A DNA stretch of 64,000 nt, taken from contig JBDRRF010000045.1 in assembly GCA_043825875.1 (NCBI GenBank), forward strand, positions 1 through 64,000. The letters run 5' to 3'. Shown in pieces: positions 1-64,000 of this stretch (position 1 is its first letter; the number at the start of each line of letters is the position of its first letter). The translations under genes and the position numbers were made by a program. Under the pieces are notes generated by a model. It was not told where the DNA came from. It ran no database searches and was given only the letters and a program-made list of their open reading frames with translations. Origin of the DNA: Pseudomonadota bacterium (GTDB taxonomy: Bacteria; Desulfobacterota; Desulfobacteria; Desulfobacterales; RPRI01).

Positions 1-140
1 CACTTTCAAAACGTTTCAGTTTGGTCAAGCTCAAGGCGGGAGAAAATTTCAACCACAGGAATACATTTAGTATTTCGAGGATTGAAATTTGAGCCCAACG
101 CAGAGATCGGCCAAAATGGGGCGTTTTGAAACTGGCTCTA
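1..140. mobile_element. MITE-like non-coding element with terminal inverted repeats (left end cut by window edge)
   Basis: Start CACTTTCAAAACG (1-13) matches, with 1 mismatch, the reverse complement of the CGTTTTGAAACTGGCTCTA end (122-140). Nested internal inverted repeats AAATTTCAACC...GGATTGAAATTT. Ends in TA. Confidence 0.6.
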
Positions 141-217
141 TAAATTGGGTTATATGTACGGATGAATTTAGAAAACTTTCAGGAAATGAATTAAATATTA
201 CAAAAAAAGATTTAATC

Positions 218-592
218 ATGTTGGATGGTTTCTATAAAATTGTTGAAGAAAGAATATTAAATGCCCAGCGCAAGGGGGAATTTGATAATCTTCCAGGCGC
301 AGGAAAGCCTCTTGAGTTTGAGGAAACCTGTATGGTTCCTGAAGATCTTCGCATTGCATATAAAATATTAAAAAATGCAGATTATATTCCACCTGAAATT
401 GAGCTTAAAAAAGAGATTGTCAAAACAGAAGAATTGCTTGCCGACATGGAAGAAACAGCTGAAAAATATCAAGCCATAAAGAAGCTGAACTTTATGAAAA
501 TGAAACTAAATCTAATGCGAAATACTTCTGTTTTGTTTGAAGAAACCGAAATCTATGCTGAAAAATTAGTTAACCGGTTTGCTAAAAAATAA
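218..592 (+). CDS. DUF1992 (DnaJ C28-like conserved domain) protein
   Basis: IVEERILNAQRKGEFDNLPGAGKPL...PEDLRIAYKILKNADYIPPEIELKKEI is the typical DUF1992 motif. The ORF-track extension 89-217 starts inside the MITE, so ATG 218 is preferred. Confidence 0.85.
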   Translation: MLDGFYKIVEERILNAQRKGEFDNLPGAGKPLEFEETCMVPEDLRIAYKILKNADYIPPEIELKKEIVKTEELLADMEETAEKYQAIKKLNFMKMKLNLMRNTSVLFEETEIYAEKLVNRFAKK

Positions 593-630
593 TTAAGATA
601 CTTGGTTGGTGTAAAAAGGATTATATAATT

Positions 631-1593
631 GTGCAAAAGCGTACAATAGCACTTATCTCAGGAGGGATATCCGTTGAGCGGGAGGTATCCATAAATAGTG
701 GGAATCAGGTTTATGAAGCCCTGGATAAAACAAAATATGATGTTATTCGTTATGATCCCAAATCAGACCTCTTGCGTCTCGTATCGGACTCATCGGATAT
801 AGATTTTGCGCTTATTATACTTCACGGAATTTGTGGTGAAGACGGTACAATTCAGGGTCTGCTGGATCTTCTTGATATTCCTTACCAGGGGTCAGGTGTT
901 CTTGGAAGTGCAGTGGCCATGAACAAATTTGCTTCAAAACAGCTTTACGAACAATCAGGCATTCCGACTCCTCCTTATATAATAATCAAAAAAGGTGACC
1001 AGGTTGAATATAAAACCTGTGTAAAACGCCTTGGTAAACCACTTATTATAAAGCCTGTTTCAGGCGGTTCCAGTATTGGCATTTCAATTGTAACATCGGA
1101 TGAAGCGTTTAAAGATGCTGTTCAAGCGGCTTTTTCCTGTGATGATACTGTGTTGATCGAAACAGTTATAGAAGGTATCGAAATTACCGGCGGAGTCATA
1201 GGTAATGATGAACCTGAAACTTTGCCAATTATTGAAATAATACCTGATAAAAATTATAAATTTTTTGATTATACCGCAAAATACAAAAAAGGGGCAACCA
1301 AAGAAATTTGTCCTGCAAGGATTGATGATGATTTGGCGCAAAAAGCTCAAACCTATGCGAAGATGGCCCACAAAGCGCTTTTTTGCAGCGGTTACAGCAG
1401 GACGGATATGATGCTTGCCGGAAAAGAGATTTATGTTTTGGAAACAAACACTATTCCCGGTATGACCGCAACCAGTCTTTTGCCTTTAGCCGCAAAGGTC
1501 GCCGGTATATCTTTTGCTAAACTTCTCGATAAGCTTATTGAGTTTGGTTTAGAGGAGCATAGAAAAATAAAAGATAGAAAAGGTGGCAAGTGA
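631..1593 (+). CDS. ddl: D-alanine--D-alanine ligase
   Basis: GGISVEREVSINSG, LHGICGEDGTIQG, KPVSGGSSIG, FFDYTAKY, LETNTIPGMTATSLLP motifs. Confidence 0.97.
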   Translation: MQKRTIALISGGISVEREVSINSGNQVYEALDKTKYDVIRYDPKSDLLRLVSDSSDIDFALIILHGICGEDGTIQGLLDLLDIPYQGSGVLGSAVAMNKFASKQLYEQSGIPTPPYIIIKKGDQVEYKTCVKRLGKPLIIKPVSGGSSIGISIVTSDEAFKDAVQAAFSCDDTVLIETVIEGIEITGGVIGNDEPETLPIIEIIPDKNYKFFDYTAKYKKGATKEICPARIDDDLAQKAQTYAKMAHKALFCSGYSRTDMMLAGKEIYVLETNTIPGMTATSLLPLAAKVAGISFAKLLDKLIEFGLEEHRKIKDRKGGK

Positions 1594-2345
1594 TAATATC
1601 AAGTATTAAAGAATTAATGAACAATTATGAAGATGTCGGATCTGGTGATGTATTTAACGGTATAATCGGCTCCGACAGGATGAAGCAGGTTTTGATGATC
1701 GATCTTATTGAAAGAGGAGTGCTTTGTGTACCTTCTCCTCTTTCGCAGACGATAAGCGGTTCTAAAGTTGTACAGGCTCTTTTTTTGAATAAGTGGATGA
1801 TTCCTCATACTCGTGCCATTTTAAGAAGAAGGGATCTTATAGACGCTGTCAGCTGTTACAACAGGCATAAAATAGAAGTTGTTGTTACGAAAGAAGACCG
1901 TATGCACTGTGGATTTGGCATAAGGAAATGGGATTCGGTTGAGACCCTTTACAGCTTTATGTCAATGTCGGACTCATCTTATCCTTTTATATTGCAGCCA
2001 TTGATAGAAGCTTTTACGGATATTCGTGTGATAATTGCCGAAGATTATATTGAATCATATACAAGATACAATCCGGATAATTTCAGGATGAATATGGCCG
2101 CAGGCGGATCAAGCGCCCCCTTTACCCTTGACGAAGAAAAGAAGAATTTCTGTAAAACTGTTATGCAGCGGGGCAAGTTTCCTTTTGCACACATAGATAT
2201 TATGGTAACTGCCGACAACAAATGTTATCTTTCCGAAATAGCGTTAGGCGGTGGTTTAAAAGGAGCTTGTATCAACAGAGAAGAACTTGATGCAAAAAAA
2301 AAGGCGATTGCTGATAAGATAATAAAAGAAAAGAGTATCATTTAG
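1590..2345 (+). CDS. RimK-like ATP-grasp fold protein
   Basis: ILQPLIEAFTDIRVII, NFRMNMAAGG, FAHIDIM, YLSEIALGGG resemble the RimK/LysX ATP-grasp C-domain. Overlaps the ddl stop. Confidence 0.7.
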   Translation: MIISSIKELMNNYEDVGSGDVFNGIIGSDRMKQVLMIDLIERGVLCVPSPLSQTISGSKVVQALFLNKWMIPHTRAILRRRDLIDAVSCYNRHKIEVVVTKEDRMHCGFGIRKWDSVETLYSFMSMSDSSYPFILQPLIEAFTDIRVIIAEDYIESYTRYNPDNFRMNMAAGGSSAPFTLDEEKKNFCKTVMQRGKFPFAHIDIMVTADNKCYLSEIALGGGLKGACINREELDAKKKAIADKIIKEKSII

Positions 2346-2383
2346 ATCAGGTGTTACTTGAAAAAATCTTTAGCGGAGGTTTT

Positions 2384-4153
2384 ATGAAAATACTGGTAAT
2401 CGGGAGCGGAGGAAGAGAACATGCGCTTGCATGGAAAATAACACAAAGCCCAAAAGTAAAAAAAATCTTTTGCGCGCCGGGAAATGCGGGTATTGCAAAT
2501 ATTGCCGAATGCATTCCTATTAGTTCCGATGATATAACCAGTCTTTTGGAATTTGCTAAAAAGGAAAAAATCGCACTTACAATTGTCGGGCCGGAGGCTC
2601 CTCTTTCAAATGGAATAACAGACTTGTTTGAAAAAGCCGGGTTGAAAGTTTTCGGATCTTCCATGAAAGCTTCAGAACTGGAATATAGCAAATGTTTTTC
2701 CAAAGAGCTGATGATAAAATATAAGATCCCGACTGCTGGTGGTCAAATATTTTCAAATTATAAAAAAGCCGAAAGCTATATCCGCAAGACCAAAGCTCCC
2801 TGTGTTGTCAAGGCAGACGGACTTGCCGCCGGAAAGGGAGTCATCATATGCTCAACTGAAAAGCAGGCGATAGAAGCACTTGACGATATAATGATAAAAC
2901 GCTCTTTCGGCAATGCAGGCAAAAAAGTTGTGATAGAAGAACTGCTTGCAGGAGAAGAAGCCTCGTTTCTTGCATTTACGGACGGGAAAACCGTTATTCC
3001 TCTGCCGTCTTCACAGGATCACAAGCCGATTTTTGATAAAGATAAAGGCCCGAATACTGGCGGTATGGGGGCTTATTCCCCTGCCCCGGTTGTTGACAAA
3101 TATATTCATAAAAAAATCATGGAAGAGGTAATGATACCCACTGTCCGGGCTATGGCTGCCGAGGGCAGGCCCTACAAAGGTATTTTATATGCCGGACTTA
3201 TGATTGATAAAGACAAAATCAGGGTTTTGGAGTTTAATTGCAGGTTTGGTGATCCGGAAGCCCAGGCTCTTTTAATTCGGATAAAAAGCGACTTAATTGA
3301 GATAATGGAGGCTGTAATTGAAGAAAGGCTTAATAATTGTACTATAGAAATTGATGAGAGGGTTTCGGTTTGTGTTGTGATGGCCTCAGGCGGTTATCCG
3401 GGCGCTTACAAAAAGGGGATCACTATAAATGGGCTTGAAGATGCAGCCCGTATAAAAGATTCTATTGTATTTCATGCAGGCACTGCTATGAAAGACGGTT
3501 CTGTGGTTGCAAACGGCGGGCGGGTTTTAGGAGTTACAGCGCTTGGCAATACCGTATCTGCTGCAATTGATAAAGCATACCGGGCTGTACTGAAAATCAA
3601 CTGGGATGGTGTCCAGTTTAGAACAGATATAGGGCAAAAGGCTGTAAAACGGCTTAAAGCACATCCTTTGGTTTCTGTTATAATGGGAAGTGATTCGGAC
3701 TATTCAGTGATGGAAGAAACTGTTGCCATATTAAAAAAATTCGATATCACCTTTGAAATCACTGTAGCATCAGCCCACAGAACTCCGGAAAAAGCAGCCA
3801 AGCTTGCTTTGAGCGCAAGAGAGCGTGGAGTAAAAGTAATAATTGCCGGTGCCGGCCATGCGGCACATCTTGCAGGAGTACTTGCAGCACATACTTCTCT
3901 TCCGGTGATTGGGGTTCCTATAGATTCATCATGTCTTTCGGGGTTTGATTCCTTGTTGTCAACCGTGCAGATGCCACCAGGTGTGCCTGTGGCTACTGTT
4001 GCCATAGGTAAACCCGGTGCAAGAAATGCGGGAATACTGGCAGCCCAGATTCTTGCGATTTCAGATCCGGCGCTTTGTACCATGCTTGATGAATTTAAAA
4101 AAGATATGGCTGCTCAGGTTGAAAAGAAAGCAAAGAAACTTGAGCTTTTTTGA
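2384..4153 (+). CDS. purD-purE: Fused phosphoribosylamine--glycine ligase (PurD) / N5-CAIR mutase (PurE)
   Basis: N-terminal MKILVIGSGGREHALAWK, KADGLAAGKGV, QDHK...GPNTGGMGAYSP, EFNCRFGDPE (PurD). C-terminal VIMGSDSD, SAHRTPE, STVQMPPGVPVATV (PurE), all in one frame. RBS GGAGG before ATG 2384. Confidence 0.95.
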   Translation: MKILVIGSGGREHALAWKITQSPKVKKIFCAPGNAGIANIAECIPISSDDITSLLEFAKKEKIALTIVGPEAPLSNGITDLFEKAGLKVFGSSMKASELEYSKCFSKELMIKYKIPTAGGQIFSNYKKAESYIRKTKAPCVVKADGLAAGKGVIICSTEKQAIEALDDIMIKRSFGNAGKKVVIEELLAGEEASFLAFTDGKTVIPLPSSQDHKPIFDKDKGPNTGGMGAYSPAPVVDKYIHKKIMEEVMIPTVRAMAAEGRPYKGILYAGLMIDKDKIRVLEFNCRFGDPEAQALLIRIKSDLIEIMEAVIEERLNNCTIEIDERVSVCVVMASGGYPGAYKKGITINGLEDAARIKDSIVFHAGTAMKDGSVVANGGRVLGVTALGNTVSAAIDKAYRAVLKINWDGVQFRTDIGQKAVKRLKAHPLVSVIMGSDSDYSVMEETVAILKKFDITFEITVASAHRTPEKAAKLALSARERGVKVIIAGAGHAAHLAGVLAAHTSLPVIGVPIDSSCLSGFDSLLSTVQMPPGVPVATVAIGKPGARNAGILAAQILAISDPALCTMLDEFKKDMAAQVEKKAKKLELF

Positions 4154-4787
4154 TAAAATTATAAAAATAGACCCGGATAAACCTGATCCGGAATTAATTA
4201 AAAAAGCGGCATCGGTTGTAAGAAGCGGCGGAGTAGTAGTATTTCCTGCAAGATGTCTTTACGGTCTTGCTGTAGATGCTTATAATGAAATAGCGGTTGA
4301 GAGGGTTTTTGAAATAAAGGGCCGAACGGAGAAAAAACCATTATTGGTCCTTGCGGACAGCCATCTGATGATATCCTGCATTGTAAAAGATATTACTCCA
4401 ATGGCTCAAAAGATTATGAAAAGCTTCTGGCCCGGATTAATTACTGTCATACTTGAAGCCAATAACAGTCTTCCATCAAACCTTACTGCTGGAAGCAATA
4501 AGATAGGTATCAGAAAACCGGGCCATCCTGTTGCTATGGCTCTGGTAAAAGCTGCAGGATCGCCTATAACCGGAACAAGCGCAAATATGTCGGGAGCCTC
4601 CGGCTGTTTTAGTATCCGGGATTTAGATCCTGAAATAGCAGAAAAAGCCGACCTTATAATTGACGCCGGAACACTTAAGGGTGGTATAGGCTCAACAGTA
4701 GTTGATGTAACGGGAGAGCTTCCGGTTATTGTAAGAGAAGGCGAAGTGTCTCGAACTGAAATATTGGCGGTTTTAGGCGGGGTATAA
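4140..4787 (+). CDS. tsaC: L-threonylcarbamoyladenylate synthase (Sua5/YrdC/TsaC)
   Basis: GVVVFPARCLYGLA, IKGRTEKKPL, FWPGLIT, IGIRKP, ITGTSANMSG, STVVD motifs. Start uncertain (TTG 4140 overlaps the end of purE). Confidence 0.9.
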   Translation: MSFFDKIIKIDPDKPDPELIKKAASVVRSGGVVVFPARCLYGLAVDAYNEIAVERVFEIKGRTEKKPLLVLADSHLMISCIVKDITPMAQKIMKSFWPGLITVILEANNSLPSNLTAGSNKIGIRKPGHPVAMALVKAAGSPITGTSANMSGASGCFSIRDLDPEIAEKADLIIDAGTLKGGIGSTVVDVTGELPVIVREGEVSRTEILAVLGGV

Positions 4788-4836
4788 AACCCCGCCCTAC
4801 CATCGTCTTTCGTAGGGCGGCATTTTATATGCCGCC
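4776..4836. repeat. Inverted pair of GTAG-type REP palindromes
   Basis: Minus strand GTAGGGCGGGGTTTTATACCCCGCC (4776-4800) and plus strand GTAGGGCGGCATTTTATATGCCGCC (4812-4836); each is GTAG followed by a GC-rich hairpin. Confidence 0.7.
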
Positions 4837-4900
4837 ACTTGTGCAATTGAGTTAAGAGTGATGGGCATATAAATTTACTATAATTAAAGTTGGAGTAAAA

Positions 4901-5434
4901 ATGTCGGCAAAATTAAACGACAGTAAAATGATTTACAAAGGCAGGGTATTTAGTTTTTTTTCAGACAATGTTACCCTGTCAAACGGGCTTACGACAAACA
5001 TTGATGTAATCCGCCATCCTGGTGCATCCGCTATAGTACCCTTAACGGCTGAAAACGAGATAATATTGATCAAACAATACCGTTATGCAGCCGGAGACTT
5101 TATCTGGGAAATTCCGGCCGGTGTTTTGGAACCTGGTGAAGCGCCACTTGAATGCGCAAAACGAGAACTTATCGAAGAGACCGGTTATAGTGCGAACAAA
5201 ATGGTAAAATTAACCGAAATTTTACCTGTTCCCGGTTATTCTGACGAACGCATACATATCTTTCTTGCCACAGATCTTGTTGAATCAAAGCAAAATCTTG
5301 ATAAGGATGAAATACTAAAAGTACACGTATTAAAATTTGATGATGTTATGGATATGATAACAAAAGGTGAAATTATAGACAGCAAAACAATATCAGGGCT
5401 TTGTCTTGCATCACGTTTTATGGCTCAAAGATAG
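4901..5434 (+). CDS. NUDIX hydrolase, ADP-ribose pyrophosphatase-like
   Basis: Nudix box GVLEPGEAPLECAKRELIEETGY; IRHPGASAIVP, QYRY, WEIPAG, PGYSDE typical of NudF/ADPRase. Confidence 0.92.
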   Translation: MSAKLNDSKMIYKGRVFSFFSDNVTLSNGLTTNIDVIRHPGASAIVPLTAENEIILIKQYRYAAGDFIWEIPAGVLEPGEAPLECAKRELIEETGYSANKMVKLTEILPVPGYSDERIHIFLATDLVESKQNLDKDEILKVHVLKFDDVMDMITKGEIIDSKTISGLCLASRFMAQR

Positions 5435-5456
5435 AATAATAAAAAGCCTAAACTTG

Positions 5457-5486
5457 TTGACAATATCGTGAAATATTGATTATAAA
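5457..5486 (+). promoter_or_regulatory. Sigma70-type promoter of tRNA-Leu
   Basis: TTGACA (5457-5462), 18 bp, TATAAA (5481-5486), 10 bp upstream of the tRNA. Confidence 0.6.
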
Positions 5487-5496
5487 CCCTAAACGT

Positions 5497-5583
5497 GCCG
5501 GAGTGGTGAAACTGGTAGACGCAGAGGACTCAAAATCCTCCGAGGGCAACTTCGTGTCGGTTCAATTCCGACCTCCGGCACCA
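5497..5583 (+). tRNA. tRNA-Leu (anticodon CAA)
   Basis: Acceptor stem GCCGGAG/CTCCGGC + ACCA, D-loop TGGTAGAC, anticodon arm GAGGA-CTCAAAA-TCCTC, long variable arm, T arm GTCGG-TTCAATT-CCGAC; 87 nt. Confidence 0.97.
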
Positions 5584-5598
5584 AATAAAATCAATAAC

Positions 5599-6693
5599 TT
5601 ATAGAGCACCAAATACTTCCCGTTTTTCTCTGATTTCATGAATTGTGCCCGAAATTGTGCCCGTCTGTTTTTCCAAGTACTCCGATTGACGATTTGCTGC
5701 TTCTTTCAAGTCAGCGTCATTCACAATGTTGTACCGGTCAAAAACAGATCGTGTTCTATGTCCTGATAACATCATGGAGACTCTTTCAGGAATGCCGGAT
5801 CTAATCATGTTCCTAACAGCCGTCCGTCTAAAATCGTGAAATAGCCTCCGCCCAATACCAGCTTCTTTACATGCTTTGAACCATGAACCCCTGATATCAT
5901 TTATAGGACCAGAACCAAGTTTGCTTGGAAATACAAAGGAAGAGAGAACGCCTTTTCCTTTACGGATATCCCACTGGTGTTGAATAAGTTCTTTCAATTC
6001 CTCGTCCAGATATAGGGTACGACCTTCGTCATTTTTTGTTTCCCCTACTTCAAGCCTTACAATACCTTGGGACCTATCGATTTGTGCCCAGGTCAGATTA
6101 GCAATTTCCGAAATACGCCAGCCGGTCTTGTATCCAAACGTGACAAAGCCTTGCAAATAATCAGGCAGTGCTTCCCGCAGCGCCAGAAATTCATCATGCT
6201 CAAAGAAACCCTTTCTTGTATTATTCTCTCTTAGCATTGGAATATGCGGAACTCTATCCACAATAGGTGGTGTTTGCTTTGCACCGAGGTTTAACATCCG
6301 CTTCAGCGCTGCCAATTCTCTATTAATGCTTGCATTAGCTGCCCCTTCTTCCAGCCTCGTTTCAATATAGGCTTTAATTCGAGGACTGTTGATATTTGGT
6401 ACACGGTCTCCTTCAAAATACTGCTTTAAATGATTTACGCTTTGTTCCGCTCTCACGAGCGATTTTTTCTGGTTGATTCGGTAATCCCGCAGAAAATCTT
6501 CAGCAAGCTGATCAAATGTGATTTTTTCAAACTGAACGCTGGGCAACTTGCCTTGCGCTATTTCACCTTCGCGCCGGTCCAGAAGTTTCTTGGCAACCAT
6601 CTTTTTATCGGTGCCCGAACTCTCCCTGTGTGATTTTCCGTTTCTGTAATACTTAATCCACCAAACTTCTCCACGTTTATATATACTTCCCAT
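5599..6693 (-). CDS. int: Tyrosine recombinase / phage-type integrase
   Basis: Arm-binding-like N-terminus MGSIYKRGEVWWIKYY; catalytic R (GWRISEI), K (TKN), HxxR (HDFRR), H (GHRT), Y (DRYN). RBS GGAGG before ATG 6693. Confidence 0.95.
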   Translation of the reverse strand: MGSIYKRGEVWWIKYYRNGKSHRESSGTDKKMVAKKLLDRREGEIAQGKLPSVQFEKITFDQLAEDFLRDYRINQKKSLVRAEQSVNHLKQYFEGDRVPNINSPRIKAYIETRLEEGAANASINRELAALKRMLNLGAKQTPPIVDRVPHIPMLRENNTRKGFFEHDEFLALREALPDYLQGFVTFGYKTGWRISEIANLTWAQIDRSQGIVRLEVGETKNDEGRTLYLDEELKELIQHQWDIRKGKGVLSSFVFPSKLGSGPINDIRGSWFKACKEAGIGRRLFHDFRRTAVRNMIRSGIPERVSMMLSGHRTRSVFDRYNIVNDADLKEAANRQSEYLEKQTGTISGTIHEIREKREVFGAL

Positions 6694-6849
6694 ATTTACC
6701 TCCATCTCTACCTTGACGGGCACAAGATGGTTTTTTGAACTTACCATCTTAATTGCCGATTTTCAAATTTTATTTTGCTTAAAAGATGAAAGCACCCTTG
6801 ACATAAAAAGCTAAGTCAAAGATGCTTTCTCTTATTATTATCCGTTAAT

Positions 6850-7125
6850 TTATTCTAATTCGTCCGAATCAGATTCAGTTATAATTGGAATTGGCTTATC
6901 ATAATAGAAGATATTTAAACCTCCGCTTTTGGTATCGTAATCTCTAACTTCGCCTATGATTTCTCCGTCGCATACCAGCTTCCCAGGTTTCTTCTTTAAT
7001 TCATTTTTAATATATTCTGCTGGATAGATTTGGCCTTGTCCTTTTACATAGATATTCTCCAGCTTATTCGTAATAAACAGATTTTCATTATTACCGTAAA
7101 AGACAAAATATAATTCTTCATTCAT
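6850..7125 (-). CDS. Hypothetical protein
   Basis: 91-aa ORF with RBS (GAGGTG), co-directional between the excisionase-like gene and the integrase. Confidence 0.6.
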   Translation of the reverse strand: MNEELYFVFYGNNENLFITNKLENIYVKGQGQIYPAEYIKNELKKKPGKLVCDGEIIGEVRDYDTKSGGLNIFYYDKPIPIITESDSDELE

Positions 7126-7133
7126 TTTTCACC

Positions 7134-7340
7134 TCAATTCTTATGTTTATTATTGTTAATAAATGTTTCTATGTCTTTGCTATCAACAAACATCTTCCGA
7201 CCGATCTGAACATAAGGAAGCTGGCCATCCCATATCTGGCTTCGCCAAAACCACTCGGTTGCGCCTACTTCACGGACTAGTTCTTTAATCGACACGAGCC
7301 GTTTTGTGGGCACAGTCTGGGCACAGCCAGTGTTAATCAC
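7134..7340 (-). CDS. Excisionase-like helix-turn-helix DNA-binding protein
   Basis: RLVSIKELVREVG...QLPYVQIGRKMFVDSKDIETFI is the HTH_17/Xis pattern; near the integrase; RBS AAGGAGG. Confidence 0.8.
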   Translation of the reverse strand: MINTGCAQTVPTKRLVSIKELVREVGATEWFWRSQIWDGQLPYVQIGRKMFVDSKDIETFINNNKHKN

Positions 7341-7411
7341 TTGAATTACCTCCTTATATTTTGATACATTGGATTAGCATTCCAATGGTTTTGATTTGTT
7401 TGGAGAGATGA

Positions 7412-8512
7412 TTATTCTGTCAGAGAAGAATTTGCTTGCTTCTTCGACTCTTCCTTCAGTTCCTTTATATCAAGCATTTTAGTAGATGCGTCCTTGTTCC
7501 CGAGTAAGGACAGAATATCTGGCGCATTGTCTTTGATCATGTCGGTTAATCCTTTGTTCACAACACCAGTCGGAGCTATGCACATCAGACTTCTATTGAA
7601 GATCCTCAGCATAACCGCTGTTTCCTTGGGTAAGGAATTCAGTATTTGACCATCTGTAATTTCATGACCATTTGATTGTTTAGCCACATCATCCTTTATT
7701 GCTTTCCCGAATGCTGTGCCATCGCTGACAAGAAATGGCGATATTAGAAGTGTACGACCTTTATTTTGGACATGGCGTATTAGATAAGGGCTTATGCTGT
7801 CGGTTTTTTTAACTTTTCCGGAATCAACAGCCTTCTGGAGCAAAAAAAGAGCGTTCCTTGGAAGTCCCTGAGCTTCCTGGATGATAGACTCCATAACAAC
7901 ATTCTGATAATTTATACCTTCCCAGTTGCAAACATCGATCAGCATTTGTCGTATTTCATCATTATTAACCGGACGAAATTCGACAGACATGCATCGGTTC
8001 TTTAAGGGTTCAATTATCTTCTCCGGATCTGAGCTGCAGAAGATAAAATATACTCCGTCAAACACATCTTCTACTTCTTTAAGGAGCATGTTTTGGGTTG
8101 CTTCGGTAATCCTGTGGCACTCATCGAAAACAAATACTTTGTGCCTAGCCATAAATGGGGCATAATGGAAATCGGTTTTGAGATTGCGCATGAAATCAAT
8201 TCCGGTGAAGTTTGCATTGTTGAGTTCAAAGAAGTCCGGGTTGCTTGATGTCATGATCCTTTTACACTGCTCACATGTACAGCACGGTCTGCTTGTTGGA
8301 CCATGCTTGCATAACAGACCCATTCCGATAATCCTGGCACAGGTCGTTTTGCCTGTTCCGTAAGTGCCATGAAAAAGATATGAATGCCCAAAGGCGCCTT
8401 TTCCTAATTTGTTTGTCATTATTTGCTTTATTTCTTCCTGACCGTACAACTCGTGTGGGCTACATGGTCTGTATATTTTAGGGAAATCCCCATATCCTCT
8501 TTTGATTAACAT
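7412..8512 (-). CDS. DnaX (DNA Pol III gamma/tau)-like clamp-loader AAA+ ATPase, truncated, with divergent C-terminus
   Basis: YRP..ELYGQE, Walker A GTYGTGKTT, Zn motif C...PCCTCEQC, Walker B VFVFDECH, NRC (SRC-like), GLPRNAL. Confidence 0.85.
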   Translation of the reverse strand: MLIKRGYGDFPKIYRPCSPHELYGQEEIKQIMTNKLGKGAFGHSYLFHGTYGTGKTTCARIIGMGLLCKHGPTSRPCCTCEQCKRIMTSSNPDFFELNNANFTGIDFMRNLKTDFHYAPFMARHKVFVFDECHRITEATQNMLLKEVEDVFDGVYFIFCSSDPEKIIEPLKNRCMSVEFRPVNNDEIRQMLIDVCNWEGINYQNVVMESIIQEAQGLPRNALFLLQKAVDSGKVKKTDSISPYLIRHVQNKGRTLLISPFLVSDGTAFGKAIKDDVAKQSNGHEITDGQILNSLPKETAVMLRIFNRSLMCIAPTGVVNKGLTDMIKDNAPDILSLLGNKDASTKMLDIKELKEESKKQANSSLTE

Positions 8513-8536
8513 TTTGTACCTCTTTAATTATGTTGT

Positions 8537-8569
8537 TTAGGTGGCCTCTGTAATCAGCAGGCCACCTAA
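8537..8569. terminator. Strong hairpin between the ParB-methylase and DnaX-like genes
   Basis: TTAGGTGGCCT...AGGCCACCTAA 11-bp stem; no clear U-tract. Confidence 0.4.
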
Positions 8570-8584
8570 GATGTTTAAATGAGC

Positions 8585-10366
8585 TTATTCCTTCGGTTGA
8601 TCAGGTGTTTCTAAAATCGTCAAAACTTCAACTGATTCATCACCAAAGCAATCTTCTTCTAATTCTTCAGCAATAGGAGCTTCATCGGACATTTTAATTT
8701 TATCGATTTCATGCTGTGGTATAGAACTAAAAAATTCGGCCTCTGGTTTAGAAGCGTTAACTTCACCTTGCTCATCTTCTTTTTCTTCTTCAGCGATATT
8801 GGCCTCATCAAAAAATCCGTTTACATCGACTTCAGGTTGCAACGTCTGTTTTTTATATTCAGCCATTGTAGTAGATTTAACCGCAGTCTCTTCAGGCATT
8901 AATCCGAGCTTTTCCATGATTACCGGCTTATATTTAAGCTCCCTTTCATAACCAATACCTACTCTTTCAAGTTCTCTGGCAACCTTAACCGAAGTGCCGC
9001 TACCAAGAAATGGGTCAAGGACAGTATCGCCAACATAAGAAAACATTCGTATCAGCCTGTTGACCAGCTCATCTGGATACATGCGGAGACGCCCTTCGTT
9101 ATTACTTACAGGCTCGATTTCCCATATCCCGTTCACATAAGTCGCATACTGCTCATTGGTGAGTTTCGATTGTGATATTATTTCTTCCGAAGGCATTTTT
9201 CTCATACCTTTTGCCCGGAAAATATAAATATGTTCCCAGTTCTGTTTTATCCTGTAAGAAGTGTGGGGTTTATAACTGTTATATGTCTTGTCGTCATTTT
9301 GATATGCACTCAAACCGGTTGGTTTAGCCCAAACAATCTCATCCGTGAGGTAAACCCCATTTTTTCTCAAACAGCTTTGATAGGTATGCCCCACAAGTTT
9401 GATCACTGTGCTTAATGCCGCTCCGATGTTTCCTGATGTGTGAGTCACATCGGCAACATTGAGCGCAATGATGCCACCTGGAATTATAACCCGTGCAATC
9501 TCTTTCATTACAGCTTCAATATTTTCTAAAAATTCCTTTGATGTCATTCCAACTGCAAAATCCATTTCATGAAAGTGCAGTGGGCTTGAAACAATCAGAT
9601 GAACTGACTTATCATCCAGTTCGCTCATATCGCGTGCATCTTTGAAATACACTCCCGCTATATTGTTTGAAGGAATGATTTCTTTTGATTTATCCTTACT
9701 CGGCTTACTTTGTTTTGAGAGATACCGTTCGATTTGTCCCTCTGTTTTTTTTACTGTCATATCATCTTTCACAATTCTTTTGGCCGCGATCACCTGTTCT
9801 TCTTGTGTGGGAAGTTTGGCAATAGCAAGCCCATGCCCGGCGGTTAATGTGCCATTTTGAATCTGCACCTGGACCTTGTCCGGCAGGTCAAGCAATGTCA
9901 GCTTGTTTGAAATGGTTGCGGGCGATCCGTAGCCTTTCAGCTCAAGCTCGCTAAGCGTATAGCCGAAGTCATCGCGCATAACTTTAATATGCCGAGCGAT
10001 CTCGATAACGCTGAGGGTATTTCGTTCAACATTTTTCACATAAGAGAGATGGGCTGCATCAGCTTCACTAATAACCTTATTGATCAGGCAGCATATCTGC
10101 TTTAAACCCATATCCTGAACCGCCTTCAGTCTCCGCGCGCCGTCGATTATCCCAAACTTTCCAACTTCGATTTCATAGACGAGTAGCGGTTCTTGTAATC
10201 CATCTCTTTTAATACTGCCCAGCAGCGTTTCCAGGTTTCCATAATCGGTGCGGGGGTGATGGTTGGGGATTGTGATAGAGTCGATGTTAACAAGTTTCAA
10301 CTCCATGCCATTGCCATTGTGATCTGTCGTCTGGGCTTCTTGGCCCTTTGGTGTTAAATTTTGCAT
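8585..10366 (-). CDS. ParB-like N-domain/HTH fused to an N4/N6 DNA methyltransferase domain
   Basis: ParB box: PRTDY..LLGSIKRDGLQEPLLV..IIDGARRLKA, NVERNTLSVIEIA. MTase: DARDMSELDDKSVHLIVSSP, YPDELVNRLIRMFSYVGDTVLDPFLGSGTS. Acidic tail. RBS AAAGGAG before ATG 10366. Confidence 0.88.
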   Translation of the reverse strand: MQNLTPKGQEAQTTDHNGNGMELKLVNIDSITIPNHHPRTDYGNLETLLGSIKRDGLQEPLLVYEIEVGKFGIIDGARRLKAVQDMGLKQICCLINKVISEADAAHLSYVKNVERNTLSVIEIARHIKVMRDDFGYTLSELELKGYGSPATISNKLTLLDLPDKVQVQIQNGTLTAGHGLAIAKLPTQEEQVIAAKRIVKDDMTVKKTEGQIERYLSKQSKPSKDKSKEIIPSNNIAGVYFKDARDMSELDDKSVHLIVSSPLHFHEMDFAVGMTSKEFLENIEAVMKEIARVIIPGGIIALNVADVTHTSGNIGAALSTVIKLVGHTYQSCLRKNGVYLTDEIVWAKPTGLSAYQNDDKTYNSYKPHTSYRIKQNWEHIYIFRAKGMRKMPSEEIISQSKLTNEQYATYVNGIWEIEPVSNNEGRLRMYPDELVNRLIRMFSYVGDTVLDPFLGSGTSVKVARELERVGIGYERELKYKPVIMEKLGLMPEETAVKSTTMAEYKKQTLQPEVDVNGFFDEANIAEEEKEDEQGEVNASKPEAEFFSSIPQHEIDKIKMSDEAPIAEELEEDCFGDESVEVLTILETPDQPKE

Positions 10367-10634
10367 TTTAAAACTCCTTTCAATTAAAATTGTTTTTTTA
10401 TGCGCCAATCGAATAATGTCTAACCTGCCATCAGGTTTTGATTTGCGCGTTTAGTTCAGTAGCCGAATTGAGTTTTAGAAAAGTGACATCTTTTTTTAAG
10501 AAAAATTGATTTTTTCGCAATGGCTTCTATTTATTGTTGTTATTCTGATAAGATATGTTAGGCTGGCCCACTTATTTTTTTAATCATACGGATTGATTCA
10601 AAGTTGAGACAACATACATAGATGGAGTGATCGC

Positions 10635-13600
10635 ATGCCAATTCCCTTGCTCAGAAAATCAGCATATATATTTTTCCTTCTCATAGCCTTTCATTTTTTG
10701 GTAATTCAAACTTCCTATGCATCAGAAAAACATACCGGCGATGTTTCTGGATTACAAAAACTAGCTGGTGAACTTAAAGCGAAGGGGTATTACGACAAAG
10801 CTATTCCAATTATAAAGGAAGTGCTGGCTTTAAAGAGAGAGACTTTGGGTGGCAATAATGCCGATGTTGCCCAATGCCTTGATCTTCTTGGTGAGCTTCA
10901 TTATCTGGCTGGAAAATACCCGGAGGCAGAACCCTTTTTGAAGGAATCGCTTTCCATAAGGATGGAATTATTCGGTTCCAATCATATTGAAACAGCAGAA
11001 AGCTTTGAGCATTTGGGAACCTTATATGCTCTGATGGCAGAATATGCCAATGCGGTAAAATATCTCAATGATGCCCTTAAAATCAGGGAAACAACATATG
11101 GGAAAGATCATCCTGATGTCGCAGAAACCCTGGTAACTCTGGCAAGAGTGCAAATAGATAAGGACAATTACGACAAGACCGAACCATTGCTGAACAGGGC
11201 TTTGGCAATCCAGGAAAAATCTTTGGGGCCTGAACATCCTGATCTAACGAGAACGCTGAATACCCTTGCATGGATGCACATTGATACAGACGACTTTGAA
11301 AAGGCTGAGTCTTTTTCCAGAAGGGCACTTGAAATCAGCGAAAAGGCTTTCGGCCCCGAACATCCTTACGTAGCCGACAGCTTGAATTACTTGGGAAGAC
11401 TTTATTCTTCTCGTAGAGAATATGATAAATCGATAGAAACAAACAAAAGGGCACTGGTCATAAGAGAAAAATTCCTTGGTCCTGATCATCCCGATGTTGG
11501 TCTGAGTTTGAACAATCTTGCGTTGCCATATTGCAGTCTTAATAAATACGATACCGCTAAATCATTATTTATCAGATCGCTGTCAATACGGGAAAAAACA
11601 CTTGGGCCTGAACATCCATACTTGCGGGTCATCCTTGCAAATTTAGGATGGACTGACCAAGTTCTCGGAGATTATGAAGGAGCTGTATATTATTTTAAGC
11701 GCTCCCTGGCAATCAGTGAAAAGACGCTGAATCCGGATGATCCTAAAATTGCTAGAATATTAAGAGACCTTGCAGAGCTTTATTATAAACTGGGGCAATA
11801 CTCAAAAGCAGAACCACTTTTCAAAAAGTTTTTGGAAATAAACGAAAGAACTCTCGACCCAGGGCATCCCCGTATTGGATTAAGCCACTCTTATCTGGGC
11901 TTTATTTCCCAATTCATGGGCGATAATCTAAAAGCTGAAAGTCATTTGCAAAAAGCCATTAAAATAGCTGAAATGAATTTTGATAATAACCCTGAAAACT
12001 TTGCAAACAGCCTTAGTAACTTGGCACTAATGTATGCTGATTCAGGTGAATATAAAAAGGCGGAACCATTGTATCTGCGAGCACTGGATATCCTGGAAAA
12101 GACGCACGGCCCTGAACATTCCTCAGTTGCCCCTATTTTACACAACCTGGCAACGCTTTATAGCTATTTGAACAATTTAGAAAAGGCAGAGGCGCTATAT
12201 CAGCGGGCACTTGCAATCTGGGAGAAAACAGTTGGGCCTGAGCATCTAAATACTGCCAGTAGCTTGAATCGTTTGGCCATGCTTTACGAAGAGGCAGGTG
12301 CTTACGAAAAGGCAGAATCTTTATACAGCCGGGCATTGAAAATACAGGAAAAGATACTGGTACCGAACCATCCTGATGTTCTCAGAACACTCAATAATTT
12401 GGCAACGATTTATAGTTTTTCAAAAGATTTAACGAAGGCTGAACAGCTGCATAAACGTGTTTTGAAAATCAAAAAGGATACGACCGGGACCGAAACCGAA
12501 ACGTACGCCAACAGTTTAATCAATTTAGCAACGCTTTATAAAGCACAGAGAAATTATGCTAAAGCAGAACCTTTGTATAATCAAGCGATAGAAATTTATA
12601 AAAAAACTCTTGGTTCCGAGCATCCTAAGGTTGCCATCGGATTAGGTCTTCTGTCAGTGCTTTATGAGGCCATGGGTGATTTTGAAAAGGCTTATGATTT
12701 CATTACGCGCACATTGGAAATTGAAGATATGCTTCTTGATCAAGTGATGGGATTTACCTCTGAAGATCAGAAGCTTAAGTTTGTTTCCACGAACAATTGG
12801 AGCCTTTATGATTTTCTGAATCTCGTCAATCAGCACTTGAGGCAAAATCCGGGAAAAAGAAAAAATGCTCTTAATGTCTGGCTCAAAAGGAAAGGTTCTA
12901 TTTTAGAGGTTCAGAAGCGTTACCAGGAAGCCATCTTTTCTGGCGGCAACCCCGAATCAGCTAAACTGTTTGAAGAATTGAGCGCTGTACGTTCCAGTTT
13001 ATCGAAACTGACCTTTGCCCAACCAGGGAAAGAAGATGAGAAAAGCTATAAGCAGAAAAAAGATGATTTGAAAAATAAAAAGGATCGCCTGGAAGCCAGC
13101 TTAAGCCGGTTAAGCCAGCCTTTCGCAATGAATCAAAAGATTGCCAAAGCTGATTGTGAAAAAATAGCCAAGATGCTTATCCCTCAAACAGCGCTTGTGG
13201 AATTTGCCAGAATGGAAGGGATCAAATCCGAAAACAAAGATAAGCTGATTTTTTCGGCTCGATATATCTCTTTTGTCCTTCATTCCGGCGATGGCAACAG
13301 AATCAGTATGGTTGATTTGGGTGATGCCGCTATAATTGATAAAATGGTCACACAATACAAAAAAGAAATTTATGCATCAGGAACCGAGAAAAGTGATGCG
13401 GTTACCGAAACATCTCGAAAATTGTATGATCTGGTATTCAGGCCACTGTTGAAACATCTTGGAACTGTTAAAGAAATCTTTATATCGCCGGATGGAAACC
13501 TGAACCTGATGCCTTTTGAGGTGCTCCAGGGGCCTGATGGCAGGTTTTTGATTGAGGACTATACATTCAATTATCTCGCAGCAGGCAGGGATATCATCGG

Positions 13601-14465
13601 GTTTGGAAAGAATCCGGTTAATAGTGGAAAATATCTACTCATGGGTGATCCTGATTTCAATCTTGGGCCAGGTGAGAAGATGGCTTTTCTTAAACGGAGC
13701 AACATCAAAAATGATATGGGGACGCTTGTGGCAACACGATCCACCAATCTCAACGAAGTTTCTTTCGAGCCTCTTCATTATGCCAAAGAGGAGCTGAATG
13801 CCATCGGCGGAATCATGGGACAAGAAAAATCCGAGATTTATACTGGAGAAAAAGCGCTGGAAGAAATATTGATGAATAAACCAGGCCCTGAAATTCTGCA
13901 TCTGGCCACACATGGCTTTTTTCTGAACAAGTATAATTTACCATCTTCGGGCAGAGGATGGCAGACGGCAGATTTGCCGGATAAGGATAAAAATCCGTCT
14001 GGCCGGACAGATAGGGTCATCAACGTTGAAAACCCGCTGTTGCGCTCCGGTATTCTTCTGGCCGGGGCTAAACGGTCTCTCATGTCAGGTGATATGGGGA
14101 ATAATGACGGTATCCTTACAGCTGAAAAAATTCTCGGATTGAACCTTCACGGAACGAATATGGTGGTGCTTTCAGCGTGTGATACTGGATTGGGTGAGGT
14201 AGAAAGCGGAGAGGGCGTGTTCGGATTGCGCCGAGCCTTCACCCAGGCAGGTGCAAAAAGCCTTGTGATGAGCCTCTGGAAGGTGCCGGACATGGAAACC
14301 AAGGAACTGATGGTACAATTTTATCGCAACATCAAATCGGGTTCTATGAACCGTTGCCATGCTTTAAGACAGGCAATTCTTGCACAAATGAAAATTGTCA
14401 AACAGCGCCAAGGCGATGCCAACCCACGCTATTGGGGAGCTTTCGTGTTTATGGGCGAGCCTTGA
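10635..14465 (+). CDS. Exported TPR-repeat / CHAT (caspase-like) protease
   Basis: Signal peptide ending TSYA; about 15 42-aa TPRs (xEKxLGPEHPx..SLNNLA); CHAT catalytic His (ILHLATHG) and Cys (VLSACDTGLG); SLWKVPD, YWGAFV. Confidence 0.93.
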   Translation: MPIPLLRKSAYIFFLLIAFHFLVIQTSYASEKHTGDVSGLQKLAGELKAKGYYDKAIPIIKEVLALKRETLGGNNADVAQCLDLLGELHYLAGKYPEAEPFLKESLSIRMELFGSNHIETAESFEHLGTLYALMAEYANAVKYLNDALKIRETTYGKDHPDVAETLVTLARVQIDKDNYDKTEPLLNRALAIQEKSLGPEHPDLTRTLNTLAWMHIDTDDFEKAESFSRRALEISEKAFGPEHPYVADSLNYLGRLYSSRREYDKSIETNKRALVIREKFLGPDHPDVGLSLNNLALPYCSLNKYDTAKSLFIRSLSIREKTLGPEHPYLRVILANLGWTDQVLGDYEGAVYYFKRSLAISEKTLNPDDPKIARILRDLAELYYKLGQYSKAEPLFKKFLEINERTLDPGHPRIGLSHSYLGFISQFMGDNLKAESHLQKAIKIAEMNFDNNPENFANSLSNLALMYADSGEYKKAEPLYLRALDILEKTHGPEHSSVAPILHNLATLYSYLNNLEKAEALYQRALAIWEKTVGPEHLNTASSLNRLAMLYEEAGAYEKAESLYSRALKIQEKILVPNHPDVLRTLNNLATIYSFSKDLTKAEQLHKRVLKIKKDTTGTETETYANSLINLATLYKAQRNYAKAEPLYNQAIEIYKKTLGSEHPKVAIGLGLLSVLYEAMGDFEKAYDFITRTLEIEDMLLDQVMGFTSEDQKLKFVSTNNWSLYDFLNLVNQHLRQNPGKRKNALNVWLKRKGSILEVQKRYQEAIFSGGNPESAKLFEELSAVRSSLSKLTFAQPGKEDEKSYKQKKDDLKNKKDRLEASLSRLSQPFAMNQKIAKADCEKIAKMLIPQTALVEFARMEGIKSENKDKLIFSARYISFVLHSGDGNRISMVDLGDAAIIDKMVTQYKKEIYASGTEKSDAVTETSRKLYDLVFRPLLKHLGTVKEIFISPDGNLNLMPFEVLQGPDGRFLIEDYTFNYLAAGRDIIGFGKNPVNSGKYLLMGDPDFNLGPGEKMAFLKRSNIKNDMGTLVATRSTNLNEVSFEPLHYAKEELNAIGGIMGQEKSEIYTGEKALEEILMNKPGPEILHLATHGFFLNKYNLPSSGRGWQTADLPDKDKNPSGRTDRVINVENPLLRSGILLAGAKRSLMSGDMGNNDGILTAEKILGLNLHGTNMVVLSACDTGLGEVESGEGVFGLRRAFTQAGAKSLVMSLWKVPDMETKELMVQFYRNIKSGSMNRCHALRQAILAQMKIVKQRQGDANPRYWGAFVFMGEP

Positions 14466-14488
14466 GTCTGAGGATAGGTAATCCCGAT

Positions 14489-15328
14489 TTACTGATGCTC
14501 AAAACTGAATGATTGAACGGTGGCTTTCGGAAAAATCTTTCCAATGGTTTCAATGCCGCCGCTTTTCAAATCTTCAATCCTTTTTGCGAAATCTTCAATT
14601 TTATTTTTAGAAGCCAGTAGGTACAGTTTTTCCGTGCCGGTATTTTTATCAAGATGATACCATTTGTTGCCGTCCGGGAGGAAAAAATCCTTTCCTCCAG
14701 CGATTAAGCCTTTTTCCAGTGATTCGATACTACCCGAACTATCCTGGAAAACGACATAGACATAAGCATCCTTATCAATCTTTGTCTGAAACCGAAAATA
14801 ATCGCCTGACTTCATTTCCCCGCCTGGTTTAACCTGAAATTCATTGTATTCAGGCTGACCGCCTCTGAATCCGCTCTGGGTTCTGCCTTGCAGCATGATC
14901 TGAATGGCATACGGACTGCCGGATTTATCCTGCAACATATAAATACCGCCAAGGATCAATAAAACAGTCGCGAAAGCTGCCACCGGTTTAAGGGAAAAGC
15001 CCTTTCCGAAAAAATCAGAAATTGCAGCACCAATTTTTTGAAGAATTGAGACCACCGGTTTTTTGTCTTTATCGATAGCGCTTTGAAGCCTGGGAAGCAC
15101 TTCCACCTTTTCATCTTTCGCTTCTTCCTCAGCCATCCGTATATCCATGAACAAATCCAGACAGTACCGGCAAGTGTTGAGATGATCCTTAACTTTGCCA
15201 CTTTCTTCAGGACCGAGTTCACCGAATGCATAGGCAGATGTCTGATCTGCCATATGGCATTCATCTACAATATTCTCTTTATCTTTCATAAACGCCTGCC
15301 TGAGGCTGTCCATAATTTTATCTGACAT
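14489..15328 (-). CDS. Zinc-binding anti-sigma factor with TM helix and DUF4384-like domain
   Basis: HLNTCRYC (HxxxCxxC); TM AAFATVLLILGGIYML; C-terminal GDYFRF..DAYVYVVFQDSSG..LP....WYHLDKNTGTEKLYLLAS (DUF4384 pattern); directly downstream of a sigma gene. Confidence 0.82.
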   Translation of the reverse strand: MSDKIMDSLRQAFMKDKENIVDECHMADQTSAYAFGELGPEESGKVKDHLNTCRYCLDLFMDIRMAEEEAKDEKVEVLPRLQSAIDKDKKPVVSILQKIGAAISDFFGKGFSLKPVAAFATVLLILGGIYMLQDKSGSPYAIQIMLQGRTQSGFRGGQPEYNEFQVKPGGEMKSGDYFRFQTKIDKDAYVYVVFQDSSGSIESLEKGLIAGGKDFFLPDGNKWYHLDKNTGTEKLYLLASKNKIEDFAKRIEDLKSGGIETIGKIFPKATVQSFSFEHQ

Positions 15329-15378
15329 TGCAACCTCCAGCCCAACCTGTTTGCGATTTCAAAGCGCCGCTATTAATT

Positions 15379-16062
15379 TTAATTGAAGATATCATCTTGA
15401 TTTAAATTGTTTTTTCTCATGACTCGTTCAAGACAGCTCTTGAATTTTGCAAGAGATCCTGTTCCATCACGGGTAAATTGTTTCTTGATCGCATTGATTT
15501 TTTTATCCAGTTCTTTTTTAGGATAATCTTTATCGCCAAGGCTCCTTTCGGCCATTTGGCTGTAGTCAAGCCCTTCAAGGTGCATTTTTACCAGATATGC
15601 GTCGCCGGGAGAGGTTTCGACCAACATCAGAAGCGCTTCATGAACAAGCTTTATCTTTTCTTTGTGAATCATATCCTTTTCGGGGGATTCGTCGTCTGAT
15701 CCAAATCCGTCAATCTCATGATCCTTATCACTTATATTCTTGTCGTAGGCGCTTTGGCGATATGCACTTCTTACATTATCAACTATCCTGAAATTGAGAA
15801 TCTTAAACAAATACGTCTTTAAAGAGGCCAGCCCTTTATAGTTACATATTGCCTTGGCGTTTATGAGTTCAACCCAGAAATCACTTAAAACCGAAGTGAC
15901 TTTGTCATTATCAGTTGAACGAATCCGGCGGCGAGTATATACCAAAAATAATGGATGATACTCGCTATAAATTTTGAGAATGGCTTTGCCATTGCCTGAA
16001 CGGAGTTCGACACATAATTCCTGGGCCAATATGAGATCTTTTTCGTGGTTGTCTGCGCTCAT
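15379..16062 (-). CDS. ECF-type RNA polymerase sigma factor
   Basis: Region 2-like YKGLASLKTYLFKILNFRIVDNVR; region 4-like LVKMHLEGLDYSQMAE; paired with the anti-sigma. Confidence 0.8.
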   Translation of the reverse strand: MSADNHEKDLILAQELCVELRSGNGKAILKIYSEYHPLFLVYTRRRIRSTDNDKVTSVLSDFWVELINAKAICNYKGLASLKTYLFKILNFRIVDNVRSAYRQSAYDKNISDKDHEIDGFGSDDESPEKDMIHKEKIKLVHEALLMLVETSPGDAYLVKMHLEGLDYSQMAERSLGDKDYPKKELDKKINAIKKQFTRDGTGSLAKFKSCLERVMRKNNLNQDDIFN

Positions 16063-16180
16063 ATGCCGAACATATTGAAGTTGTTTATCTTAATCAAAAT
16101 TAGCTTGAATTCCGTTAGATCTTGGCCACTATTTTTTCTGTAATTTGAAGTCTTCCGTACCAGTCAGACCAGCTTTTTCT

Positions 16181-16299
16181 GTTCAATCATCTAAGCAGAA
16201 TTTTTTATTTAGACGATTGAACAAGTTTTTTCGTTTACTGACTAAACAAGTTTTTTCGTTCAATCGATTGAACGTGTTTTTTTGTTCAATCACCCAAAC
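16181..16299. repeat. Array of five 15-16-bp quasi-palindromes at 25-26-bp period
   Basis: GTTCAATCATCTAAGC (16181), ATTTAGACGATTGAAC (16207), GTTTACTGACTAAAC (16233), perfect GTTCAATCGATTGAAC (16258), GTTCAATCACCCAAAC (16284), separated by T-rich spacers. Confidence 0.8.
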
Positions 16300-16377
16300 A
16301 TCATTTACGGCAATTAAAACGAACATTAAAAGTTTTAATCAATTCAACGATAACCAACTAAAAACATATAGCGATTG

Positions 16378-16560
16378 TCAATATTCCCTGTTTTTTAGGT
16401 CCGTCAAAAACGTATCCAGCGCCTCAATCACCATTCCGGTAATGGTTGCGTTGTTTGCTGCAGCATAAGCTTCAACTCTTTCTGCTAGCCGGCAAGGAAT
16501 CAGAATTTTGAATTCTTTTGTCGGATCGGAACATTGCTTTGCGTTGCTTTCGTTGTCCAT
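16378..16560 (-). CDS. Small ribbon-helix-helix-like DNA-binding protein
   Basis: 60 aa; beta strand FKILIP followed by helices LAERVEAYAAAN / ITGMVIEALDTFL (CopG/Arc-like pattern); RBS AAGGA. Confidence 0.55.
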   Translation of the reverse strand: MDNESNAKQCSDPTKEFKILIPCRLAERVEAYAAANNATITGMVIEALDTFLTDLKNREY

Positions 16561-16831
16561 TTAGAATTCCTTAAAACTGAAATTTTACAGGTTAAACACA
16601 ACCACACATATGCTATCAGCCGGGTTTATTCAAGTTTTAGTTACAAAAATAAACATCTTAAAACGGCTCTCAGCTCTCCACAGAGGTATTTATAGGGGCC
16701 CTGTATGATATGTTTCTGCAATGATTACTTATAGTAAAATAGAACTATATATCATCTGTCAATACATCATTGCTTGTTTAGAAGTTCTCGCCCACTACAG
16801 AGAGCCAGTCCTTTTAGACCTCGTTACCTGC

Positions 16832-17176
16832 CTGATAACACTGTCAACAGAAAATATTCTCATGAACAGAAATCTTCCTTTATCAAGAAAATGATTACTT
16901 CTGGTCAGGATACCATTATATTTGTGCTATCATCAGTTTTTTCGGAAATCTGCATTTTGATCGGGTTTCTATAAAATATGAGAGCGGATTCAGCTAAATC
17001 AACCGGCCCTGAAATTGCGGAATTCTGCAAGGCATAATCAATCTTGTCAAAGCCGTCTTATCTGACAGAGCTGTTTCAGAAAGAATTCTAACTAATTGAA
17101 AACTCCTTTCTCAAGAAGCTGGATACTACATCCAGGATACCATTATATCTGTCCCAGTTTCCCGTTTTTTCAAAAT
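16832..17176. repeat. Imperfect ~115-bp direct duplication
   Basis: Copies ~16832-16949 and ~17062-17176 share an identical core CAGGATACCATTATAT (16906 and 17133) and flanks TCCTTTxTCAAGAA and GTTTTTTC. Confidence 0.7.
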
Positions 17177-17194
17177 AAAGAAGATAAGTTTTTC

Positions 17195-17347
17195 ACTCAT
17201 CTTCTTTAATACTCATCTACTTAAAGACTCATCTACTTATATGTCCCTGTATTTGACCAACTTTGAAAAATGTTGGGCAATATCTGACCAATTTAACGGA
17301 AAGTCGGACAATATTTGACCAAATTTAATCGGGCGCATTTTGACCAT
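17195..17347. repeat. Iteron-like repeats, putative replication origin
   Basis: ACTCATCTWCTT x3 at 16-bp period (17195, 17211, 17227); ATYTGACCAA x3 at 31-bp period (17251, 17282, 17313) plus a fourth TTTTGACCAT at 17338; at the 3' end of the Rep-like gene. Confidence 0.7.
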
Positions 17348-18428
17348 CCTCATGCGGAAAGAATACTGCATCTCTATAAAAGATTTCTTCTATCTTGTCG
17401 TTTATATTTCTCCATTCGCCTAAAATGAAAACACTTTGGCCTCGTGTCTTTCCTTCCGGGGTTAAATGCTCAACTTTAATAATGCCGGCTTCTTTGAATA
17501 CGTCGATATATTCCTTGACTTTATTTTTGTGTAAGCAACATTCCTCACCGACTTTTCGGTAGCTGGAACAATAAGCAAGATATCCCTTATCAAAATATTT
17601 TTCTTTAATAGGATATCCTTTTGTGTCAATCCATTCACTACGTACTATGTTGGCCCACAGCCATTCATATACAATACCAGGGCCTTTAAATATATGGCGG
17701 TATGCCTCATTTCTGATCATACCTCGTTTTGTTTTCATGAAGTATTCATCTCCTATTTGTTTTTTTTTCGGTTTTATTTTATTCTGGATGTGACAGACTT
17801 TTTGTGGATTGTTATTCTTTTTAGGTTTTTGTGTTTCTAATTTCCTAACAATTTTACCGGAGCGCATATTCTTCATTTTCTGGTATAGCTCTTTACTTAC
17901 TTCCCCTCTCTTTCTTACCTTGTCAGGCAATTCATTGCTTTCTGTGATTTCTCTTTTAACCTGGCTGTAAATATCATGACCGTAAAATTTATCTATTTCA
18001 TATTCATTGGACATCTTGCCAAGACCGAAATCAAACATTTCTAAAGATTGCATATCCTTTTTTAATTCTTTTCGGAACTTTTCTTTACACTCATCAGTTT
18101 TCAAATATTCTTCAAAATATGCATCCTGCTCGGCAAAAAAGGCTTTAGCATCAATCTCATCCTTATTGCCGTTTTCTTCATTATGTTTTGGTAAAGATCT
18201 TCCGGCCATTTTTTCTATATATTCCGAAAGCCCGTCAGAAAGATTTCTTGGTTCTTCTTCAGATTTTACTGGCTGTCTTTTTCTCTCCAGACCTTTCAAA
18301 TATTCACTGAATTCTTCGGGACTGAGAGTATCAGACATTTCTTGTATTTCAGCTTCTAAATTTTCTTCCCTTTCGTCCAAAATATCCAAAACATCTCTGT
18401 CATCATAGTTGATTGCACAATTATTCAT
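17325..18428 (-). CDS. Putative replication initiator (C-terminal winged-HTH-like domain)
   Basis: C-terminal VYEWLW...YCSSYRKVGEECCLHKNKVKEYIDVFKEAGIIKV resembles phage/plasmid Rep HTH; adjacent iterons; acidic N-terminus; RBS GGAGGG before ATG 18428. Confidence 0.55.
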   Translation of the reverse strand: MNNCAINYDDRDVLDILDEREENLEAEIQEMSDTLSPEEFSEYLKGLERKRQPVKSEEEPRNLSDGLSEYIEKMAGRSLPKHNEENGNKDEIDAKAFFAEQDAYFEEYLKTDECKEKFRKELKKDMQSLEMFDFGLGKMSNEYEIDKFYGHDIYSQVKREITESNELPDKVRKRGEVSKELYQKMKNMRSGKIVRKLETQKPKKNNNPQKVCHIQNKIKPKKKQIGDEYFMKTKRGMIRNEAYRHIFKGPGIVYEWLWANIVRSEWIDTKGYPIKEKYFDKGYLAYCSSYRKVGEECCLHKNKVKEYIDVFKEAGIIKVEHLTPEGKTRGQSVFILGEWRNINDKIEEIFYRDAVFFPHEDGQNAPD

Positions 18429-18579
18429 AATAATCCCTCCTCTATTATTCTCCCCTCGCTTTATAATTTTATGTGTGGGTGGGAGTGGAGGGGCACTCTT
18501 TTCAGCAAGGGAATGACCCTTGCCTAACCCACACACATTGTTTCCTGCTCAATTATAAATGCAGGATTTTCTAAAAGTA

Positions 18580-18840
18580 TTATTCTGCATTTGTTTCTTG
18601 TCTTGAAATATCTTCATTGGCTTTTTTTACCGCAACGGGTAGAAGAAAACCTATGTCCTGATATTCTTTTATCTTAATGATGAGATGTATTTGGTCTTGT
18701 GTATAGCGCCGATAAGACCTTTCACCGCATACAATACGCTCCGGCTCCGGGATATATTTACTCTCCCAGCTCCTTAATTTCTTCAGGCTTACACCGGTTT
18801 TCTTTGATGCATCACCGATTGAATAGGTTTGACTTTTCAT
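18580..18840 (-). CDS. MerR-family HTH DNA-binding protein
   Basis: YSIGDASKKTGVSLKKLRSWE...PER...YRRYTQDQI...GFLL: MerR HTH without an effector domain. Confidence 0.88.
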   Translation of the reverse strand: MKSQTYSIGDASKKTGVSLKKLRSWESKYIPEPERIVCGERSYRRYTQDQIHLIIKIKEYQDIGFLLPVAVKKANEDISRQETNAE

Positions 18841-18983
18841 AATTAACCTCCTTGAAAGTATTATTCGGGAAATGTTGTTCCCTATACTGTTAGGGAGGTT
18901 AGTTTATTCCTATTAGAGGGATGTTTTTCTTATGCTTATAAAATAAAAGGTAGGTTATGCATATCCAGATAGATTTACAGAAA

Positions 18984-19430
18984 AGACCGTCCATACCATT
19001 TTAAACGACCGGATTTCTGCAATGTAAATACAAGCAGTTGGACGATGTGGACGGTCTGGACGATGATTTTTATCAATAAGATAAATTCAATATATGTCTT
19101 CCTGATCATCATCACTGGTGAAATCTTTCTCAATTCTTAAACGTTCTCTTTCCTCTTCGGCAATTTGTTCAGACAAAGCACCAAACATGGCAATGTTCTC
19201 CCATCCAATGTCGATTGTATCGTGATTTGTCATGCAATCCTGTTCTTCGAAATCCGGACTGTCATCATATTCAAAATCACCATCATCAAAACAGTCATCA
19301 TTCATAAAGTCATCCATAACTTCCTCCACTTATTTGTAATTATAGACCGCCCAAATACAACCAGATCGCCCAAAATACTATATGTAAATACAAGAACTTG
19401 GACGATATGGACGGTCTGGACGATGTTTTT
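18984..19430. repeat. Two ~85-bp direct repeats exactly 360 bp apart, each with three tandem TGGACGRTN units
   Basis: ATGTAAATACAAG at 19022 and 19382; TTGGACGAT(G/A)TGGACGGTCTGGACGATG at 19038 and 19398; upstream AGACCG(T/C)CCA at 18984 and 19344, inverted to the middle unit. Confidence 0.85.
19087..19329 (-). CDS. Acidic hypothetical protein
   Basis: 80-aa Asp/Glu-rich ORF lying between the two direct repeats; start uncertain. Confidence 0.6.
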   Translation of the reverse strand: MEEVMDDFMNDDCFDDGDFEYDDSPDFEEQDCMTNHDTIDIGWENIAMFGALSEQIAEEERERLRIEKDFTSDDDQEDIY

Positions 19431-19442
19431 TTATTTATTTAT

Positions 19443-19634
19443 TTAATAACCGCACTGGCTGCAAATTATTTTAAATTTCTTGCCGTTGTAAATTGTGATA
19501 TCATTTCCAAGGTAACTCCCAAAAGTTACATGGTGGCCACAATCTAATACAAACTTTTTATCTTTAAGCACTTCCTGAAGTATGTCTCTTAATAATTGTG
19601 GCTCCTGATATTCTTTCATTTGTTTTTTTGTCAT
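19443..19634 (-). CDS. Small Cys/His (Zn-binding-like) hypothetical protein
   Basis: LDCGHHVT...IICSQCGY; RBS CAGGAGG before ATG 19634. Confidence 0.7.
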   Translation of the reverse strand: MTKKQMKEYQEPQLLRDILQEVLKDKKFVLDCGHHVTFGSYLGNDITIYNGKKFKIICSQCGY

Positions 19635-19714
19635 AATGACCTCCTGTAAATACAAAGAGCCCGCAAGGTCAGACCTTGAGAGCTCTTATAGTTGAATGAA
19701 TTTTGTTTGTCTGT

Positions 19715-20518
19715 TTACGCAGCTATCCGGTTTGCATTCTCTTTTTCTTCAATACTGCCGTTTAAGATGAGATTTAAGACCTTTTCAGTTTCGGAGATGA
19801 CCTTCAGGCAAGCGCTATACGGGTTTAATTTGATTTCTCCGGCATACCTTTCAATGTATCTGTACGAATTGCCCAAGGTGTCATTTTGTTGCTTGCCTAC
19901 CAATTTACACAAAATGGCTGCACAAAGCTCGGCTACGATTTCCTGTAAAGCATCCTGGCCGTTTACCAATCTGCCTTTGATTTTTCCGTGACCAGCATGG
20001 CTGAGCTCATGAAAGAATACTTTTTCTTCAGGTGTAGCTAAGCTTATCTCTTTTCTTTCTTGGAAATAGACTCCATGAAAGCGATATCTTCCCGGTATGG
20101 CTTTAACAGAAATTCCCCATTCTTTTGCTCTTTCTAATAAAGGAAAATCAGGAACCTCTATTTTTTCATACTCCAGGGGCTCGCCATCCGTATCTTCCAC
20201 ACGAAAAACCGGCTTGCACCCGAATCCATAAAGCATCTGCCTTTCATCATCGCTATCAGCCACTTTTTTGATAAAGGGAACCAGAATATACAGGGCAGTA
20301 CTTCCTTTTTTTACATAGCGGTTTACCTGTTTCCATTGACGATAGCCTCTTGCATCGCTTGTGCCTCCGAAAAACATCAGCATCCTGTTTAGAAGCGACC
20401 ATTTGGCACACGGAATATCAGGGATGGGATATAGTGAATAACTTATAGCCTCCGGTATATCTCCGTCTCTGAACCTTTCCAGGACAGATTTTAAAACCTC
20501 TTTTACTTTTGAGTTCAT
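19715..20518 (-). CDS. ArdC-like antirestriction / ssDNA-binding protein with HExxH domain
   Basis: WSLLNRML...ARGYRQWKQVNRYVKKGSTALYILVP...PVFRVEDTDG (ArdC N-domain); FFHELSH...QEIVAE (metalloprotease-like). Confidence 0.8.
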   Translation of the reverse strand: MNSKVKEVLKSVLERFRDGDIPEAISYSLYPIPDIPCAKWSLLNRMLMFFGGTSDARGYRQWKQVNRYVKKGSTALYILVPFIKKVADSDDERQMLYGFGCKPVFRVEDTDGEPLEYEKIEVPDFPLLERAKEWGISVKAIPGRYRFHGVYFQERKEISLATPEEKVFFHELSHAGHGKIKGRLVNGQDALQEIVAELCAAILCKLVGKQQNDTLGNSYRYIERYAGEIKLNPYSACLKVISETEKVLNLILNGSIEEKENANRIAA

Positions 20519-20682
20519 TCTTCATTCTCCTCTTTCAGAGTTAATTGTGATAGCTTACCTATTTCTATCCTGTATTTTTGAGCACATTCTGGACAGATAC
20601 CGTGGGATACAGGGAATTCTGCATTACCTTGTTTTTCACCCATAGGTTTTTTGCACCATGCACATATAATTTGAGTTGACAA
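20515..20682 (-). CDS. 55-aa zinc-finger microprotein (below ORF-track cut-off)
   Basis: TTG start after RBS AAGGAGG; MSTQIICAWCKKPMGEKQGNAEFPVSHGICPECAQKYRIEIGKLSQLTLKEENEE*; stop overlaps the ArdC-like ATG (ATGA). Confidence 0.8.
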   Translation of the reverse strand: MSTQIICAWCKKPMGEKQGNAEFPVSHGICPECAQKYRIEIGKLSQLTLKEENEE

Positions 20683-20765
20683 AGTTGGCCTCCTTAAAAT
20701 GGAAAACCCCGGCCACCATAAGGCAACCAGGGTTGTTAATTTTGAATAGATTATAACTACGAAGG

Positions 20766-21668
20766 CTATCTTCTTTTCAGCCAGTCGATAAGGCTGGAAG
20801 CATCGCCTTTGCTAATGTGATCCAATACGCGACCATAGGTCTTCACGCAGTACTCGTTTACTTCCTGCTCGCTTATTCCGGCCTTATCAACCAGGTCCAT
20901 GATGTATTTGTACTGATTGCCAGTGATCCCGACATTGTCTGAACCATTGCCGTTTTTGGGATAATTATTATCTGCGGACTGATTTGATGGCTTCTGTGAA
21001 GACTGTCTTTCAGATTCAGGTGGAATGTCGTTTCGGGCAGCATCAATCATATCTTCTATATCTTGTGTGAAAAGTTCCGAAAGACCTGCTACCCGCAAGG
21101 TAGCGTCGATGTGCGCGGATTTCTCGGCCATTTTAAAGCTTTTGTTAATGTCGCTATCGTCCTGAAGAATACGTCTTGCTCCGGTGCCCTCCCCGGCCAC
21201 AAATCCGCTTCCGGTGTGAAGCTCACACTTTAGAATTATTACTTTGATATCTTCTCCTCGCATTGAAGCATTTTCATATTCTTTCAGATTGGGAAACCTG
21301 GGGATCAGTCCGAGCATGCCACAGATTTTCTCAGCACCTGGTTTCCAGAGCGATGGTTTGCTCCAATGCCTTGGATCAATGCATTCATTAGCGCGCCCAT
21401 CTTTGGCCAGTCGGCATTTGTCTTTTCCGAAAACATGAATCTGGCCATAATCGATGCCTAATTCAAGATTGGATTTTATCCATTGCAAAATAGCATTTCG
21501 GTTGGCTTCTCGGCGCATGAGAGCCTCAGAGAAACGCTCTGTCGGAATATCCATCGGATACACGGGCTTTATGATGGGAATAGCCTCTGCGCTTTCCTGG
21601 TTGAATTCAGGGGGCAATAGTACTTCTGTGTTGTTGTGTGTTTTCATATTTTGATTTTGATGTAACAT
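20766..21668 (-). CDS. Phage-type hypothetical protein, possible ssDNA-annealing/recombination protein
   Basis: GIDYG...KPSLWKPGAEKI...GEGTG..NKSFKMAEKSAHIDA..LSELFTQDIED, linker, then C-terminal ITGNQYKYI..ISKGDASSLID domain. Function inferred. RBS AAAGGAG. Confidence 0.6.
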   Translation of the reverse strand: MLHQNQNMKTHNNTEVLLPPEFNQESAEAIPIIKPVYPMDIPTERFSEALMRREANRNAILQWIKSNLELGIDYGQIHVFGKDKCRLAKDGRANECIDPRHWSKPSLWKPGAEKICGMLGLIPRFPNLKEYENASMRGEDIKVIILKCELHTGSGFVAGEGTGARRILQDDSDINKSFKMAEKSAHIDATLRVAGLSELFTQDIEDMIDAARNDIPPESERQSSQKPSNQSADNNYPKNGNGSDNVGITGNQYKYIMDLVDKAGISEQEVNEYCVKTYGRVLDHISKGDASSLIDWLKRR

Positions 21669-21763
21669 AGTAAGTTCTCCTTTTGATTTGTTTGGGTTTA
21701 GAAATGCAAAAGGCGCTGTCTGTATGACACCACCTTTCATGAATTGTTGGTTATGGTTACTGG

Positions 21764-21985
21764 TTAATTACGAATAGTACTTTCCTTCTTGCTGTGATCG
21801 TTAAAAGAGCACTCATGGCACTTTAATTTGTCCCGACAGGCAGCGCAGACCATGTTTCTATCCAGGATCTGTGGCAGATAATCGAACACCATTTCAATGC
21901 TTTGTGTCATTGGAACTCCAAGTGCCCAGGCAATACGTCTTAAGGCGCTTGAGGACTTCATAGTTAATTCCGGCGTGTAAGCCAT
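21764..21985 (-). CDS. Hypothetical protein with C-terminal Cys cluster
   Basis: MAYTPEL..LRRIAWALGVPMT...VCAACRDKLKCHECSF; RBS AAGGAGGTG. Confidence 0.7.
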   Translation of the reverse strand: MAYTPELTMKSSSALRRIAWALGVPMTQSIEMVFDYLPQILDRNMVCAACRDKLKCHECSFNDHSKKESTIRN

Positions 21986-22067
21986 AATTTCACCTCCTTT
22001 AAAAACAAAAAAACCATCTGCCTGCGTGGGCAAAATGGCTCCTGATAAATGATTATGTTTATTCGCT

Positions 22068-22628
22068 TCAGGCTATTTCATCGTATGCCTTTTGGATGAG
22101 CCCATTGTCTGCAAAACTGTAATAACGATCATCCTCCATGTTGATGATTAGATGTTCAAGCACGTGAATGCCGATAATCTTTGCTGCCTGAACAATAGTT
22201 TTAGTTGTGGCAATATCTTCTGGTGATGGCGCGGTATCATTACTTGGGTGATTGTGACAAAGTATAAGCGCCGCCGAATTCGCTATTATAGCGGGTTTCA
22301 GAACTTCCCTAGGCTGAACCACTGTTGATGTTAAAGCGCCAGTTGAAACGATGTTCAATCCGATAATAACGTTCTTGGCATTCAGCATTAGCACACAGAA
22401 CTGCTCTCGGTCTGACTGGCCATACTCCTCTATCAGCTTGCGAACAATTGGCCGTGCCTGAGCGGAATTGGACAGACTGCACTGCTCAAAAGAAACACTT
22501 CCATCTTTGACAAGGGATACACGGTAGGTTGAAATAAACCTGGAATTATTAAAGTTGTTGGCCGGGGCTTCAAAGATGTTCTGCTGTATCATTCTTTTCG
22601 AGCCCTTGTTGAAGCTATTTTCTTTCAT
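22068..22628 (-). CDS. radC: RadC-like JAB/MPN domain protein
   Basis: DREQFCVLMLNAKN, VQPREVLKPAI, ILCHNHPSND..PSPEDI, IHVLEHLII; RBS GAAAGGAG. Confidence 0.92.
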   Translation of the reverse strand: MKENSFNKGSKRMIQQNIFEAPANNFNNSRFISTYRVSLVKDGSVSFEQCSLSNSAQARPIVRKLIEEYGQSDREQFCVLMLNAKNVIIGLNIVSTGALTSTVVQPREVLKPAIIANSAALILCHNHPSNDTAPSPEDIATTKTIVQAAKIIGIHVLEHLIINMEDDRYYSFADNGLIQKAYDEIA

Positions 22629-22972
22629 AAAACATCTCCTTTCATAATATAGTTTGTTAATAACCTTGTTGAATTGAAGTAATAGACTTTCTTTCAACGC
22701 AAAAAAGCGATCTGCCGAAATGACAAATCGCCCTTCATTGCTGGTTTATGAATTGTGGTTACTGGATTGGTTCAGATGGATATGTGAAAAGACGGGGTGG
22801 GGCGATAAAGTATAGAAATCCGAACTCTCTTCTATTTCATTATATGGGTTGTGGGCACTATAAATTTTTGGCTGTTTAAAAGTCCGACCATCATAAATAT
22901 CTGAATATATTATTATTACTTGGTTTGAAGTAAATGGCAATACTTAACAGTAAGACAGGGGAAGCCATATTC

Positions 22973-23167
22973 TTAAGATTTGTTTGAGCCTAAATTTCTT
23001 AACCAAGAGAATATCGCAGGTATACCACGAAAGATAAGTACAATAATAAGTGCGACAATTAATCCCATCATCCACATTGTTGCTTCGATAATAAAATCTA
23101 TCACTATGAATAAACAACAAAATCCGGCGAAAATACCATAAAACAACTTTAATATCAAATCTGCCAT
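22973..23167 (-). CDS. Small membrane protein
   Basis: 64 aa, two hydrophobic segments, RBS AAAGGGGG. Confidence 0.5.
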   Translation of the reverse strand: MADLILKLFYGIFAGFCCLFIVIDFIIEATMWMMGLIVALIIVLIFRGIPAIFSWLRNLGSNKS

Positions 23168-23272
23168 AATATCCCCCTTTAATTATATTGTTTTAAACAT
23201 TGATATGAAGTAAACGAATTCCAGGTAAATTAGTGGTACTACCTATTTTCCATAGAAGAATTAGAAATATGT

Positions 23273-23410
23273 AACTTTACGAAGGCTGCTGAAGAAAAGA
23301 ATGCAGAAAATTTGTTTATAATCAGGAATAAAAATTTAGCAAAGATTTATACGGGTAACTGGTATAAGCACAAAGAGCATTCTGAAGAGTATAGGGGAAG
23401 GTTGAATTGA
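23273..23410 (+). pseudogene. C-terminal remnant of a phospholipase D-family endonuclease (Nuc-like)
   Basis: Translates NFTKAAEEKNAENLFIIRNKNLAKIYTGNWYKHKEHSEEYRGRLN*, the post-HKD tail of Nuc. No HKD motif is evident upstream. Confidence 0.7.
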
Positions 23411-23564
23411 TAATTATTTTTGGTTGCTGTAGATATCATATTTTATGCTAACAATTCTTTAATGTTAGGAAATCGCCAGAATTGAGAAGTATAGGTTGAA
23501 AGAGAGTAACGGCCGCACCATAGGAGAAACTCGCCTCAGTGTCATAGATGATTACGCGGTCAGG

Positions 23565-24647
23565 TTAATCGGATTTTTCTGATAGCATTGATATTAATAA
23601 CTTTGGGTCCAGGCTGGATATATTTTCATCCAAAAGAATCTGACAACCTTGCTCAACCAAACTAATAAAATCTTGTGCATCAGAAAAATAGTTTTTAAAT
23701 GCAAAGCGAACTTCTTCTGATGTATCAGCTTTTACCAAAACTATATCTTTTTCCGGATGATTTTTTTCTAACTCAAATAATGAGCGTAGTGCTTCAGGGC
23801 CACTTTTATACGTTTTTATTTCTAGCTCTCCTGATTTAGAAAAAATCAGTATGGCATTTTTATTTTCAGAGACAGTTGCCTTCGTAGAATTTAAACCTCT
23901 CAACATGTTTAATAAATTAATTGATTTTTCTAATGCAAGAAATTCTTTGACCAAATCGATGTCTGGCATATTTGGAAATGGACCAGGCATATTTTCATAT
24001 GAACGTGTCAATATCTCACTTGCGAGGGCCATCGCTTTTTGATATCTCTTGTCCCCTTTCTCGAACTTGGGTTGACTTAACGTAATAAAACCAATTACCT
24101 CAACAGCAGTAGCCCAAGCATGTTGAATAGCTGTGCGATATTGTATTTCTACAAGGAGCCCTTTTAGGTGCTTCCCAAACTCAGAATTAACATCGTATGA
24201 GTAAACATCATGAATACCCCTGTATCCTGAATATTTCGGTTTTTTTATATAATCATATTTGTCTAAATCATTTTTCCTTTTGTGATGGAATCGTGCATTG
24301 TGAAAAGTCTCACGAAAATTATAGAGAGAAGTAGTATCCTTAAATATAAGACGGCATCCTGCTACATCATCCATCCTCGATAGTTTCATTCCAGGAAGAC
24401 GTGAAAGTTTACCGAAAATTGTTGTCCTTCGTTTATGTCTTTGTGCCACAGTAATGTTTTTGCCTCGAGTTCGCTTACGTAAGATTGCTTGGAATGTATT
24501 TAAAACAGCACGATGAGCAGCCCTCCATTCCTCTATGATGCTATAATCTATAATATTTAATATATCTTTGCGAATATTATTCCCCGCTCGATCAACTCTA
24601 GATTTTGAACCACCGGGAAATTTCTTTTCTTTTGTTTTTTCTATCAT
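23565..24647 (-). CDS. RelA/SpoT (toxSAS) domain protein with C-terminal antitoxin-like domain; CapRel-like
   Basis: SKSRVDRAG, WRAAH, VAQRHKR..TIFGKL, RMDDVAGCR, YIKKPKYSGYRGIH, VEIQYRTAIQHAWATAVE; C-terminal DIVLVKA..EVRFAFKNYFSD. Confidence 0.8.
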   Translation of the reverse strand: MIEKTKEKKFPGGSKSRVDRAGNNIRKDILNIIDYSIIEEWRAAHRAVLNTFQAILRKRTRGKNITVAQRHKRRTTIFGKLSRLPGMKLSRMDDVAGCRLIFKDTTSLYNFRETFHNARFHHKRKNDLDKYDYIKKPKYSGYRGIHDVYSYDVNSEFGKHLKGLLVEIQYRTAIQHAWATAVEVIGFITLSQPKFEKGDKRYQKAMALASEILTRSYENMPGPFPNMPDIDLVKEFLALEKSINLLNMLRGLNSTKATVSENKNAILIFSKSGELEIKTYKSGPEALRSLFELEKNHPEKDIVLVKADTSEEVRFAFKNYFSDAQDFISLVEQGCQILLDENISSLDPKLLISMLSEKSD

Positions 24648-24996
24648 AATCGCTACCCATGTTAGGCCGAATGTGGCATTATCTCTATCGGTGCCAACTA
24701 TGTATTGAATAGTTTCTTTTCAATAACAGAAAAATTTTAGGCTGTTGATATCCAATTAAAATTATACGACAAATCTATTTAATATAATTGATATTATTAA
24801 ACTTGTTCAAAATGCATTATATAATCTTAGGGAGTTAACTGTACAATGCCGATGCTGTCTGTTCTGATTAGATTCGGTAATTTATTATCATGATTTCCGT
24901 TAGAAATCTACAAGTTTCATGAGAATGCACAATTTACTTCTTTCAGGAAGTTATATTGCATGCCATTATTCCAAATATAGCCAAAGTTAAAAAAAA

Positions 24997-26130
24997 CTAA
25001 TCGTCATCCGGTCCTGATGCACTTAATATTGCAATGATAGGAAGATGATCACTTATAGTATTATAAAATACTTTCCCATCTGAGACTGAACCCATGACAT
25101 CAAGGACTTCCGGGTTACAAATTATTTCTGAACTTGCAGCCTTGTCGTATATGACTAAATGATCATATAAATTGCTTGTTCTTTGGCCATCGCTGTTTAG
25201 TGTAGACCCTGAGCCCTGTGTATTTATATGAAAGGAAACTAAATCGTTTAATTGATTAGGCTTTAAGTTAAAATCTCCAGCAATAAACAAGTCTTTTTCT
25301 CCAGGTCTTGAATTTGCCATCGATTTAAACACCTCATTGATATGTCTGACTTCATCTGATATTTCGCTAATATTACCGCAACTCCAGCGGGCATGATATG
25401 CAGCAATAAGAAAATCCACTCCAATAGATGTATTATTCACCGGTACTTCAAAACAGAAAAAAGCTGGTTCCCGTGAAAACATATCATTACCATAGCTATT
25501 CCCACTGCCATCGTTGTCCTTGTGATATATTAAATTATTCCATCCGGTACATGGCCGAATAATGGAAGACCGATAAAGAATTGCATAGTACTCTGAATTA
25601 CTATCTTCATTATTTGGGCGAGGATTGTTTGTAATTATACCCACCCAATTAGAGCCTAATGCGGTTAAGAGGCTATTATATCCAGGATGCACATGCTGTT
25701 TCTGCATAACTTCTATTACTACTACGATATCAAAGTTAGCTTCAATAATCTGTGCCAAAACAGCATAATTCTTATTATTCCCATGACCGAGCTTCTTAAT
25801 ATTCCAAGAACCAAGCCGAATTGTTTTCTCATATTCCACAGTGCCATGGATTAAATCAGACCAAGCCTTACTGACATATCCTTGAGTTCCATTATTCAGT
25901 TTTACCCGATACCAATAGGGGACAACGTCAAGTAATGAGGCAGATTCATCCGGCTTTAACTTCCCGACTACCTGACTATTAGTACTGGGTTCTCCACGAA
26001 CATTCAGGCGGCTTGTTACCCTGTCATTCGGAACAATTTGATCAGCTTGGGCAATGACTGCAATTGAAATAAAAATTGAAAGGATAAAACAGGCAGGTAT
26101 TTTATTAAAAATTCTACTAAATAATTTCAT
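24997..26130 (-). CDS. Secreted SH3 + endonuclease/exonuclease/phosphatase (DNase I-like) protein
   Basis: Signal peptide ending AQA; SH3b LNVRGEPSTNSQVVGKL..WYRVKLNNGTQGYVSKAW; EEP motifs GSWNI, FDIVVVIEV, FSREP, AGDFN, YDHL, SDHLP. Confidence 0.88.
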   Translation of the reverse strand: MKLFSRIFNKIPACFILSIFISIAVIAQADQIVPNDRVTSRLNVRGEPSTNSQVVGKLKPDESASLLDVVPYWYRVKLNNGTQGYVSKAWSDLIHGTVEYEKTIRLGSWNIKKLGHGNNKNYAVLAQIIEANFDIVVVIEVMQKQHVHPGYNSLLTALGSNWVGIITNNPRPNNEDSNSEYYAILYRSSIIRPCTGWNNLIYHKDNDGSGNSYGNDMFSREPAFFCFEVPVNNTSIGVDFLIAAYHARWSCGNISEISDEVRHINEVFKSMANSRPGEKDLFIAGDFNLKPNQLNDLVSFHINTQGSGSTLNSDGQRTSNLYDHLVIYDKAASSEIICNPEVLDVMGSVSDGKVFYNTISDHLPIIAILSASGPDDD

Positions 26131-26188
26131 TGTTATTTGATTACTCGTAGTTTGTGGGTTTTCAGCAGCTTTTTCCATAGCTCTAAAA

Positions 26189-27211
26189 TTATGATTGAAG
26201 AAGCTTTGTCAGCATCCATATTATTTTCACCTGAAATAATCTGGCAAGATATTGCGGTAAAATCTTCTCACGCAGATATTTTGCAAGAGCTATCAACACT
26301 TCTTCATTTCGGAGTTTGTGTCTTCCAAAAGGAAGTTCAAAGTCTTTGCTATCTACTCGAACCTGTATATGAGGGATTTTAAAATCATTTCGTAAATCAA
26401 AAGAAAAAAGATTATATTTATTTGTTACCAGTACACGGTTTTGATAAATCTCATAAATATTTGTTCCAAGTCCGATCACAGACTGATATCTGATCCCTTG
26501 TAAAACAAAGTCATAAAAACGTCCGAACCGCTCTGTTATAGATGTCCATTCCCCGCTAATTACTCGGATGATAACTGCCAACTCAGGCGAATCCAATTTT
26601 TCTCCTTTTAACTCTAAGAGGTAGATCTTAATGGGCAGGTACCGAACATATCTATCCAATATATCTGCAAGCTGATTAACTTCATTTTTTACGGAATCTG
26701 ATTTTGTGAATGTGATTGCAATTATAGTTCCTGACTTTGGTATTACAGGCTCGATACTCTCGATTTTTATAGCTTCATCATTTAGCAGATTTCCGGCCTT
26801 TAAGCGCCAACATTCGAAACCAGTAGATGTCGTCATTTCAAAGCCACATTGTCCCGGCATTGCCGCAACACTGAGCTTTCCTATACCATGGCGACCGATT
26901 ACTTTATTATAATTTTGCTTTTTTACAGATCTGTAAATGGTACAGTAATCAATGACTCCATTCCTGTCCATAACGTTCCTATCATCTTCAACAGTTATTA
27001 TAATATTATTTTCATTTTCTGTTCCTGTTATCCAGCAATGACTTGCTCCTGCATTATAAGAATTTACTACCAACTCCCTGATGTATTCCCTTGGATTTGC
27101 GAACTACGAGCACATATCTTCCTTAAGTCTTTTCCTGTCAAGCTGAATTCCTTTTTCAATAAGTTCATACAATTCATTTCCCAGCTCATTTTTATTAACT
27201 TTATCTTTCAT
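26189..27211 (-). pseudogene. GHKL (Hsp90/MORC-like) ATPase pseudogene
   Basis: ATG 27211 with RBS AAGGAG gives MKDKVN...EDMCS*FANPREYIRELVVNSYNAGA (in-frame TAG at 27104-27106), then VEDDRNVMD and IGRHGIGKLS motifs; abrupt C-terminal end. Confidence 0.75.
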
Positions 27212-27450
27212 TATAATACTCCTTTTACTCCAAAACATAATAAACAAAAATTTATGCCACTCAAAGACAACTGAATATGCCTCAAATATAAGCCGCTGGT
27301 TTTTATTATGCGTTGATTGAAAGCAATTATTTTTATGTGGTATTCATTATTGTCTCTTTCTATATTTGAAGTGGTTTAATTTAAACGGACACTATGCTAA
27401 GAGCGAAAAACAAGAAAGCGAGGTGTCTAATGAGCAAAGACCTAAAAAGA

Positions 27451-28080
27451 CTGAATCTCTACCCGCAGAGCGGGTAGGTTCAGGAAGTCCCCCAGAGGGG
27501 GACAATTACTTTAGGAAAGCCCCTTAGGGCTATTTATTCATCATCATCTAAATCTAATTCCAGCTGTTGTTGTTCTATGTTTTCTTGTTCACGAATGTAT
27601 CTGCGTATGGTTTCTTCATCCAACCCAACAGTGCTAACACAATACCCTCTGGCCCAAAAATGCAGGCCGGTTACTCGCTTCTTTTTTAATACGGTTCGAT
27701 GGATTAAAACGGCACTCTTGCCTTTTAGAAATCCAATTACAAAAGCTATACTGTACTTCGGCGGAACGCTTAAGCACATATGGATATGGTCGGACATTAA
27801 ATGCCCTTCCAACAACTCAACCCCGCGTTGGCGGCATAAATCGCGTAGTATGTCACCAACTTGTTTACGAAATTTTCCGTATAACTTCTTTGTGCGATAC
27901 TTCGGTACAAATACAACATGGTATTTGCAATCCCATCTTACATGGGATAAACTTTTCCAATCATGCATAGGTAATTCCTCCTGTCTGCCTTTAGGGGCTT
28001 TCCCGAGGAATTACCTATATTATTTCTCACCGGATCGGTATAACCTATCCGGGTCCTCCACCAGAGGTGGAGGGTTTAGA
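27451..28080 (-). mobile_element. IS200/IS605-family element (tnpA only)
   Basis: Subterminal hairpins CTACCCGC-AGA-GCGGGTAG and CCTCCACC-AGA-GGTGGAGG; no TIRs; hairpin ATAGGTAATTCCTC...GAGGAATTACCTAT covers the tnpA RBS. Boundaries approximate by a few bp. Confidence 0.85.
27534..27968 (-). CDS. tnpA: IS200 HUH (Y1) transposase
   Basis: SLSHVRWDCKYHVVFVPKYR, HUH motif DHIHM, FLKGKS, FWARGYCVSTVG, IRRYIREQ. Confidence 0.97.
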   Translation of the reverse strand: MHDWKSLSHVRWDCKYHVVFVPKYRTKKLYGKFRKQVGDILRDLCRQRGVELLEGHLMSDHIHMCLSVPPKYSIAFVIGFLKGKSAVLIHRTVLKKKRVTGLHFWARGYCVSTVGLDEETIRRYIREQENIEQQQLELDLDDDE

Positions 28081-28287
28081 TCAAAACTAAACTGCACAAA
28101 TGAATTTAAACAAGATGCCGTAAAACTGGTGTTGGAAAAAGGCTACAGTTGCCTTGAAGCCGCCAGGCGTCTTGGATAAAACACTTACCCTCGCACAAAG
28201 TTTATATTTGTATCATTAACAAAGTGAAGATTTGACGATTTGAATCTTCGAATCCTCGAATCCTCATAGAGTCCTACTCAGTAATAA

Positions 28288-28701
28288 TTAATTTTTTCTA
28301 ATCCAATTTGCACCACGGGCCGAAGGTGACAAAAGCAAGGATAGGATATTAATATAGAACACAATATCTACAATAATATAATGCATTGCAAAATCTGATT
28401 TGGCATATGCTCCCAAATTGACTAAAAGGCCAAAACATGCAAAAATAATGGAGATGTTTCGAGCCGGAGCCTTTAATTCAGAAAGCCCATAAGCACAATA
28501 AAGCAAGATAGGAACGAAAATAACTGCCGCTGTTTTACCACTTAGAACCGCAATAACAAGTAAAGCTGCTAAAACAGATATTAGTACAGTTGCGGCTTTT
28601 ACAACCGCTGGTTTTTTTACCGGTATACCGGTTTTATCTTTTGTTTCTGATTGTTTCAATTCTATAATTTCTTGAGTTTCAATAAATTCTGCTGTTTTCA
28701 T
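28288..28701 (-). CDS. Membrane protein (about 4 TM)
   Basis: Four hydrophobic segments; RBS AAGGAGG. Confidence 0.7.
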   Translation of the reverse strand: MKTAEFIETQEIIELKQSETKDKTGIPVKKPAVVKAATVLISVLAALLVIAVLSGKTAAVIFVPILLYCAYGLSELKAPARNISIIFACFGLLVNLGAYAKSDFAMHYIIVDIVFYINILSLLLSPSARGANWIRKN

Positions 28702-29228
28702 AATCTGTTACCTCCTTTAATTAATTGTTCTTTTTGTGCAATGAAAGCGCATAATGTTCTATCCTTAATTAATGATTAAGATATTTCTGTAGGGGCAGAC
28801 ACAATATTAATGGTTTGAAATCAAAATTTAACATTTGAAATATCATGCCTGCCCTAAAGATCTATTTAGGAAACAAATGCGAATATTTCTCACCACAAAA
28901 AATTATTATTTGTATTTTTCACTGTTATTATGAGTTGTGAGACAGGCAGAAACATGAGTACTCAAATTTAAGAAGGAGGTTAATATAAAGTGTACCATAT
29001 GGAATTTAATACGAATTACCTATAAAAAATTCTGTACTTCGACAGGCACATCTGATAGATATTCTCATCCAGGTTTTTCGCCACTCAATTTGGACAGATT
29101 TTTTTGTTAAGGTCATTAACAGGGTTTTATATACAGAATATTAAACAGCTTAAACAAATAAACTATCATTATAGACTATCACCTTTTTATATTTGTTTCG
29201 TAAGAAACATTACAAATAGGTTATAAAC

Positions 29229-29951
29229 ATGGCTTTTGTTACTGATAATATTGATTTGATTGAATCAGCGAAAAAAAATGATGAGTATGCATGGGAAAAG
29301 CTTATTAAAGATTATAAAATTTTCATTTATGGTATTATTTTGAAATATCATTTCAAACACAGAGAAAAAAAAGATGTATTTCAAGAAATTGCTTTAAAGC
29401 TTGTTAGTGCTATCAAAGATTATGATCCCTCTATATCTCGATTTTCTACTTTTGTAAGTATTATTGCAAATAGAAAGTGTATAGATATTTTAAGAGAAGA
29501 AAATTATCAACTATTTATAATAACAGATAATACTTTAATTGCAATGAAATATGCAGGTTTTAGTGATGAAATTATTAACAATTTAAATAAAATAAAAAAT
29601 CATGAATTTACAGAAGAAAGCAAATTTTTGGAAGTATTGGAAGAATTGCTTGACAATAAAGCTGACCTAGATATTTCGACAATTTTGAAATATACCAAAA
29701 AATACAAAGGTCGTTATCCACAGACTCCAGATAATATAGATATTCACGGAGAAGTTTTTAACATTATTGATAAGATATATCTTGAAGAGATACTTAACAA
29801 TTTGCCTGCTGATATAAAGAAGTTATTAATTTATCATTGTAAAGGTTATTCATACAATGAAATTGCAAAATTTATGGAAAAGGATTTTGATTGGGTTAAA
29901 AATAATCTATTTCGTATTAAAAAAAAATCACCTTTGATAAGAAAAAAATGA
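29229..29951 (+). CDS. ECF-type sigma factor with an inserted helical segment
   Basis: Region 2 AWEKLI..DVFQEI..YDPSISRFSTFVSIIANRKCIDILR; region 4 LNNLP..GYSYNEIAKFM..VKNNLFRIKKK; long insert between them. Confidence 0.88.
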   Translation: MAFVTDNIDLIESAKKNDEYAWEKLIKDYKIFIYGIILKYHFKHREKKDVFQEIALKLVSAIKDYDPSISRFSTFVSIIANRKCIDILREENYQLFIITDNTLIAMKYAGFSDEIINNLNKIKNHEFTEESKFLEVLEELLDNKADLDISTILKYTKKYKGRYPQTPDNIDIHGEVFNIIDKIYLEEILNNLPADIKKLLIYHCKGYSYNEIAKFMEKDFDWVKNNLFRIKKKSPLIRKK

Positions 29952-29978
29952 GAATTATTTTGATCGAGAACGAATATT

Positions 29979-31061
29979 ATGAATGTTAAAAATAAAAAAG
30001 AACATTTAACCGAAGAAGATATCCTTCTATATTGCGATAATGAATTATCACATGAAGAGAAAACACGAATACTTCATCATCTTGATTTTTGTGATAGTTG
30101 TAAACAGTTGGTTGATAATTATAGATCATTTTTGAATATTATGAATGACATGATTCCGAATGGTCTATATTCAAAAAATAAGGAAGATTGCTTAGGATAT
30201 ATGGATATTGCCAATTATATCGAAAACAATATATCTCATAAAAAGAGAAAAAAAATTGAAGAGCACTTGAGTACTTGTGGCTACTGTTTGCACATTGTAA
30301 TTGAGAGTATGCTTTCTCTTAAAGAAAACGTTATTGAAAAGGAACCACAATTTTTATTAGATAATATTATAAATTCCATTTTTATTAGATTGCGCGAAGA
30401 AAAAGCTAAGATTTTGTTGAGTGACTTAAAGAGCTTTACCGAAAAATGTCCACTAAGTATTCGTAGTTTTTTTATTGAAAAAAAATCAAATATAGAAATT
30501 ATTATTAAAAATACTTTTGCCTTACCCACACCACGGTATGCATTTGTTTTTGGTGAGCATAGAGCAAATGTTTTAAGTCCTTTTGGAAAAGTCCGATTTC
30601 CAGTGGTATTTAAATGGATTCCATTTGAAAAAGCAGATAATTATATAGTTTCAATAGATGATATTGGCTGGGAAGGATACACTTCAAAATCAAAAATTAA
30701 AATTTTAGAAGAAGAAATCAAAATAAAATATAAAAATGAATATATGTGGCGACTAAAAGTTAGAAAAGGAGATGAAATCCTTGATGAAATAACAGGTTTT
30801 ATTCAAATTGCCACAGAAGAAGAAATAAAAGAACTACAGCATATTGAGATCTATTTAAAAAATATTGAGTCAAAGCACAACCGGTTGATGATTTGGGCTA
30901 TAATTCTTGAAGAAAAAGAATTTTATATAGAGGCAATACAGAATTACATAAAAGCTTATGAAATAGATCCAACAAATGGTTTAGCATTCAGAATTGCTTA
31001 TTGCTATGATTGCTTGGAATTAGAAGAACTCCGGGATGAATGGAATAAAAAAATTAGATAA
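29979..31061 (+). CDS. Soluble anti-sigma factor with two zinc-binding (HxxxCxxC) domains and C-terminal beta/TPR region
   Basis: HLTEEDILLY..HHLDFCDSC and EHLSTCGYC; no clear TM; C-terminal TPR-like EAIQNYIKAYEIDP; follows the sigma gene. Confidence 0.8.
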   Translation: MNVKNKKEHLTEEDILLYCDNELSHEEKTRILHHLDFCDSCKQLVDNYRSFLNIMNDMIPNGLYSKNKEDCLGYMDIANYIENNISHKKRKKIEEHLSTCGYCLHIVIESMLSLKENVIEKEPQFLLDNIINSIFIRLREEKAKILLSDLKSFTEKCPLSIRSFFIEKKSNIEIIIKNTFALPTPRYAFVFGEHRANVLSPFGKVRFPVVFKWIPFEKADNYIVSIDDIGWEGYTSKSKIKILEEEIKIKYKNEYMWRLKVRKGDEILDEITGFIQIATEEEIKELQHIEIYLKNIESKHNRLMIWAIILEEKEFYIEAIQNYIKAYEIDPTNGLAFRIAYCYDCLELEELRDEWNKKIR

Positions 31062-31167
31062 TACGTTTTAAAAAACTATATGGCGTTGTTGCATACATAG
31101 CATTTTTGGTGCATCCATTTTTAGCTTAATAGCTGATGATCTTCATAATTATATAAAAGCTCTTTCA

Positions 31168-32841
31168 ATGAAAATAAGAAAATCAAATAAAAAAAATATC
31201 ATTTTTTTTACTAAAATTATATTTTTTCAATCTTATATTGGCATAGCCTCTTGTGTTTACTATTTAATTGCTGCTGTCAAAAACTTAATTAAATACTTGC
31301 CATCTCTTTCCAATAAAAAAGACCTTAATATAAATTGCATTCCCAAAGCACGTTCAGAAATATTAAGAATTCTAAAAATTTTAAAAACCAGTCAATCTTT
31401 AGAAAATAAATTGCCATGGCTATGCAAAAAAAATGAATTTAGCCTTAAAGAACTAATAACGATTAGGGTAAACTATATAAAGAATACGTGGAAATCGTAT
31501 TTCTCATATAACATTTTTTTTCGTGAAGATATTAAAAATATTTATCGGTGGGGAATTTTATCTTCTTATCCAGACCAACCAATTCATTCTTTTTTTGATT
31601 TTGGAAATTTAATACAGCATTTTCCTGATGATATTAAAAGTGAGTATTTTTCATATAATATAGAAAGACATGATCAAAAGAACTTAAGTTTTATAGGGAA
31701 AAATCCCCCAATCTTATGGGATATTCTTCAGCATGTAGTGGAATTGCAGACAGAGTGGGCAGGGGGTCTGTTTTTTCTGCCTATATCATCAACTTCAGAA
31801 AAAGATTGTGATGATGCTTTTTATAAACCTCTATATCGTTTCTCGGTACATTTGATTGGTGGATTAGTGATTATTGCTGAAATGCTTTCTTCTATTGAGT
31901 CAGGTTTGGCATTTACTTCAGCATACTCAAAAAAGTTATCTGCAGATATAACCAAATTCTTTAATAAATTGGATGAGCCTAAAGTGTTATTAGCAGATTT
32001 GATTTTTATTCATAGCGCTGTCCAAAAAATCTGGCTAATTATAAATGGGCGGTCAAAGGATGAAATTACAAAATTTAACAATCGTAATTTAATTTATAAT
32101 ACTGATATTATGAACTTTAAAAAAAAATTTCCTATAGCCGAGCAGTTTAAAAAATTATTTTTAAATAATCCTGTAACTATTTTGTTATTTTTTGATTTTT
32201 TATCCGATTTAAAATTGTTAAATCCTTTAGATAAAAATCAATACAAGATTTTATGTCATATTTTTAAAAATGAAATAGATGAAGAAGTTTTATATTGGCT
32301 GGCAAACCATACATATTCAAGTTTAATGAACCCTTATATGAAAGAGGGACTAACTTGTTTTGGAAACAGGATTGCTCAAATACCGGCGGAACTATTCCAG
32401 TATAGAATTAACTGTTTTGGGGTACTTGTTAATACTCTATTTGAAGAACTTGAAGAAAATAAAGAAGTATTTGAAAATTTTTCGTGTTTTTGCATTTTTT
32501 TTTACGACATTCTATTAAGAGATTGGATGATAGAAATTCCTGCTGATGAATTTCCTAATCATCCTCTTCCAGAGCTTCAACCTGAAGTACTGCAGGATCA
32601 TTACCCAAATGAAATTGTTGAAAGTGAAACGCTTTTTAGCCGCATTTTAATTTGGTGCAAAGTTAAGGAAAGTAATTCTTTCAAATCTGCATTTTCTACT
32701 TTTCTTAGTCCAATTAATAAACTGATAAATTTTAATAAAAGACCGAATTCAGAAAGCATAAAAGAAACCATGGTGAGTTTTAAGCAGATATATAAAAAAG
32801 CTAAGCCTTATCTTACAGAACTAATTATTTCAGAAGATTAA
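31168..32841 (+). CDS. Hypothetical protein
   Basis: 557-aa ORF in the AT-rich co-directional cluster, 2 bp from the next gene; start uncertain. Confidence 0.75.
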   Translation: MKIRKSNKKNIIFFTKIIFFQSYIGIASCVYYLIAAVKNLIKYLPSLSNKKDLNINCIPKARSEILRILKILKTSQSLENKLPWLCKKNEFSLKELITIRVNYIKNTWKSYFSYNIFFREDIKNIYRWGILSSYPDQPIHSFFDFGNLIQHFPDDIKSEYFSYNIERHDQKNLSFIGKNPPILWDILQHVVELQTEWAGGLFFLPISSTSEKDCDDAFYKPLYRFSVHLIGGLVIIAEMLSSIESGLAFTSAYSKKLSADITKFFNKLDEPKVLLADLIFIHSAVQKIWLIINGRSKDEITKFNNRNLIYNTDIMNFKKKFPIAEQFKKLFLNNPVTILLFFDFLSDLKLLNPLDKNQYKILCHIFKNEIDEEVLYWLANHTYSSLMNPYMKEGLTCFGNRIAQIPAELFQYRINCFGVLVNTLFEELEENKEVFENFSCFCIFFYDILLRDWMIEIPADEFPNHPLPELQPEVLQDHYPNEIVESETLFSRILIWCKVKESNSFKSAFSTFLSPINKLINFNKRPNSESIKETMVSFKQIYKKAKPYLTELIISED

Positions 32842-32843
32842 TT

Positions 32844-34730
32844 ATGACGTTACAAAATATAGATAGTATCAAGGAAGGTAAAAAATTTGAAAAACTTCAA
32901 GAAGTGTTGAGTGAAAGCCTCAGATTTTCAGTGTATCCCAAAGAGTTGATTGATCGATTTGGGATTCTATCTCTTGATACTATGAAGGCACTTTCAATTT
33001 CGGGATATTACATTCCGCTTTTTGCCTCCATCGATATATTTTGTTCTTTTTTTTCACCGTCACTACAATACTATCAAAGTATAAATCCACTGCCGGTAAA
33101 ACATCTAAATTTTAGCAAATTTTATTGTGAAAGCTATATTAGATTTTTAAAGGCAATTCGAGACATCCCAGCATTACAAAAGATGGCTAATTTATTTTAC
33201 TTTGAGAAATATAGGTACAAAAATAAAAATAGTGCATCTGAATTATATTTTGATAACAATCTATTCTATGAAACTTTTGTATTTATTATAAGAGATATGG
33301 CAATGGTATGTCCACTGACAAATATCCAACAAGTATATGATCCAAGTATTATTTCAATTATAACATGGGATGATTTATATATTCCATCACGTAAAAAATT
33401 TGCATTAGAAGAGGAAATAAATATTTTAAAAAGGTTGGGATTTGATAATTTTATTCCCTCTCCCTTCTCTGGAAATCATAGTTGGGGAAAAAAAATAGAT
33501 ATTCTTCTTAAATCCTTTTTCCTAGTGTCTCAAAATCAAAACACTAAATATAATCAGCCAATACACCATATAAACGATCTGGCTAAAGAAAAAAAGACAC
33601 AAAAGGTTGAGCTGCTTAACAGGAATAAAAAAATCATTAAAGACATTTCGAAAACATCTTATCTCTTTGATTATAAGCTTATTGACCTTTATATACTTAA
33701 TGTTGATGATTTCAACCCGAGCGACAAATTGCGAAGAAAAATTGCACAGCTACAAAATATTTCCCGTCAGGCTATTGAGAAAAGTCCATTTAATACAGAA
33801 TATACGGATCCAAAAGATAGTGGAGTCATCAACACATTTTACCTGTCGATGGATGACGATTTATTTAAGCTTAAATATCTTGAGAAGCAACCCATATTCT
33901 TTGGCAACCAACCTCCGATAAAAGAGCAGGAAAATTTGGGGGTTAGATTTTGTATGTTGGAAGATATAAAATCTATTAGTGAAAAAATCTGCGAGAAAAA
34001 TCGCTATCGATACCCCCATATAACTGTACATAAGCTTATCTCAATCCTGTTGTGTAGCGACATAATAAAATATCTTGGTAAAGTACCTGAATTAAATATA
34101 ATAATGGATCTTATTATTTATACACTTTACTTCGATTCTGAAAAAGAGTCTTCTACTAAAAAAGTTCGCTTAAGCATGAAAGATCTAATAAATAGTAGGA
34201 AAGAAGTGGATCTTACCAATCTCAAAGAATTGCAGGAGAAGCTATTCCTTGAAGCACCGCTATTAAAAACATATAGCTTTGTACCCAATATTAATAACTA
34301 TAATATATTATTCAACAGTATTAATGATTCTGATGATTCGTTAATGCGGATGTCGGGATGTAATCGTGTACTAAATTTATTTTTTGGTTGGGGTGGTTTA
34401 TATCTGCAGGAGAATGCACTTAATAATTCTCAACAGGAAAAAAAGAATAAACACGACGAAGTAAACAAAAATGAAAATGAAGAGGAATACAATTTATCCA
34501 CAAACATAAGGGATATACGTGCTAATAGCCAAAATATTTCACTTTACTCTCCAAACACCTACGTTATTGAAACTAATTGTAAATACCTTTTAACATCAGG
34601 TCATGGATTAAATAGAACTGTTTTTAAGACTCAGATTAAAGATGATAAGCTATCTAAATTTTTAAATAATACAAGAGAATATTTTTTAAACATATTAGTC
34701 GATGAAGCCATTGAACGAAAGTGCAGCTAA
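32844..34730 (+). CDS. Hypothetical protein, possibly a degenerate vWA-type MoxR partner
   Basis: 628-aa ORF; DDDLFKLKYLEKQPIFF loosely recalls the pre-vWA motif of MoxR-associated proteins (weak); no MIDAS motif seen. Confidence 0.7.
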   Translation: MTLQNIDSIKEGKKFEKLQEVLSESLRFSVYPKELIDRFGILSLDTMKALSISGYYIPLFASIDIFCSFFSPSLQYYQSINPLPVKHLNFSKFYCESYIRFLKAIRDIPALQKMANLFYFEKYRYKNKNSASELYFDNNLFYETFVFIIRDMAMVCPLTNIQQVYDPSIISIITWDDLYIPSRKKFALEEEINILKRLGFDNFIPSPFSGNHSWGKKIDILLKSFFLVSQNQNTKYNQPIHHINDLAKEKKTQKVELLNRNKKIIKDISKTSYLFDYKLIDLYILNVDDFNPSDKLRRKIAQLQNISRQAIEKSPFNTEYTDPKDSGVINTFYLSMDDDLFKLKYLEKQPIFFGNQPPIKEQENLGVRFCMLEDIKSISEKICEKNRYRYPHITVHKLISILLCSDIIKYLGKVPELNIIMDLIIYTLYFDSEKESSTKKVRLSMKDLINSRKEVDLTNLKELQEKLFLEAPLLKTYSFVPNINNYNILFNSINDSDDSLMRMSGCNRVLNLFFGWGGLYLQENALNNSQQEKKNKHDEVNKNENEEEYNLSTNIRDIRANSQNISLYSPNTYVIETNCKYLLTSGHGLNRTVFKTQIKDDKLSKFLNNTREYFLNILVDEAIERKCS

Positions 34731-37275
34731 TAAAAAGGACATTGTTGTGACAGATCATACTTTGCTTAAAAGCTTATATTACGCAGAAAAAGATAATCAA
34801 AAAGCTTGCATTGCAACAGAATCACCCGGATTACTCATTAATCTGCTACTAAATATAATGCCTGGGAAAATTTCCACAGTTCTATCATATCCCTATTATA
34901 CAAACGCTTCTCAAAATGTATATATGATAAAAATACAGGAAATACCTCATGAGGCAATCAACGATGACAGTATTGACTTGCACTTAAAGCGTCTACAGTC
35001 TTGCGGTAATATTATATATGCAGATAAATCTTTATTTGGAAATAGGCAACAAGGAACTATTGCTGATCTTGCTAAGATGCTAGTACCAAACCAAATAGAG
35101 ATTGAACGCTCATATGAAAATCTTGTTTTCTGGTGTGATGGGGCAAGAATATATAATAATGTTATAGATGTTCTTTTTAGTCTAACAGTTAAAAACCTCA
35201 GAGTAGCCAGGCTAAAATTTGGAAACAATGAAAGATATTTGGTAAGGGCACAAGGTATCTCTTCGCCTGTCATTTTATCAAAATTTGGAAATATGGAAGG
35301 GCTTACAATGTTTTATAAGCCCTTGGTATTATCTGAAATATGGATCCAGTGGGGTTGGCGATATGATTTTGTTGATGCATCTACTTATGAAATTCTTAGA
35401 GAGAAAAATGAGACTATATTCATCTTTAGAAACGGTTCTTCAGAAAAAATAAAGTCTGATAGCATAAATTATATTCCTCTAATAAAATACATGAATTTGA
35501 AATTCGATATGATACAAGTTCATGAAGCAGCCCCAAGAGATTTTAACTATCATATCGAAAGAGAGTTAAAACTAAAAAAAAACACTCTGACTGATTGGGC
35601 TAGGATAGAGATAGAAGATTTACTTCAACAAGAACAGGAAATTAGGGAGAGAATTGAATGGCTTAAAAATATGGAATCGGTTTTTACCACTCAGGTTTCT
35701 TATAAAGTAATGTATTATCCTTTTAGTCCTCACAAAAAAGACCCAATATTTCCAACATATTTTTTTAGGAAGCAACACCTTCGTCAACTCCGCCAGTTGA
35801 TGTTTTACTATGGTTCGGTAGGATCATTGGGTGATGGAGTTATGGTAACCACCTGTAGTTTTGTAGAGCAATCTAAACTTGGTAGATACAATATTGATAA
35901 GAAATATTATCCCCGTAGAGGTATAGTATTCGAGACTTGTAAAGATTGGATGGCCTATTCAGGATTAAGAGTTTTGATTCCCGAAGGATTTGATCTTTAT
36001 CCTTACCTTGAAGTAGAAGAAGAAGACAAAACGGTTATAGTAAATGCTTTTCTGGAAACTGTAGGTTGTACAATCAACAGTAGAAAAAGGGAGGATATTA
36101 GAGCAAACCCTGAGAGATATCTTTATTTCATTTTTCCAAAACAAACTAATATTATTTCAGATTGGGAAAAGACAGATCTTGAAGCTATTATAATTCATGA
36201 AAAGGAATTTCGCAAATTCGATATCAAAATCGCAAATATGGGTATTCATTTTGCCATGAACGAAGAGGATAAAAATATAGCAAATCAAATATTTAACAAT
36301 CATGTTACAGAAAATATTAAAGAACAGTTTAATAGCGTTATTACCCAGTTGACGCAATACTTAGAGGATGCTTTTCAATATGAGCGACGTAAATTCAAGA
36401 AAAAAATCGAAGAATTTAATACTTATATTGAGAATCAAGATCAAAATTTTAAGGAATCAAAAAAAGCTGTTAATGATTCTGTTGGCAGGATAAAAAAATC
36501 AGAGAAAATCATTACTAGTTATGAAATATATCTTAGTAATTTTGTTGAAAGCTATACTTCAAAGATTCAAAGTAGTACTAAAAATATTGAAAATTTCATT
36601 AATGAGATTAAAGCTTTTATGCAGACGCTTAACAATGATATTGATGCTATAAATAGAAATAATAGTGAAGAATTAAATACAAAACTTTCTTTATTAAAAG
36701 AAGTAAAAAAGAATACATCTGAAACAATAGAAGAAATTATAAAACTTCAAGATAAACGAACTAAAAGCAATAAATCCTTACAAGAGATCAGAGATCTTGA
36801 AAACAAATTTTCGGATAAATATAAAGAGGCAAAATGGAACCGTTTAGAAATAAAAGATAATTTAAATAAAATTTGGGAGATTGAAAAATCTTTTGAGGGC
36901 TTAAAATTAGAAATCGATAAAATATCTGAGCATATGCAAAAAATTGCTGAATCATCTTACCGTAGTAGTGTATATTCAGTATCATCAAATAAGCACCATG
37001 AAATTAATGTGTGGGTTGATGGTATTATATCGCATATGAACGAATTTAAGACAATGGCCAACAATCAGACAATAGTCAGCCATGATTTAACAAAGATTAT
37101 AAATCAATTTAGAGAACCCATTGATCATATTACTGAAGATATTAAAACTTCACTTCCTCATTTAATACGAAGAGAAGAGACTATCAACCAAAAAAAAATA
37201 TTTTTCAAGGAAGCAAACAAATATTTAAAAGAACGTATTTCTAGTATTTATGAACTATATAAGAATTTTTCATAG
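34702..37275 (+). CDS. Hypothetical protein with long C-terminal coiled coil
   Basis: 857 aa; globular N-half (EIWIQWGWRY, LRVLIPEGFDLYP); heptad-rich from about aa 520; overlaps the upstream stop. Confidence 0.8.
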   Translation: MKPLNESAANKKDIVVTDHTLLKSLYYAEKDNQKACIATESPGLLINLLLNIMPGKISTVLSYPYYTNASQNVYMIKIQEIPHEAINDDSIDLHLKRLQSCGNIIYADKSLFGNRQQGTIADLAKMLVPNQIEIERSYENLVFWCDGARIYNNVIDVLFSLTVKNLRVARLKFGNNERYLVRAQGISSPVILSKFGNMEGLTMFYKPLVLSEIWIQWGWRYDFVDASTYEILREKNETIFIFRNGSSEKIKSDSINYIPLIKYMNLKFDMIQVHEAAPRDFNYHIERELKLKKNTLTDWARIEIEDLLQQEQEIRERIEWLKNMESVFTTQVSYKVMYYPFSPHKKDPIFPTYFFRKQHLRQLRQLMFYYGSVGSLGDGVMVTTCSFVEQSKLGRYNIDKKYYPRRGIVFETCKDWMAYSGLRVLIPEGFDLYPYLEVEEEDKTVIVNAFLETVGCTINSRKREDIRANPERYLYFIFPKQTNIISDWEKTDLEAIIIHEKEFRKFDIKIANMGIHFAMNEEDKNIANQIFNNHVTENIKEQFNSVITQLTQYLEDAFQYERRKFKKKIEEFNTYIENQDQNFKESKKAVNDSVGRIKKSEKIITSYEIYLSNFVESYTSKIQSSTKNIENFINEIKAFMQTLNNDIDAINRNNSEELNTKLSLLKEVKKNTSETIEEIIKLQDKRTKSNKSLQEIRDLENKFSDKYKEAKWNRLEIKDNLNKIWEIEKSFEGLKLEIDKISEHMQKIAESSYRSSVYSVSSNKHHEINVWVDGIISHMNEFKTMANNQTIVSHDLTKIINQFREPIDHITEDIKTSLPHLIRREETINQKKIFFKEANKYLKERISSIYELYKNFS

Positions 37276-37308
37276 TGAATTTCAAGTTAAAAAGGGCAGG
37301 ATTATTTT

Positions 37309-37953
37309 ATGGAAGAAATAATGAATACTGAACAATCAACTGACTTAATAAATGATGAAGAATTGTGTAAGTTGGTAACTAATGCAATAGAAAAAAAAGA
37401 AACTTTTAAAAATAATATGTCACACTTTATAGGATATACACAAAAAATAATTAATGACCGACAACTTGAGATACATGAACAAAACAATATCAAAACAGAC
37501 AGACAAGAAGCTAATAATAATGGGAATAACTGGTCAAATTTAAAGCTTGTTAAAACAAAACATCAGGTAAAAAACCGGTTTGATGAACTGATGGAAGGGC
37601 TTTCTATTATAAATTACAAGAACCTTAGTAAATTTCGTATGGCTGGCAAAGAAGGTGTATTAACAATACGTCAAGATATTAATGTGGTAAAAAAAGAGTA
37701 TAGAGAAAATTTGGAACACTTAAGTGAAATAAGATCTTTGATAAAAAGATGTTATATGCATCTCGATGAATATTTATTGAATAAAGATCTGGCCTGCTTG
37801 GCTGACTTATATTTAAAAGAAAAAAATAATGAGTGTGAAATAGATTTGTGGTTACAAGATACAAAATGCATAATTAATATGGTTGATATTGTTTATTCAT
37901 ATTTACTAAATAGGGTTGTTAAGACAACTGAAAAAGGATTTGTTGAAGGCTAA
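37309..37953 (+). CDS. Hypothetical helical protein
   Basis: 214-aa ORF with RBS (GCAGGA) in the cluster. Confidence 0.75.
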   Translation: MEEIMNTEQSTDLINDEELCKLVTNAIEKKETFKNNMSHFIGYTQKIINDRQLEIHEQNNIKTDRQEANNNGNNWSNLKLVKTKHQVKNRFDELMEGLSIINYKNLSKFRMAGKEGVLTIRQDINVVKKEYRENLEHLSEIRSLIKRCYMHLDEYLLNKDLACLADLYLKEKNNECEIDLWLQDTKCIINMVDIVYSYLLNRVVKTTEKGFVEG

Positions 37954-37969
37954 TTAGAAAGATATTGTT

Positions 37970-38992
37970 TTGAAAGATTTAATAGTTAACTATATCCACA
38001 GATGGTGGGCTAAGATTAAGGGGTCTTTTATACTGAGATCCTATAGTGATATTATTTGCGATCTATCTGGTACAATAAAGAACTTTTTAACAACCATAGT
38101 AAAGTTGTTAAAGCAGATTAAACTTCTTCTATTAATTTATTCTAGTGTTACAAAGTGGTTTTTTTCGTTCTTGTCTTTTATATTTATCATTGCTGTTACT
38201 CTCAGTTGTTTGGGTTATGCTTTTGCTAGTATCAGATTAAAATGGTTTGCTTATTTTTGGGACAATTTAATTCTCACAAGCTATGCTGCTACCAAATTTA
38301 ACAACTTCTGGTGGATTATTTTGCCAATCTTTATGATTTTATCTTGGGTAGCTATACGCCCTACTGCTATTCCTTGGAGGGGTGGATGGCAGAAACGCTA
38401 TAGAATGCTGATGATTACATACATTCTTTTTTTCACTTTATTTATTTTATTCTCCTGGCTGTTCAAAGCAACTTTAACAGGAACAAAATGGTGTTGGATG
38501 TTGGTATTATTTATTGGAGTTCACTTTCTTTATCTACTAAGCATCGCTGTTTTATTAAATGTTATAAGCAAGATACCCAAACTAAATAAAGAATATACCG
38601 AATCGACAAAAAGAATTATTGGCGAGAATCAACCCGTAAAATGTATTTTGGAAATGTCGATTTATGGAAACCTGATTATGAGAATGGCTGGAAATAGCTT
38701 TGATGGAGTGATAGGGGGCATAATTGATAAAATAAATATTAAACGGGGGAGAACTTACAATACATGTAAAAAATATTTTCAAATGTCATTTCATTTTTTA
38801 TCTTTTGCAAGGATCTTTGATAGCCTTTTGGGTTGTCCATATTATGTTTACCATTTTGAATCAGTTCTAAAACATGAATTAAATATAGCAGAAATTAAAG
38901 CTCAGGATAGCATGTCTGAACATGTGATTAAAAAGGCACTCAAGGAATATGCTGTTAAAGATATATTTAATCCTAAAGCTGAGGAAAGATGA
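37970..38992 (+). CDS. Multi-pass membrane protein
   Basis: About 4 hydrophobic helices (aa 50-200) then a soluble tail; ATGA overlap with the next gene. Confidence 0.75.
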   Translation: MKDLIVNYIHRWWAKIKGSFILRSYSDIICDLSGTIKNFLTTIVKLLKQIKLLLLIYSSVTKWFFSFLSFIFIIAVTLSCLGYAFASIRLKWFAYFWDNLILTSYAATKFNNFWWIILPIFMILSWVAIRPTAIPWRGGWQKRYRMLMITYILFFTLFILFSWLFKATLTGTKWCWMLVLFIGVHFLYLLSIAVLLNVISKIPKLNKEYTESTKRIIGENQPVKCILEMSIYGNLIMRMAGNSFDGVIGGIIDKINIKRGRTYNTCKKYFQMSFHFLSFARIFDSLLGCPYYVYHFESVLKHELNIAEIKAQDSMSEHVIKKALKEYAVKDIFNPKAEER

Positions 38993-40080
38993 GCGGTATC
39001 CCTGTAGAAATAAAAAAATATATAAGGCTGAAAAAAACATATTGCGAATATCTTAGGGAAACAAAAGAAGCAAGCAAACTTCTGTGTGCCATTGAAGAAT
39101 TTGATACGCTCATAGACTATTTAGACAGCTATCAGGAATTAAATAAAATTGCCAGTGCCAAAGATCCTGACTTATTGATGGAACTAAGGCATGAAAGAGA
39201 TAATATATTTAAAAAGTATAATGGCTTGATAAAATTATTTGAGTCTTTAACAAACAATAAAATAATAGATCCTATAATCAATACTCATACCCATATAATT
39301 GACAAATACCTCAAATTCAAATCAACAATAAACGAAAGGCGTTTATCACCAGATTTTGAGATAAATGAAGAAATTTCTGCACTCTTAGAAACTTGTCTTC
39401 AAATTTTAAGCAAAGAAAGTTTGAGCAAGCTTTTTGAATCTGCATCGGAATCTATTGAGGCAACACACAAGGAATCTTTACATCAATTACCGTATCGATG
39501 GCATCGTTTTATCACTTTTCATGATAGGTCGATTTTGGAACAGTATGGTATCTTCAGGGTAAACCAGTTGGAGAGACATATCCTGTTTGCTGATATGGCA
39601 AAAAGAGAGACTACTCAAGATGACAAAAATATTGACTCAATTAATAAAGGCTTTTGGAATAAGTTGAGGGCATATCTTTTTTCATACAAAAACAATAATA
39701 GCAAAGTAGCACTAGATAGTATCTATGAAACTAAAGAACTTGATGAATATTTATTTGTTCGTGATATGCGTTCGAAGCTTTTACAAAAATTCGGTCGTTC
39801 TATTCCACTAAACATGAACAATTTCATAATTAGGTTTTATAATGAATCTCATTTTTGGGATTGGGATCATTTCAATTTAGAAAATATTGACTACCTACGT
39901 CTTGGTTTTGCTTACTTCCAGTATGCAATGGAACTGGGACATTATTCAGAATATGTAGGTATTATATACAGAAATGCATTGAAATGTTTCAATAATTACA
40001 ATCTTATATTACCTCCAGATTTAACGGAAGAATTGGGTTATATATCATATAAAGTAGAACCTGTTAATTTGATATCTTAG
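38989..40080 (+). CDS. Hypothetical helical protein
   Basis: 363-aa ORF, translationally coupled to the upstream gene. Confidence 0.75.
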   Translation: MSGIPVEIKKYIRLKKTYCEYLRETKEASKLLCAIEEFDTLIDYLDSYQELNKIASAKDPDLLMELRHERDNIFKKYNGLIKLFESLTNNKIIDPIINTHTHIIDKYLKFKSTINERRLSPDFEINEEISALLETCLQILSKESLSKLFESASESIEATHKESLHQLPYRWHRFITFHDRSILEQYGIFRVNQLERHILFADMAKRETTQDDKNIDSINKGFWNKLRAYLFSYKNNNSKVALDSIYETKELDEYLFVRDMRSKLLQKFGRSIPLNMNNFIIRFYNESHFWDWDHFNLENIDYLRLGFAYFQYAMELGHYSEYVGIIYRNALKCFNNYNLILPPDLTEELGYISYKVEPVNLIS

Positions 40081-40133
40081 GCAGAAAATCAGAACTTTAA
40101 AGCCATAATAAAATAGAAGCAATTGAGGAACTG

Positions 40134-43100
40134 ATGCCCGGTAGAGAAGTCAAAACTAACCAAGAAAAAATATTTGAAATTTCTCGTAACGTAATAGAAA
40201 TTCCTTCAAGAAACGGTATTGCTTTGGCAGGTTTTTATTTGTTCATGTATATAGGCTTGCTCATATTACTATTTTTTACTTCTCAAATACTTACAATTCC
40301 AAAATATGATTTTATTGTCGATGCAAGATTAAGTGACAACTATATATATCAATTTTCCGAACCATTCCCAAATTCCCTGAATATGCCGGAGCTACAAAAG
40401 AAATTAACCCAACCGATTGTTTCTGATATGGCCCAGGATGATGAGCATGTGTTTTTATCCACATTTGGCCATGGTATTCAATCATACAATAAAAATAATT
40501 TTTTATGGAAAACATACGACGCCAATAGTACCAACGTAGCGGTTAAGAATGATATTAAAGAGGTGCACTATCAAAAAGCATATAATGATAATAGATTGTG
40601 GACACTTAACTTTGAAGGCGGAATTTCACTAGGTAAAATAAACGGTGATAAGATAAATTTTGATTCTATCTTTGCAAGTGATTCATGGAAATATTTTACT
40701 AGAGAGGAAATTACTACAACGCTAATGTTTGATAAACATTTTGTTGCGTTTGGAACAGCATCTAAAGGTGCAGCAATTTACGATACTGATAACCATAGCT
40801 GGTACGACCTCCCGAAGATAAGGGATAAAAGAGTAAAAAAAATAATTTATAATGATAATTTACTCTGGTTTCTGACCGATCAAGGGGTTAATGTTTATCA
40901 AAAGCATAAGGTTTCAGATATAAAAAATACATTCAAACATATTCAAAAGTACCAACTTAAACAACCTAACCTGAATAATTTGAAAGCCTTTGAAAGAGAT
41001 TGTGCCATAGTGCTTACGGAGGATGGAGGGTGCTTTCTATTTAAAAAGAGATGGTCAAATAAATTACTTGGAGGAATTGCAATTCCAAATTTAACACAAG
41101 ACAATATAAGGTATTCCACTTATTGGAAAAATATGTTGGTAGTATGTGGTGAATCATTTGGGGTGGTGGCATATATACCTGAACAACGAAGTTGGAAAGT
41201 ATTATATAATGGCCCGATGGAAAATTTTACAGATTTTCAATATAATAATAATTTATTGGTTATAGCTACTATTAACGGTGTAGTTTTAATTAGTGAAAAA
41301 CAAACTATTCGATTATTGGAAGGTAATTATGTAAGAAAGATAGCCCTTTCGAATAAAGGAATATTATATTCAATTTCAAAAGATAATTCTTCTATACAAG
41401 AAATTTGCTGGTCTGATATATATGGTCTAAACCAGAAAGTACTTTTTAGTAGTGATAGGCTGCCGATTGAAAACCAGCTGATAATTAATGACGTTTTGTT
41501 TAATGATGGATCATTTTTATTAGCAACAGATGAAAATGGTGTTATAAAATATACCCTAAATGGAAGAAGGCTTGAACAGATAAATAGAACGGAATCAGGA
41601 CAAATTTATAATGCAAAAAAATTCGGGATTTCTAAAAATGATATTTTTATGTTATCCGATTATACTCTTTATAAACAAAATAAACAAACAACTTCAACTG
41701 ATTGGATAAAATTCAGAAAAGATGTAAAAAATTTTCATTTAGATACGGAAACCCATGATCTATGGGTCCAAAACAAAAATGAGAGTATAACTCATTTCAA
41801 AGGCGATGAAAATAGTGAAGAGATATGGTTTGCAGGCAAAGGCCCAAAGACACTTGATCTTTCTTCTACTAAAGGGATTATATCATCGTCTTCGCCAGGA
41901 AAATTTCGTGCATATTTTCCTGATACAATTAAAAATGAAATGAATGTATATGATTCACAGCGGGGAATTTGGCAACCTCCCTTTAAAATTCCCCACCATG
42001 AGTTTGAAATGTTCGAGATTCACGATGCAGGGTTATTTACTTTAGGAAATGATAATAGGATTTACTTAGATAAGCAAATTTTGATTGGTGATGGGAATTC
42101 TGCTAATTTTTTAAATCATGTGATGTCGATTAAACAAAAAGAGGAAAATGGAAAAATAACTGTTTATGGACAACGAGCCAAAAGTGATTATGAACCTCGA
42201 ATAGGTAAGTGGGTGCATGGACCCGATTATTCCTTTCTTCATAAAAATGAGAATATCTCAGCAGTATTTTCATCGGAATTAAATTATGATGGCAAAGAAA
42301 TAGCAAAGACTTCGTTAAATAGGGTATTGCTGATTGACAAAAAATGGGATAAAGCAACCGAAGTTGGAACATACATAAATAGTGACCAATTTGCTGGGAA
42401 GACCTTCTGGAATCTTTACGATGGAAAGCTTATTGGTCAGACAATTACAGAGTCCGAGAAAAACATCACATTAAGCCGTTTAGAATATTTCTCTGGATCT
42501 GCTCCAGATTTATCTGAGACATTGGAAACATGGCTTTCCGAATCTAAAAACCTTAATATCATATCACCATCGTATTGGCATGTTTATAATTTGGAAACAC
42601 ATTCTTGGGATAACTATCCATTACCTAATGGAAAAACGTTGAAAGCCGATTATAACGGAAATGAGCTGCAAATAATTAATGAAAATAAAATCTATTATTT
42701 ATCATCCCCTGGAAAAATTAAGCACTCATTAACGATACCATCAGGCAAATTTAAGAAATTAAATTCTTATGATGGAAATAAAGTAATAACCATTAATGGC
42801 TCAAGTAATAAAACAAATAAAACTTTTTATTATACTGAAAAAGATTGGAAACAGCTGTTGTGTGATCGATCCAGGCTTAAAGGTAAATTTAGTAATATCT
42901 CTAAAATTTTTAATCACAATAGCGCGCTTTGGGTTTCTCAATCGGGAAATTTTATTAGCCGATACAAAGATGGTTCTTGGAAAAATATTAAAATCCCAGA
43001 TGGATTCAAATTAGTATCTTTCTGGAACGGGCCTGATAATCATTTATTTTTGGTAGGCTACTTAAAGGAGTATAAAATTGCTTTGCCTTTCTATTTTTAT

Positions 43101-46100
43101 AACAATGGCAGGATTGATCCTCTTCCTGGCATTCCTCAAATAATTAAGGATACAAGGTTAGAAAACGATCGTTATCTCTGGGTTAAGGGTAATTCGAATG
43201 ATACTATTATTTTTGACCTAAATAATCCACAACAGAAAGGATTAAATCTTAATCGAGTATATGAAAACATGCAATCCAAAATAGCCTACCAATTTCTTTT
43301 TAATTTTAGTGATAAAACATTCACCATCTTGCCACTACAAGAAAGAATTGATGCAGTAAAAAAAATATTAAGGCAGAGTGAAATCAAAGAAACCCATCTT
43401 CAGAGAGATGGAAGCACCCTTAAAGTATATATGAAAACAAAAGCGGATATCTTTATTTTTGAAAATATTGATGGCCAATGGTTTTATAGTGAATCATATA
43501 CTATGAATAGGAATAATAGTTTGACCAAAACAATAATAAATTCAATTAGCGATTTTGAGCCTGTTGATCCAGCTAATTTTAACATCGAAAAAGCTGATTT
43601 CAGGATTGCACTTTCATCTATGGAAAAAAGTTTGATATCTATGTTTCTTAACAGGGGAGCACACCCGGGTCAAATATCACAAATTAAGTCAGCAGCGTTG
43701 AAATTTAATAATTTACCTGAAACTGAGGTAGTTAAAGTTGATAATGTTATAGTTAAACTGCAAAAAGATGGAATACACGGTTTCATCGAAACGTCTGGCA
43801 GAACATACCCACTGCCATTTAGAAACGGCTGTTTTGAAATTGACGATGCTATTATAGATGCAACTATTAACTCGACAGGACAGTGGGTTGCTCTAAGAAA
43901 AAACAGTTTAGCTTTTTATGAAGATAGAACTTTTAAAAAGCTAATAAATTACGGTAAATTCGATTCAATTATTTCTAAAAGTGCTTTCATAGAAACTATG
44001 GGTAACGAGTTAATTTTAAATACGCCTGATGCAGCATTTTCCATTTCTTTATCAAACGGTATGATACATTTGACTCCCTACAAAAGAAATAATAATCAAA
44101 CGATATATGCCAACTCTGTTACAGGTTTTGAAGTGGTAAAAAAGGGGGTAGATATAAACATTTTGATAAATGGTGTTTCTTTTACCGGCAGGGAAAAATT
44201 TCCTTTTGATAATATTAAGAAAATTGCTGCCTCAAAATCAAATATATACCTGATGACAGAAGGGGCAGTGTGGAAATTTTATACATCATCAGGTAACTTA
44301 GACAAATCTGAATTTTATAAAATTCCAAAGCATATAGGCAAAAACAAAACATTTTCTTTGTGTTTCAGCAAAGGTATTTATTTGAACGATGGGAATTATC
44401 TTTACCACATAGACAAGAGTTTTAGTAGGGTATCAAATAACGAATGCCCTAAAATGATTAAGGTTGCAGATGAATTAGGGTGGCAATGGTATTTTCATCA
44501 GGATGGAATTATCTATTTCAAAGCAAACAAGGATGGAAAATGGACTAAAGCAATCCGTCAAAAAAGTGGGGAGCAGTTTCTTGATGATAAATTTGAATGG
44601 TTAACTTTTTTTAATGGGCATCTTTATGCCGCTCAAGGACTGGGGATAACAATGTTCTCTAAAAACGGAAAGGAGGACATATATTATTCTGGTGAAAAAA
44701 TTGTTGAAATAAAAGAATTTAATAGATTCCTTTATGCCAAGAGTGAAAGCTCAAAGATCTATGTTCTTTCAAAAACTAACAAATGGAAAATTTGTAATGA
44801 TACATCACTAAGTAGTATTTTTAACCGATACACTCAAGTTTATTCCGATCCATTTATAATAGTAGAAAAGTTCAAGAATTCACTTAGGTTTAAAACTATA
44901 GAAGGAGATATTCTGGATTGGGATAAGAGCAAAAGAAAATTTATATCGGATATAGCAAGGGATTTTGTAGTAATAAATGATACCTTATTTATTGTTAATA
45001 GCCAAAACAACAAAATTGTTTCATTTAACTATTCTGGGCAGCGTACAGGATTTCATCTTAAAGATAAGATAATTTCAGGCTTTGAAGAACATGAAAATAA
45101 CTTCATAGCTTTATCTGATAAGGATAAATATATATTTAATCGGAAAACAACAAAATGGGAAAAATCGGATATTTCACAGATTGTAATAGCTCAAAAAGCA
45201 GGGATTCTTTTTAATAAACATTTAAACATTCCGGAAAAAAAGATTAATCCTGTTTTAAGTGGAAGAGAGGTGAAAAATTTTTGGAATAATGGGAAGTTCA
45301 CTTTTGATCAGATAGAGACTTTTGCAGCGGGAAATAATAATTGGTGGGCAATGACAAAGAGTGGCCTGATAAATGTAAATAATGGTTATGATGCACATCT
45401 AATTAAATTCTATCCTGAAATAATAAATGCCTCTCGTATGAAAATTATAAACACCGAAATATTTTTGCAAATTGGAAGTCAAATGCTTGCTTTAGACGAA
45501 AATAGCGGAAAACTATCAAATACTAACATTCCAATATTCACAAAGACAGTTTTTGACTATAGTTTTGATAGGAACAAAGGTTTTAAATGGATAATGAAAG
45601 AGGTAAGAGATACTGATCCACGACAAACATTTCTACTTAATACATCATGGCGAGAAAAAATTACGGATGTTTTTTACCATAACCGGTTTTTCTGGGACCA
45701 GGTGTACAGTGCTGCTTATGAAATGGACAAAGGATTATATTGGTTTGTAACTCCCCAAAATTTAGCAGTTAATCGGTATGATATTCAGAAAGGAGGAAAC
45801 TTTCAATTAGTTTTATTTCAAATTCCAGATGTGGGCATTGAACAGTATCCAAAGCACAGCCTTGTGGATGCTGTATTTGCTAATAATACTCTTAACATTC
45901 TTTTTGTTGATTTTAAGAACAAGAGCGAAATCAACAGAAAATGGAATTTGTCCAAATGGCAAAGTATAGAAAAAAATGATTATGCATTTTGGCATTGGGG
46001 GACTGTATATAATATAAAGGAAAATACTTGGAAACCTTTTAAGATGACTTATTCAGAATATGCATATGCCAAAGGAAATGACATGTTCAGATTTGAAGGC

Positions 46101-47798
46101 CCTGATGATTATCCCGTTTTCGCTGAGTTAGATTATCCTAAGGGTTTTGGGAGATTCTCTTTTGATTATATTAAGTCTATACATCCAATTGACAATACGG
46201 TTTGGGCAGGTACTAAAGGAGGGCTAATAAAACTAAGATATCTGTATTCTAAAGATACCAAGAGGCTTGAAATTGAAAAAATATTTTTAACGGACGATGG
46301 ATTAAACAACCTATCGATATTAAAACTTAAAGAACAAAATCAAAAAGGATTGTTGGGATTACTGACCAGAAATAAGAGTGAGAAAGAGAGTGCGCAACAG
46401 ATACAGATCCCTCTATGGACTCATGAAGAAAAATATAAAAAAGAGACACAAAAAACTTTGTTTATAAGAAACCCCCAAAACAAAATAAAATATATACTTT
46501 CTTATTACCCAGTTCTTGATGAATATATATTTTCCATTAAGCTTTCTAAAAAAGATAAAATTAATCTATTTCAATGTCTACCCATACAGAACGAAAAAAC
46601 ATTAAAAGTCAGAACTGAACATCAAAAGTATATAATTAATATAAACAAAAAGGATATTAGCTTTGATATCAAACCGTCTAACAATACACAAACATTCTCA
46701 AAGCTAAGTTTTGCAGATTTTAATAATCCAAGACCTTTTTTGATTAATTTTAATGAAGAATTCTCGTATGATAATAAGTTGAGCTGGGGCCATTTAAAAA
46801 ATGGCAAACCTGCATTTAGATCTACGGATGGTAAAATATATGAAATTATCAATCTAATTGATATCAATAACTTATATGTAAACCAAAAGGGTTTGTCTTG
46901 GAATATTTATAGTAAAAATGGGATGCTTTCATATTTTTATAACGAATTAAATGACAGGATTGAAGAAATCAAAGAAACTCAGGAGGGCTATGAATGGATA
47001 AACCATGTTCCCCCTGCAGGAACAGGAATTTCACATTACCTGCATGAAAATGATATTATTGATGAAGAAAAGGGAACTTATTCAGGTATTATAACGAACG
47101 TTGAAAGTGAATGGATAAAACTTATTGTAAAACGGAACAAAATACCTCTAACAACAATTGGCAACAAAACTGATTATCATCTTCTATTAGGAAAAACGTA
47201 TCTATTTCCTAAAAAAAGAGTCAAGATTATAAATACTATAAGAAAGCAAAAAACACCCTTGGTAATTGGAAAGCGAAATTATGATTTGAAAAATAGACTA
47301 GATAAAACCAATAAAATTCTTAACACAGAACGAGGACTTATAGCCTATACAAAAAATCAGTTTTTAGAATTTAATCTTGACCGAAAAAAAGTATTTTATT
47401 CGTCCTTTCCTTGCGATTTGCAACCTCATAATTTATGGGAAGAAAACGGTGATCTCATGATGAGTTTTGTGAAGAAAGGAGACACAGAAGAAAAAATTGA
47501 AACAGATGTATGGAAGTATCTCCCATTTTCTATGACTCCTAAAAGAACTGAAGAAATTACACCGCAAGATATTAAACAGATAAAAATAATAAATTCAAAC
47601 AGGAGATTGATGGCAGATGAACATACTGGCTTTGTAGTTGATACTGGAAGAAAAAGAAAGAAGATTGAAAAAAGTAGTGAATGGGTTTTCGATACAAAAA
47701 TAAACAAGGTTGTCAAATTTTCAAATGACAGTTCAAGAAAAGGTTACTGGATTGCAACTGATACCAGTGGGTTGATATGGAGTAAATATCCATTTTAG
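40134..47798 (+). CDS. Giant membrane-anchored beta-rich (multi-beta-propeller-like) protein
   Basis: 2554 aa; N-terminal TM (aa ~29-52); recurring propeller-like blades STFGHGI, GTASKGA, VWAGTKGGL, YWIATDTSGL, and a recurring F.FD.I motif. Confidence 0.8.
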   Translation: MPGREVKTNQEKIFEISRNVIEIPSRNGIALAGFYLFMYIGLLILLFFTSQILTIPKYDFIVDARLSDNYIYQFSEPFPNSLNMPELQKKLTQPIVSDMAQDDEHVFLSTFGHGIQSYNKNNFLWKTYDANSTNVAVKNDIKEVHYQKAYNDNRLWTLNFEGGISLGKINGDKINFDSIFASDSWKYFTREEITTTLMFDKHFVAFGTASKGAAIYDTDNHSWYDLPKIRDKRVKKIIYNDNLLWFLTDQGVNVYQKHKVSDIKNTFKHIQKYQLKQPNLNNLKAFERDCAIVLTEDGGCFLFKKRWSNKLLGGIAIPNLTQDNIRYSTYWKNMLVVCGESFGVVAYIPEQRSWKVLYNGPMENFTDFQYNNNLLVIATINGVVLISEKQTIRLLEGNYVRKIALSNKGILYSISKDNSSIQEICWSDIYGLNQKVLFSSDRLPIENQLIINDVLFNDGSFLLATDENGVIKYTLNGRRLEQINRTESGQIYNAKKFGISKNDIFMLSDYTLYKQNKQTTSTDWIKFRKDVKNFHLDTETHDLWVQNKNESITHFKGDENSEEIWFAGKGPKTLDLSSTKGIISSSSPGKFRAYFPDTIKNEMNVYDSQRGIWQPPFKIPHHEFEMFEIHDAGLFTLGNDNRIYLDKQILIGDGNSANFLNHVMSIKQKEENGKITVYGQRAKSDYEPRIGKWVHGPDYSFLHKNENISAVFSSELNYDGKEIAKTSLNRVLLIDKKWDKATEVGTYINSDQFAGKTFWNLYDGKLIGQTITESEKNITLSRLEYFSGSAPDLSETLETWLSESKNLNIISPSYWHVYNLETHSWDNYPLPNGKTLKADYNGNELQIINENKIYYLSSPGKIKHSLTIPSGKFKKLNSYDGNKVITINGSSNKTNKTFYYTEKDWKQLLCDRSRLKGKFSNISKIFNHNSALWVSQSGNFISRYKDGSWKNIKIPDGFKLVSFWNGPDNHLFLVGYLKEYKIALPFYFYNNGRIDPLPGIPQIIKDTRLENDRYLWVKGNSNDTIIFDLNNPQQKGLNLNRVYENMQSKIAYQFLFNFSDKTFTILPLQERIDAVKKILRQSEIKETHLQRDGSTLKVYMKTKADIFIFENIDGQWFYSESYTMNRNNSLTKTIINSISDFEPVDPANFNIEKADFRIALSSMEKSLISMFLNRGAHPGQISQIKSAALKFNNLPETEVVKVDNVIVKLQKDGIHGFIETSGRTYPLPFRNGCFEIDDAIIDATINSTGQWVALRKNSLAFYEDRTFKKLINYGKFDSIISKSAFIETMGNELILNTPDAAFSISLSNGMIHLTPYKRNNNQTIYANSVTGFEVVKKGVDINILINGVSFTGREKFPFDNIKKIAASKSNIYLMTEGAVWKFYTSSGNLDKSEFYKIPKHIGKNKTFSLCFSKGIYLNDGNYLYHIDKSFSRVSNNECPKMIKVADELGWQWYFHQDGIIYFKANKDGKWTKAIRQKSGEQFLDDKFEWLTFFNGHLYAAQGLGITMFSKNGKEDIYYSGEKIVEIKEFNRFLYAKSESSKIYVLSKTNKWKICNDTSLSSIFNRYTQVYSDPFIIVEKFKNSLRFKTIEGDILDWDKSKRKFISDIARDFVVINDTLFIVNSQNNKIVSFNYSGQRTGFHLKDKIISGFEEHENNFIALSDKDKYIFNRKTTKWEKSDISQIVIAQKAGILFNKHLNIPEKKINPVLSGREVKNFWNNGKFTFDQIETFAAGNNNWWAMTKSGLINVNNGYDAHLIKFYPEIINASRMKIINTEIFLQIGSQMLALDENSGKLSNTNIPIFTKTVFDYSFDRNKGFKWIMKEVRDTDPRQTFLLNTSWREKITDVFYHNRFFWDQVYSAAYEMDKGLYWFVTPQNLAVNRYDIQKGGNFQLVLFQIPDVGIEQYPKHSLVDAVFANNTLNILFVDFKNKSEINRKWNLSKWQSIEKNDYAFWHWGTVYNIKENTWKPFKMTYSEYAYAKGNDMFRFEGPDDYPVFAELDYPKGFGRFSFDYIKSIHPIDNTVWAGTKGGLIKLRYLYSKDTKRLEIEKIFLTDDGLNNLSILKLKEQNQKGLLGLLTRNKSEKESAQQIQIPLWTHEEKYKKETQKTLFIRNPQNKIKYILSYYPVLDEYIFSIKLSKKDKINLFQCLPIQNEKTLKVRTEHQKYIININKKDISFDIKPSNNTQTFSKLSFADFNNPRPFLINFNEEFSYDNKLSWGHLKNGKPAFRSTDGKIYEIINLIDINNLYVNQKGLSWNIYSKNGMLSYFYNELNDRIEEIKETQEGYEWINHVPPAGTGISHYLHENDIIDEEKGTYSGIITNVESEWIKLIVKRNKIPLTTIGNKTDYHLLLGKTYLFPKKRVKIINTIRKQKTPLVIGKRNYDLKNRLDKTNKILNTERGLIAYTKNQFLEFNLDRKKVFYSSFPCDLQPHNLWEENGDLMMSFVKKGDTEEKIETDVWKYLPFSMTPKRTEEITPQDIKQIKIINSNRRLMADEHTGFVVDTGRKRKKIEKSSEWVFDTKINKVVKFSNDSSRKGYWIATDTSGLIWSKYPF

Positions 47799-47871
47799 CT
47801 TTTAATAATATTAATAGAATCGAAACTTTTTTTAATATAATTTTTAAAACAAATAAATCGGTAACAATCAT

Positions 47872-49080
47872 ATGGTGGCAGACGAAAAAAACAATACTTG
47901 GGCAGTTCTGATGCGTAAAGCGTCTGAATGCAGCAATAACGAACCTGAAGAATGCAAGCTTAATGTATTTAATTCCGTAAAAGAAGAAAAGGCTGAACAA
48001 CAAAACTCAACAGAAATAATTAATTCGAAGAGAAGTTTTAACGGGTTTGCAGAACAATTATCAGTAAAATCCGACAAGCGCAAATATCTAAGTGAAACGG
48101 ATGCCGTAGACCATAATAGCTCTTATGTCTTCGATTCGGAAAAGCACACAAGTAAATTCTTATGGCTTTTAAAAAGTTTGATTATATATTTCTTCGTTCC
48201 CTTATTAGTCTGCATAATATTGGTAATGATAGTCAAATATTATATTAGGGATGATAATAAGATACTGACAAATATTTCCGAGAATAGTGCAAGTACGCAA
48301 GTTGATCTGGAATTGTTGAACAAAGATAAAGCAGATAATTCTGAGGAGGAAATAAATACCGAACATGTTATAAAAAATCCTGTTAATGACATTTTAAAAG
48401 GGGATGCTAATAAAAATTCTTTAACACCTTTACCTTATGGATATATAAAAAAAGATTTTAACTTAATAGCACAGCGAAAATCCGATAGTTATTTATTGGA
48501 CTCTAATATTGTGGCAGTTTTTTATCATAAGGATCTTAAAATGGCAATAGATAATAGAATGGCAATAATTGATGATAATAGAGAAAAGCTCAATGCAAGA
48601 AGATTGTTGTCATTTGAGAGAGGAGATAAAGAAGATAAGATCCTTGATGAAATGATTTTTACAGTTACACAAAAAGAAGTCGACTCTAAAATTAATGATA
48701 TTGAAAAACTAAAGGTGATCTTGGGTGCGAAATCAATAGATAATGATGAAATAAAATTTATAAAAAAAGAGATAGAAGAAAAGACAATCAACCATTCAAT
48801 TTTTTGTAAAATTGCCTTAGAAAATTTTTCCGTTTCTGAAAACACGGTTACAAAACGTATTAACCAATATTCAAAGAATTTTATATATCAACAAGAATTT
48901 TCAGATTGGGCGCTAAAAAAATATGGTACAATTTCCAATTTCAGGAAAATAGTTCGATTAAACATTGCTGAAGAGACTTATATGAAATTACTCAAACAGG
49001 AGAGTAAAGACTTCGAAACAGCAATGAAAAACATCAAAATGGATTTCATTGTTAACAGAAAGAAAGATACATTGAATTAA
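47872..49080 (+). CDS. Bitopic membrane protein with SurA-N-like C-terminal region
   Basis: TM FLWLLKSLIIYFFVPLLVCIILVMIV; C-terminal FSVSENTVTKRINQY..EFSDWALKKYGTISNFRKIVRLNIAEE resembles SurA N-terminal helices (tentative). Confidence 0.65.
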   Translation: MVADEKNNTWAVLMRKASECSNNEPEECKLNVFNSVKEEKAEQQNSTEIINSKRSFNGFAEQLSVKSDKRKYLSETDAVDHNSSYVFDSEKHTSKFLWLLKSLIIYFFVPLLVCIILVMIVKYYIRDDNKILTNISENSASTQVDLELLNKDKADNSEEEINTEHVIKNPVNDILKGDANKNSLTPLPYGYIKKDFNLIAQRKSDSYLLDSNIVAVFYHKDLKMAIDNRMAIIDDNREKLNARRLLSFERGDKEDKILDEMIFTVTQKEVDSKINDIEKLKVILGAKSIDNDEIKFIKKEIEEKTINHSIFCKIALENFSVSENTVTKRINQYSKNFIYQQEFSDWALKKYGTISNFRKIVRLNIAEETYMKLLKQESKDFETAMKNIKMDFIVNRKKDTLN

Positions 49081-49214
49081 CAAGATTGTTAAAATAAAAC
49101 ATTTGAGAAACTTTAGAAATACATACGTATATGTATACATGTGTTGTATCCTATAATTAGCTGTGCAATTTCTAAGAGCATAAAATTGGGCACACAGAAT
49201 CAGAGGAAAATAAT

Positions 49215-50525
49215 ATGGCTTTAACAGTTGAAATTGAAAAACAGCTTTATGATTTTAACGAAGTTCGAGATATATCAAGCTTTAGTAATCCAGGCTTTTC
49301 TATAGCAATTTATAAGGCAGATATAGAAAAACTATGGGATGAACGAATATCCGGACAAATAGTTGATACGAACGGAAACGTCCAAAACGTGAGTTTGAAG
49401 ATTTATCAATGGTGTCAATATCGACTCTTAAAACTCCAGGTAGCTTTGTCTCAATATTTTCTTAATTTTGAAAACCACATTGAGATGATGATAGCATGTG
49501 CCATTGCCCAAGAGCCAATTTTATTTATTGGCCCACCTGGTGTTGCAAAAACTGAATTGGCAATAAGCTTTTTTGGTGGAATTGGTTTAAGAAGGCCGAC
49601 GGCAGATTCAAAAGAGAAACAAAATGATTCCAAATATTTTGAATATTTGCTATCTCCCTATACAGTTCCTGAAGAACTTTTTGGACTATTAGATATTGAT
49701 AAACTGAAAGATGGTGAAGTAACAAGAATAAATCAAAATATGATTACAGGCAAGCATGTCAGGGGAGTATTTCTAGATGAAGTGTTTAATGCATCGAGCA
49801 ATATTCTTAATACTTTGCTTACTTTAATTAATGAAAGACGCTATTTTGATAAAGGGATGTTCCAACCGGCTGATTTAAAAATATTGATTGGTGCTTCAAA
49901 CGACACACCAGTAGGTAAATATGGTTCTGGGCAAGGATTTGCCGGGAAAAAATCAGCTGAGCTCAGAGCCTTTTATGATAGATTTACAATAAGGCTCTAC
50001 TTTCCAACTCCACAGGAGCTGAGCCCTACCAATGAAGCTCTGATAAAAGATAATTACAAAAAAATTCTTGAGATTTCTCAAGAGCGGACCATGGAAAAAT
50101 TAACCATGGAAAGGCCCCAGGAATTCAGGCAGATCGCATGTATTAATGATATTCTTTTGCTTGGTCGACTAATAGGCCATCGGAATATGAAATTACCGGA
50201 AGAAATACAAGAGCTCGCACTTTCTGTCATATCAGGTCTGTCCCTTAAACGTTCAGTAAAGGAATTGTGCACTATGTCACCAAGAAAAGCTAACAAGGTG
50301 ATACCCATGATTTGCGCTAGTTCCTTCCTGATTCCTCCAGAAAATCTCAGAACCAATCGCAATGGTAATTTTTCAACGGAAGAATTGATAAAATATGTTA
50401 ATAAAGACACATATCCAAAAGTATCAGAAAAAAACCTAACTGCATTCTATCATATTTGGGATTTTGAAAAAGACCGAGGACAATTAGAAAATGAGGTTAA
50501 CACTTTATTGGAGCAAATGCAATGA
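49215..50525 (+). CDS. MoxR/RavA-family AAA+ ATPase
   Basis: Walker A GPPGVAKT; YFEYLLSPYTVPEELFG; Walker B VFLDEVFNASSNILNTLLTLINER; GASN; Arg finger AFYDRF. Confidence 0.93.
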   Translation: MALTVEIEKQLYDFNEVRDISSFSNPGFSIAIYKADIEKLWDERISGQIVDTNGNVQNVSLKIYQWCQYRLLKLQVALSQYFLNFENHIEMMIACAIAQEPILFIGPPGVAKTELAISFFGGIGLRRPTADSKEKQNDSKYFEYLLSPYTVPEELFGLLDIDKLKDGEVTRINQNMITGKHVRGVFLDEVFNASSNILNTLLTLINERRYFDKGMFQPADLKILIGASNDTPVGKYGSGQGFAGKKSAELRAFYDRFTIRLYFPTPQELSPTNEALIKDNYKKILEISQERTMEKLTMERPQEFRQIACINDILLLGRLIGHRNMKLPEEIQELALSVISGLSLKRSVKELCTMSPRKANKVIPMICASSFLIPPENLRTNRNGNFSTEELIKYVNKDTYPKVSEKNLTAFYHIWDFEKDRGQLENEVNTLLEQMQ

Positions 50526-51850
50526 CACCCAAATACTGCCCTAATATGGATTGCAGAAAAGAGATTATTATAAAAGGGCCTTTAGAATTTTGTGATGAAT
50601 GCGGTAGGGCATTTATAGTTTGCTCAAATAGAGACTGCAGTACACCAAATCATATATCGGCTGTATACTGTAAGGCTTGTGGGCAGACTATTACAACAAA
50701 AAATGGGATGATTCAATCATATAAACTTAGGATTCTTGATGATGGGGAAAAAAGAAGAGGATTGTTTGTAGAGTACAATATAAAGACTGATCAAAAAATT
50801 CCAGACAAGATAAAAATGGCCGATGTTTATGGCAGTCTTGTAGTTTTTACCGGTGATTCAGGAGGAGAGTATAATAATCTGTATTTAATACACCCTTTAA
50901 TGAATTCAGAACCAATAAATATAACACAATTCCTTCCGTATAACAGTACTTTTTCTGGGTTTTTAACAGCAACCAATAAATACATTTTTTTGGGCTCAAA
51001 TCATGTGTTATATCGAATCGGCATACCGTCTGTATCAACAGCCATACCATCAAGAATTGATTTAAAAAAATATAATGTCCAAAGCTCTGAAGTATATTAT
51101 CTATCCGAAAATCTACTTCTGCTAAGGAATGAGTCATCCTTAGCTTTATGGGATATTGAAGCGGAAAATACAACTAACTATTTTGACTTTATTGGAGGAA
51201 ATATTATCATTCAAGATGATACCCTCCTGATAGCTCAATCTCAAGCACTATCTTTTTTGAAATTAAACAAGGAGGAAAAAATTCTTCAACCTGTAGCTAA
51301 ATTAAATCTTGCTGAAAAGGGAAATATTTATTCTCCATGTTATGTTTGTGGTAAGCTCTATGCAATTTCGCAAAATAGTAAGGCCTTACTCCTAAAATGG
51401 AATTTGGGGAAAGATATACTACCAATAAATGAATTGCCTAAATCCATCAAAAAGGATGGTTTGCATCATATTTATAACGTTGGAGTACTTCCTAATCGGT
51501 ATTTATTGCAATTTAACAACCATGCCGAAATTTGTGATTCTAACAGAGACATGCCAGATTATAGGTTTGATGAACCCATATCACAACATATTGCAGCAAA
51601 GTCCTGTGGGATACTTATTGCCCTGCCGTTTATTAATCCCATAGGAAACAGTATCTATATTTCCTTAATAAATGCTCAAAATGGAAAATATGTTTTTTCG
51701 ACAGATTCATTTTCCATGGTATATGCAGATCCGGTGCTCTGGGGACCATATTTTTTCGTTTTGGCAAAAAAAAATGACGTGGATTCAATAAAGCTTTATG
51801 GTTATGATCTAATGAGAGCTAAAAGGGACTCCAACGATGCTGAAGCATAG
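50522..51850 (+). CDS. Double zinc-ribbon protein with C-terminal beta-propeller-like region
   Basis: CPNMDC..FCDECG..CSNRDC..YCKACG; beta-rich remainder; coupled to the MoxR gene (ATGA). Confidence 0.75.
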   Translation: MTPKYCPNMDCRKEIIIKGPLEFCDECGRAFIVCSNRDCSTPNHISAVYCKACGQTITTKNGMIQSYKLRILDDGEKRRGLFVEYNIKTDQKIPDKIKMADVYGSLVVFTGDSGGEYNNLYLIHPLMNSEPINITQFLPYNSTFSGFLTATNKYIFLGSNHVLYRIGIPSVSTAIPSRIDLKKYNVQSSEVYYLSENLLLLRNESSLALWDIEAENTTNYFDFIGGNIIIQDDTLLIAQSQALSFLKLNKEEKILQPVAKLNLAEKGNIYSPCYVCGKLYAISQNSKALLLKWNLGKDILPINELPKSIKKDGLHHIYNVGVLPNRYLLQFNNHAEICDSNRDMPDYRFDEPISQHIAAKSCGILIALPFINPIGNSIYISLINAQNGKYVFSTDSFSMVYADPVLWGPYFFVLAKKNDVDSIKLYGYDLMRAKRDSNDAEA

Positions 51851-53807
51851 AAAGTCTTTAATTATAAATCTATTTGCAGTACTGCTATTTTTTTCAATTT
51901 ACCCTATGTCTGCCTTCGCAAATGAATATGATGCTGCTGTTTTGTATGATGGTTCAGGAAGTATGCAGGGCTTTTATCGTGCACACAGTATAACTAATCT
52001 CAACGAGAATTTGCATGATATTTTAACTGGACTGGGCTTTGCCGTAAAATCGTCTGTTTTTGTGTCAGAAAATGATACTAGTTTAATTCCTCTGTCCGAA
52101 TTTATAAATGATCCGCATCCACCATGGGGACCCACAACACGTCTTGATGAAGCGTTGTCACTTGTTATGGAAAAGCAGATTATAGTTTTTGTTACCGATA
52201 ATGTCCAAGACACAGGGGAAGATAAGTATTCCAGCACCCGTTCTTTTTACGACATGCTTGATTATGATTCTGTGCACGCTGTTCTTTTACTGCCTATACG
52301 AAAACCTTTTGATGGTATTTTGGATTTTGATAAGAATCGCTATCCCAACAGTGATAAATTGATTGAGGATCTCAAAAAGAAAAACAATGAAAGCATTATT
52401 TTTAGTAAGGCTGAAAACAATAAAAAGTATAATAAGATAAATATGAAAGGGGAAAAGTCCCTGGCTGTATATTTTATTTTCAATCAAATGCTTCCAAAAA
52501 AACAAATGGATTATTTCATGGAAGCTGTTCAGAGCAATTGTAATGTTGAACCATTTATAGTAAAGCCAATCAACCAGGGGAAATTTATTATAAAGGGGGT
52601 GAATAACAAGACTATAGTGGAGAATGCCTTTTCCTTGCTTGAGGAGACTTGTAATCCGAGAGATTCAGAGGTGTTTTCCCGTCCAAGACCTAATTGTGCT
52701 TTAGAAGAACCGCCATCAGGCATTTACTCCCCGATTTTTAAAACCTCTGAAAATAATTATGGCCTTTATTTAGTTTCAAAAAAAGATAAATTTCTTTTAA
52801 ACAAAACAAATTCTCTGCGCTTTTATTTCTCTCTTTTAAATAAATCCAGAGCCATTGATCTTGCTGGAATTAAAGGTGATTGTAAAAAAGATGTTAGGAT
52901 TACTTTGGCGGATCTTCAATACAGTCTGCCACATTCTTTGCACAAAATGGTTAGAGCAAAACAGAGCATAAAAGGGGGGATAATCCCGCCATTTATTCCA
53001 TATAATGTGAGCCATGTTACTGATTATACCTTAGAAAACAATCAATTATCTGTTTTTTTTACTGAAATCAAAATGCCGGCATATGAAACATTAATCTCAT
53101 TGAAATCACTATATAGATTTGCTTTTTTGTCCTATGTTCCTGCTATGGTTAAGGGAAGAATAAATGTTAGCGTACCGATCGGTAATATTTCCATAACTAA
53201 GGATTATGCAAAGAAATATTTTACAAAATCTGAGCTTGATCAGAGTCGCATCTTTACACCGGTAGACATTGTACATTATATCAGTAAAAAACCCGTTGAG
53301 CTCCGTTTTGATTTTGTTTCGAAAAACATTGAATTACAACCCCCGCTATGGATAAAAATACCGGTTTATCTCTTCTTAATATTCATACTCTTGGTTACAG
53401 TATATATAGCGATAAGTATAATGACACGTCATTATTTGTTGTTTGAAGATAACGGCAAAGCAATTGAAGTATATTTGCCTTTTCCTTTCACTAAAAGACA
53501 ATACGCCAGGGAAGGAGAAACAATATTCTATGTCTACAGAGGATTTATTTATTATTTTATAAAATGTCCAAATTATTGCAATCTGAAAATTGATGATATT
53601 CCCACAAACTCAGTAATGATTAGATTAAACTCCTCATTCATTATTGAAAATTCACATATGAAGATTGTAGTAGAACCGGTTGATTATGGCAAATATTCAA
53701 ATGTAGAGCATGAAGAATTATCAATTGTTGAAAAGAAAAAGAAGAAAAAAGAAAAAGAAGAAAAAACTAACTATCCTGATAATGATTATAGTAATATGTT
53801 TGATTAA
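51837..53807 (+). CDS. Exported, membrane-anchored von Willebrand A domain protein
   Basis: Signal peptide ending SAFA; MIDAS DGSGS, T (PTTRLDEAL), D (VFVTDN); TM near aa 505-530; Lys/Glu-rich tail. Confidence 0.82.
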   Translation: MLKHRKSLIINLFAVLLFFSIYPMSAFANEYDAAVLYDGSGSMQGFYRAHSITNLNENLHDILTGLGFAVKSSVFVSENDTSLIPLSEFINDPHPPWGPTTRLDEALSLVMEKQIIVFVTDNVQDTGEDKYSSTRSFYDMLDYDSVHAVLLLPIRKPFDGILDFDKNRYPNSDKLIEDLKKKNNESIIFSKAENNKKYNKINMKGEKSLAVYFIFNQMLPKKQMDYFMEAVQSNCNVEPFIVKPINQGKFIIKGVNNKTIVENAFSLLEETCNPRDSEVFSRPRPNCALEEPPSGIYSPIFKTSENNYGLYLVSKKDKFLLNKTNSLRFYFSLLNKSRAIDLAGIKGDCKKDVRITLADLQYSLPHSLHKMVRAKQSIKGGIIPPFIPYNVSHVTDYTLENNQLSVFFTEIKMPAYETLISLKSLYRFAFLSYVPAMVKGRINVSVPIGNISITKDYAKKYFTKSELDQSRIFTPVDIVHYISKKPVELRFDFVSKNIELQPPLWIKIPVYLFLIFILLVTVYIAISIMTRHYLLFEDNGKAIEVYLPFPFTKRQYAREGETIFYVYRGFIYYFIKCPNYCNLKIDDIPTNSVMIRLNSSFIIENSHMKIVVEPVDYGKYSNVEHEELSIVEKKKKKKEKEEKTNYPDNDYSNMFD

Positions 53808-53818
53808 GGAGCAGTAAT

Positions 53819-54319
53819 ATGAATAGAAAAATACAAATTTTTATTATAATAGTCTTACTTGCCTTAACAGGAAGTATCTTGCAATGGGGTTTGATAAGCC
53901 ATGGCCCATTTTATGCCCATGCAGGTGATAAATTAGACTGGGAAAAAGGCAGTGAAGGCCGGGATAATCCTTCTGATGGTTATTATAATATATTATTTAA
54001 AACAGAGAATCTACTTTTGAAAGTATGCATTTTTGTTTTAATAGTACTGGTACTTTATATTTTATTCTGGACAATTTTTAATTTCCGCATCAAACAAAAC
54101 AAATCTCCAGCAAAAGCCTTTACCGTTTTTTTCTCACTTTTCATGCTAAGCATAATTCCGGCAGTATTTATCTGTTTTTCTGAATATGCCATGTTACAGA
54201 CGTATGACAGCCAAATGACATATTTCTCACAGATCAACTGGATATATGTCGGCTTGTTTTGTTGCATTTGGGTTCCCCTATCCATTGGGATGACATCTTT
54301 TTTAAAAGGTAGAACGTAG
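53819..54319 (+). CDS. Membrane protein (about 4 TM)
   Basis: Four hydrophobic segments; RBS AAGGAG; immediately upstream of the tubulin-like gene. Confidence 0.75.
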   Translation: MNRKIQIFIIIVLLALTGSILQWGLISHGPFYAHAGDKLDWEKGSEGRDNPSDGYYNILFKTENLLLKVCIFVLIVLVLYILFWTIFNFRIKQNKSPAKAFTVFFSLFMLSIIPAVFICFSEYAMLQTYDSQMTYFSQINWIYVGLFCCIWVPLSIGMTSFLKGRT

Positions 54320-54345
54320 TCAAATCAAAACATCAGGAGACAAAA

Positions 54346-57300
54346 ATGAAAACAGAATTGCGATATGGCAATGCCCAACAAGGGAATCAACTGTTTAATA
54401 TTTCTCCCACCTTAATTATCGGATTGGGTGGTTCAGGAAAAGAAGTACTCATGCGGTTAAGAAGATTGTTTTATATGGACACCAAGACAACCGGGTTGCC
54501 AATTATCGAATACCTTTGGATTGATACAGACCCTCGCCGTCAAGACATCTCCGGTAAAGACTATGATGCGATATCTAAAAAGTTATATTTTGAAAGTCCG
54601 GAAATAATTGACGCGGAAGTACAACCTGATGAAATCAATCATTATTTTAATCGTAAAAATAGGTATCAGCATATCTTTGAGTGGCTACATCCATCTATCA
54701 GTGATTTAGGGGATAATATGCTCAAATCAGGAGCCGGGCAAGTAAGACCTTGTGGTAGACTGGCTTTTTTCCACCATTATAATACAATTAGCCAGGTTAT
54801 TAACCAGAAAATAAACCGTATCAGTAATGCAAACGCATACAAAGAAACCCTATCAAAAGGCTATATTGTCGACAATAACAGATTAGACGCATATATAGTA
54901 TCTTCCATAGGCGGTGGTACAGGCGCGGGTATGTTAATCGATTGTGCTTTTCTATTAAAAAATCTTCAAGCAAATATCAATAACATCGGTATGCTTTTTC
55001 TTCCAACCGTGTTTGATAATATACCAGGTATAAATGATACATTTAGAAGCAAGATTCACGCAAATGGGTATGCCGCTTTAATGGAGCTTGATTATTTTAT
55101 GGCCCCAAATGTTGGGACAAATATTGTTAATGCCAATTTTCCAAGATTTACGTTTAAATGGGATGGACAGGAACATGAAATTGCCGCTCCTCCTTTTTTA
55201 AATGCATATATGATAGATGCAAAAAACAGCTCTAATAAAGCATTACAAAATAATACGGAATTGTTTCAAATGGTTGCGGAGGCGATGTACCTGGAATTTT
55301 CAAAATCGAAGTTTGGCGATAACAAGAGAAGTATTCGCAGCAATTTGACTCAATTTTTAAATGATGAAACCCGATTTTATGATACAGACGCGGAAGGCAA
55401 TGAAATTTATTCCCAGTATTTTCCCAATCGCTATTTTTCCTTTGGTCTTTCATCCATAAAACTTGATATTGCAAGAAAAAAAAATGCGGCCGCCTATTTT
55501 TTGGCCCAATCAATTCTGGGTTTATGGGATTCCGGTAAGCCTGCGAAAAATGGAGTTTCTACGGAAGTCAAACAGGCGTTTAGGAAATATGACGGCGAGG
55601 TTTGGAATTACAAATCCATGCGGGAGCATTTTACTAAAGATGATGATAAACAGCAATGCTTGGACAATTTTTATAAAAATAAAATACAGCAGGATTTTGA
55701 GTTGATTGGAAAAAGGATTCAAGATCAATTCAGGCATAATACAGTGAAAGAGATGTTTGATTTTTATGAAACGCGATTAAAAGACACATTCAATGAAATT
55801 ATAGAAGATGTGGAAAATGATATTTGGCACAAACAAATCAATAACATCAATACTTCCCTTGGGCCAAATGGAAGCCATGCCAATCAAATCAACAAAAATG
55901 CGGAAAGCTGTTTTGATGACATGAAAATCTCTTTTTTTACTGAATTCAATAAATTTATCGCACTTCCCGGTGAGTTGGAAAATAAAAAAGGCAGAGAACA
56001 AGCTGCGCAATTTTTAAAAGAGTCTGTTGCAAAGCTAAAGAGTATTAAAGGAGAAGACTTTGACAGTAGGAAATACGACTCAGAAAAAGAAAATTCCTTT
56101 AAAGATCATGAAAAACCAGGAAAAGATGAAAATATATCTAAGCAACTGCAATTTTTAGTAGAAGCCAGACAGATAAAGGCACCGCTTTATTGTAAAACAT
56201 CGGTAGGATATCATCAGAATGCCGTTGATGCTAAATTAAAGCAGTATATCAGTGATGTAGAAAATAAATTGCAGAATATAATAGATCTTATGAAAGATGC
56301 CCTTTTAGAATGGTGTGAAATTCGATATCATAACGTCGTTTGTGAAAAAGCCTGGACGATTCTGGATAATCTTTGTGAGGAGTTATCAGTTGAGGTAAAA
56401 ATCGGACACGGTGCAGATGAAAAGACCGAATGGAGGGGGTTATCCGGTACGCTTGATCAGTATCACCAGGGATTGATCAGATGCAAGAAACGGTGTAAAG
56501 ACCTGTTTGATGCCTATAACACCGAAGAAAAGCAAATACGCAACCATGATATTGTTATGGATTCTGGTGAAGCTTGGTATTTAGAAAAGATACATAGAAC
56601 ACTTCGAACAACTTACGCTGACGGAAACGCGCTTTCATGGGAGGATATCCTTGATAGGGAAACGGATAAATATTTTGAAGATATAGTTAATGCAATACCT
56701 AACAATATGCTTCCGGAAGATGGCATAATTAATCGCAAGTGGGGCTTTAAATACTTATTTCAAGAATTATCAAAACTAGACACATATCGTGAAAATAAGA
56801 TCACTGATCATTTGGATTATTTTTGTAAAAACCGGCTTGACGGTTTCCTTTCAGATATTGATGCAGATACTGAATTCCAAAGAGATCTTAAATATGAACA
56901 GATACTAAAACATATTACCTCTCTATCAGATTATTACATCCCATCATCTAAATGGATCAATACAATTCAAAATGACTTGCCATCTAAACGTATTATCGGA
57001 ATTCCAGACCTGAATAATTTTCAAACGTTTGATACGGCGCAAAGAATTACTCAATATGCAGGGTGTGATGTTTTTAAACATAATCCCGGAAACCTGATAT
57101 TTTATTCAGAGTTGGCTGCTTTTCCGATGGTTGGAATTGGGGGGCTTGAAAATTCTCGCAAATTTTATTTGGAGATATTGAAAAACAAGAATTTTCTTTA
57201 CCATAGACACCTTGATTATACAATTATTGATGATTTAAGGGATATCCTTCCGCCTGAAAACGAAACAAAATCTCTTGATCGTTACAAGACAGGCCTTGAT

Positions 57301-57801
57301 TTAATTGAAGCACTGATGCTCGGTATTTTGGATTATGATAAAGAAAAAGGAACGCTTAATTTTCTACCACCTTTAGGCGATGTGCGGCTTGATAATATTA
57401 TACTGGGTAAAAGTTTCCACCGAGCAGTACAGATATTATCGATGAACAATAAATATCATAATATTCTTACAGACCAGATCGAAAAAAGAAAAGCCACCAT
57501 AAAATCACAAGGGCGCGATCTTAATTTTGAAATACTCATTCTAATCAACCACTATCAAAATAATGTCTATTTACCTCTTCAGAGGGGAGGCTATGGACTT
57601 GTTACCAATGAAAAGAGCAACACCCAAATTCTTTTAGACGGTTTGAGAGAGCAATACAGGCAGGATTCGATATCGCAGACTGGGAAACAAATTGATTGGG
57701 AGAAAATTCAACAACAAACCGATACCATAGATGAAATTTCAGATGTTTTTCCTTTTAAAGAAAAAGAAGCAAAGGCTGATTTAAGAATGCTGAAGGTTTA
57801 G
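54346..57801 (+). CDS. Tubulin/FtsZ-like GTPase (Tubulin_2-type) with long helical C-terminus
   Basis: TLIIGLGGSGKE, WIDTD, GAGQVRPCGRLAF, tubulin signature SSIGGGTGAGMLID, ANGYAALMELDY; about 780-aa helical extension. Confidence 0.9.
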   Translation: MKTELRYGNAQQGNQLFNISPTLIIGLGGSGKEVLMRLRRLFYMDTKTTGLPIIEYLWIDTDPRRQDISGKDYDAISKKLYFESPEIIDAEVQPDEINHYFNRKNRYQHIFEWLHPSISDLGDNMLKSGAGQVRPCGRLAFFHHYNTISQVINQKINRISNANAYKETLSKGYIVDNNRLDAYIVSSIGGGTGAGMLIDCAFLLKNLQANINNIGMLFLPTVFDNIPGINDTFRSKIHANGYAALMELDYFMAPNVGTNIVNANFPRFTFKWDGQEHEIAAPPFLNAYMIDAKNSSNKALQNNTELFQMVAEAMYLEFSKSKFGDNKRSIRSNLTQFLNDETRFYDTDAEGNEIYSQYFPNRYFSFGLSSIKLDIARKKNAAAYFLAQSILGLWDSGKPAKNGVSTEVKQAFRKYDGEVWNYKSMREHFTKDDDKQQCLDNFYKNKIQQDFELIGKRIQDQFRHNTVKEMFDFYETRLKDTFNEIIEDVENDIWHKQINNINTSLGPNGSHANQINKNAESCFDDMKISFFTEFNKFIALPGELENKKGREQAAQFLKESVAKLKSIKGEDFDSRKYDSEKENSFKDHEKPGKDENISKQLQFLVEARQIKAPLYCKTSVGYHQNAVDAKLKQYISDVENKLQNIIDLMKDALLEWCEIRYHNVVCEKAWTILDNLCEELSVEVKIGHGADEKTEWRGLSGTLDQYHQGLIRCKKRCKDLFDAYNTEEKQIRNHDIVMDSGEAWYLEKIHRTLRTTYADGNALSWEDILDRETDKYFEDIVNAIPNNMLPEDGIINRKWGFKYLFQELSKLDTYRENKITDHLDYFCKNRLDGFLSDIDADTEFQRDLKYEQILKHITSLSDYYIPSSKWINTIQNDLPSKRIIGIPDLNNFQTFDTAQRITQYAGCDVFKHNPGNLIFYSELAAFPMVGIGGLENSRKFYLEILKNKNFLYHRHLDYTIIDDLRDILPPENETKSLDRYKTGLDLIEALMLGILDYDKEKGTLNFLPPLGDVRLDNIILGKSFHRAVQILSMNNKYHNILTDQIEKRKATIKSQGRDLNFEILILINHYQNNVYLPLQRGGYGLVTNEKSNTQILLDGLREQYRQDSISQTGKQIDWEKIQQQTDTIDEISDVFPFKEKEAKADLRMLKV

Positions 57802-57810
57802 GAGTATCAT

Positions 57811-60546
57811 ATGCTTTGTACCCAATGTGGCTGGATGTTTGATGAAAAAACCGACTGGTTTTGTTCTGGATGTGGGAAAAAAATTCGTGAGATAGCGGTT
57901 GACGATAATAAAACGCAATACACCCTTTATTACGGTAGAGGATCGTCACCTCTTAAAATTTCCATAGAAAATATAGGTGAATTTCCGGTCCAAATAACAA
58001 AATGGCAGTTGGTAAATCTCAAGGCCCTTAAATGTTTATGCGATGGCCGTAAACATGCGCCGGTAGCTCTTTTGAGCAATGATACAAAAGTAATTGAAAT
58101 TAATTTTGACGATTCAGGATTGCCGTTTACCCAAGCAGGAATACTGAAAATTTATGCAGGAATTATTCCACCTATACAAGTTGTTATTATCTGTACTCCT
58201 GTACCGGGCTTTATCTTCCATATTGGGAATGAACTTGTGCGAAACAGCAAGGTTTGCTGTCTTGGCGATCTTTCGAAGGAAATTGAATTGCCCTTAAAAA
58301 TAGAAGTGCGTCATGCGCACCGTGTAAAATGGACTAAGTTCAGGATGTATCCAAAAAATCATCCTGAACGATCTTTTCCCTTACCCAGCGGGTTAGAATT
58401 TCCGGTTGACTTGTTCGAAGGTATTCCATCAGAAATTTGTTGTCCATTAGGAAGAATTACAGGAGCAGAAGTAATTTGCGCTGAATTTCTATTTGAGAAT
58501 TGTCAACCCGAAACTTTTACTATCGATATAATTCCCAAAGCCAAAATTAAGCACGAGCAAGATTTTAACCCCATAAACGAAAATGCATTTATTAAGGGAA
58601 AATCAGGTCCACGAAACATAGAAATATCATTAGTAAATGATGGTGGTGTTGGGGCTGATATTGTTGATATCAAAATTGACAACTTGTCTAAAAGTTGGAT
58701 GAATCTGGTGTTGGCGATAGATAACCCAAAATTGATGCCATACGGTGATTCCAAAAGTAGGTTTGTTATTAAAATAGATCCGGCAATGATTAAGAACACT
58801 CTTGAAGAAGGTCGGATTCAGATTGTTTATAGAGAAGACGATATAAGCAAAATTCAAACCCAGGAAATATTCATCCCAGTTGAAGTAAAATATTCTGAAA
58901 CATTGCCTTTTCCTATTGGAATTGACTTCGGAAACACAAGCACCTGTGTATCCTATTTTAACCCTAAAATAAATGAGTTTGAACTTGTGGCTCTGGATGA
59001 ATTTAATGGTGAAAAAAAATATGAGTTTCCCACCATAATTGAGTTTAATCGATTTTGTGCTCCGGGAGAACATGAATCCGGTACCGGCTTTGGATATGGG
59101 TATTTGCTGGGTGAAACAAGATATGCTGTAGAAGAAAGAGGAGATAATCTATTAAATAGAGCATGGCATTTTAAACAGGGTTTGGGACAAAATAAACCTA
59201 TTAGCAAGCTTGATAGAACACATGGCAGATTGAGACAATTTACAGCAGAAGTTCTAACTAAATATTTTATCAAAGAAGTAATCCAAAGGTTTGAGGAAAA
59301 CACCGGATACGATGTGAAAAGTATTATTCTAACCTATCCTGCCGGCTTTATGGATGACCAAATTAAAAGCCTGAAAAACGTTGTTGAACAGATTAAACCT
59401 GATTTGGAAATTATCACTGAAATAAGTGAACCTGAGGCACTTGCACTGCATTATCTTAATAAAAAGGAAATAATAAAGGATAAAGAAATATTTGCGGTAT
59501 TTGACTATGGCGGAAGCTCGACTGATATTACCATAGGACAGATTAGTTGTGAAGATGGTGAAAAAGAGATCGAAGTATTGGTTAGCATGGGCAGCAACCA
59601 GCTGGGTGGGGACCTTTTGACGTTTGAAATCGCAAAAAGTATTTATAATAAAATCCAGGATGAGTTTAAAAGAACAAAGAAGGAAATCGATATGCTGTTT
59701 CCGATGAAACTGGATGATATTTTTTTAATATCACATTCAGAAAAAGAAACGCGATTTAATTTTATGAATTTAATGAATAAGGCGGAAATGATTAAAACAA
59801 ATAGAGAAGGACTTTATTGGAAGCTATGTGATCATCAAGAAATTCCTGTTGAAATTCATTCCTTTCATAGGGTTAGAGGTCAATTTGAACCAATCCGGGT
59901 CAATTACAATATTGAAGATTTTAAAAATGTAGCAGAAAGATATATACAGCAAGGTCTGAATCACCTCAATGGGATGCTGCAGCATCTTAAGGAGCATGAG
60001 ATTATAGAAAAAAACTGTTTTCTGGATTTCGTGGTGCTGGGAGGAAATTCATCTAGGTTAGAATTAGTTAAAAAATTAGCAAGAGATATTCTTGGACTAG
60101 ATGAAAACAACATTTTCTTTGAAAGCGAAATTACAAAAACCGGTGTGGCATCTGGCGCGGCCCTTTATGGAATGAAAATGCAAGATCCAGACAGTGATAT
60201 TGTTTTTATCAATAATAGACGTGTTCGATATCCAATAGGTATCTACAAGCCTAATTCCTTTGATGTAATATTTCCTGCAGGTGCTCAAATTGGTGCAACT
60301 ATTAAACGACAATGGAAACCGGTCAAATTGTTTCTTTATAGAAATTTGGATCCGTCCAACCTAACCCATTCATCTTTGGAACCTGTGACAGATGTTGGAT
60401 ATGATCTATCCCGGTATAAATCTGATAGTTCTAAAAAAATAACTTTTTATCTGACACTATCGGAAAATGGTGTGAAAATTCAGCCCGAGAATAATGCGGA
60501 ATCATCCAATAATGATTCGGATTTAATAGAGTTTAAATGGTATTGA
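57811..60546 (+). CDS. Atypical Hsp70-family ATPase with N-terminal Zn ribbon and Ig-like domains
   Basis: CTQCG..CSGCG; Ig-like strands to about aa 360; Hsp70 NBD motifs GIDFGNTST, LTYPA, SEPEALA, VFDYGGSSTDI, LGGD, VLGGNSSRL; short C-terminus. Confidence 0.88.
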   Translation: MLCTQCGWMFDEKTDWFCSGCGKKIREIAVDDNKTQYTLYYGRGSSPLKISIENIGEFPVQITKWQLVNLKALKCLCDGRKHAPVALLSNDTKVIEINFDDSGLPFTQAGILKIYAGIIPPIQVVIICTPVPGFIFHIGNELVRNSKVCCLGDLSKEIELPLKIEVRHAHRVKWTKFRMYPKNHPERSFPLPSGLEFPVDLFEGIPSEICCPLGRITGAEVICAEFLFENCQPETFTIDIIPKAKIKHEQDFNPINENAFIKGKSGPRNIEISLVNDGGVGADIVDIKIDNLSKSWMNLVLAIDNPKLMPYGDSKSRFVIKIDPAMIKNTLEEGRIQIVYREDDISKIQTQEIFIPVEVKYSETLPFPIGIDFGNTSTCVSYFNPKINEFELVALDEFNGEKKYEFPTIIEFNRFCAPGEHESGTGFGYGYLLGETRYAVEERGDNLLNRAWHFKQGLGQNKPISKLDRTHGRLRQFTAEVLTKYFIKEVIQRFEENTGYDVKSIILTYPAGFMDDQIKSLKNVVEQIKPDLEIITEISEPEALALHYLNKKEIIKDKEIFAVFDYGGSSTDITIGQISCEDGEKEIEVLVSMGSNQLGGDLLTFEIAKSIYNKIQDEFKRTKKEIDMLFPMKLDDIFLISHSEKETRFNFMNLMNKAEMIKTNREGLYWKLCDHQEIPVEIHSFHRVRGQFEPIRVNYNIEDFKNVAERYIQQGLNHLNGMLQHLKEHEIIEKNCFLDFVVLGGNSSRLELVKKLARDILGLDENNIFFESEITKTGVASGAALYGMKMQDPDSDIVFINNRRVRYPIGIYKPNSFDVIFPAGAQIGATIKRQWKPVKLFLYRNLDPSNLTHSSLEPVTDVGYDLSRYKSDSSKKITFYLTLSENGVKIQPENNAESSNNDSDLIEFKWY

Positions 60547-60560
60547 AATAAGGTGATACA

Positions 60561-61487
60561 ATGTTTGAGCGTCTGCTTAATTGGATAGGAAGAAATTCTA
60601 CTAAAGGTAATAGGCGTACTCATAATATCCCAAGGCCTAATAGTCAAGATTTGCCCTCAAAATTAGATAAATTACTAAGAGAAAGCAGGGGATGGACTGA
60701 TGAAGATCTTAAGGAGATTGTGGAATCAGTTTACTTATTAAATAGCTATTGTTTGAAACTGCGTAATGATTTAAGTCAATTGAACCGTCAGGTAAGTTCT
60801 GCCATAAATAACCAAAACAGTTCCCTTTTTTTAAATCATTCTCAGGAAATAAACAAAAGTAGTATGTCTATAGAACCTTTTTCAAAAATATATGAAGATA
60901 TAGATGTTCAAAACAAATCATTTGTTGAGAAAAAACCTGATAATTTCTCTGCGGATAAATTAAATAACTTACTTATGATTTGCCGGAAATATGAGGAGCT
61001 ATTTGAAGAAGCTATTAAAAGTCTTGATAACAGAAGTTATCAATTGGTTGATAATTTTAACAAAGAGTTTAAAGTACCAATTAATCAAATTCTGGGACAG
61101 AAGTTAAAACTTGAAAAGTCATATCAATATTCTGATCCAAGCAAATACAAAATCTTATTTGAAAATCTTAATAATATTAATTTAGATTCATTGTCTCTAT
61201 CCTTATGTGATGCTCTCGAAATGAAAATTACTCATGGTAAAACAAATGCGGATAATCAGAGTAATCCCATTCTTGAAAAATATATTGGCAAAATAACTGA
61301 AATGTTGGATTGGAAAGTGATAAATCCTGAAGCGGGTTCACTATATAACGAAGCCGAACACGATATCTTTGACCGCCGGCCTGCCGATAATAATAAAAAA
61401 GGTGTGATTTATAAAGTTCACAAAAGAGGATTTAAAGATTCAGGGAATAAAATTCTTTTAAAGGCAAAAGTAGGTATCACAACATAA
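60561..61487 (+). CDS. GrpE-like protein
   Basis: C-terminal VINPEAGSLYNEAEHD..KGVIYKVHKRGFKDSGNKILLKAKVGI matches the GrpE beta-domain pattern; helical N-terminus; follows the Hsp70 gene. Confidence 0.7.
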   Translation: MFERLLNWIGRNSTKGNRRTHNIPRPNSQDLPSKLDKLLRESRGWTDEDLKEIVESVYLLNSYCLKLRNDLSQLNRQVSSAINNQNSSLFLNHSQEINKSSMSIEPFSKIYEDIDVQNKSFVEKKPDNFSADKLNNLLMICRKYEELFEEAIKSLDNRSYQLVDNFNKEFKVPINQILGQKLKLEKSYQYSDPSKYKILFENLNNINLDSLSLSLCDALEMKITHGKTNADNQSNPILEKYIGKITEMLDWKVINPEAGSLYNEAEHDIFDRRPADNNKKGVIYKVHKRGFKDSGNKILLKAKVGITT

Positions 61488-61517
61488 ATAATTATTTAAC
61501 AGGTAGTGTTAATTTAA

Positions 61518-62057
61518 ATGGAAAAAACAGAAATGCTAAAATCGATCGATACAATAGTATCGTCAATCGATCTAAAACTCGAAAAAATTATAGATAAGCA
61601 AGAAGTTAAAAGAGAAGAAACTATCAATGAAGTAAAATTTTTTTTTGATAACCTTGCTGCAAAAATATCTACAACATTTATTGGTGATTTACCGCGTTCA
61701 CTGGAGTTGCTTGAAATTAAAATTGACGAGCTAATAAAGTATCAAGGAGATTTCAGTTCAAGCTTGTCCCAGATTTTGGCAGGATATGAGATTAAAATTG
61801 AAGAACGGATTAAAGAACAAATAAAATTATTTCAGAAAGAATGTATCGATAATCTGAATCAGCATCAAAAAATGCATAACGAAAAGTTAAGTGAGTTTAT
61901 TAGAGCTGTAAATAATTTGTCTAACGTAATTACACAACTGAATAACAGTGTGGACAATTTTGATTCGGAAAGGTTTGAGCCGGCGATGAAACGGCTGGAA
62001 GATACAATAGATAAATTAAGTACAGATAAAAAGAAAGGATTTTTTAAAAGAAAGTAA
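61518..62057 (+). CDS. Coiled-coil hypothetical protein
   Basis: 179 aa heptad-rich; ends KKKGFFKRK (basic/aromatic tail). Confidence 0.75.
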   Translation: MEKTEMLKSIDTIVSSIDLKLEKIIDKQEVKREETINEVKFFFDNLAAKISTTFIGDLPRSLELLEIKIDELIKYQGDFSSSLSQILAGYEIKIEERIKEQIKLFQKECIDNLNQHQKMHNEKLSEFIRAVNNLSNVITQLNNSVDNFDSERFEPAMKRLEDTIDKLSTDKKKGFFKRK

Positions 62058-62059
62058 AA

Positions 62060-64000
62060 ATGACAAGATATGTCAAATCTATAAAATATCTATTAATGAT
62101 AATACTGCGTATATTTTTGATCGTATTGATATCAGTAATAGGGTGCTCATCACCGCTTAATGAAAAATCTATTGTTGAAGAGTTTATTTTTGATAATCAA
62201 GGAAAAATACTTTCGAATGTTAAGCCTGATGGGAGTAAAATAGTTTTCAAATATAATGATAGAGCATTACCTAAAGACATAATACTGCCAGATGATCAAG
62301 TACGTTACGGGTATGATAAAAACGGGAACAGAATCTGGATGGAAAACAAAACCGGCCGTACTGAATATAAATATGATGCACTTGATCGAATAAAAGAAAT
62401 TATATTTAGATACAGTCCTGTGAGAACCATTGAATATGATTATGACCCTTGGGGTAGAATGCATGGGATTATAATAAAACAAGAAGGCCATAAAATATAT
62501 CATATAAAGTATGAATATGACCTTCTGAATAATATTAAAAAAATTATCGACGGCAAAGAAATTATTGAGTTTGATTATGATATTGCACATGGTAAGGTAA
62601 CTCGCAGATTACCTAACGGCATAAAAACAATTTATAATTACTCTCCCGCTGGTATGCTTAAGCTTCTAAAACATTTAAGCCCTCAAAATAAACTCATAGT
62701 CTCCTATCAATATAGTTATGACCATTCTGGTAGGATTATACGGATTATTGAAAAGACATTATCAAATACGCAAATTGTAAACTATCATTGGGATATAAAT
62801 GGTAATCTTAAAAAGTTAATATTACCAGATGGTAGTATAATCTACTATGATTATGATGAGTTCGGAAGACGGTCTTCTTTATCAAGAAAAAATGAAACAA
62901 TTGGTTTTAAATATGATGGTTTTGGAAGGCTTGTACAATCGGGTGTAACCCGATATGGCTGGAATGAAAATGGGAATCTAAGTTCTTATAAAGGCAAAAA
63001 AGACAGCATAGAATTTGATTATACTGCTACTGATATGCTTTCAGAAATAAGGGCAAGGGGTTTCAAATCACAATTCAGGTATGATGGTGACGGCAACCAG
63101 ATTGCAAGTAAAATACAGGATGACATTTCTTTTTATTTGCCGAATCCATTGACACCGCAAGGTAATACACTGGCCGAATTTGATAAGCATGGGAACTTGC
63201 GTTTCACATATCTATATGGGAAAGGATTACTTGGACGTCGCAATTCAAATGGAAGCATGAATTATTGTCTTGAAGATGGTTTTGGCAGAATTCGCAATAT
63301 TTCAGACATAAAAGGGCGAATATTATCTCACCAACAAATGGTCTCTGCAAGAATAGAACGTCGTATTACAGCAGACAGAATGCGTAGTACTTTTGATAGA
63401 AGAATCAAAAAGGCATGGGAACTTATTGAAAAAGGGCAAAGACTGCCATTGCCTTCACAAAGTGAAATAGAAGCTCATGACCGATACTGGACCGAAGGAA
63501 TTTATAACACTTCAGATCCCTATTACAAGATGATTCAATCTCTTGATACGGCGCAGGACATTAGAGACATAGATACTTTTTTTAAAGTGTATGTTTCAAC
63601 TCATTTTCTTATAGCAAACGACATGGTGGTAAGGCCTATTGCAGCTTTAACGCGCGGCTGGGGATCATTTTTTGTTAAACAGACTGCAAGAACAGTTCAT
63701 GATTTATTAACTAATTTTATTGAGTCAGTCTCGTCTGACGGGACTTCCATAACCAAGAACATAAATGAAAAAGGTCTAAGAACGTATGAAGATATAGCGA
63801 GCTGGAGCAAGTTTGCTATAGATATTAATAAAGTATTAACAGATAATTTCTCTACAGAAAATGCACTATTCCGGAAGTTTTTACTTAAGAAGAATACAAG
63901 AGTTGTGTGCCTTGCTGAAGGCAGCCCCAATGGTTTTAATTGGGCTTTGAAGGCAAAATCAATATACACGGTTGTTATAGGACCTGTGCAAACTAAAAGC
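62060..64000 (+). CDS. YD/RHS-repeat lipoprotein (partial; runs off window; not in ORF track)
   Basis: ATG 62060, open to the window end; lipobox VIG-C (aa 29); YD repeats YGYDKNGNR, YKYDALDR, YDYDPWGR, YSYDHSGR, YDYDEFGR, FRYDGDGN; then a non-repeat domain. Confidence 0.9.
   Translation, partial: MTRYVKSIKYLLMIILRIFLIVLISVIGCSSPLNEKSIVEEFIFDNQGKILSNVKPDGSKIVFKYNDRALPKDIILPDDQVRYGYDKNGNRIWMENKTGRTEYKYDALDRIKEIIFRYSPVRTIEYDYDPWGRMHGIIIKQEGHKIYHIKYEYDLLNNIKKIIDGKEIIEFDYDIAHGKVTRRLPNGIKTIYNYSPAGMLKLLKHLSPQNKLIVSYQYSYDHSGRIIRIIEKTLSNTQIVNYHWDINGNLKKLILPDGSIIYYDYDEFGRRSSLSRKNETIGFKYDGFGRLVQSGVTRYGWNENGNLSSYKGKKDSIEFDYTATDMLSEIRARGFKSQFRYDGDGNQIASKIQDDISFYLPNPLTPQGNTLAEFDKHGNLRFTYLYGKGLLGRRNSNGSMNYCLEDGFGRIRNISDIKGRILSHQQMVSARIERRITADRMRSTFDRRIKKAWELIEKGQRLPLPSQSEIEAHDRYWTEGIYNTSDPYYKMIQSLDTAQDIRDIDTFFKVYVSTHFLIANDMVVRPIAALTRGWGSFFVKQTARTVHDLLTNFIESVSSDGTSITKNINEKGLRTYEDIASWSKFAIDINKVLTDNFSTENALFRKFLLKKNTRVVCLAEGSPNGFNWALKAKSIYTVVIGPVQTKS

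Follow-up and report, generated by a model that had tools for sequence, protein, structure and literature searches.

A candidate envelope-spanning system joining a beta-propeller MoxR module to an FtsZl1-vWA-Hsp70 operon

The FtsZl1-vWA operons described by Makarova and Koonin in 2010 (PMC2875224) encode, by that account, an FtsZl1 protein of ~1150 aa whose N-terminal domain is a tubulin/FtsZ-like GTPase, an adjoining membrane-associated vWA protein with an intact MIDAS, and other membrane proteins. They are distributed sporadically among phyla and were interpreted there as serving membrane remodelling, not defence. A second prediction concerns the beta-propeller MoxR-vWA ternary systems (subsystem 4 of Kaur, Burroughs, Iyer and Aravind 2020, PMC7159879), which are presented as combining a bpMoxR ATPase (PF20030), a vWA partner, beta-propellers, and a large third component that crosses the membrane at its N-terminus and carries propellers, with no conventional effector domain. 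The GAP1-N2 DO-GTPase systems of the same source are predicted conflict systems near the membrane that include tubulin-family proteins, extracellular vWA proteins, Hsp70, and GrpE. We found a single relative of this logic that has been tested experimentally, the Esr pathway of Schaalia odontolytica (Wang et al. 2026 preprint, PMC13622651); there, as reported, a surface-exposed beta-propeller protein encoded together with MoxR and vWA proteins has been shown to sense epibionts and triggers a defensive response. The locus described here has the listed features in common with each of these systems, the defensive response being a predicted one.

The locus lies in the window, the 64,000-nucleotide stretch of DNA that was analyzed, and comprises 19 co-directional plus-strand ORFs of at least 150 aa within 29229–64000 (Table 1). 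The block begins at 29229 and continues past the window edge to contig position 67621, or ~38 kb. Its widest intergenic gaps are those of g2-g3 (106 bp), g8-g9 (53 bp), g9-g10 (73 bp), and g10-g11 (134 bp); the remaining junctions are at most 33 bp or overlap, with ATGA overlaps read directly in the sequence at 38989 (g7/g8) and 50522 (g11/g12) and an overlap of 14 nt between g12 and g13. GC content is 0.294 in g1-g8, 0.312 in g9-g10, 0.345 in g11-g18, and 0.334 in g19, compared with 0.38–0.42 in the host genes at 0.6–5.4 kb and a median of 0.386 (1st percentile 0.347) over 377 genome windows of 11 kb. The first two genes match Sigma70_r2 (2.9e-11; r4_2, 3.5e-4; TIGR02937, 4.4e-18) and zf-HC2 (1.5e-11), respectively. 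The preliminary description of tightly packed, AT-rich genes headed by an ECF sigma/anti-sigma pair thus agrees with the ORF list and the sequence.

Table 1. Genes of the block (window coordinates; hydrophobic or TM segments of g3, g7, and g14 from hydropathy).
Gene	Position	Strand	Description
g1	29229..29951	+	ECF-type sigma-70 family factor, 240 aa
g2	29979..31061	+	soluble zf-HC2 anti-sigma factor, 360 aa
g3	31168..32841	+	557-aa protein, weak hydrophobic segments
g4	32844..34730	+	628-aa soluble protein
g5	34702..37275	+	857 aa; ~520-aa globular N-terminal part, then C-terminal coiled coil
g6	37309..37953	+	214-aa protein
g7	37970..38992	+	340-aa membrane protein, 4 predicted TM segments
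g8	38989..40080	+	363-aa protein, start overlapping g7 stop
g9	40134..47798	+	giant 2554-aa beta-propeller chain, one N-terminal TM anchor
g10	47872..49080	+	402-aa bitopic membrane protein, TM 103-121, between conserved g9 and g11
g11	49215..50525	+	bpMoxR-type AAA+ ATPase, 436 aa
g12	50522..51850	+	cytoplasmic double zinc ribbon + PQQ/BamB-like beta-propeller, 442 aa
g13	51837..53807	+	signal peptide, exported vWA, more exported region, TM 510-528, ~128-aa cytoplasmic tail
g14	53819..54319	+	small 4-TM membrane protein
g15	54346..57801	+	FtsZl1/Tubulin_2 GTPase, 1151 aa, GGGTGAG signature loop
g16	57811..60546	+	911 aa; zinc ribbon, three beta-sandwich domains, Hsp70 nucleotide-binding domain, SBD-beta-like domain
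g17	60561..61487	+	GrpE-like protein, 308 aa
g18	61518..62057	+	179-aa coiled-coil protein
g19	62060..64000, on to contig 67621	+	YD-repeat lipoprotein, 1853 aa

The block is bracketed by IS elements, which lie at 27.5 kb and 68.0 kb. Its neighbors include PDC-S33 (1.2e-100), a ParB-methylase, a TPR-CHAT protein, and a TIR gene, and the surroundings are a defence-type island. PADLOC models returned nothing for g1-g19 except weak coiled-coil matches. Close matches to the FtsZl1 protein numbered 0 among 40 relatives, and a survey of 400 genomes from the phylum found FtsZl1 in 4. The 38-kb block was acquired horizontally, and this origin, together with the AT-richness, the flanking IS elements, and the defence-type neighbors, supports a role in conflict.

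Genes g12-g17 belong to the FtsZl1 (Pfam Tubulin_2)-vWA family of operons and were compared with 162 related loci around FtsZl1 relatives. The GTPase g15 matches PF13809 (Tubulin_2) at 2.8e-62 and has 263 relatives with homology over the full length, among which G190-G195 is invariant; its sequence profile found no relative in the PDB. The vWA domain of g13, missed by Pfam, was found by comparing its family profile with the PDB (8s05_A, 3.9e-10; 5a8j VWA2). Together with the invariant MIDAS residues (D38, S40, S42, T101, and D121), this bears out the vWA assignment made earlier. Homologues of g13 occur in 33 of the 162 loci, every time directly upstream of FtsZl1. The g12 family has six invariant cysteines, its profile matches BamB and PQQ propellers in the PDB at 1e-9 to 1e-10, and homologues are present in 13 loci. 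For g14, direct homologues were found in two loci (L085 and L086), and its profile matches three positional clusters (c10, c11, and c12) at 1e-6 to 9e-5. In g16, the HSP70 match (1.2e-14) is accompanied by invariant residues D372, G374, K455, E540, D565, G567, and D572; in Foldseek, its AF2 model (pLDDT 78) comes closest to ATP-open DnaK (4b9q, 3.6e-26), and homologues occur in 46 loci. The GrpE match of g17 is barely over the cut-off (7.2e-6; 26.2 bits against 25.8), but g17 also matches positional cluster c7 at 1.5e-8, and members of c7 and c14 carry GrpE. It is probably the nucleotide-exchange factor of g16.

Upstream of this operon, g9 and g11 form a beta-propeller ternary system of the kind described by Kaur et al. 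in 2020. HMMER identified 33 relatives of g9, among them proteins of 2415–2753 aa, and each of 16 family members is predicted to have a single N-terminal TM segment. The AF2 model (pLDDT 78) shows the TM helix followed by uninterrupted four-stranded blades, and its Foldseek matches are tandem-propeller proteins (E 1e-19 to 1e-15), including the sensor propellers BT4663/BT4673, PorZ, LRP2, and DDB1; both results support the giant propeller recognized earlier. The propellers are probably extracytoplasmic, and g9 is a candidate for the sensor, or third component, of the bpMoxR system. The ATPase g11 matches PF20030 (2.7e-32) and AAA_5 (1.9e-14), carries GPPGVAKT as its Walker A and VFLDEV as its Walker B motif, and has 19 close relatives (48–66% identity); K112, D188, and E189 are invariant. 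The preliminary description was correct in pointing to Kaur et al., from whose paper the PF20030 family derives, and in seeing AAA+, tubulin-like, and Hsp70 classes of NTPase. Its RavA-like label gives way to bpMoxR, as that match is partial, scoring 85.7 bits where the cut-off is 681. All three NTPases (g11, g15, and g16) retain intact catalytic motifs, and the predicted topology is conserved in both families examined, g9 and g13.

In many phyla, the neighbors of FtsZl1 are relatives of g12, g13, g14, g16, and g17, and the order g12-like, g13-like, small TM, FtsZl1, Zn-ribbon-Hsp70, GrpE-like is found in 44 of the 162 loci, in Latescibacterota, Acidobacteriota, Ignavibacteriota, Planctomycetota, and others. 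Clusters c4 (MotA/ExbB-like) and c5 (OmpA-like) are present in 20 and 19 of these 44 loci, respectively. No MoxR or giant homologue accompanies the FtsZl1 core in any of the 162 loci, which suggests that the two halves are able to work apart. Some distant giant-MoxR pairs lie on contigs without any listed FtsZl1 match, GC rises stepwise along the block from 0.294 to 0.345, and unrelated systems do accumulate in islands. The sigma factor and ORFans, the giant with MoxR, the FtsZl1-Hsp70 operon, and the YD lipoprotein could thus be unrelated elements brought together by chance in a defence or junk island. We consider this quite improbable, because the giant, MoxR, and FtsZl1 occur together in the same order on at least three further contigs and the ATGA overlap couples g11 and g12 translationally right at the supposed seam. 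Shared contigs, called for the g9 family and the 19 closest g11 relatives from exactly identical contig sizes (and in one case from locus tags as well), number 11 for giant and MoxR relatives, 3 for MoxR and FtsZl1, and 3 for giant and FtsZl1; 8 of 20 giant clusters examined gave no such size match. Except in the locus-tag case, a size match points to linkage indirectly. In Syntrophobacter sp. SbD2, the tags SBDP2_330005 (giant), 330007 (MoxR), and 330012 (FtsZl1) follow the window's order. This sharing of contigs argues for g9-g17 as one conserved unit. The preliminary description had held that its trans-envelope multi-NTPase machine would fall if homologues did not co-occur in other genomes; relatives of g9 and g11-g17 do co-occur, which supports such a system for g9-g17.

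The same description included the rest of the block in the machine. According to that reading, the ECF sigma factor would drive all 19 genes, g3-g8 and g10 would serve in structure or assembly, with the YD lipoprotein as an outer anchor or effector. Consistent with this, the genes are co-directional with gaps of at most 134 bp, a search across the block found no intergenic terminator-like site, IS elements lie on either side, and g1-g8 are closer in tetranucleotide usage to g9-g10 (distance 0.150) than to any of the 377 genome windows (at least 0.176). However, common composition indicates co-acquisition, not common function. Homologues of g1-g8, g10, g18, and g19 were found in none of the 162 loci, a promoter word common to the intergenic regions was not enriched (8 observed, 6.2 expected), and the SbD2 contig (21,238 bp) accommodates just four genes upstream of the giant, as deduced from locus tags. 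A single sigma-controlled machine spanning g1-g19 is therefore unlikely.

No TM segment was predicted in the anti-sigma factor g2. Searches with g3 of Pfam, NCBIfam, PADLOC, and PHROGs gave no match; g4, g8, and g10 have no family match (nothing better than E 0.5 for g4 in a PDB sequence search), and g6 gave nothing at E ≤0.01 in family searches. Weak coiled-coil-type matches were the only ones for g5 (ZorA1, 6.7e-5, residues 529-784; SMC), with none for its N-terminal part in the PDB or Atlas. Both g5 and g7 were considered as MotA/ExbB-type proteins and rejected: comparison of g5 with c4 showed no relationship, and the hhalign probability for g7 against that cluster was 0.5%. For g18, the match to c4 covers the coiled-coil part of that cluster only (5.5e-7); the ZorA match of g18 is weak, and its place in the system is uncertain. 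RHS/YD repeats in g19 (8.5e-25; RHS_repeat, 4.2e-29) lie at residues 36-430 and 1170-1470; it has a lipobox and matches Rhs cores in the PDB, and the Rhs DPxGL toxin boundary is absent. The earlier assignment as a YD-repeat lipoprotein thus stands, with its end moved to contig position 67621. By their composition, the sigma/anti-sigma pair, g3-g8, g10, g18, and g19 were acquired with the block and could act as lineage-specific regulators or accessory components.

Our preferred reading, to which we give roughly even chances, is that g9-g17 (40134–61487) is one conserved envelope-spanning system that fuses two predicted conflict systems, and its predicted role is probably the sensing of, and defence against, threats to the envelope. 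The propeller array g9 and the bpMoxR ATPase g11 would form a sensor and gate, the FtsZl1-vWA operon with its dedicated Zn-ribbon/Ig/Hsp70 ATPase (g16) and GrpE-like protein (g17) the second half, and the propeller-vWA pair g12 and g13 the hinge common to both. Binding of an envelope ligand or perturbation (a phage, an epibiont, a competitor, or damage to the envelope) would fall to the propeller array, the vWA MIDAS, or both, and g13 and g14 would carry the signal across the membrane. MoxR would remodel the cytoplasmic side and set the threshold, thereby licensing GTP-dependent FtsZl1 assembly at the membrane, which the Hsp70/GrpE cycle would build up or dismantle. The outcome might be containment, membrane remodelling, or cell arrest. 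Direct contact between MoxR and vWA is the textbook arrangement, but it is unlikely here because the g13 vWA is exported and MoxR is cytoplasmic.

A purely cell-biological machine, in which an FtsZl1 filament, aided by Hsp70/GrpE and MoxR as chaperones, reshapes the membrane or handles assembly and export of g9 and g19, would account for the many membrane-bound or exported components, the MotA/ExbB-like and OmpA-like pairs of relatives, and the presence of three chaperone-type proteins beside two giant exported ones, and it accords with the membrane-remodelling view in PMC2875224. Nevertheless, the distribution is sporadic with signs of horizontal acquisition, the neighborhood is a defence island, the giant is missing from most FtsZl1 operons, and cytoplasmic Hsp70 and MoxR could not chaperone folding outside the membrane. 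We hold this alternative to be quite improbable.

With g9-g17 taken as a single conflict system, it can be set against those already described. The ZorAB-type stator of Zorya, which pairs a MotA/ExbB protein bearing a long coiled-coil tail with an OmpA-like protein, resembles the c4/c5 pair (Pfam MotA_ExbB, OmpA) of the operon's relatives, but the window has neither protein; g5 and g18 match coiled-coil regions only. The OmpA-like and GTPase components listed in PMC2875224 are likewise missing from the window, and the text and supplement 6 of that source name no Hsp70-like, GrpE-like, Zn-ribbon-propeller, MoxR, or giant-propeller partner. Relative to subsystem 4 as set out in PMC7159879, its defining fused vWA-propeller protein was not seen in the block, where vWA (g13) and propeller (g12) are separate; the block's vWA domain is exported, its P-loop has the ordinary GPPGVAKT instead of GXXXTAKS, no TPR was detected in g9, the third-component candidate, and a complete FtsZl1-Hsp70-GrpE module, unmentioned in that account, is attached. 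The GTPase-centred ternary system suggested in the preliminary description found no support: the DO-GTPase, GAP1, and FNIII components that define the GAP1-N2 systems in PMC7159879 are absent, with no DO-GTPase or GAP1 component in the Pfam search. Moreover, the tubulin and Hsp70+GrpE themes are non-overlapping in that source's GAP1-N2 systems and occur together here. Esr, as described in PMC13622651, acts on transcription by way of a Ser/Thr kinase, a phosphatase, and an FHA protein, and also includes a transglutaminase, none of which is in the window, whereas the tubulin-like and Hsp70 components of the block are not in Esr. The g9-g17 combination is thus, as first proposed, no experimentally characterized system. 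Because both halves had been predicted computationally, in 2010 and 2020, it is less unprecedented than was first thought; what is new is the joining of the bpMoxR-propeller and FtsZl1-Hsp70 halves.

The preliminary description of 19 co-directional, tightly packed genes was borne out: exactly 19 plus-strand ORFs of at least 150 aa (g1–g19) run from 29229 to the window end. The widest intergenic gaps among them are 106, 53, 73 and 134 bp, the remaining junctions being at most 33 bp or overlapping, and the sequence itself confirms both of the claimed ATGA overlaps (38989 and 50522). The last gene, g19, starts at 62060, extends past the window to position 67621 of the 74,667-bp host contig and has a full size of 1853 aa. 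An IS200 transposase (27534–27968) lies upstream of the block, and g19 is followed by an insertion sequence (DUF772 plus DDE transposase) and then a TIR gene. As had been proposed, the block is AT-rich: its GC content is 0.294–0.345 as compared with a median of 0.386 and a first percentile of 0.347 across 377 windows of the genome, each 11 kb long, that served as the baseline (assembly 4.77 Mb, GC 0.391). The tetranucleotide distance from g1–g8 to g9–g10 is 0.150, and the minimum to other 11-kb genome windows is 0.176. This closeness is an argument that the genes arrived together, not that they work together. Paralogues of g1–g18 were not found in the organism's own genome by tblastn.

Searches of Pfam and NCBIfam identified the sigma/anti-sigma head of the block as an ECF-type sigma factor (g1) and a zf-HC2 anti-sigma factor (g2), the latter without a transmembrane (TM) segment. 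Both databases gave nothing for g3–g10, g12–g14 and g18, and for g3–g8 and g10 there was likewise no family match in PADLOC, PHROGs or Pfam at E up to 5. PDB sequence searches were empty for g4 and the N-terminal part of g5, as was an Atlas search with g5 residues 1–520. In PADLOC (PADLOC-DB v2), one of the defence-system checks that had been suggested, no system was recognized among g1–g19, with only weak ZorA coiled-coil matches for g5 and g18, and PHROGs added nothing. A ZorA-like identity for g5 and a MotA-like identity for g7 were both rejected by hhalign.

The three NTPases and the vWA protein were assigned with more detail. The MoxR AAA+ protein, g11, matches PF20030 (bpMoxR) at 2.7e-32 (112 bits, cut-off 27) and has the P-loop GPPGVAKT. 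The tubulin-like GTPase, g15, matches PF13809 (Tubulin_2) at 2.8e-62 over residues 23–390; it is homologous to its relatives over its full length and carries a GGGTGAG loop, with G190–G195 invariant in 16 sequences. Tubulin_2 corresponds to what Makarova and Koonin (2010) named FtsZl1, according to the available parts of PMC2875224 and PMC9871819. The vWA assignment for g13 also held, since its family profile matches vWA structures at 3.9e-10 and places the domain at the N-terminus, with an intact MIDAS (DxSxS, T and D invariant in the family). A signal peptide and a TM segment are predicted for g13; in its family a TM segment is found at ~420–530 in 20 of 21 members and an N-terminal hydrophobic segment in 15 of 21. 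The profile search with g13 gave no propeller signal, the exported part after the vWA domain (~residues 190–500) being compared by sequence profile only. By family profile, the neighboring g12 consists of a double zinc ribbon and a BamB/PQQ-type propeller.

The Hsp70/GrpE claim proved right for g16, which has an Hsp70 nucleotide-binding domain (NBD), and borderline for g17, a GrpE match at 7.2e-6 (26.2 bits, cut-off 25.8). In the structural model of g16 (pLDDT 78), a zinc ribbon is followed by three beta-sandwich domains, the NBD and an SBD-beta-like domain. The top Foldseek match of this model is the ATP-open state of DnaK, and the alignment to full-length DnaK spans ~583 columns; the catalytic residues D372, K455, E540 and the D565-G567-D572 motif are invariant. 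Neither an alpha-helical lid on g16 nor a J-protein was found. For the giant protein g9 (2554 aa), the first 1100 residues were modeled with 19 relatives (pLDDT 78), and the model supports the propeller assignment, with one predicted TM helix leading into unbroken four-stranded blades. Foldseek matched it to the periplasmic tandem-propeller sensors BT4663 and BT4673 and to PorZ, LRP2 and DDB1. All 16 giants of the family have a single predicted N-terminal TM segment. No TPR was detected in g9 by Pfam at E up to 5, and self-BLAST revealed no internal repeats.

To place these genes among their relatives, 162 loci around g15 homologues were fetched and the neighbors searched by phmmer. Relatives of g16 were present in 46 of these loci, of g13 in 33 and of g12 in 13, while those of g14 were confined to the two closest loci. 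Neighbor clustering, limited to the 44 loci with an Hsp70-like gene at E < 1e-3, revealed a recurrent order: a ~420-aa protein, vWA, a small TM protein (or, in its place, a TM region joined to a trypsin domain), FtsZl1, the zinc-ribbon Hsp70, then GrpE-like and coiled-coil proteins. A frequent end of this order is a MotA/ExbB-like protein with a coiled-coil tail (cluster c4, 20/44 loci) and an OmpA-like protein (c5, 19/44 loci), a pair that is not in the window. Homology to g12 holds for clusters c6 and c15 at the ~420-aa position, which c9 and c30 also occupy. No g17 relatives were found by phmmer in the 162 loci; profile comparison matches g17 with cluster c7 (1.5e-8), and g14 with c10, c11 and c12. 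The recurrent gene order together with these profile links indicates, at the sequence level, that g12–g17 is a genuine member of the FtsZl1-vWA operon family.

Two variations among the related loci deserve mention. On a Latescibacterota chromosome (L012, 9965–14626), an opposite-strand 336-aa ORF, probably an insertion into the gene, divides FtsZl1 into parts of 492 and 687 aa. In Acidobacteriota-type operons (L036, L042, L109, L113 and L114), the Hsp70-GrpE pair lies upstream of FtsZl1, and 3' of it are up to eight paralogous zinc-ribbon proteins with varied heads (F5/8 type C, TPR), as well as a second vWA protein and an M23 peptidase. The zinc-ribbon array looks like a diversifying set of binder or effector proteins.

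MoxR and the giant were found in none of the 162 FtsZl1-type loci by phmmer or profile, and their linkage to FtsZl1 was followed from their own relatives. There are 19 close relatives of g11 (48–66% identity, 417–455 aa). A word-indexed search for g9 relatives returned a false blank; HMMER then gave 33 with the g9 N-terminus, many of them 2415–2753 aa long and homologous over the full length. A shared contig was inferred where the longest contigs of two proteins agreed exactly in bp. By this measure, MoxR and FtsZl1 relatives coincide on three contigs (43398, 11303 and 21238 bp), giant and FtsZl1 on three (21238, 34354 and 43398 bp), and giant and MoxR on 11 (21238, 17474, 24285, 16723, 43398, 354492, 48353, 27088, 33900, 126463 and 28858 bp). 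Among 20 giant clusters looked up, 12 had a coincidence and eight had none. By a rough estimate, well under one coincidence is expected by chance (a few hundred pairs, tens of thousands of lengths). Evidence independent of contig sizes comes from the locus tags of Syntrophobacter sp. SbD2, in which the giant (SBDP2_330005), MoxR (330007) and FtsZl1 (330012) mirror g9, g11 and g15. The core thus does co-occur elsewhere, contrary to the chance mosaic that the preliminary description had allowed for, and the shared contigs and SbD2 tags argue that g9–g15, with g16–g17, form a set conserved in a small clade. More distant giant-MoxR pairs are consistent with the ordinary form of the beta-propeller ternary system described by Kaur et al. 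(2020). Searches farther afield gave only distant plasmid matches for g15 and g11 (tblastn) and no MoxR subfamily members in viral contigs. When the MoxR profile was run on a sample of 400 genomes from the organism's phylum, every cassette it detected was another bpMoxR one that lacked a giant. In 401 Planctomycetota genomes there was no match at 1e-55, which says little, as only four candidates were scored per genome.

The genes g1–g8, g10, g18 and g19 may also be members of the system, composition being the sole positive evidence. No relatives of g1–g11, g18 or g19 were detected by phmmer in the 162 FtsZl1-type loci. Promoter and terminator scans of the block gave site counts no higher than in shuffles, and GAAACTTT, considered as a common ECF-type promoter word, was not enriched. 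Metatranscriptome runs X2 and X3 matched the locus only in 18–24-nt pieces, which we judged spurious. The RHS/YD repeats claimed for g19 are real (Pfam and PDB core matches) and form two separated blocks, with a Pro/Gly-rich linker near residues 735–755; ~770 residues (760–1160 and 1480–1853) match no recognizable family. Rhs/YD polymorphic toxins have a continuous YD shell that closes at a DPxGL aspartyl-protease boundary, beyond which come the toxin at the C-terminus and an immunity gene. We rejected this identity for g19 based on its two-block repeats, the lack of a DPxGL boundary and the presence of an insertion sequence instead of an immunity gene downstream.

Other genes of the window and its surroundings are listed in the table. 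The PDC-S33 match is the strongest defence-database match in the window, and TPR-CHAT architectures are typical of the conflict systems that Kaur et al. treat. The ParB-methylase gene adjoins a DNA polymerase III delta'-like AAA protein and the tyrosine integrase, which may mark the island boundary. The TIR gene sits just past the insertion sequence that closes the cluster. The PurD-PurE ORF looks like a purine-biosynthesis gene fusion.

Features neighboring the g1–g19 block
Feature	Position	Strand	Remarks
PurD (GARS N, A, C complete) + PurE-type AIR carboxylase, 600-aa ORF	2351–4153	+	
Tyrosine integrase	5599–6747		
ParB N-terminal + HTH + N6/N4 DNA methylase fusion	8585–10408	-	PADLOC MTase_II, 2.8e-47
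TPR-CHAT (caspase-like) protein, 1276 aa	10635–14465	+	same island
RelA/SpoT-domain protein	23565–24647	-	PADLOC candidate family PDC-S33, 1.2e-100
TIR-domain protein	contig 71015–71959 (L001 11015–11959)	-	weak ThsB-like matches

How might these components work together? Something at the envelope would be bound by the exported propeller array and the vWA domain, and the signal would pass inward through g13 and g14. MoxR would set a threshold, and Hsp70 and GrpE would govern the assembly of FtsZl1. A direct MoxR-vWA contact is doubtful, since MoxR stays in the cytoplasm and the vWA domain is exported. The predicted complex of g11 with g12 scored 0.00, below the mark for a verdict. A role in conflict is suggested by the horizontal acquisition, by island neighbors such as the PDC-S33, ParB-methylase, TPR-CHAT, TIR and integrase genes, by the arguments of Kaur et al. 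and by the Esr pathway, where epibionts are sensed by a surface propeller protein that is encoded together with MoxR and vWA proteins (Wang et al. 2026, available part of PMC13622651). The available text of Kaur et al. (PMC7159879) calls the beta-propeller MoxR-vWA ternary systems enigmatic, with no effector. A bolder proposal, which we consider rather unlikely, is that FtsZl1-Hsp70-GrpE supplies their missing output arm: the propeller array would detect an invader, a MoxR-gated switch would trigger polymerization of the tubulin-like GTPase at the membrane, and the dedicated Hsp70 would control assembly, all wired here to an ECF sigma factor and orphan accessories. If true, bacteria would possess a cytoskeleton-based form of immunity, and FtsZl1 assembly on an envelope signal would in itself put a tubulin-family protein to a use that is new for bacteria. 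The nine genes g9–g17 offer a compact testable set, with targets for point mutants in the three NTPases and the MIDAS site.

Comparison with the FtsZl1-vWA operons, as described in the available portion of PMC2875224, shows a shared large FtsZl1 with an N-terminal GTPase domain and a GGGTG(S/T)G-type loop (g15) next to a membrane-associated vWA protein with an intact MIDAS (g13). The partners listed there are vWA, OmpA, GTPase and families B1–B9, the OmpA-like or diverged P-loop GTPase partner being frequent and not universal; unlike many of these operons, g1–g19 has no OmpA or P-loop GTPase family match. Hsp70, GrpE, MoxR and propeller proteins, all present in g9–g17, are unnamed in that portion. 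From the chaperone side, g16 resembles an Hsp70 in its actin-fold NBD, SBD-beta-like domain and GrpE partner. As for the bpMoxR ternary system, going by the available text of PMC7159879, g11 belongs to the bpMoxR clade, and g9 resembles the third component in its N-terminal TM segment, propellers and contigs shared with bpMoxR relatives. The differences are that the third component described there has a variable N-terminus and combines TPR with propeller and no TPR was detected in g9, and that g11 has GPPGVAKT in place of the P-loop GXXXTAKS, which is seen often but not always. The propeller identified here by profile lies on g12, a protein separate from the vWA protein g13. The GTPase-centred ternary reading found no support: there is no DO-GTPase or GAP1 in g1–g19 (Pfam, E 0.01 or better) or in the scanned neighbor proteins of related loci. 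In the same available text, tubulin and Hsp70 plus GrpE are separate themes of DO-GTPase/GAP1-N2 systems, and the beta-propeller ternary section mentions neither tubulin nor Hsp70. The Esr pathway, as far as the available text describes it, pairs its propeller sensor, MoxR and vWA with a Ser/Thr kinase, a phosphatase, an FHA output protein and a transglutaminase, and differs from g1–g19, which has no Pkinase, PP2C, FHA or transglutaminase match. A fusion of the two kinds of system was undescribed in full-text literature searches, a scope that leaves aside the gene-neighborhood source data of Kaur et al. The preliminary view that the locus is no characterized system is thereby refined: g9–g17 joins two predicted kinds of system, each known from genes alone. 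Judged by its gene content, the locus is a new joining of the FtsZl1-vWA (2010) and beta-propeller MoxR-vWA (2020) families, physically linked here and in a handful of relatives, which provides FtsZl1 with a candidate sensor and gate and the 'effector-less' ternary system with a candidate output.
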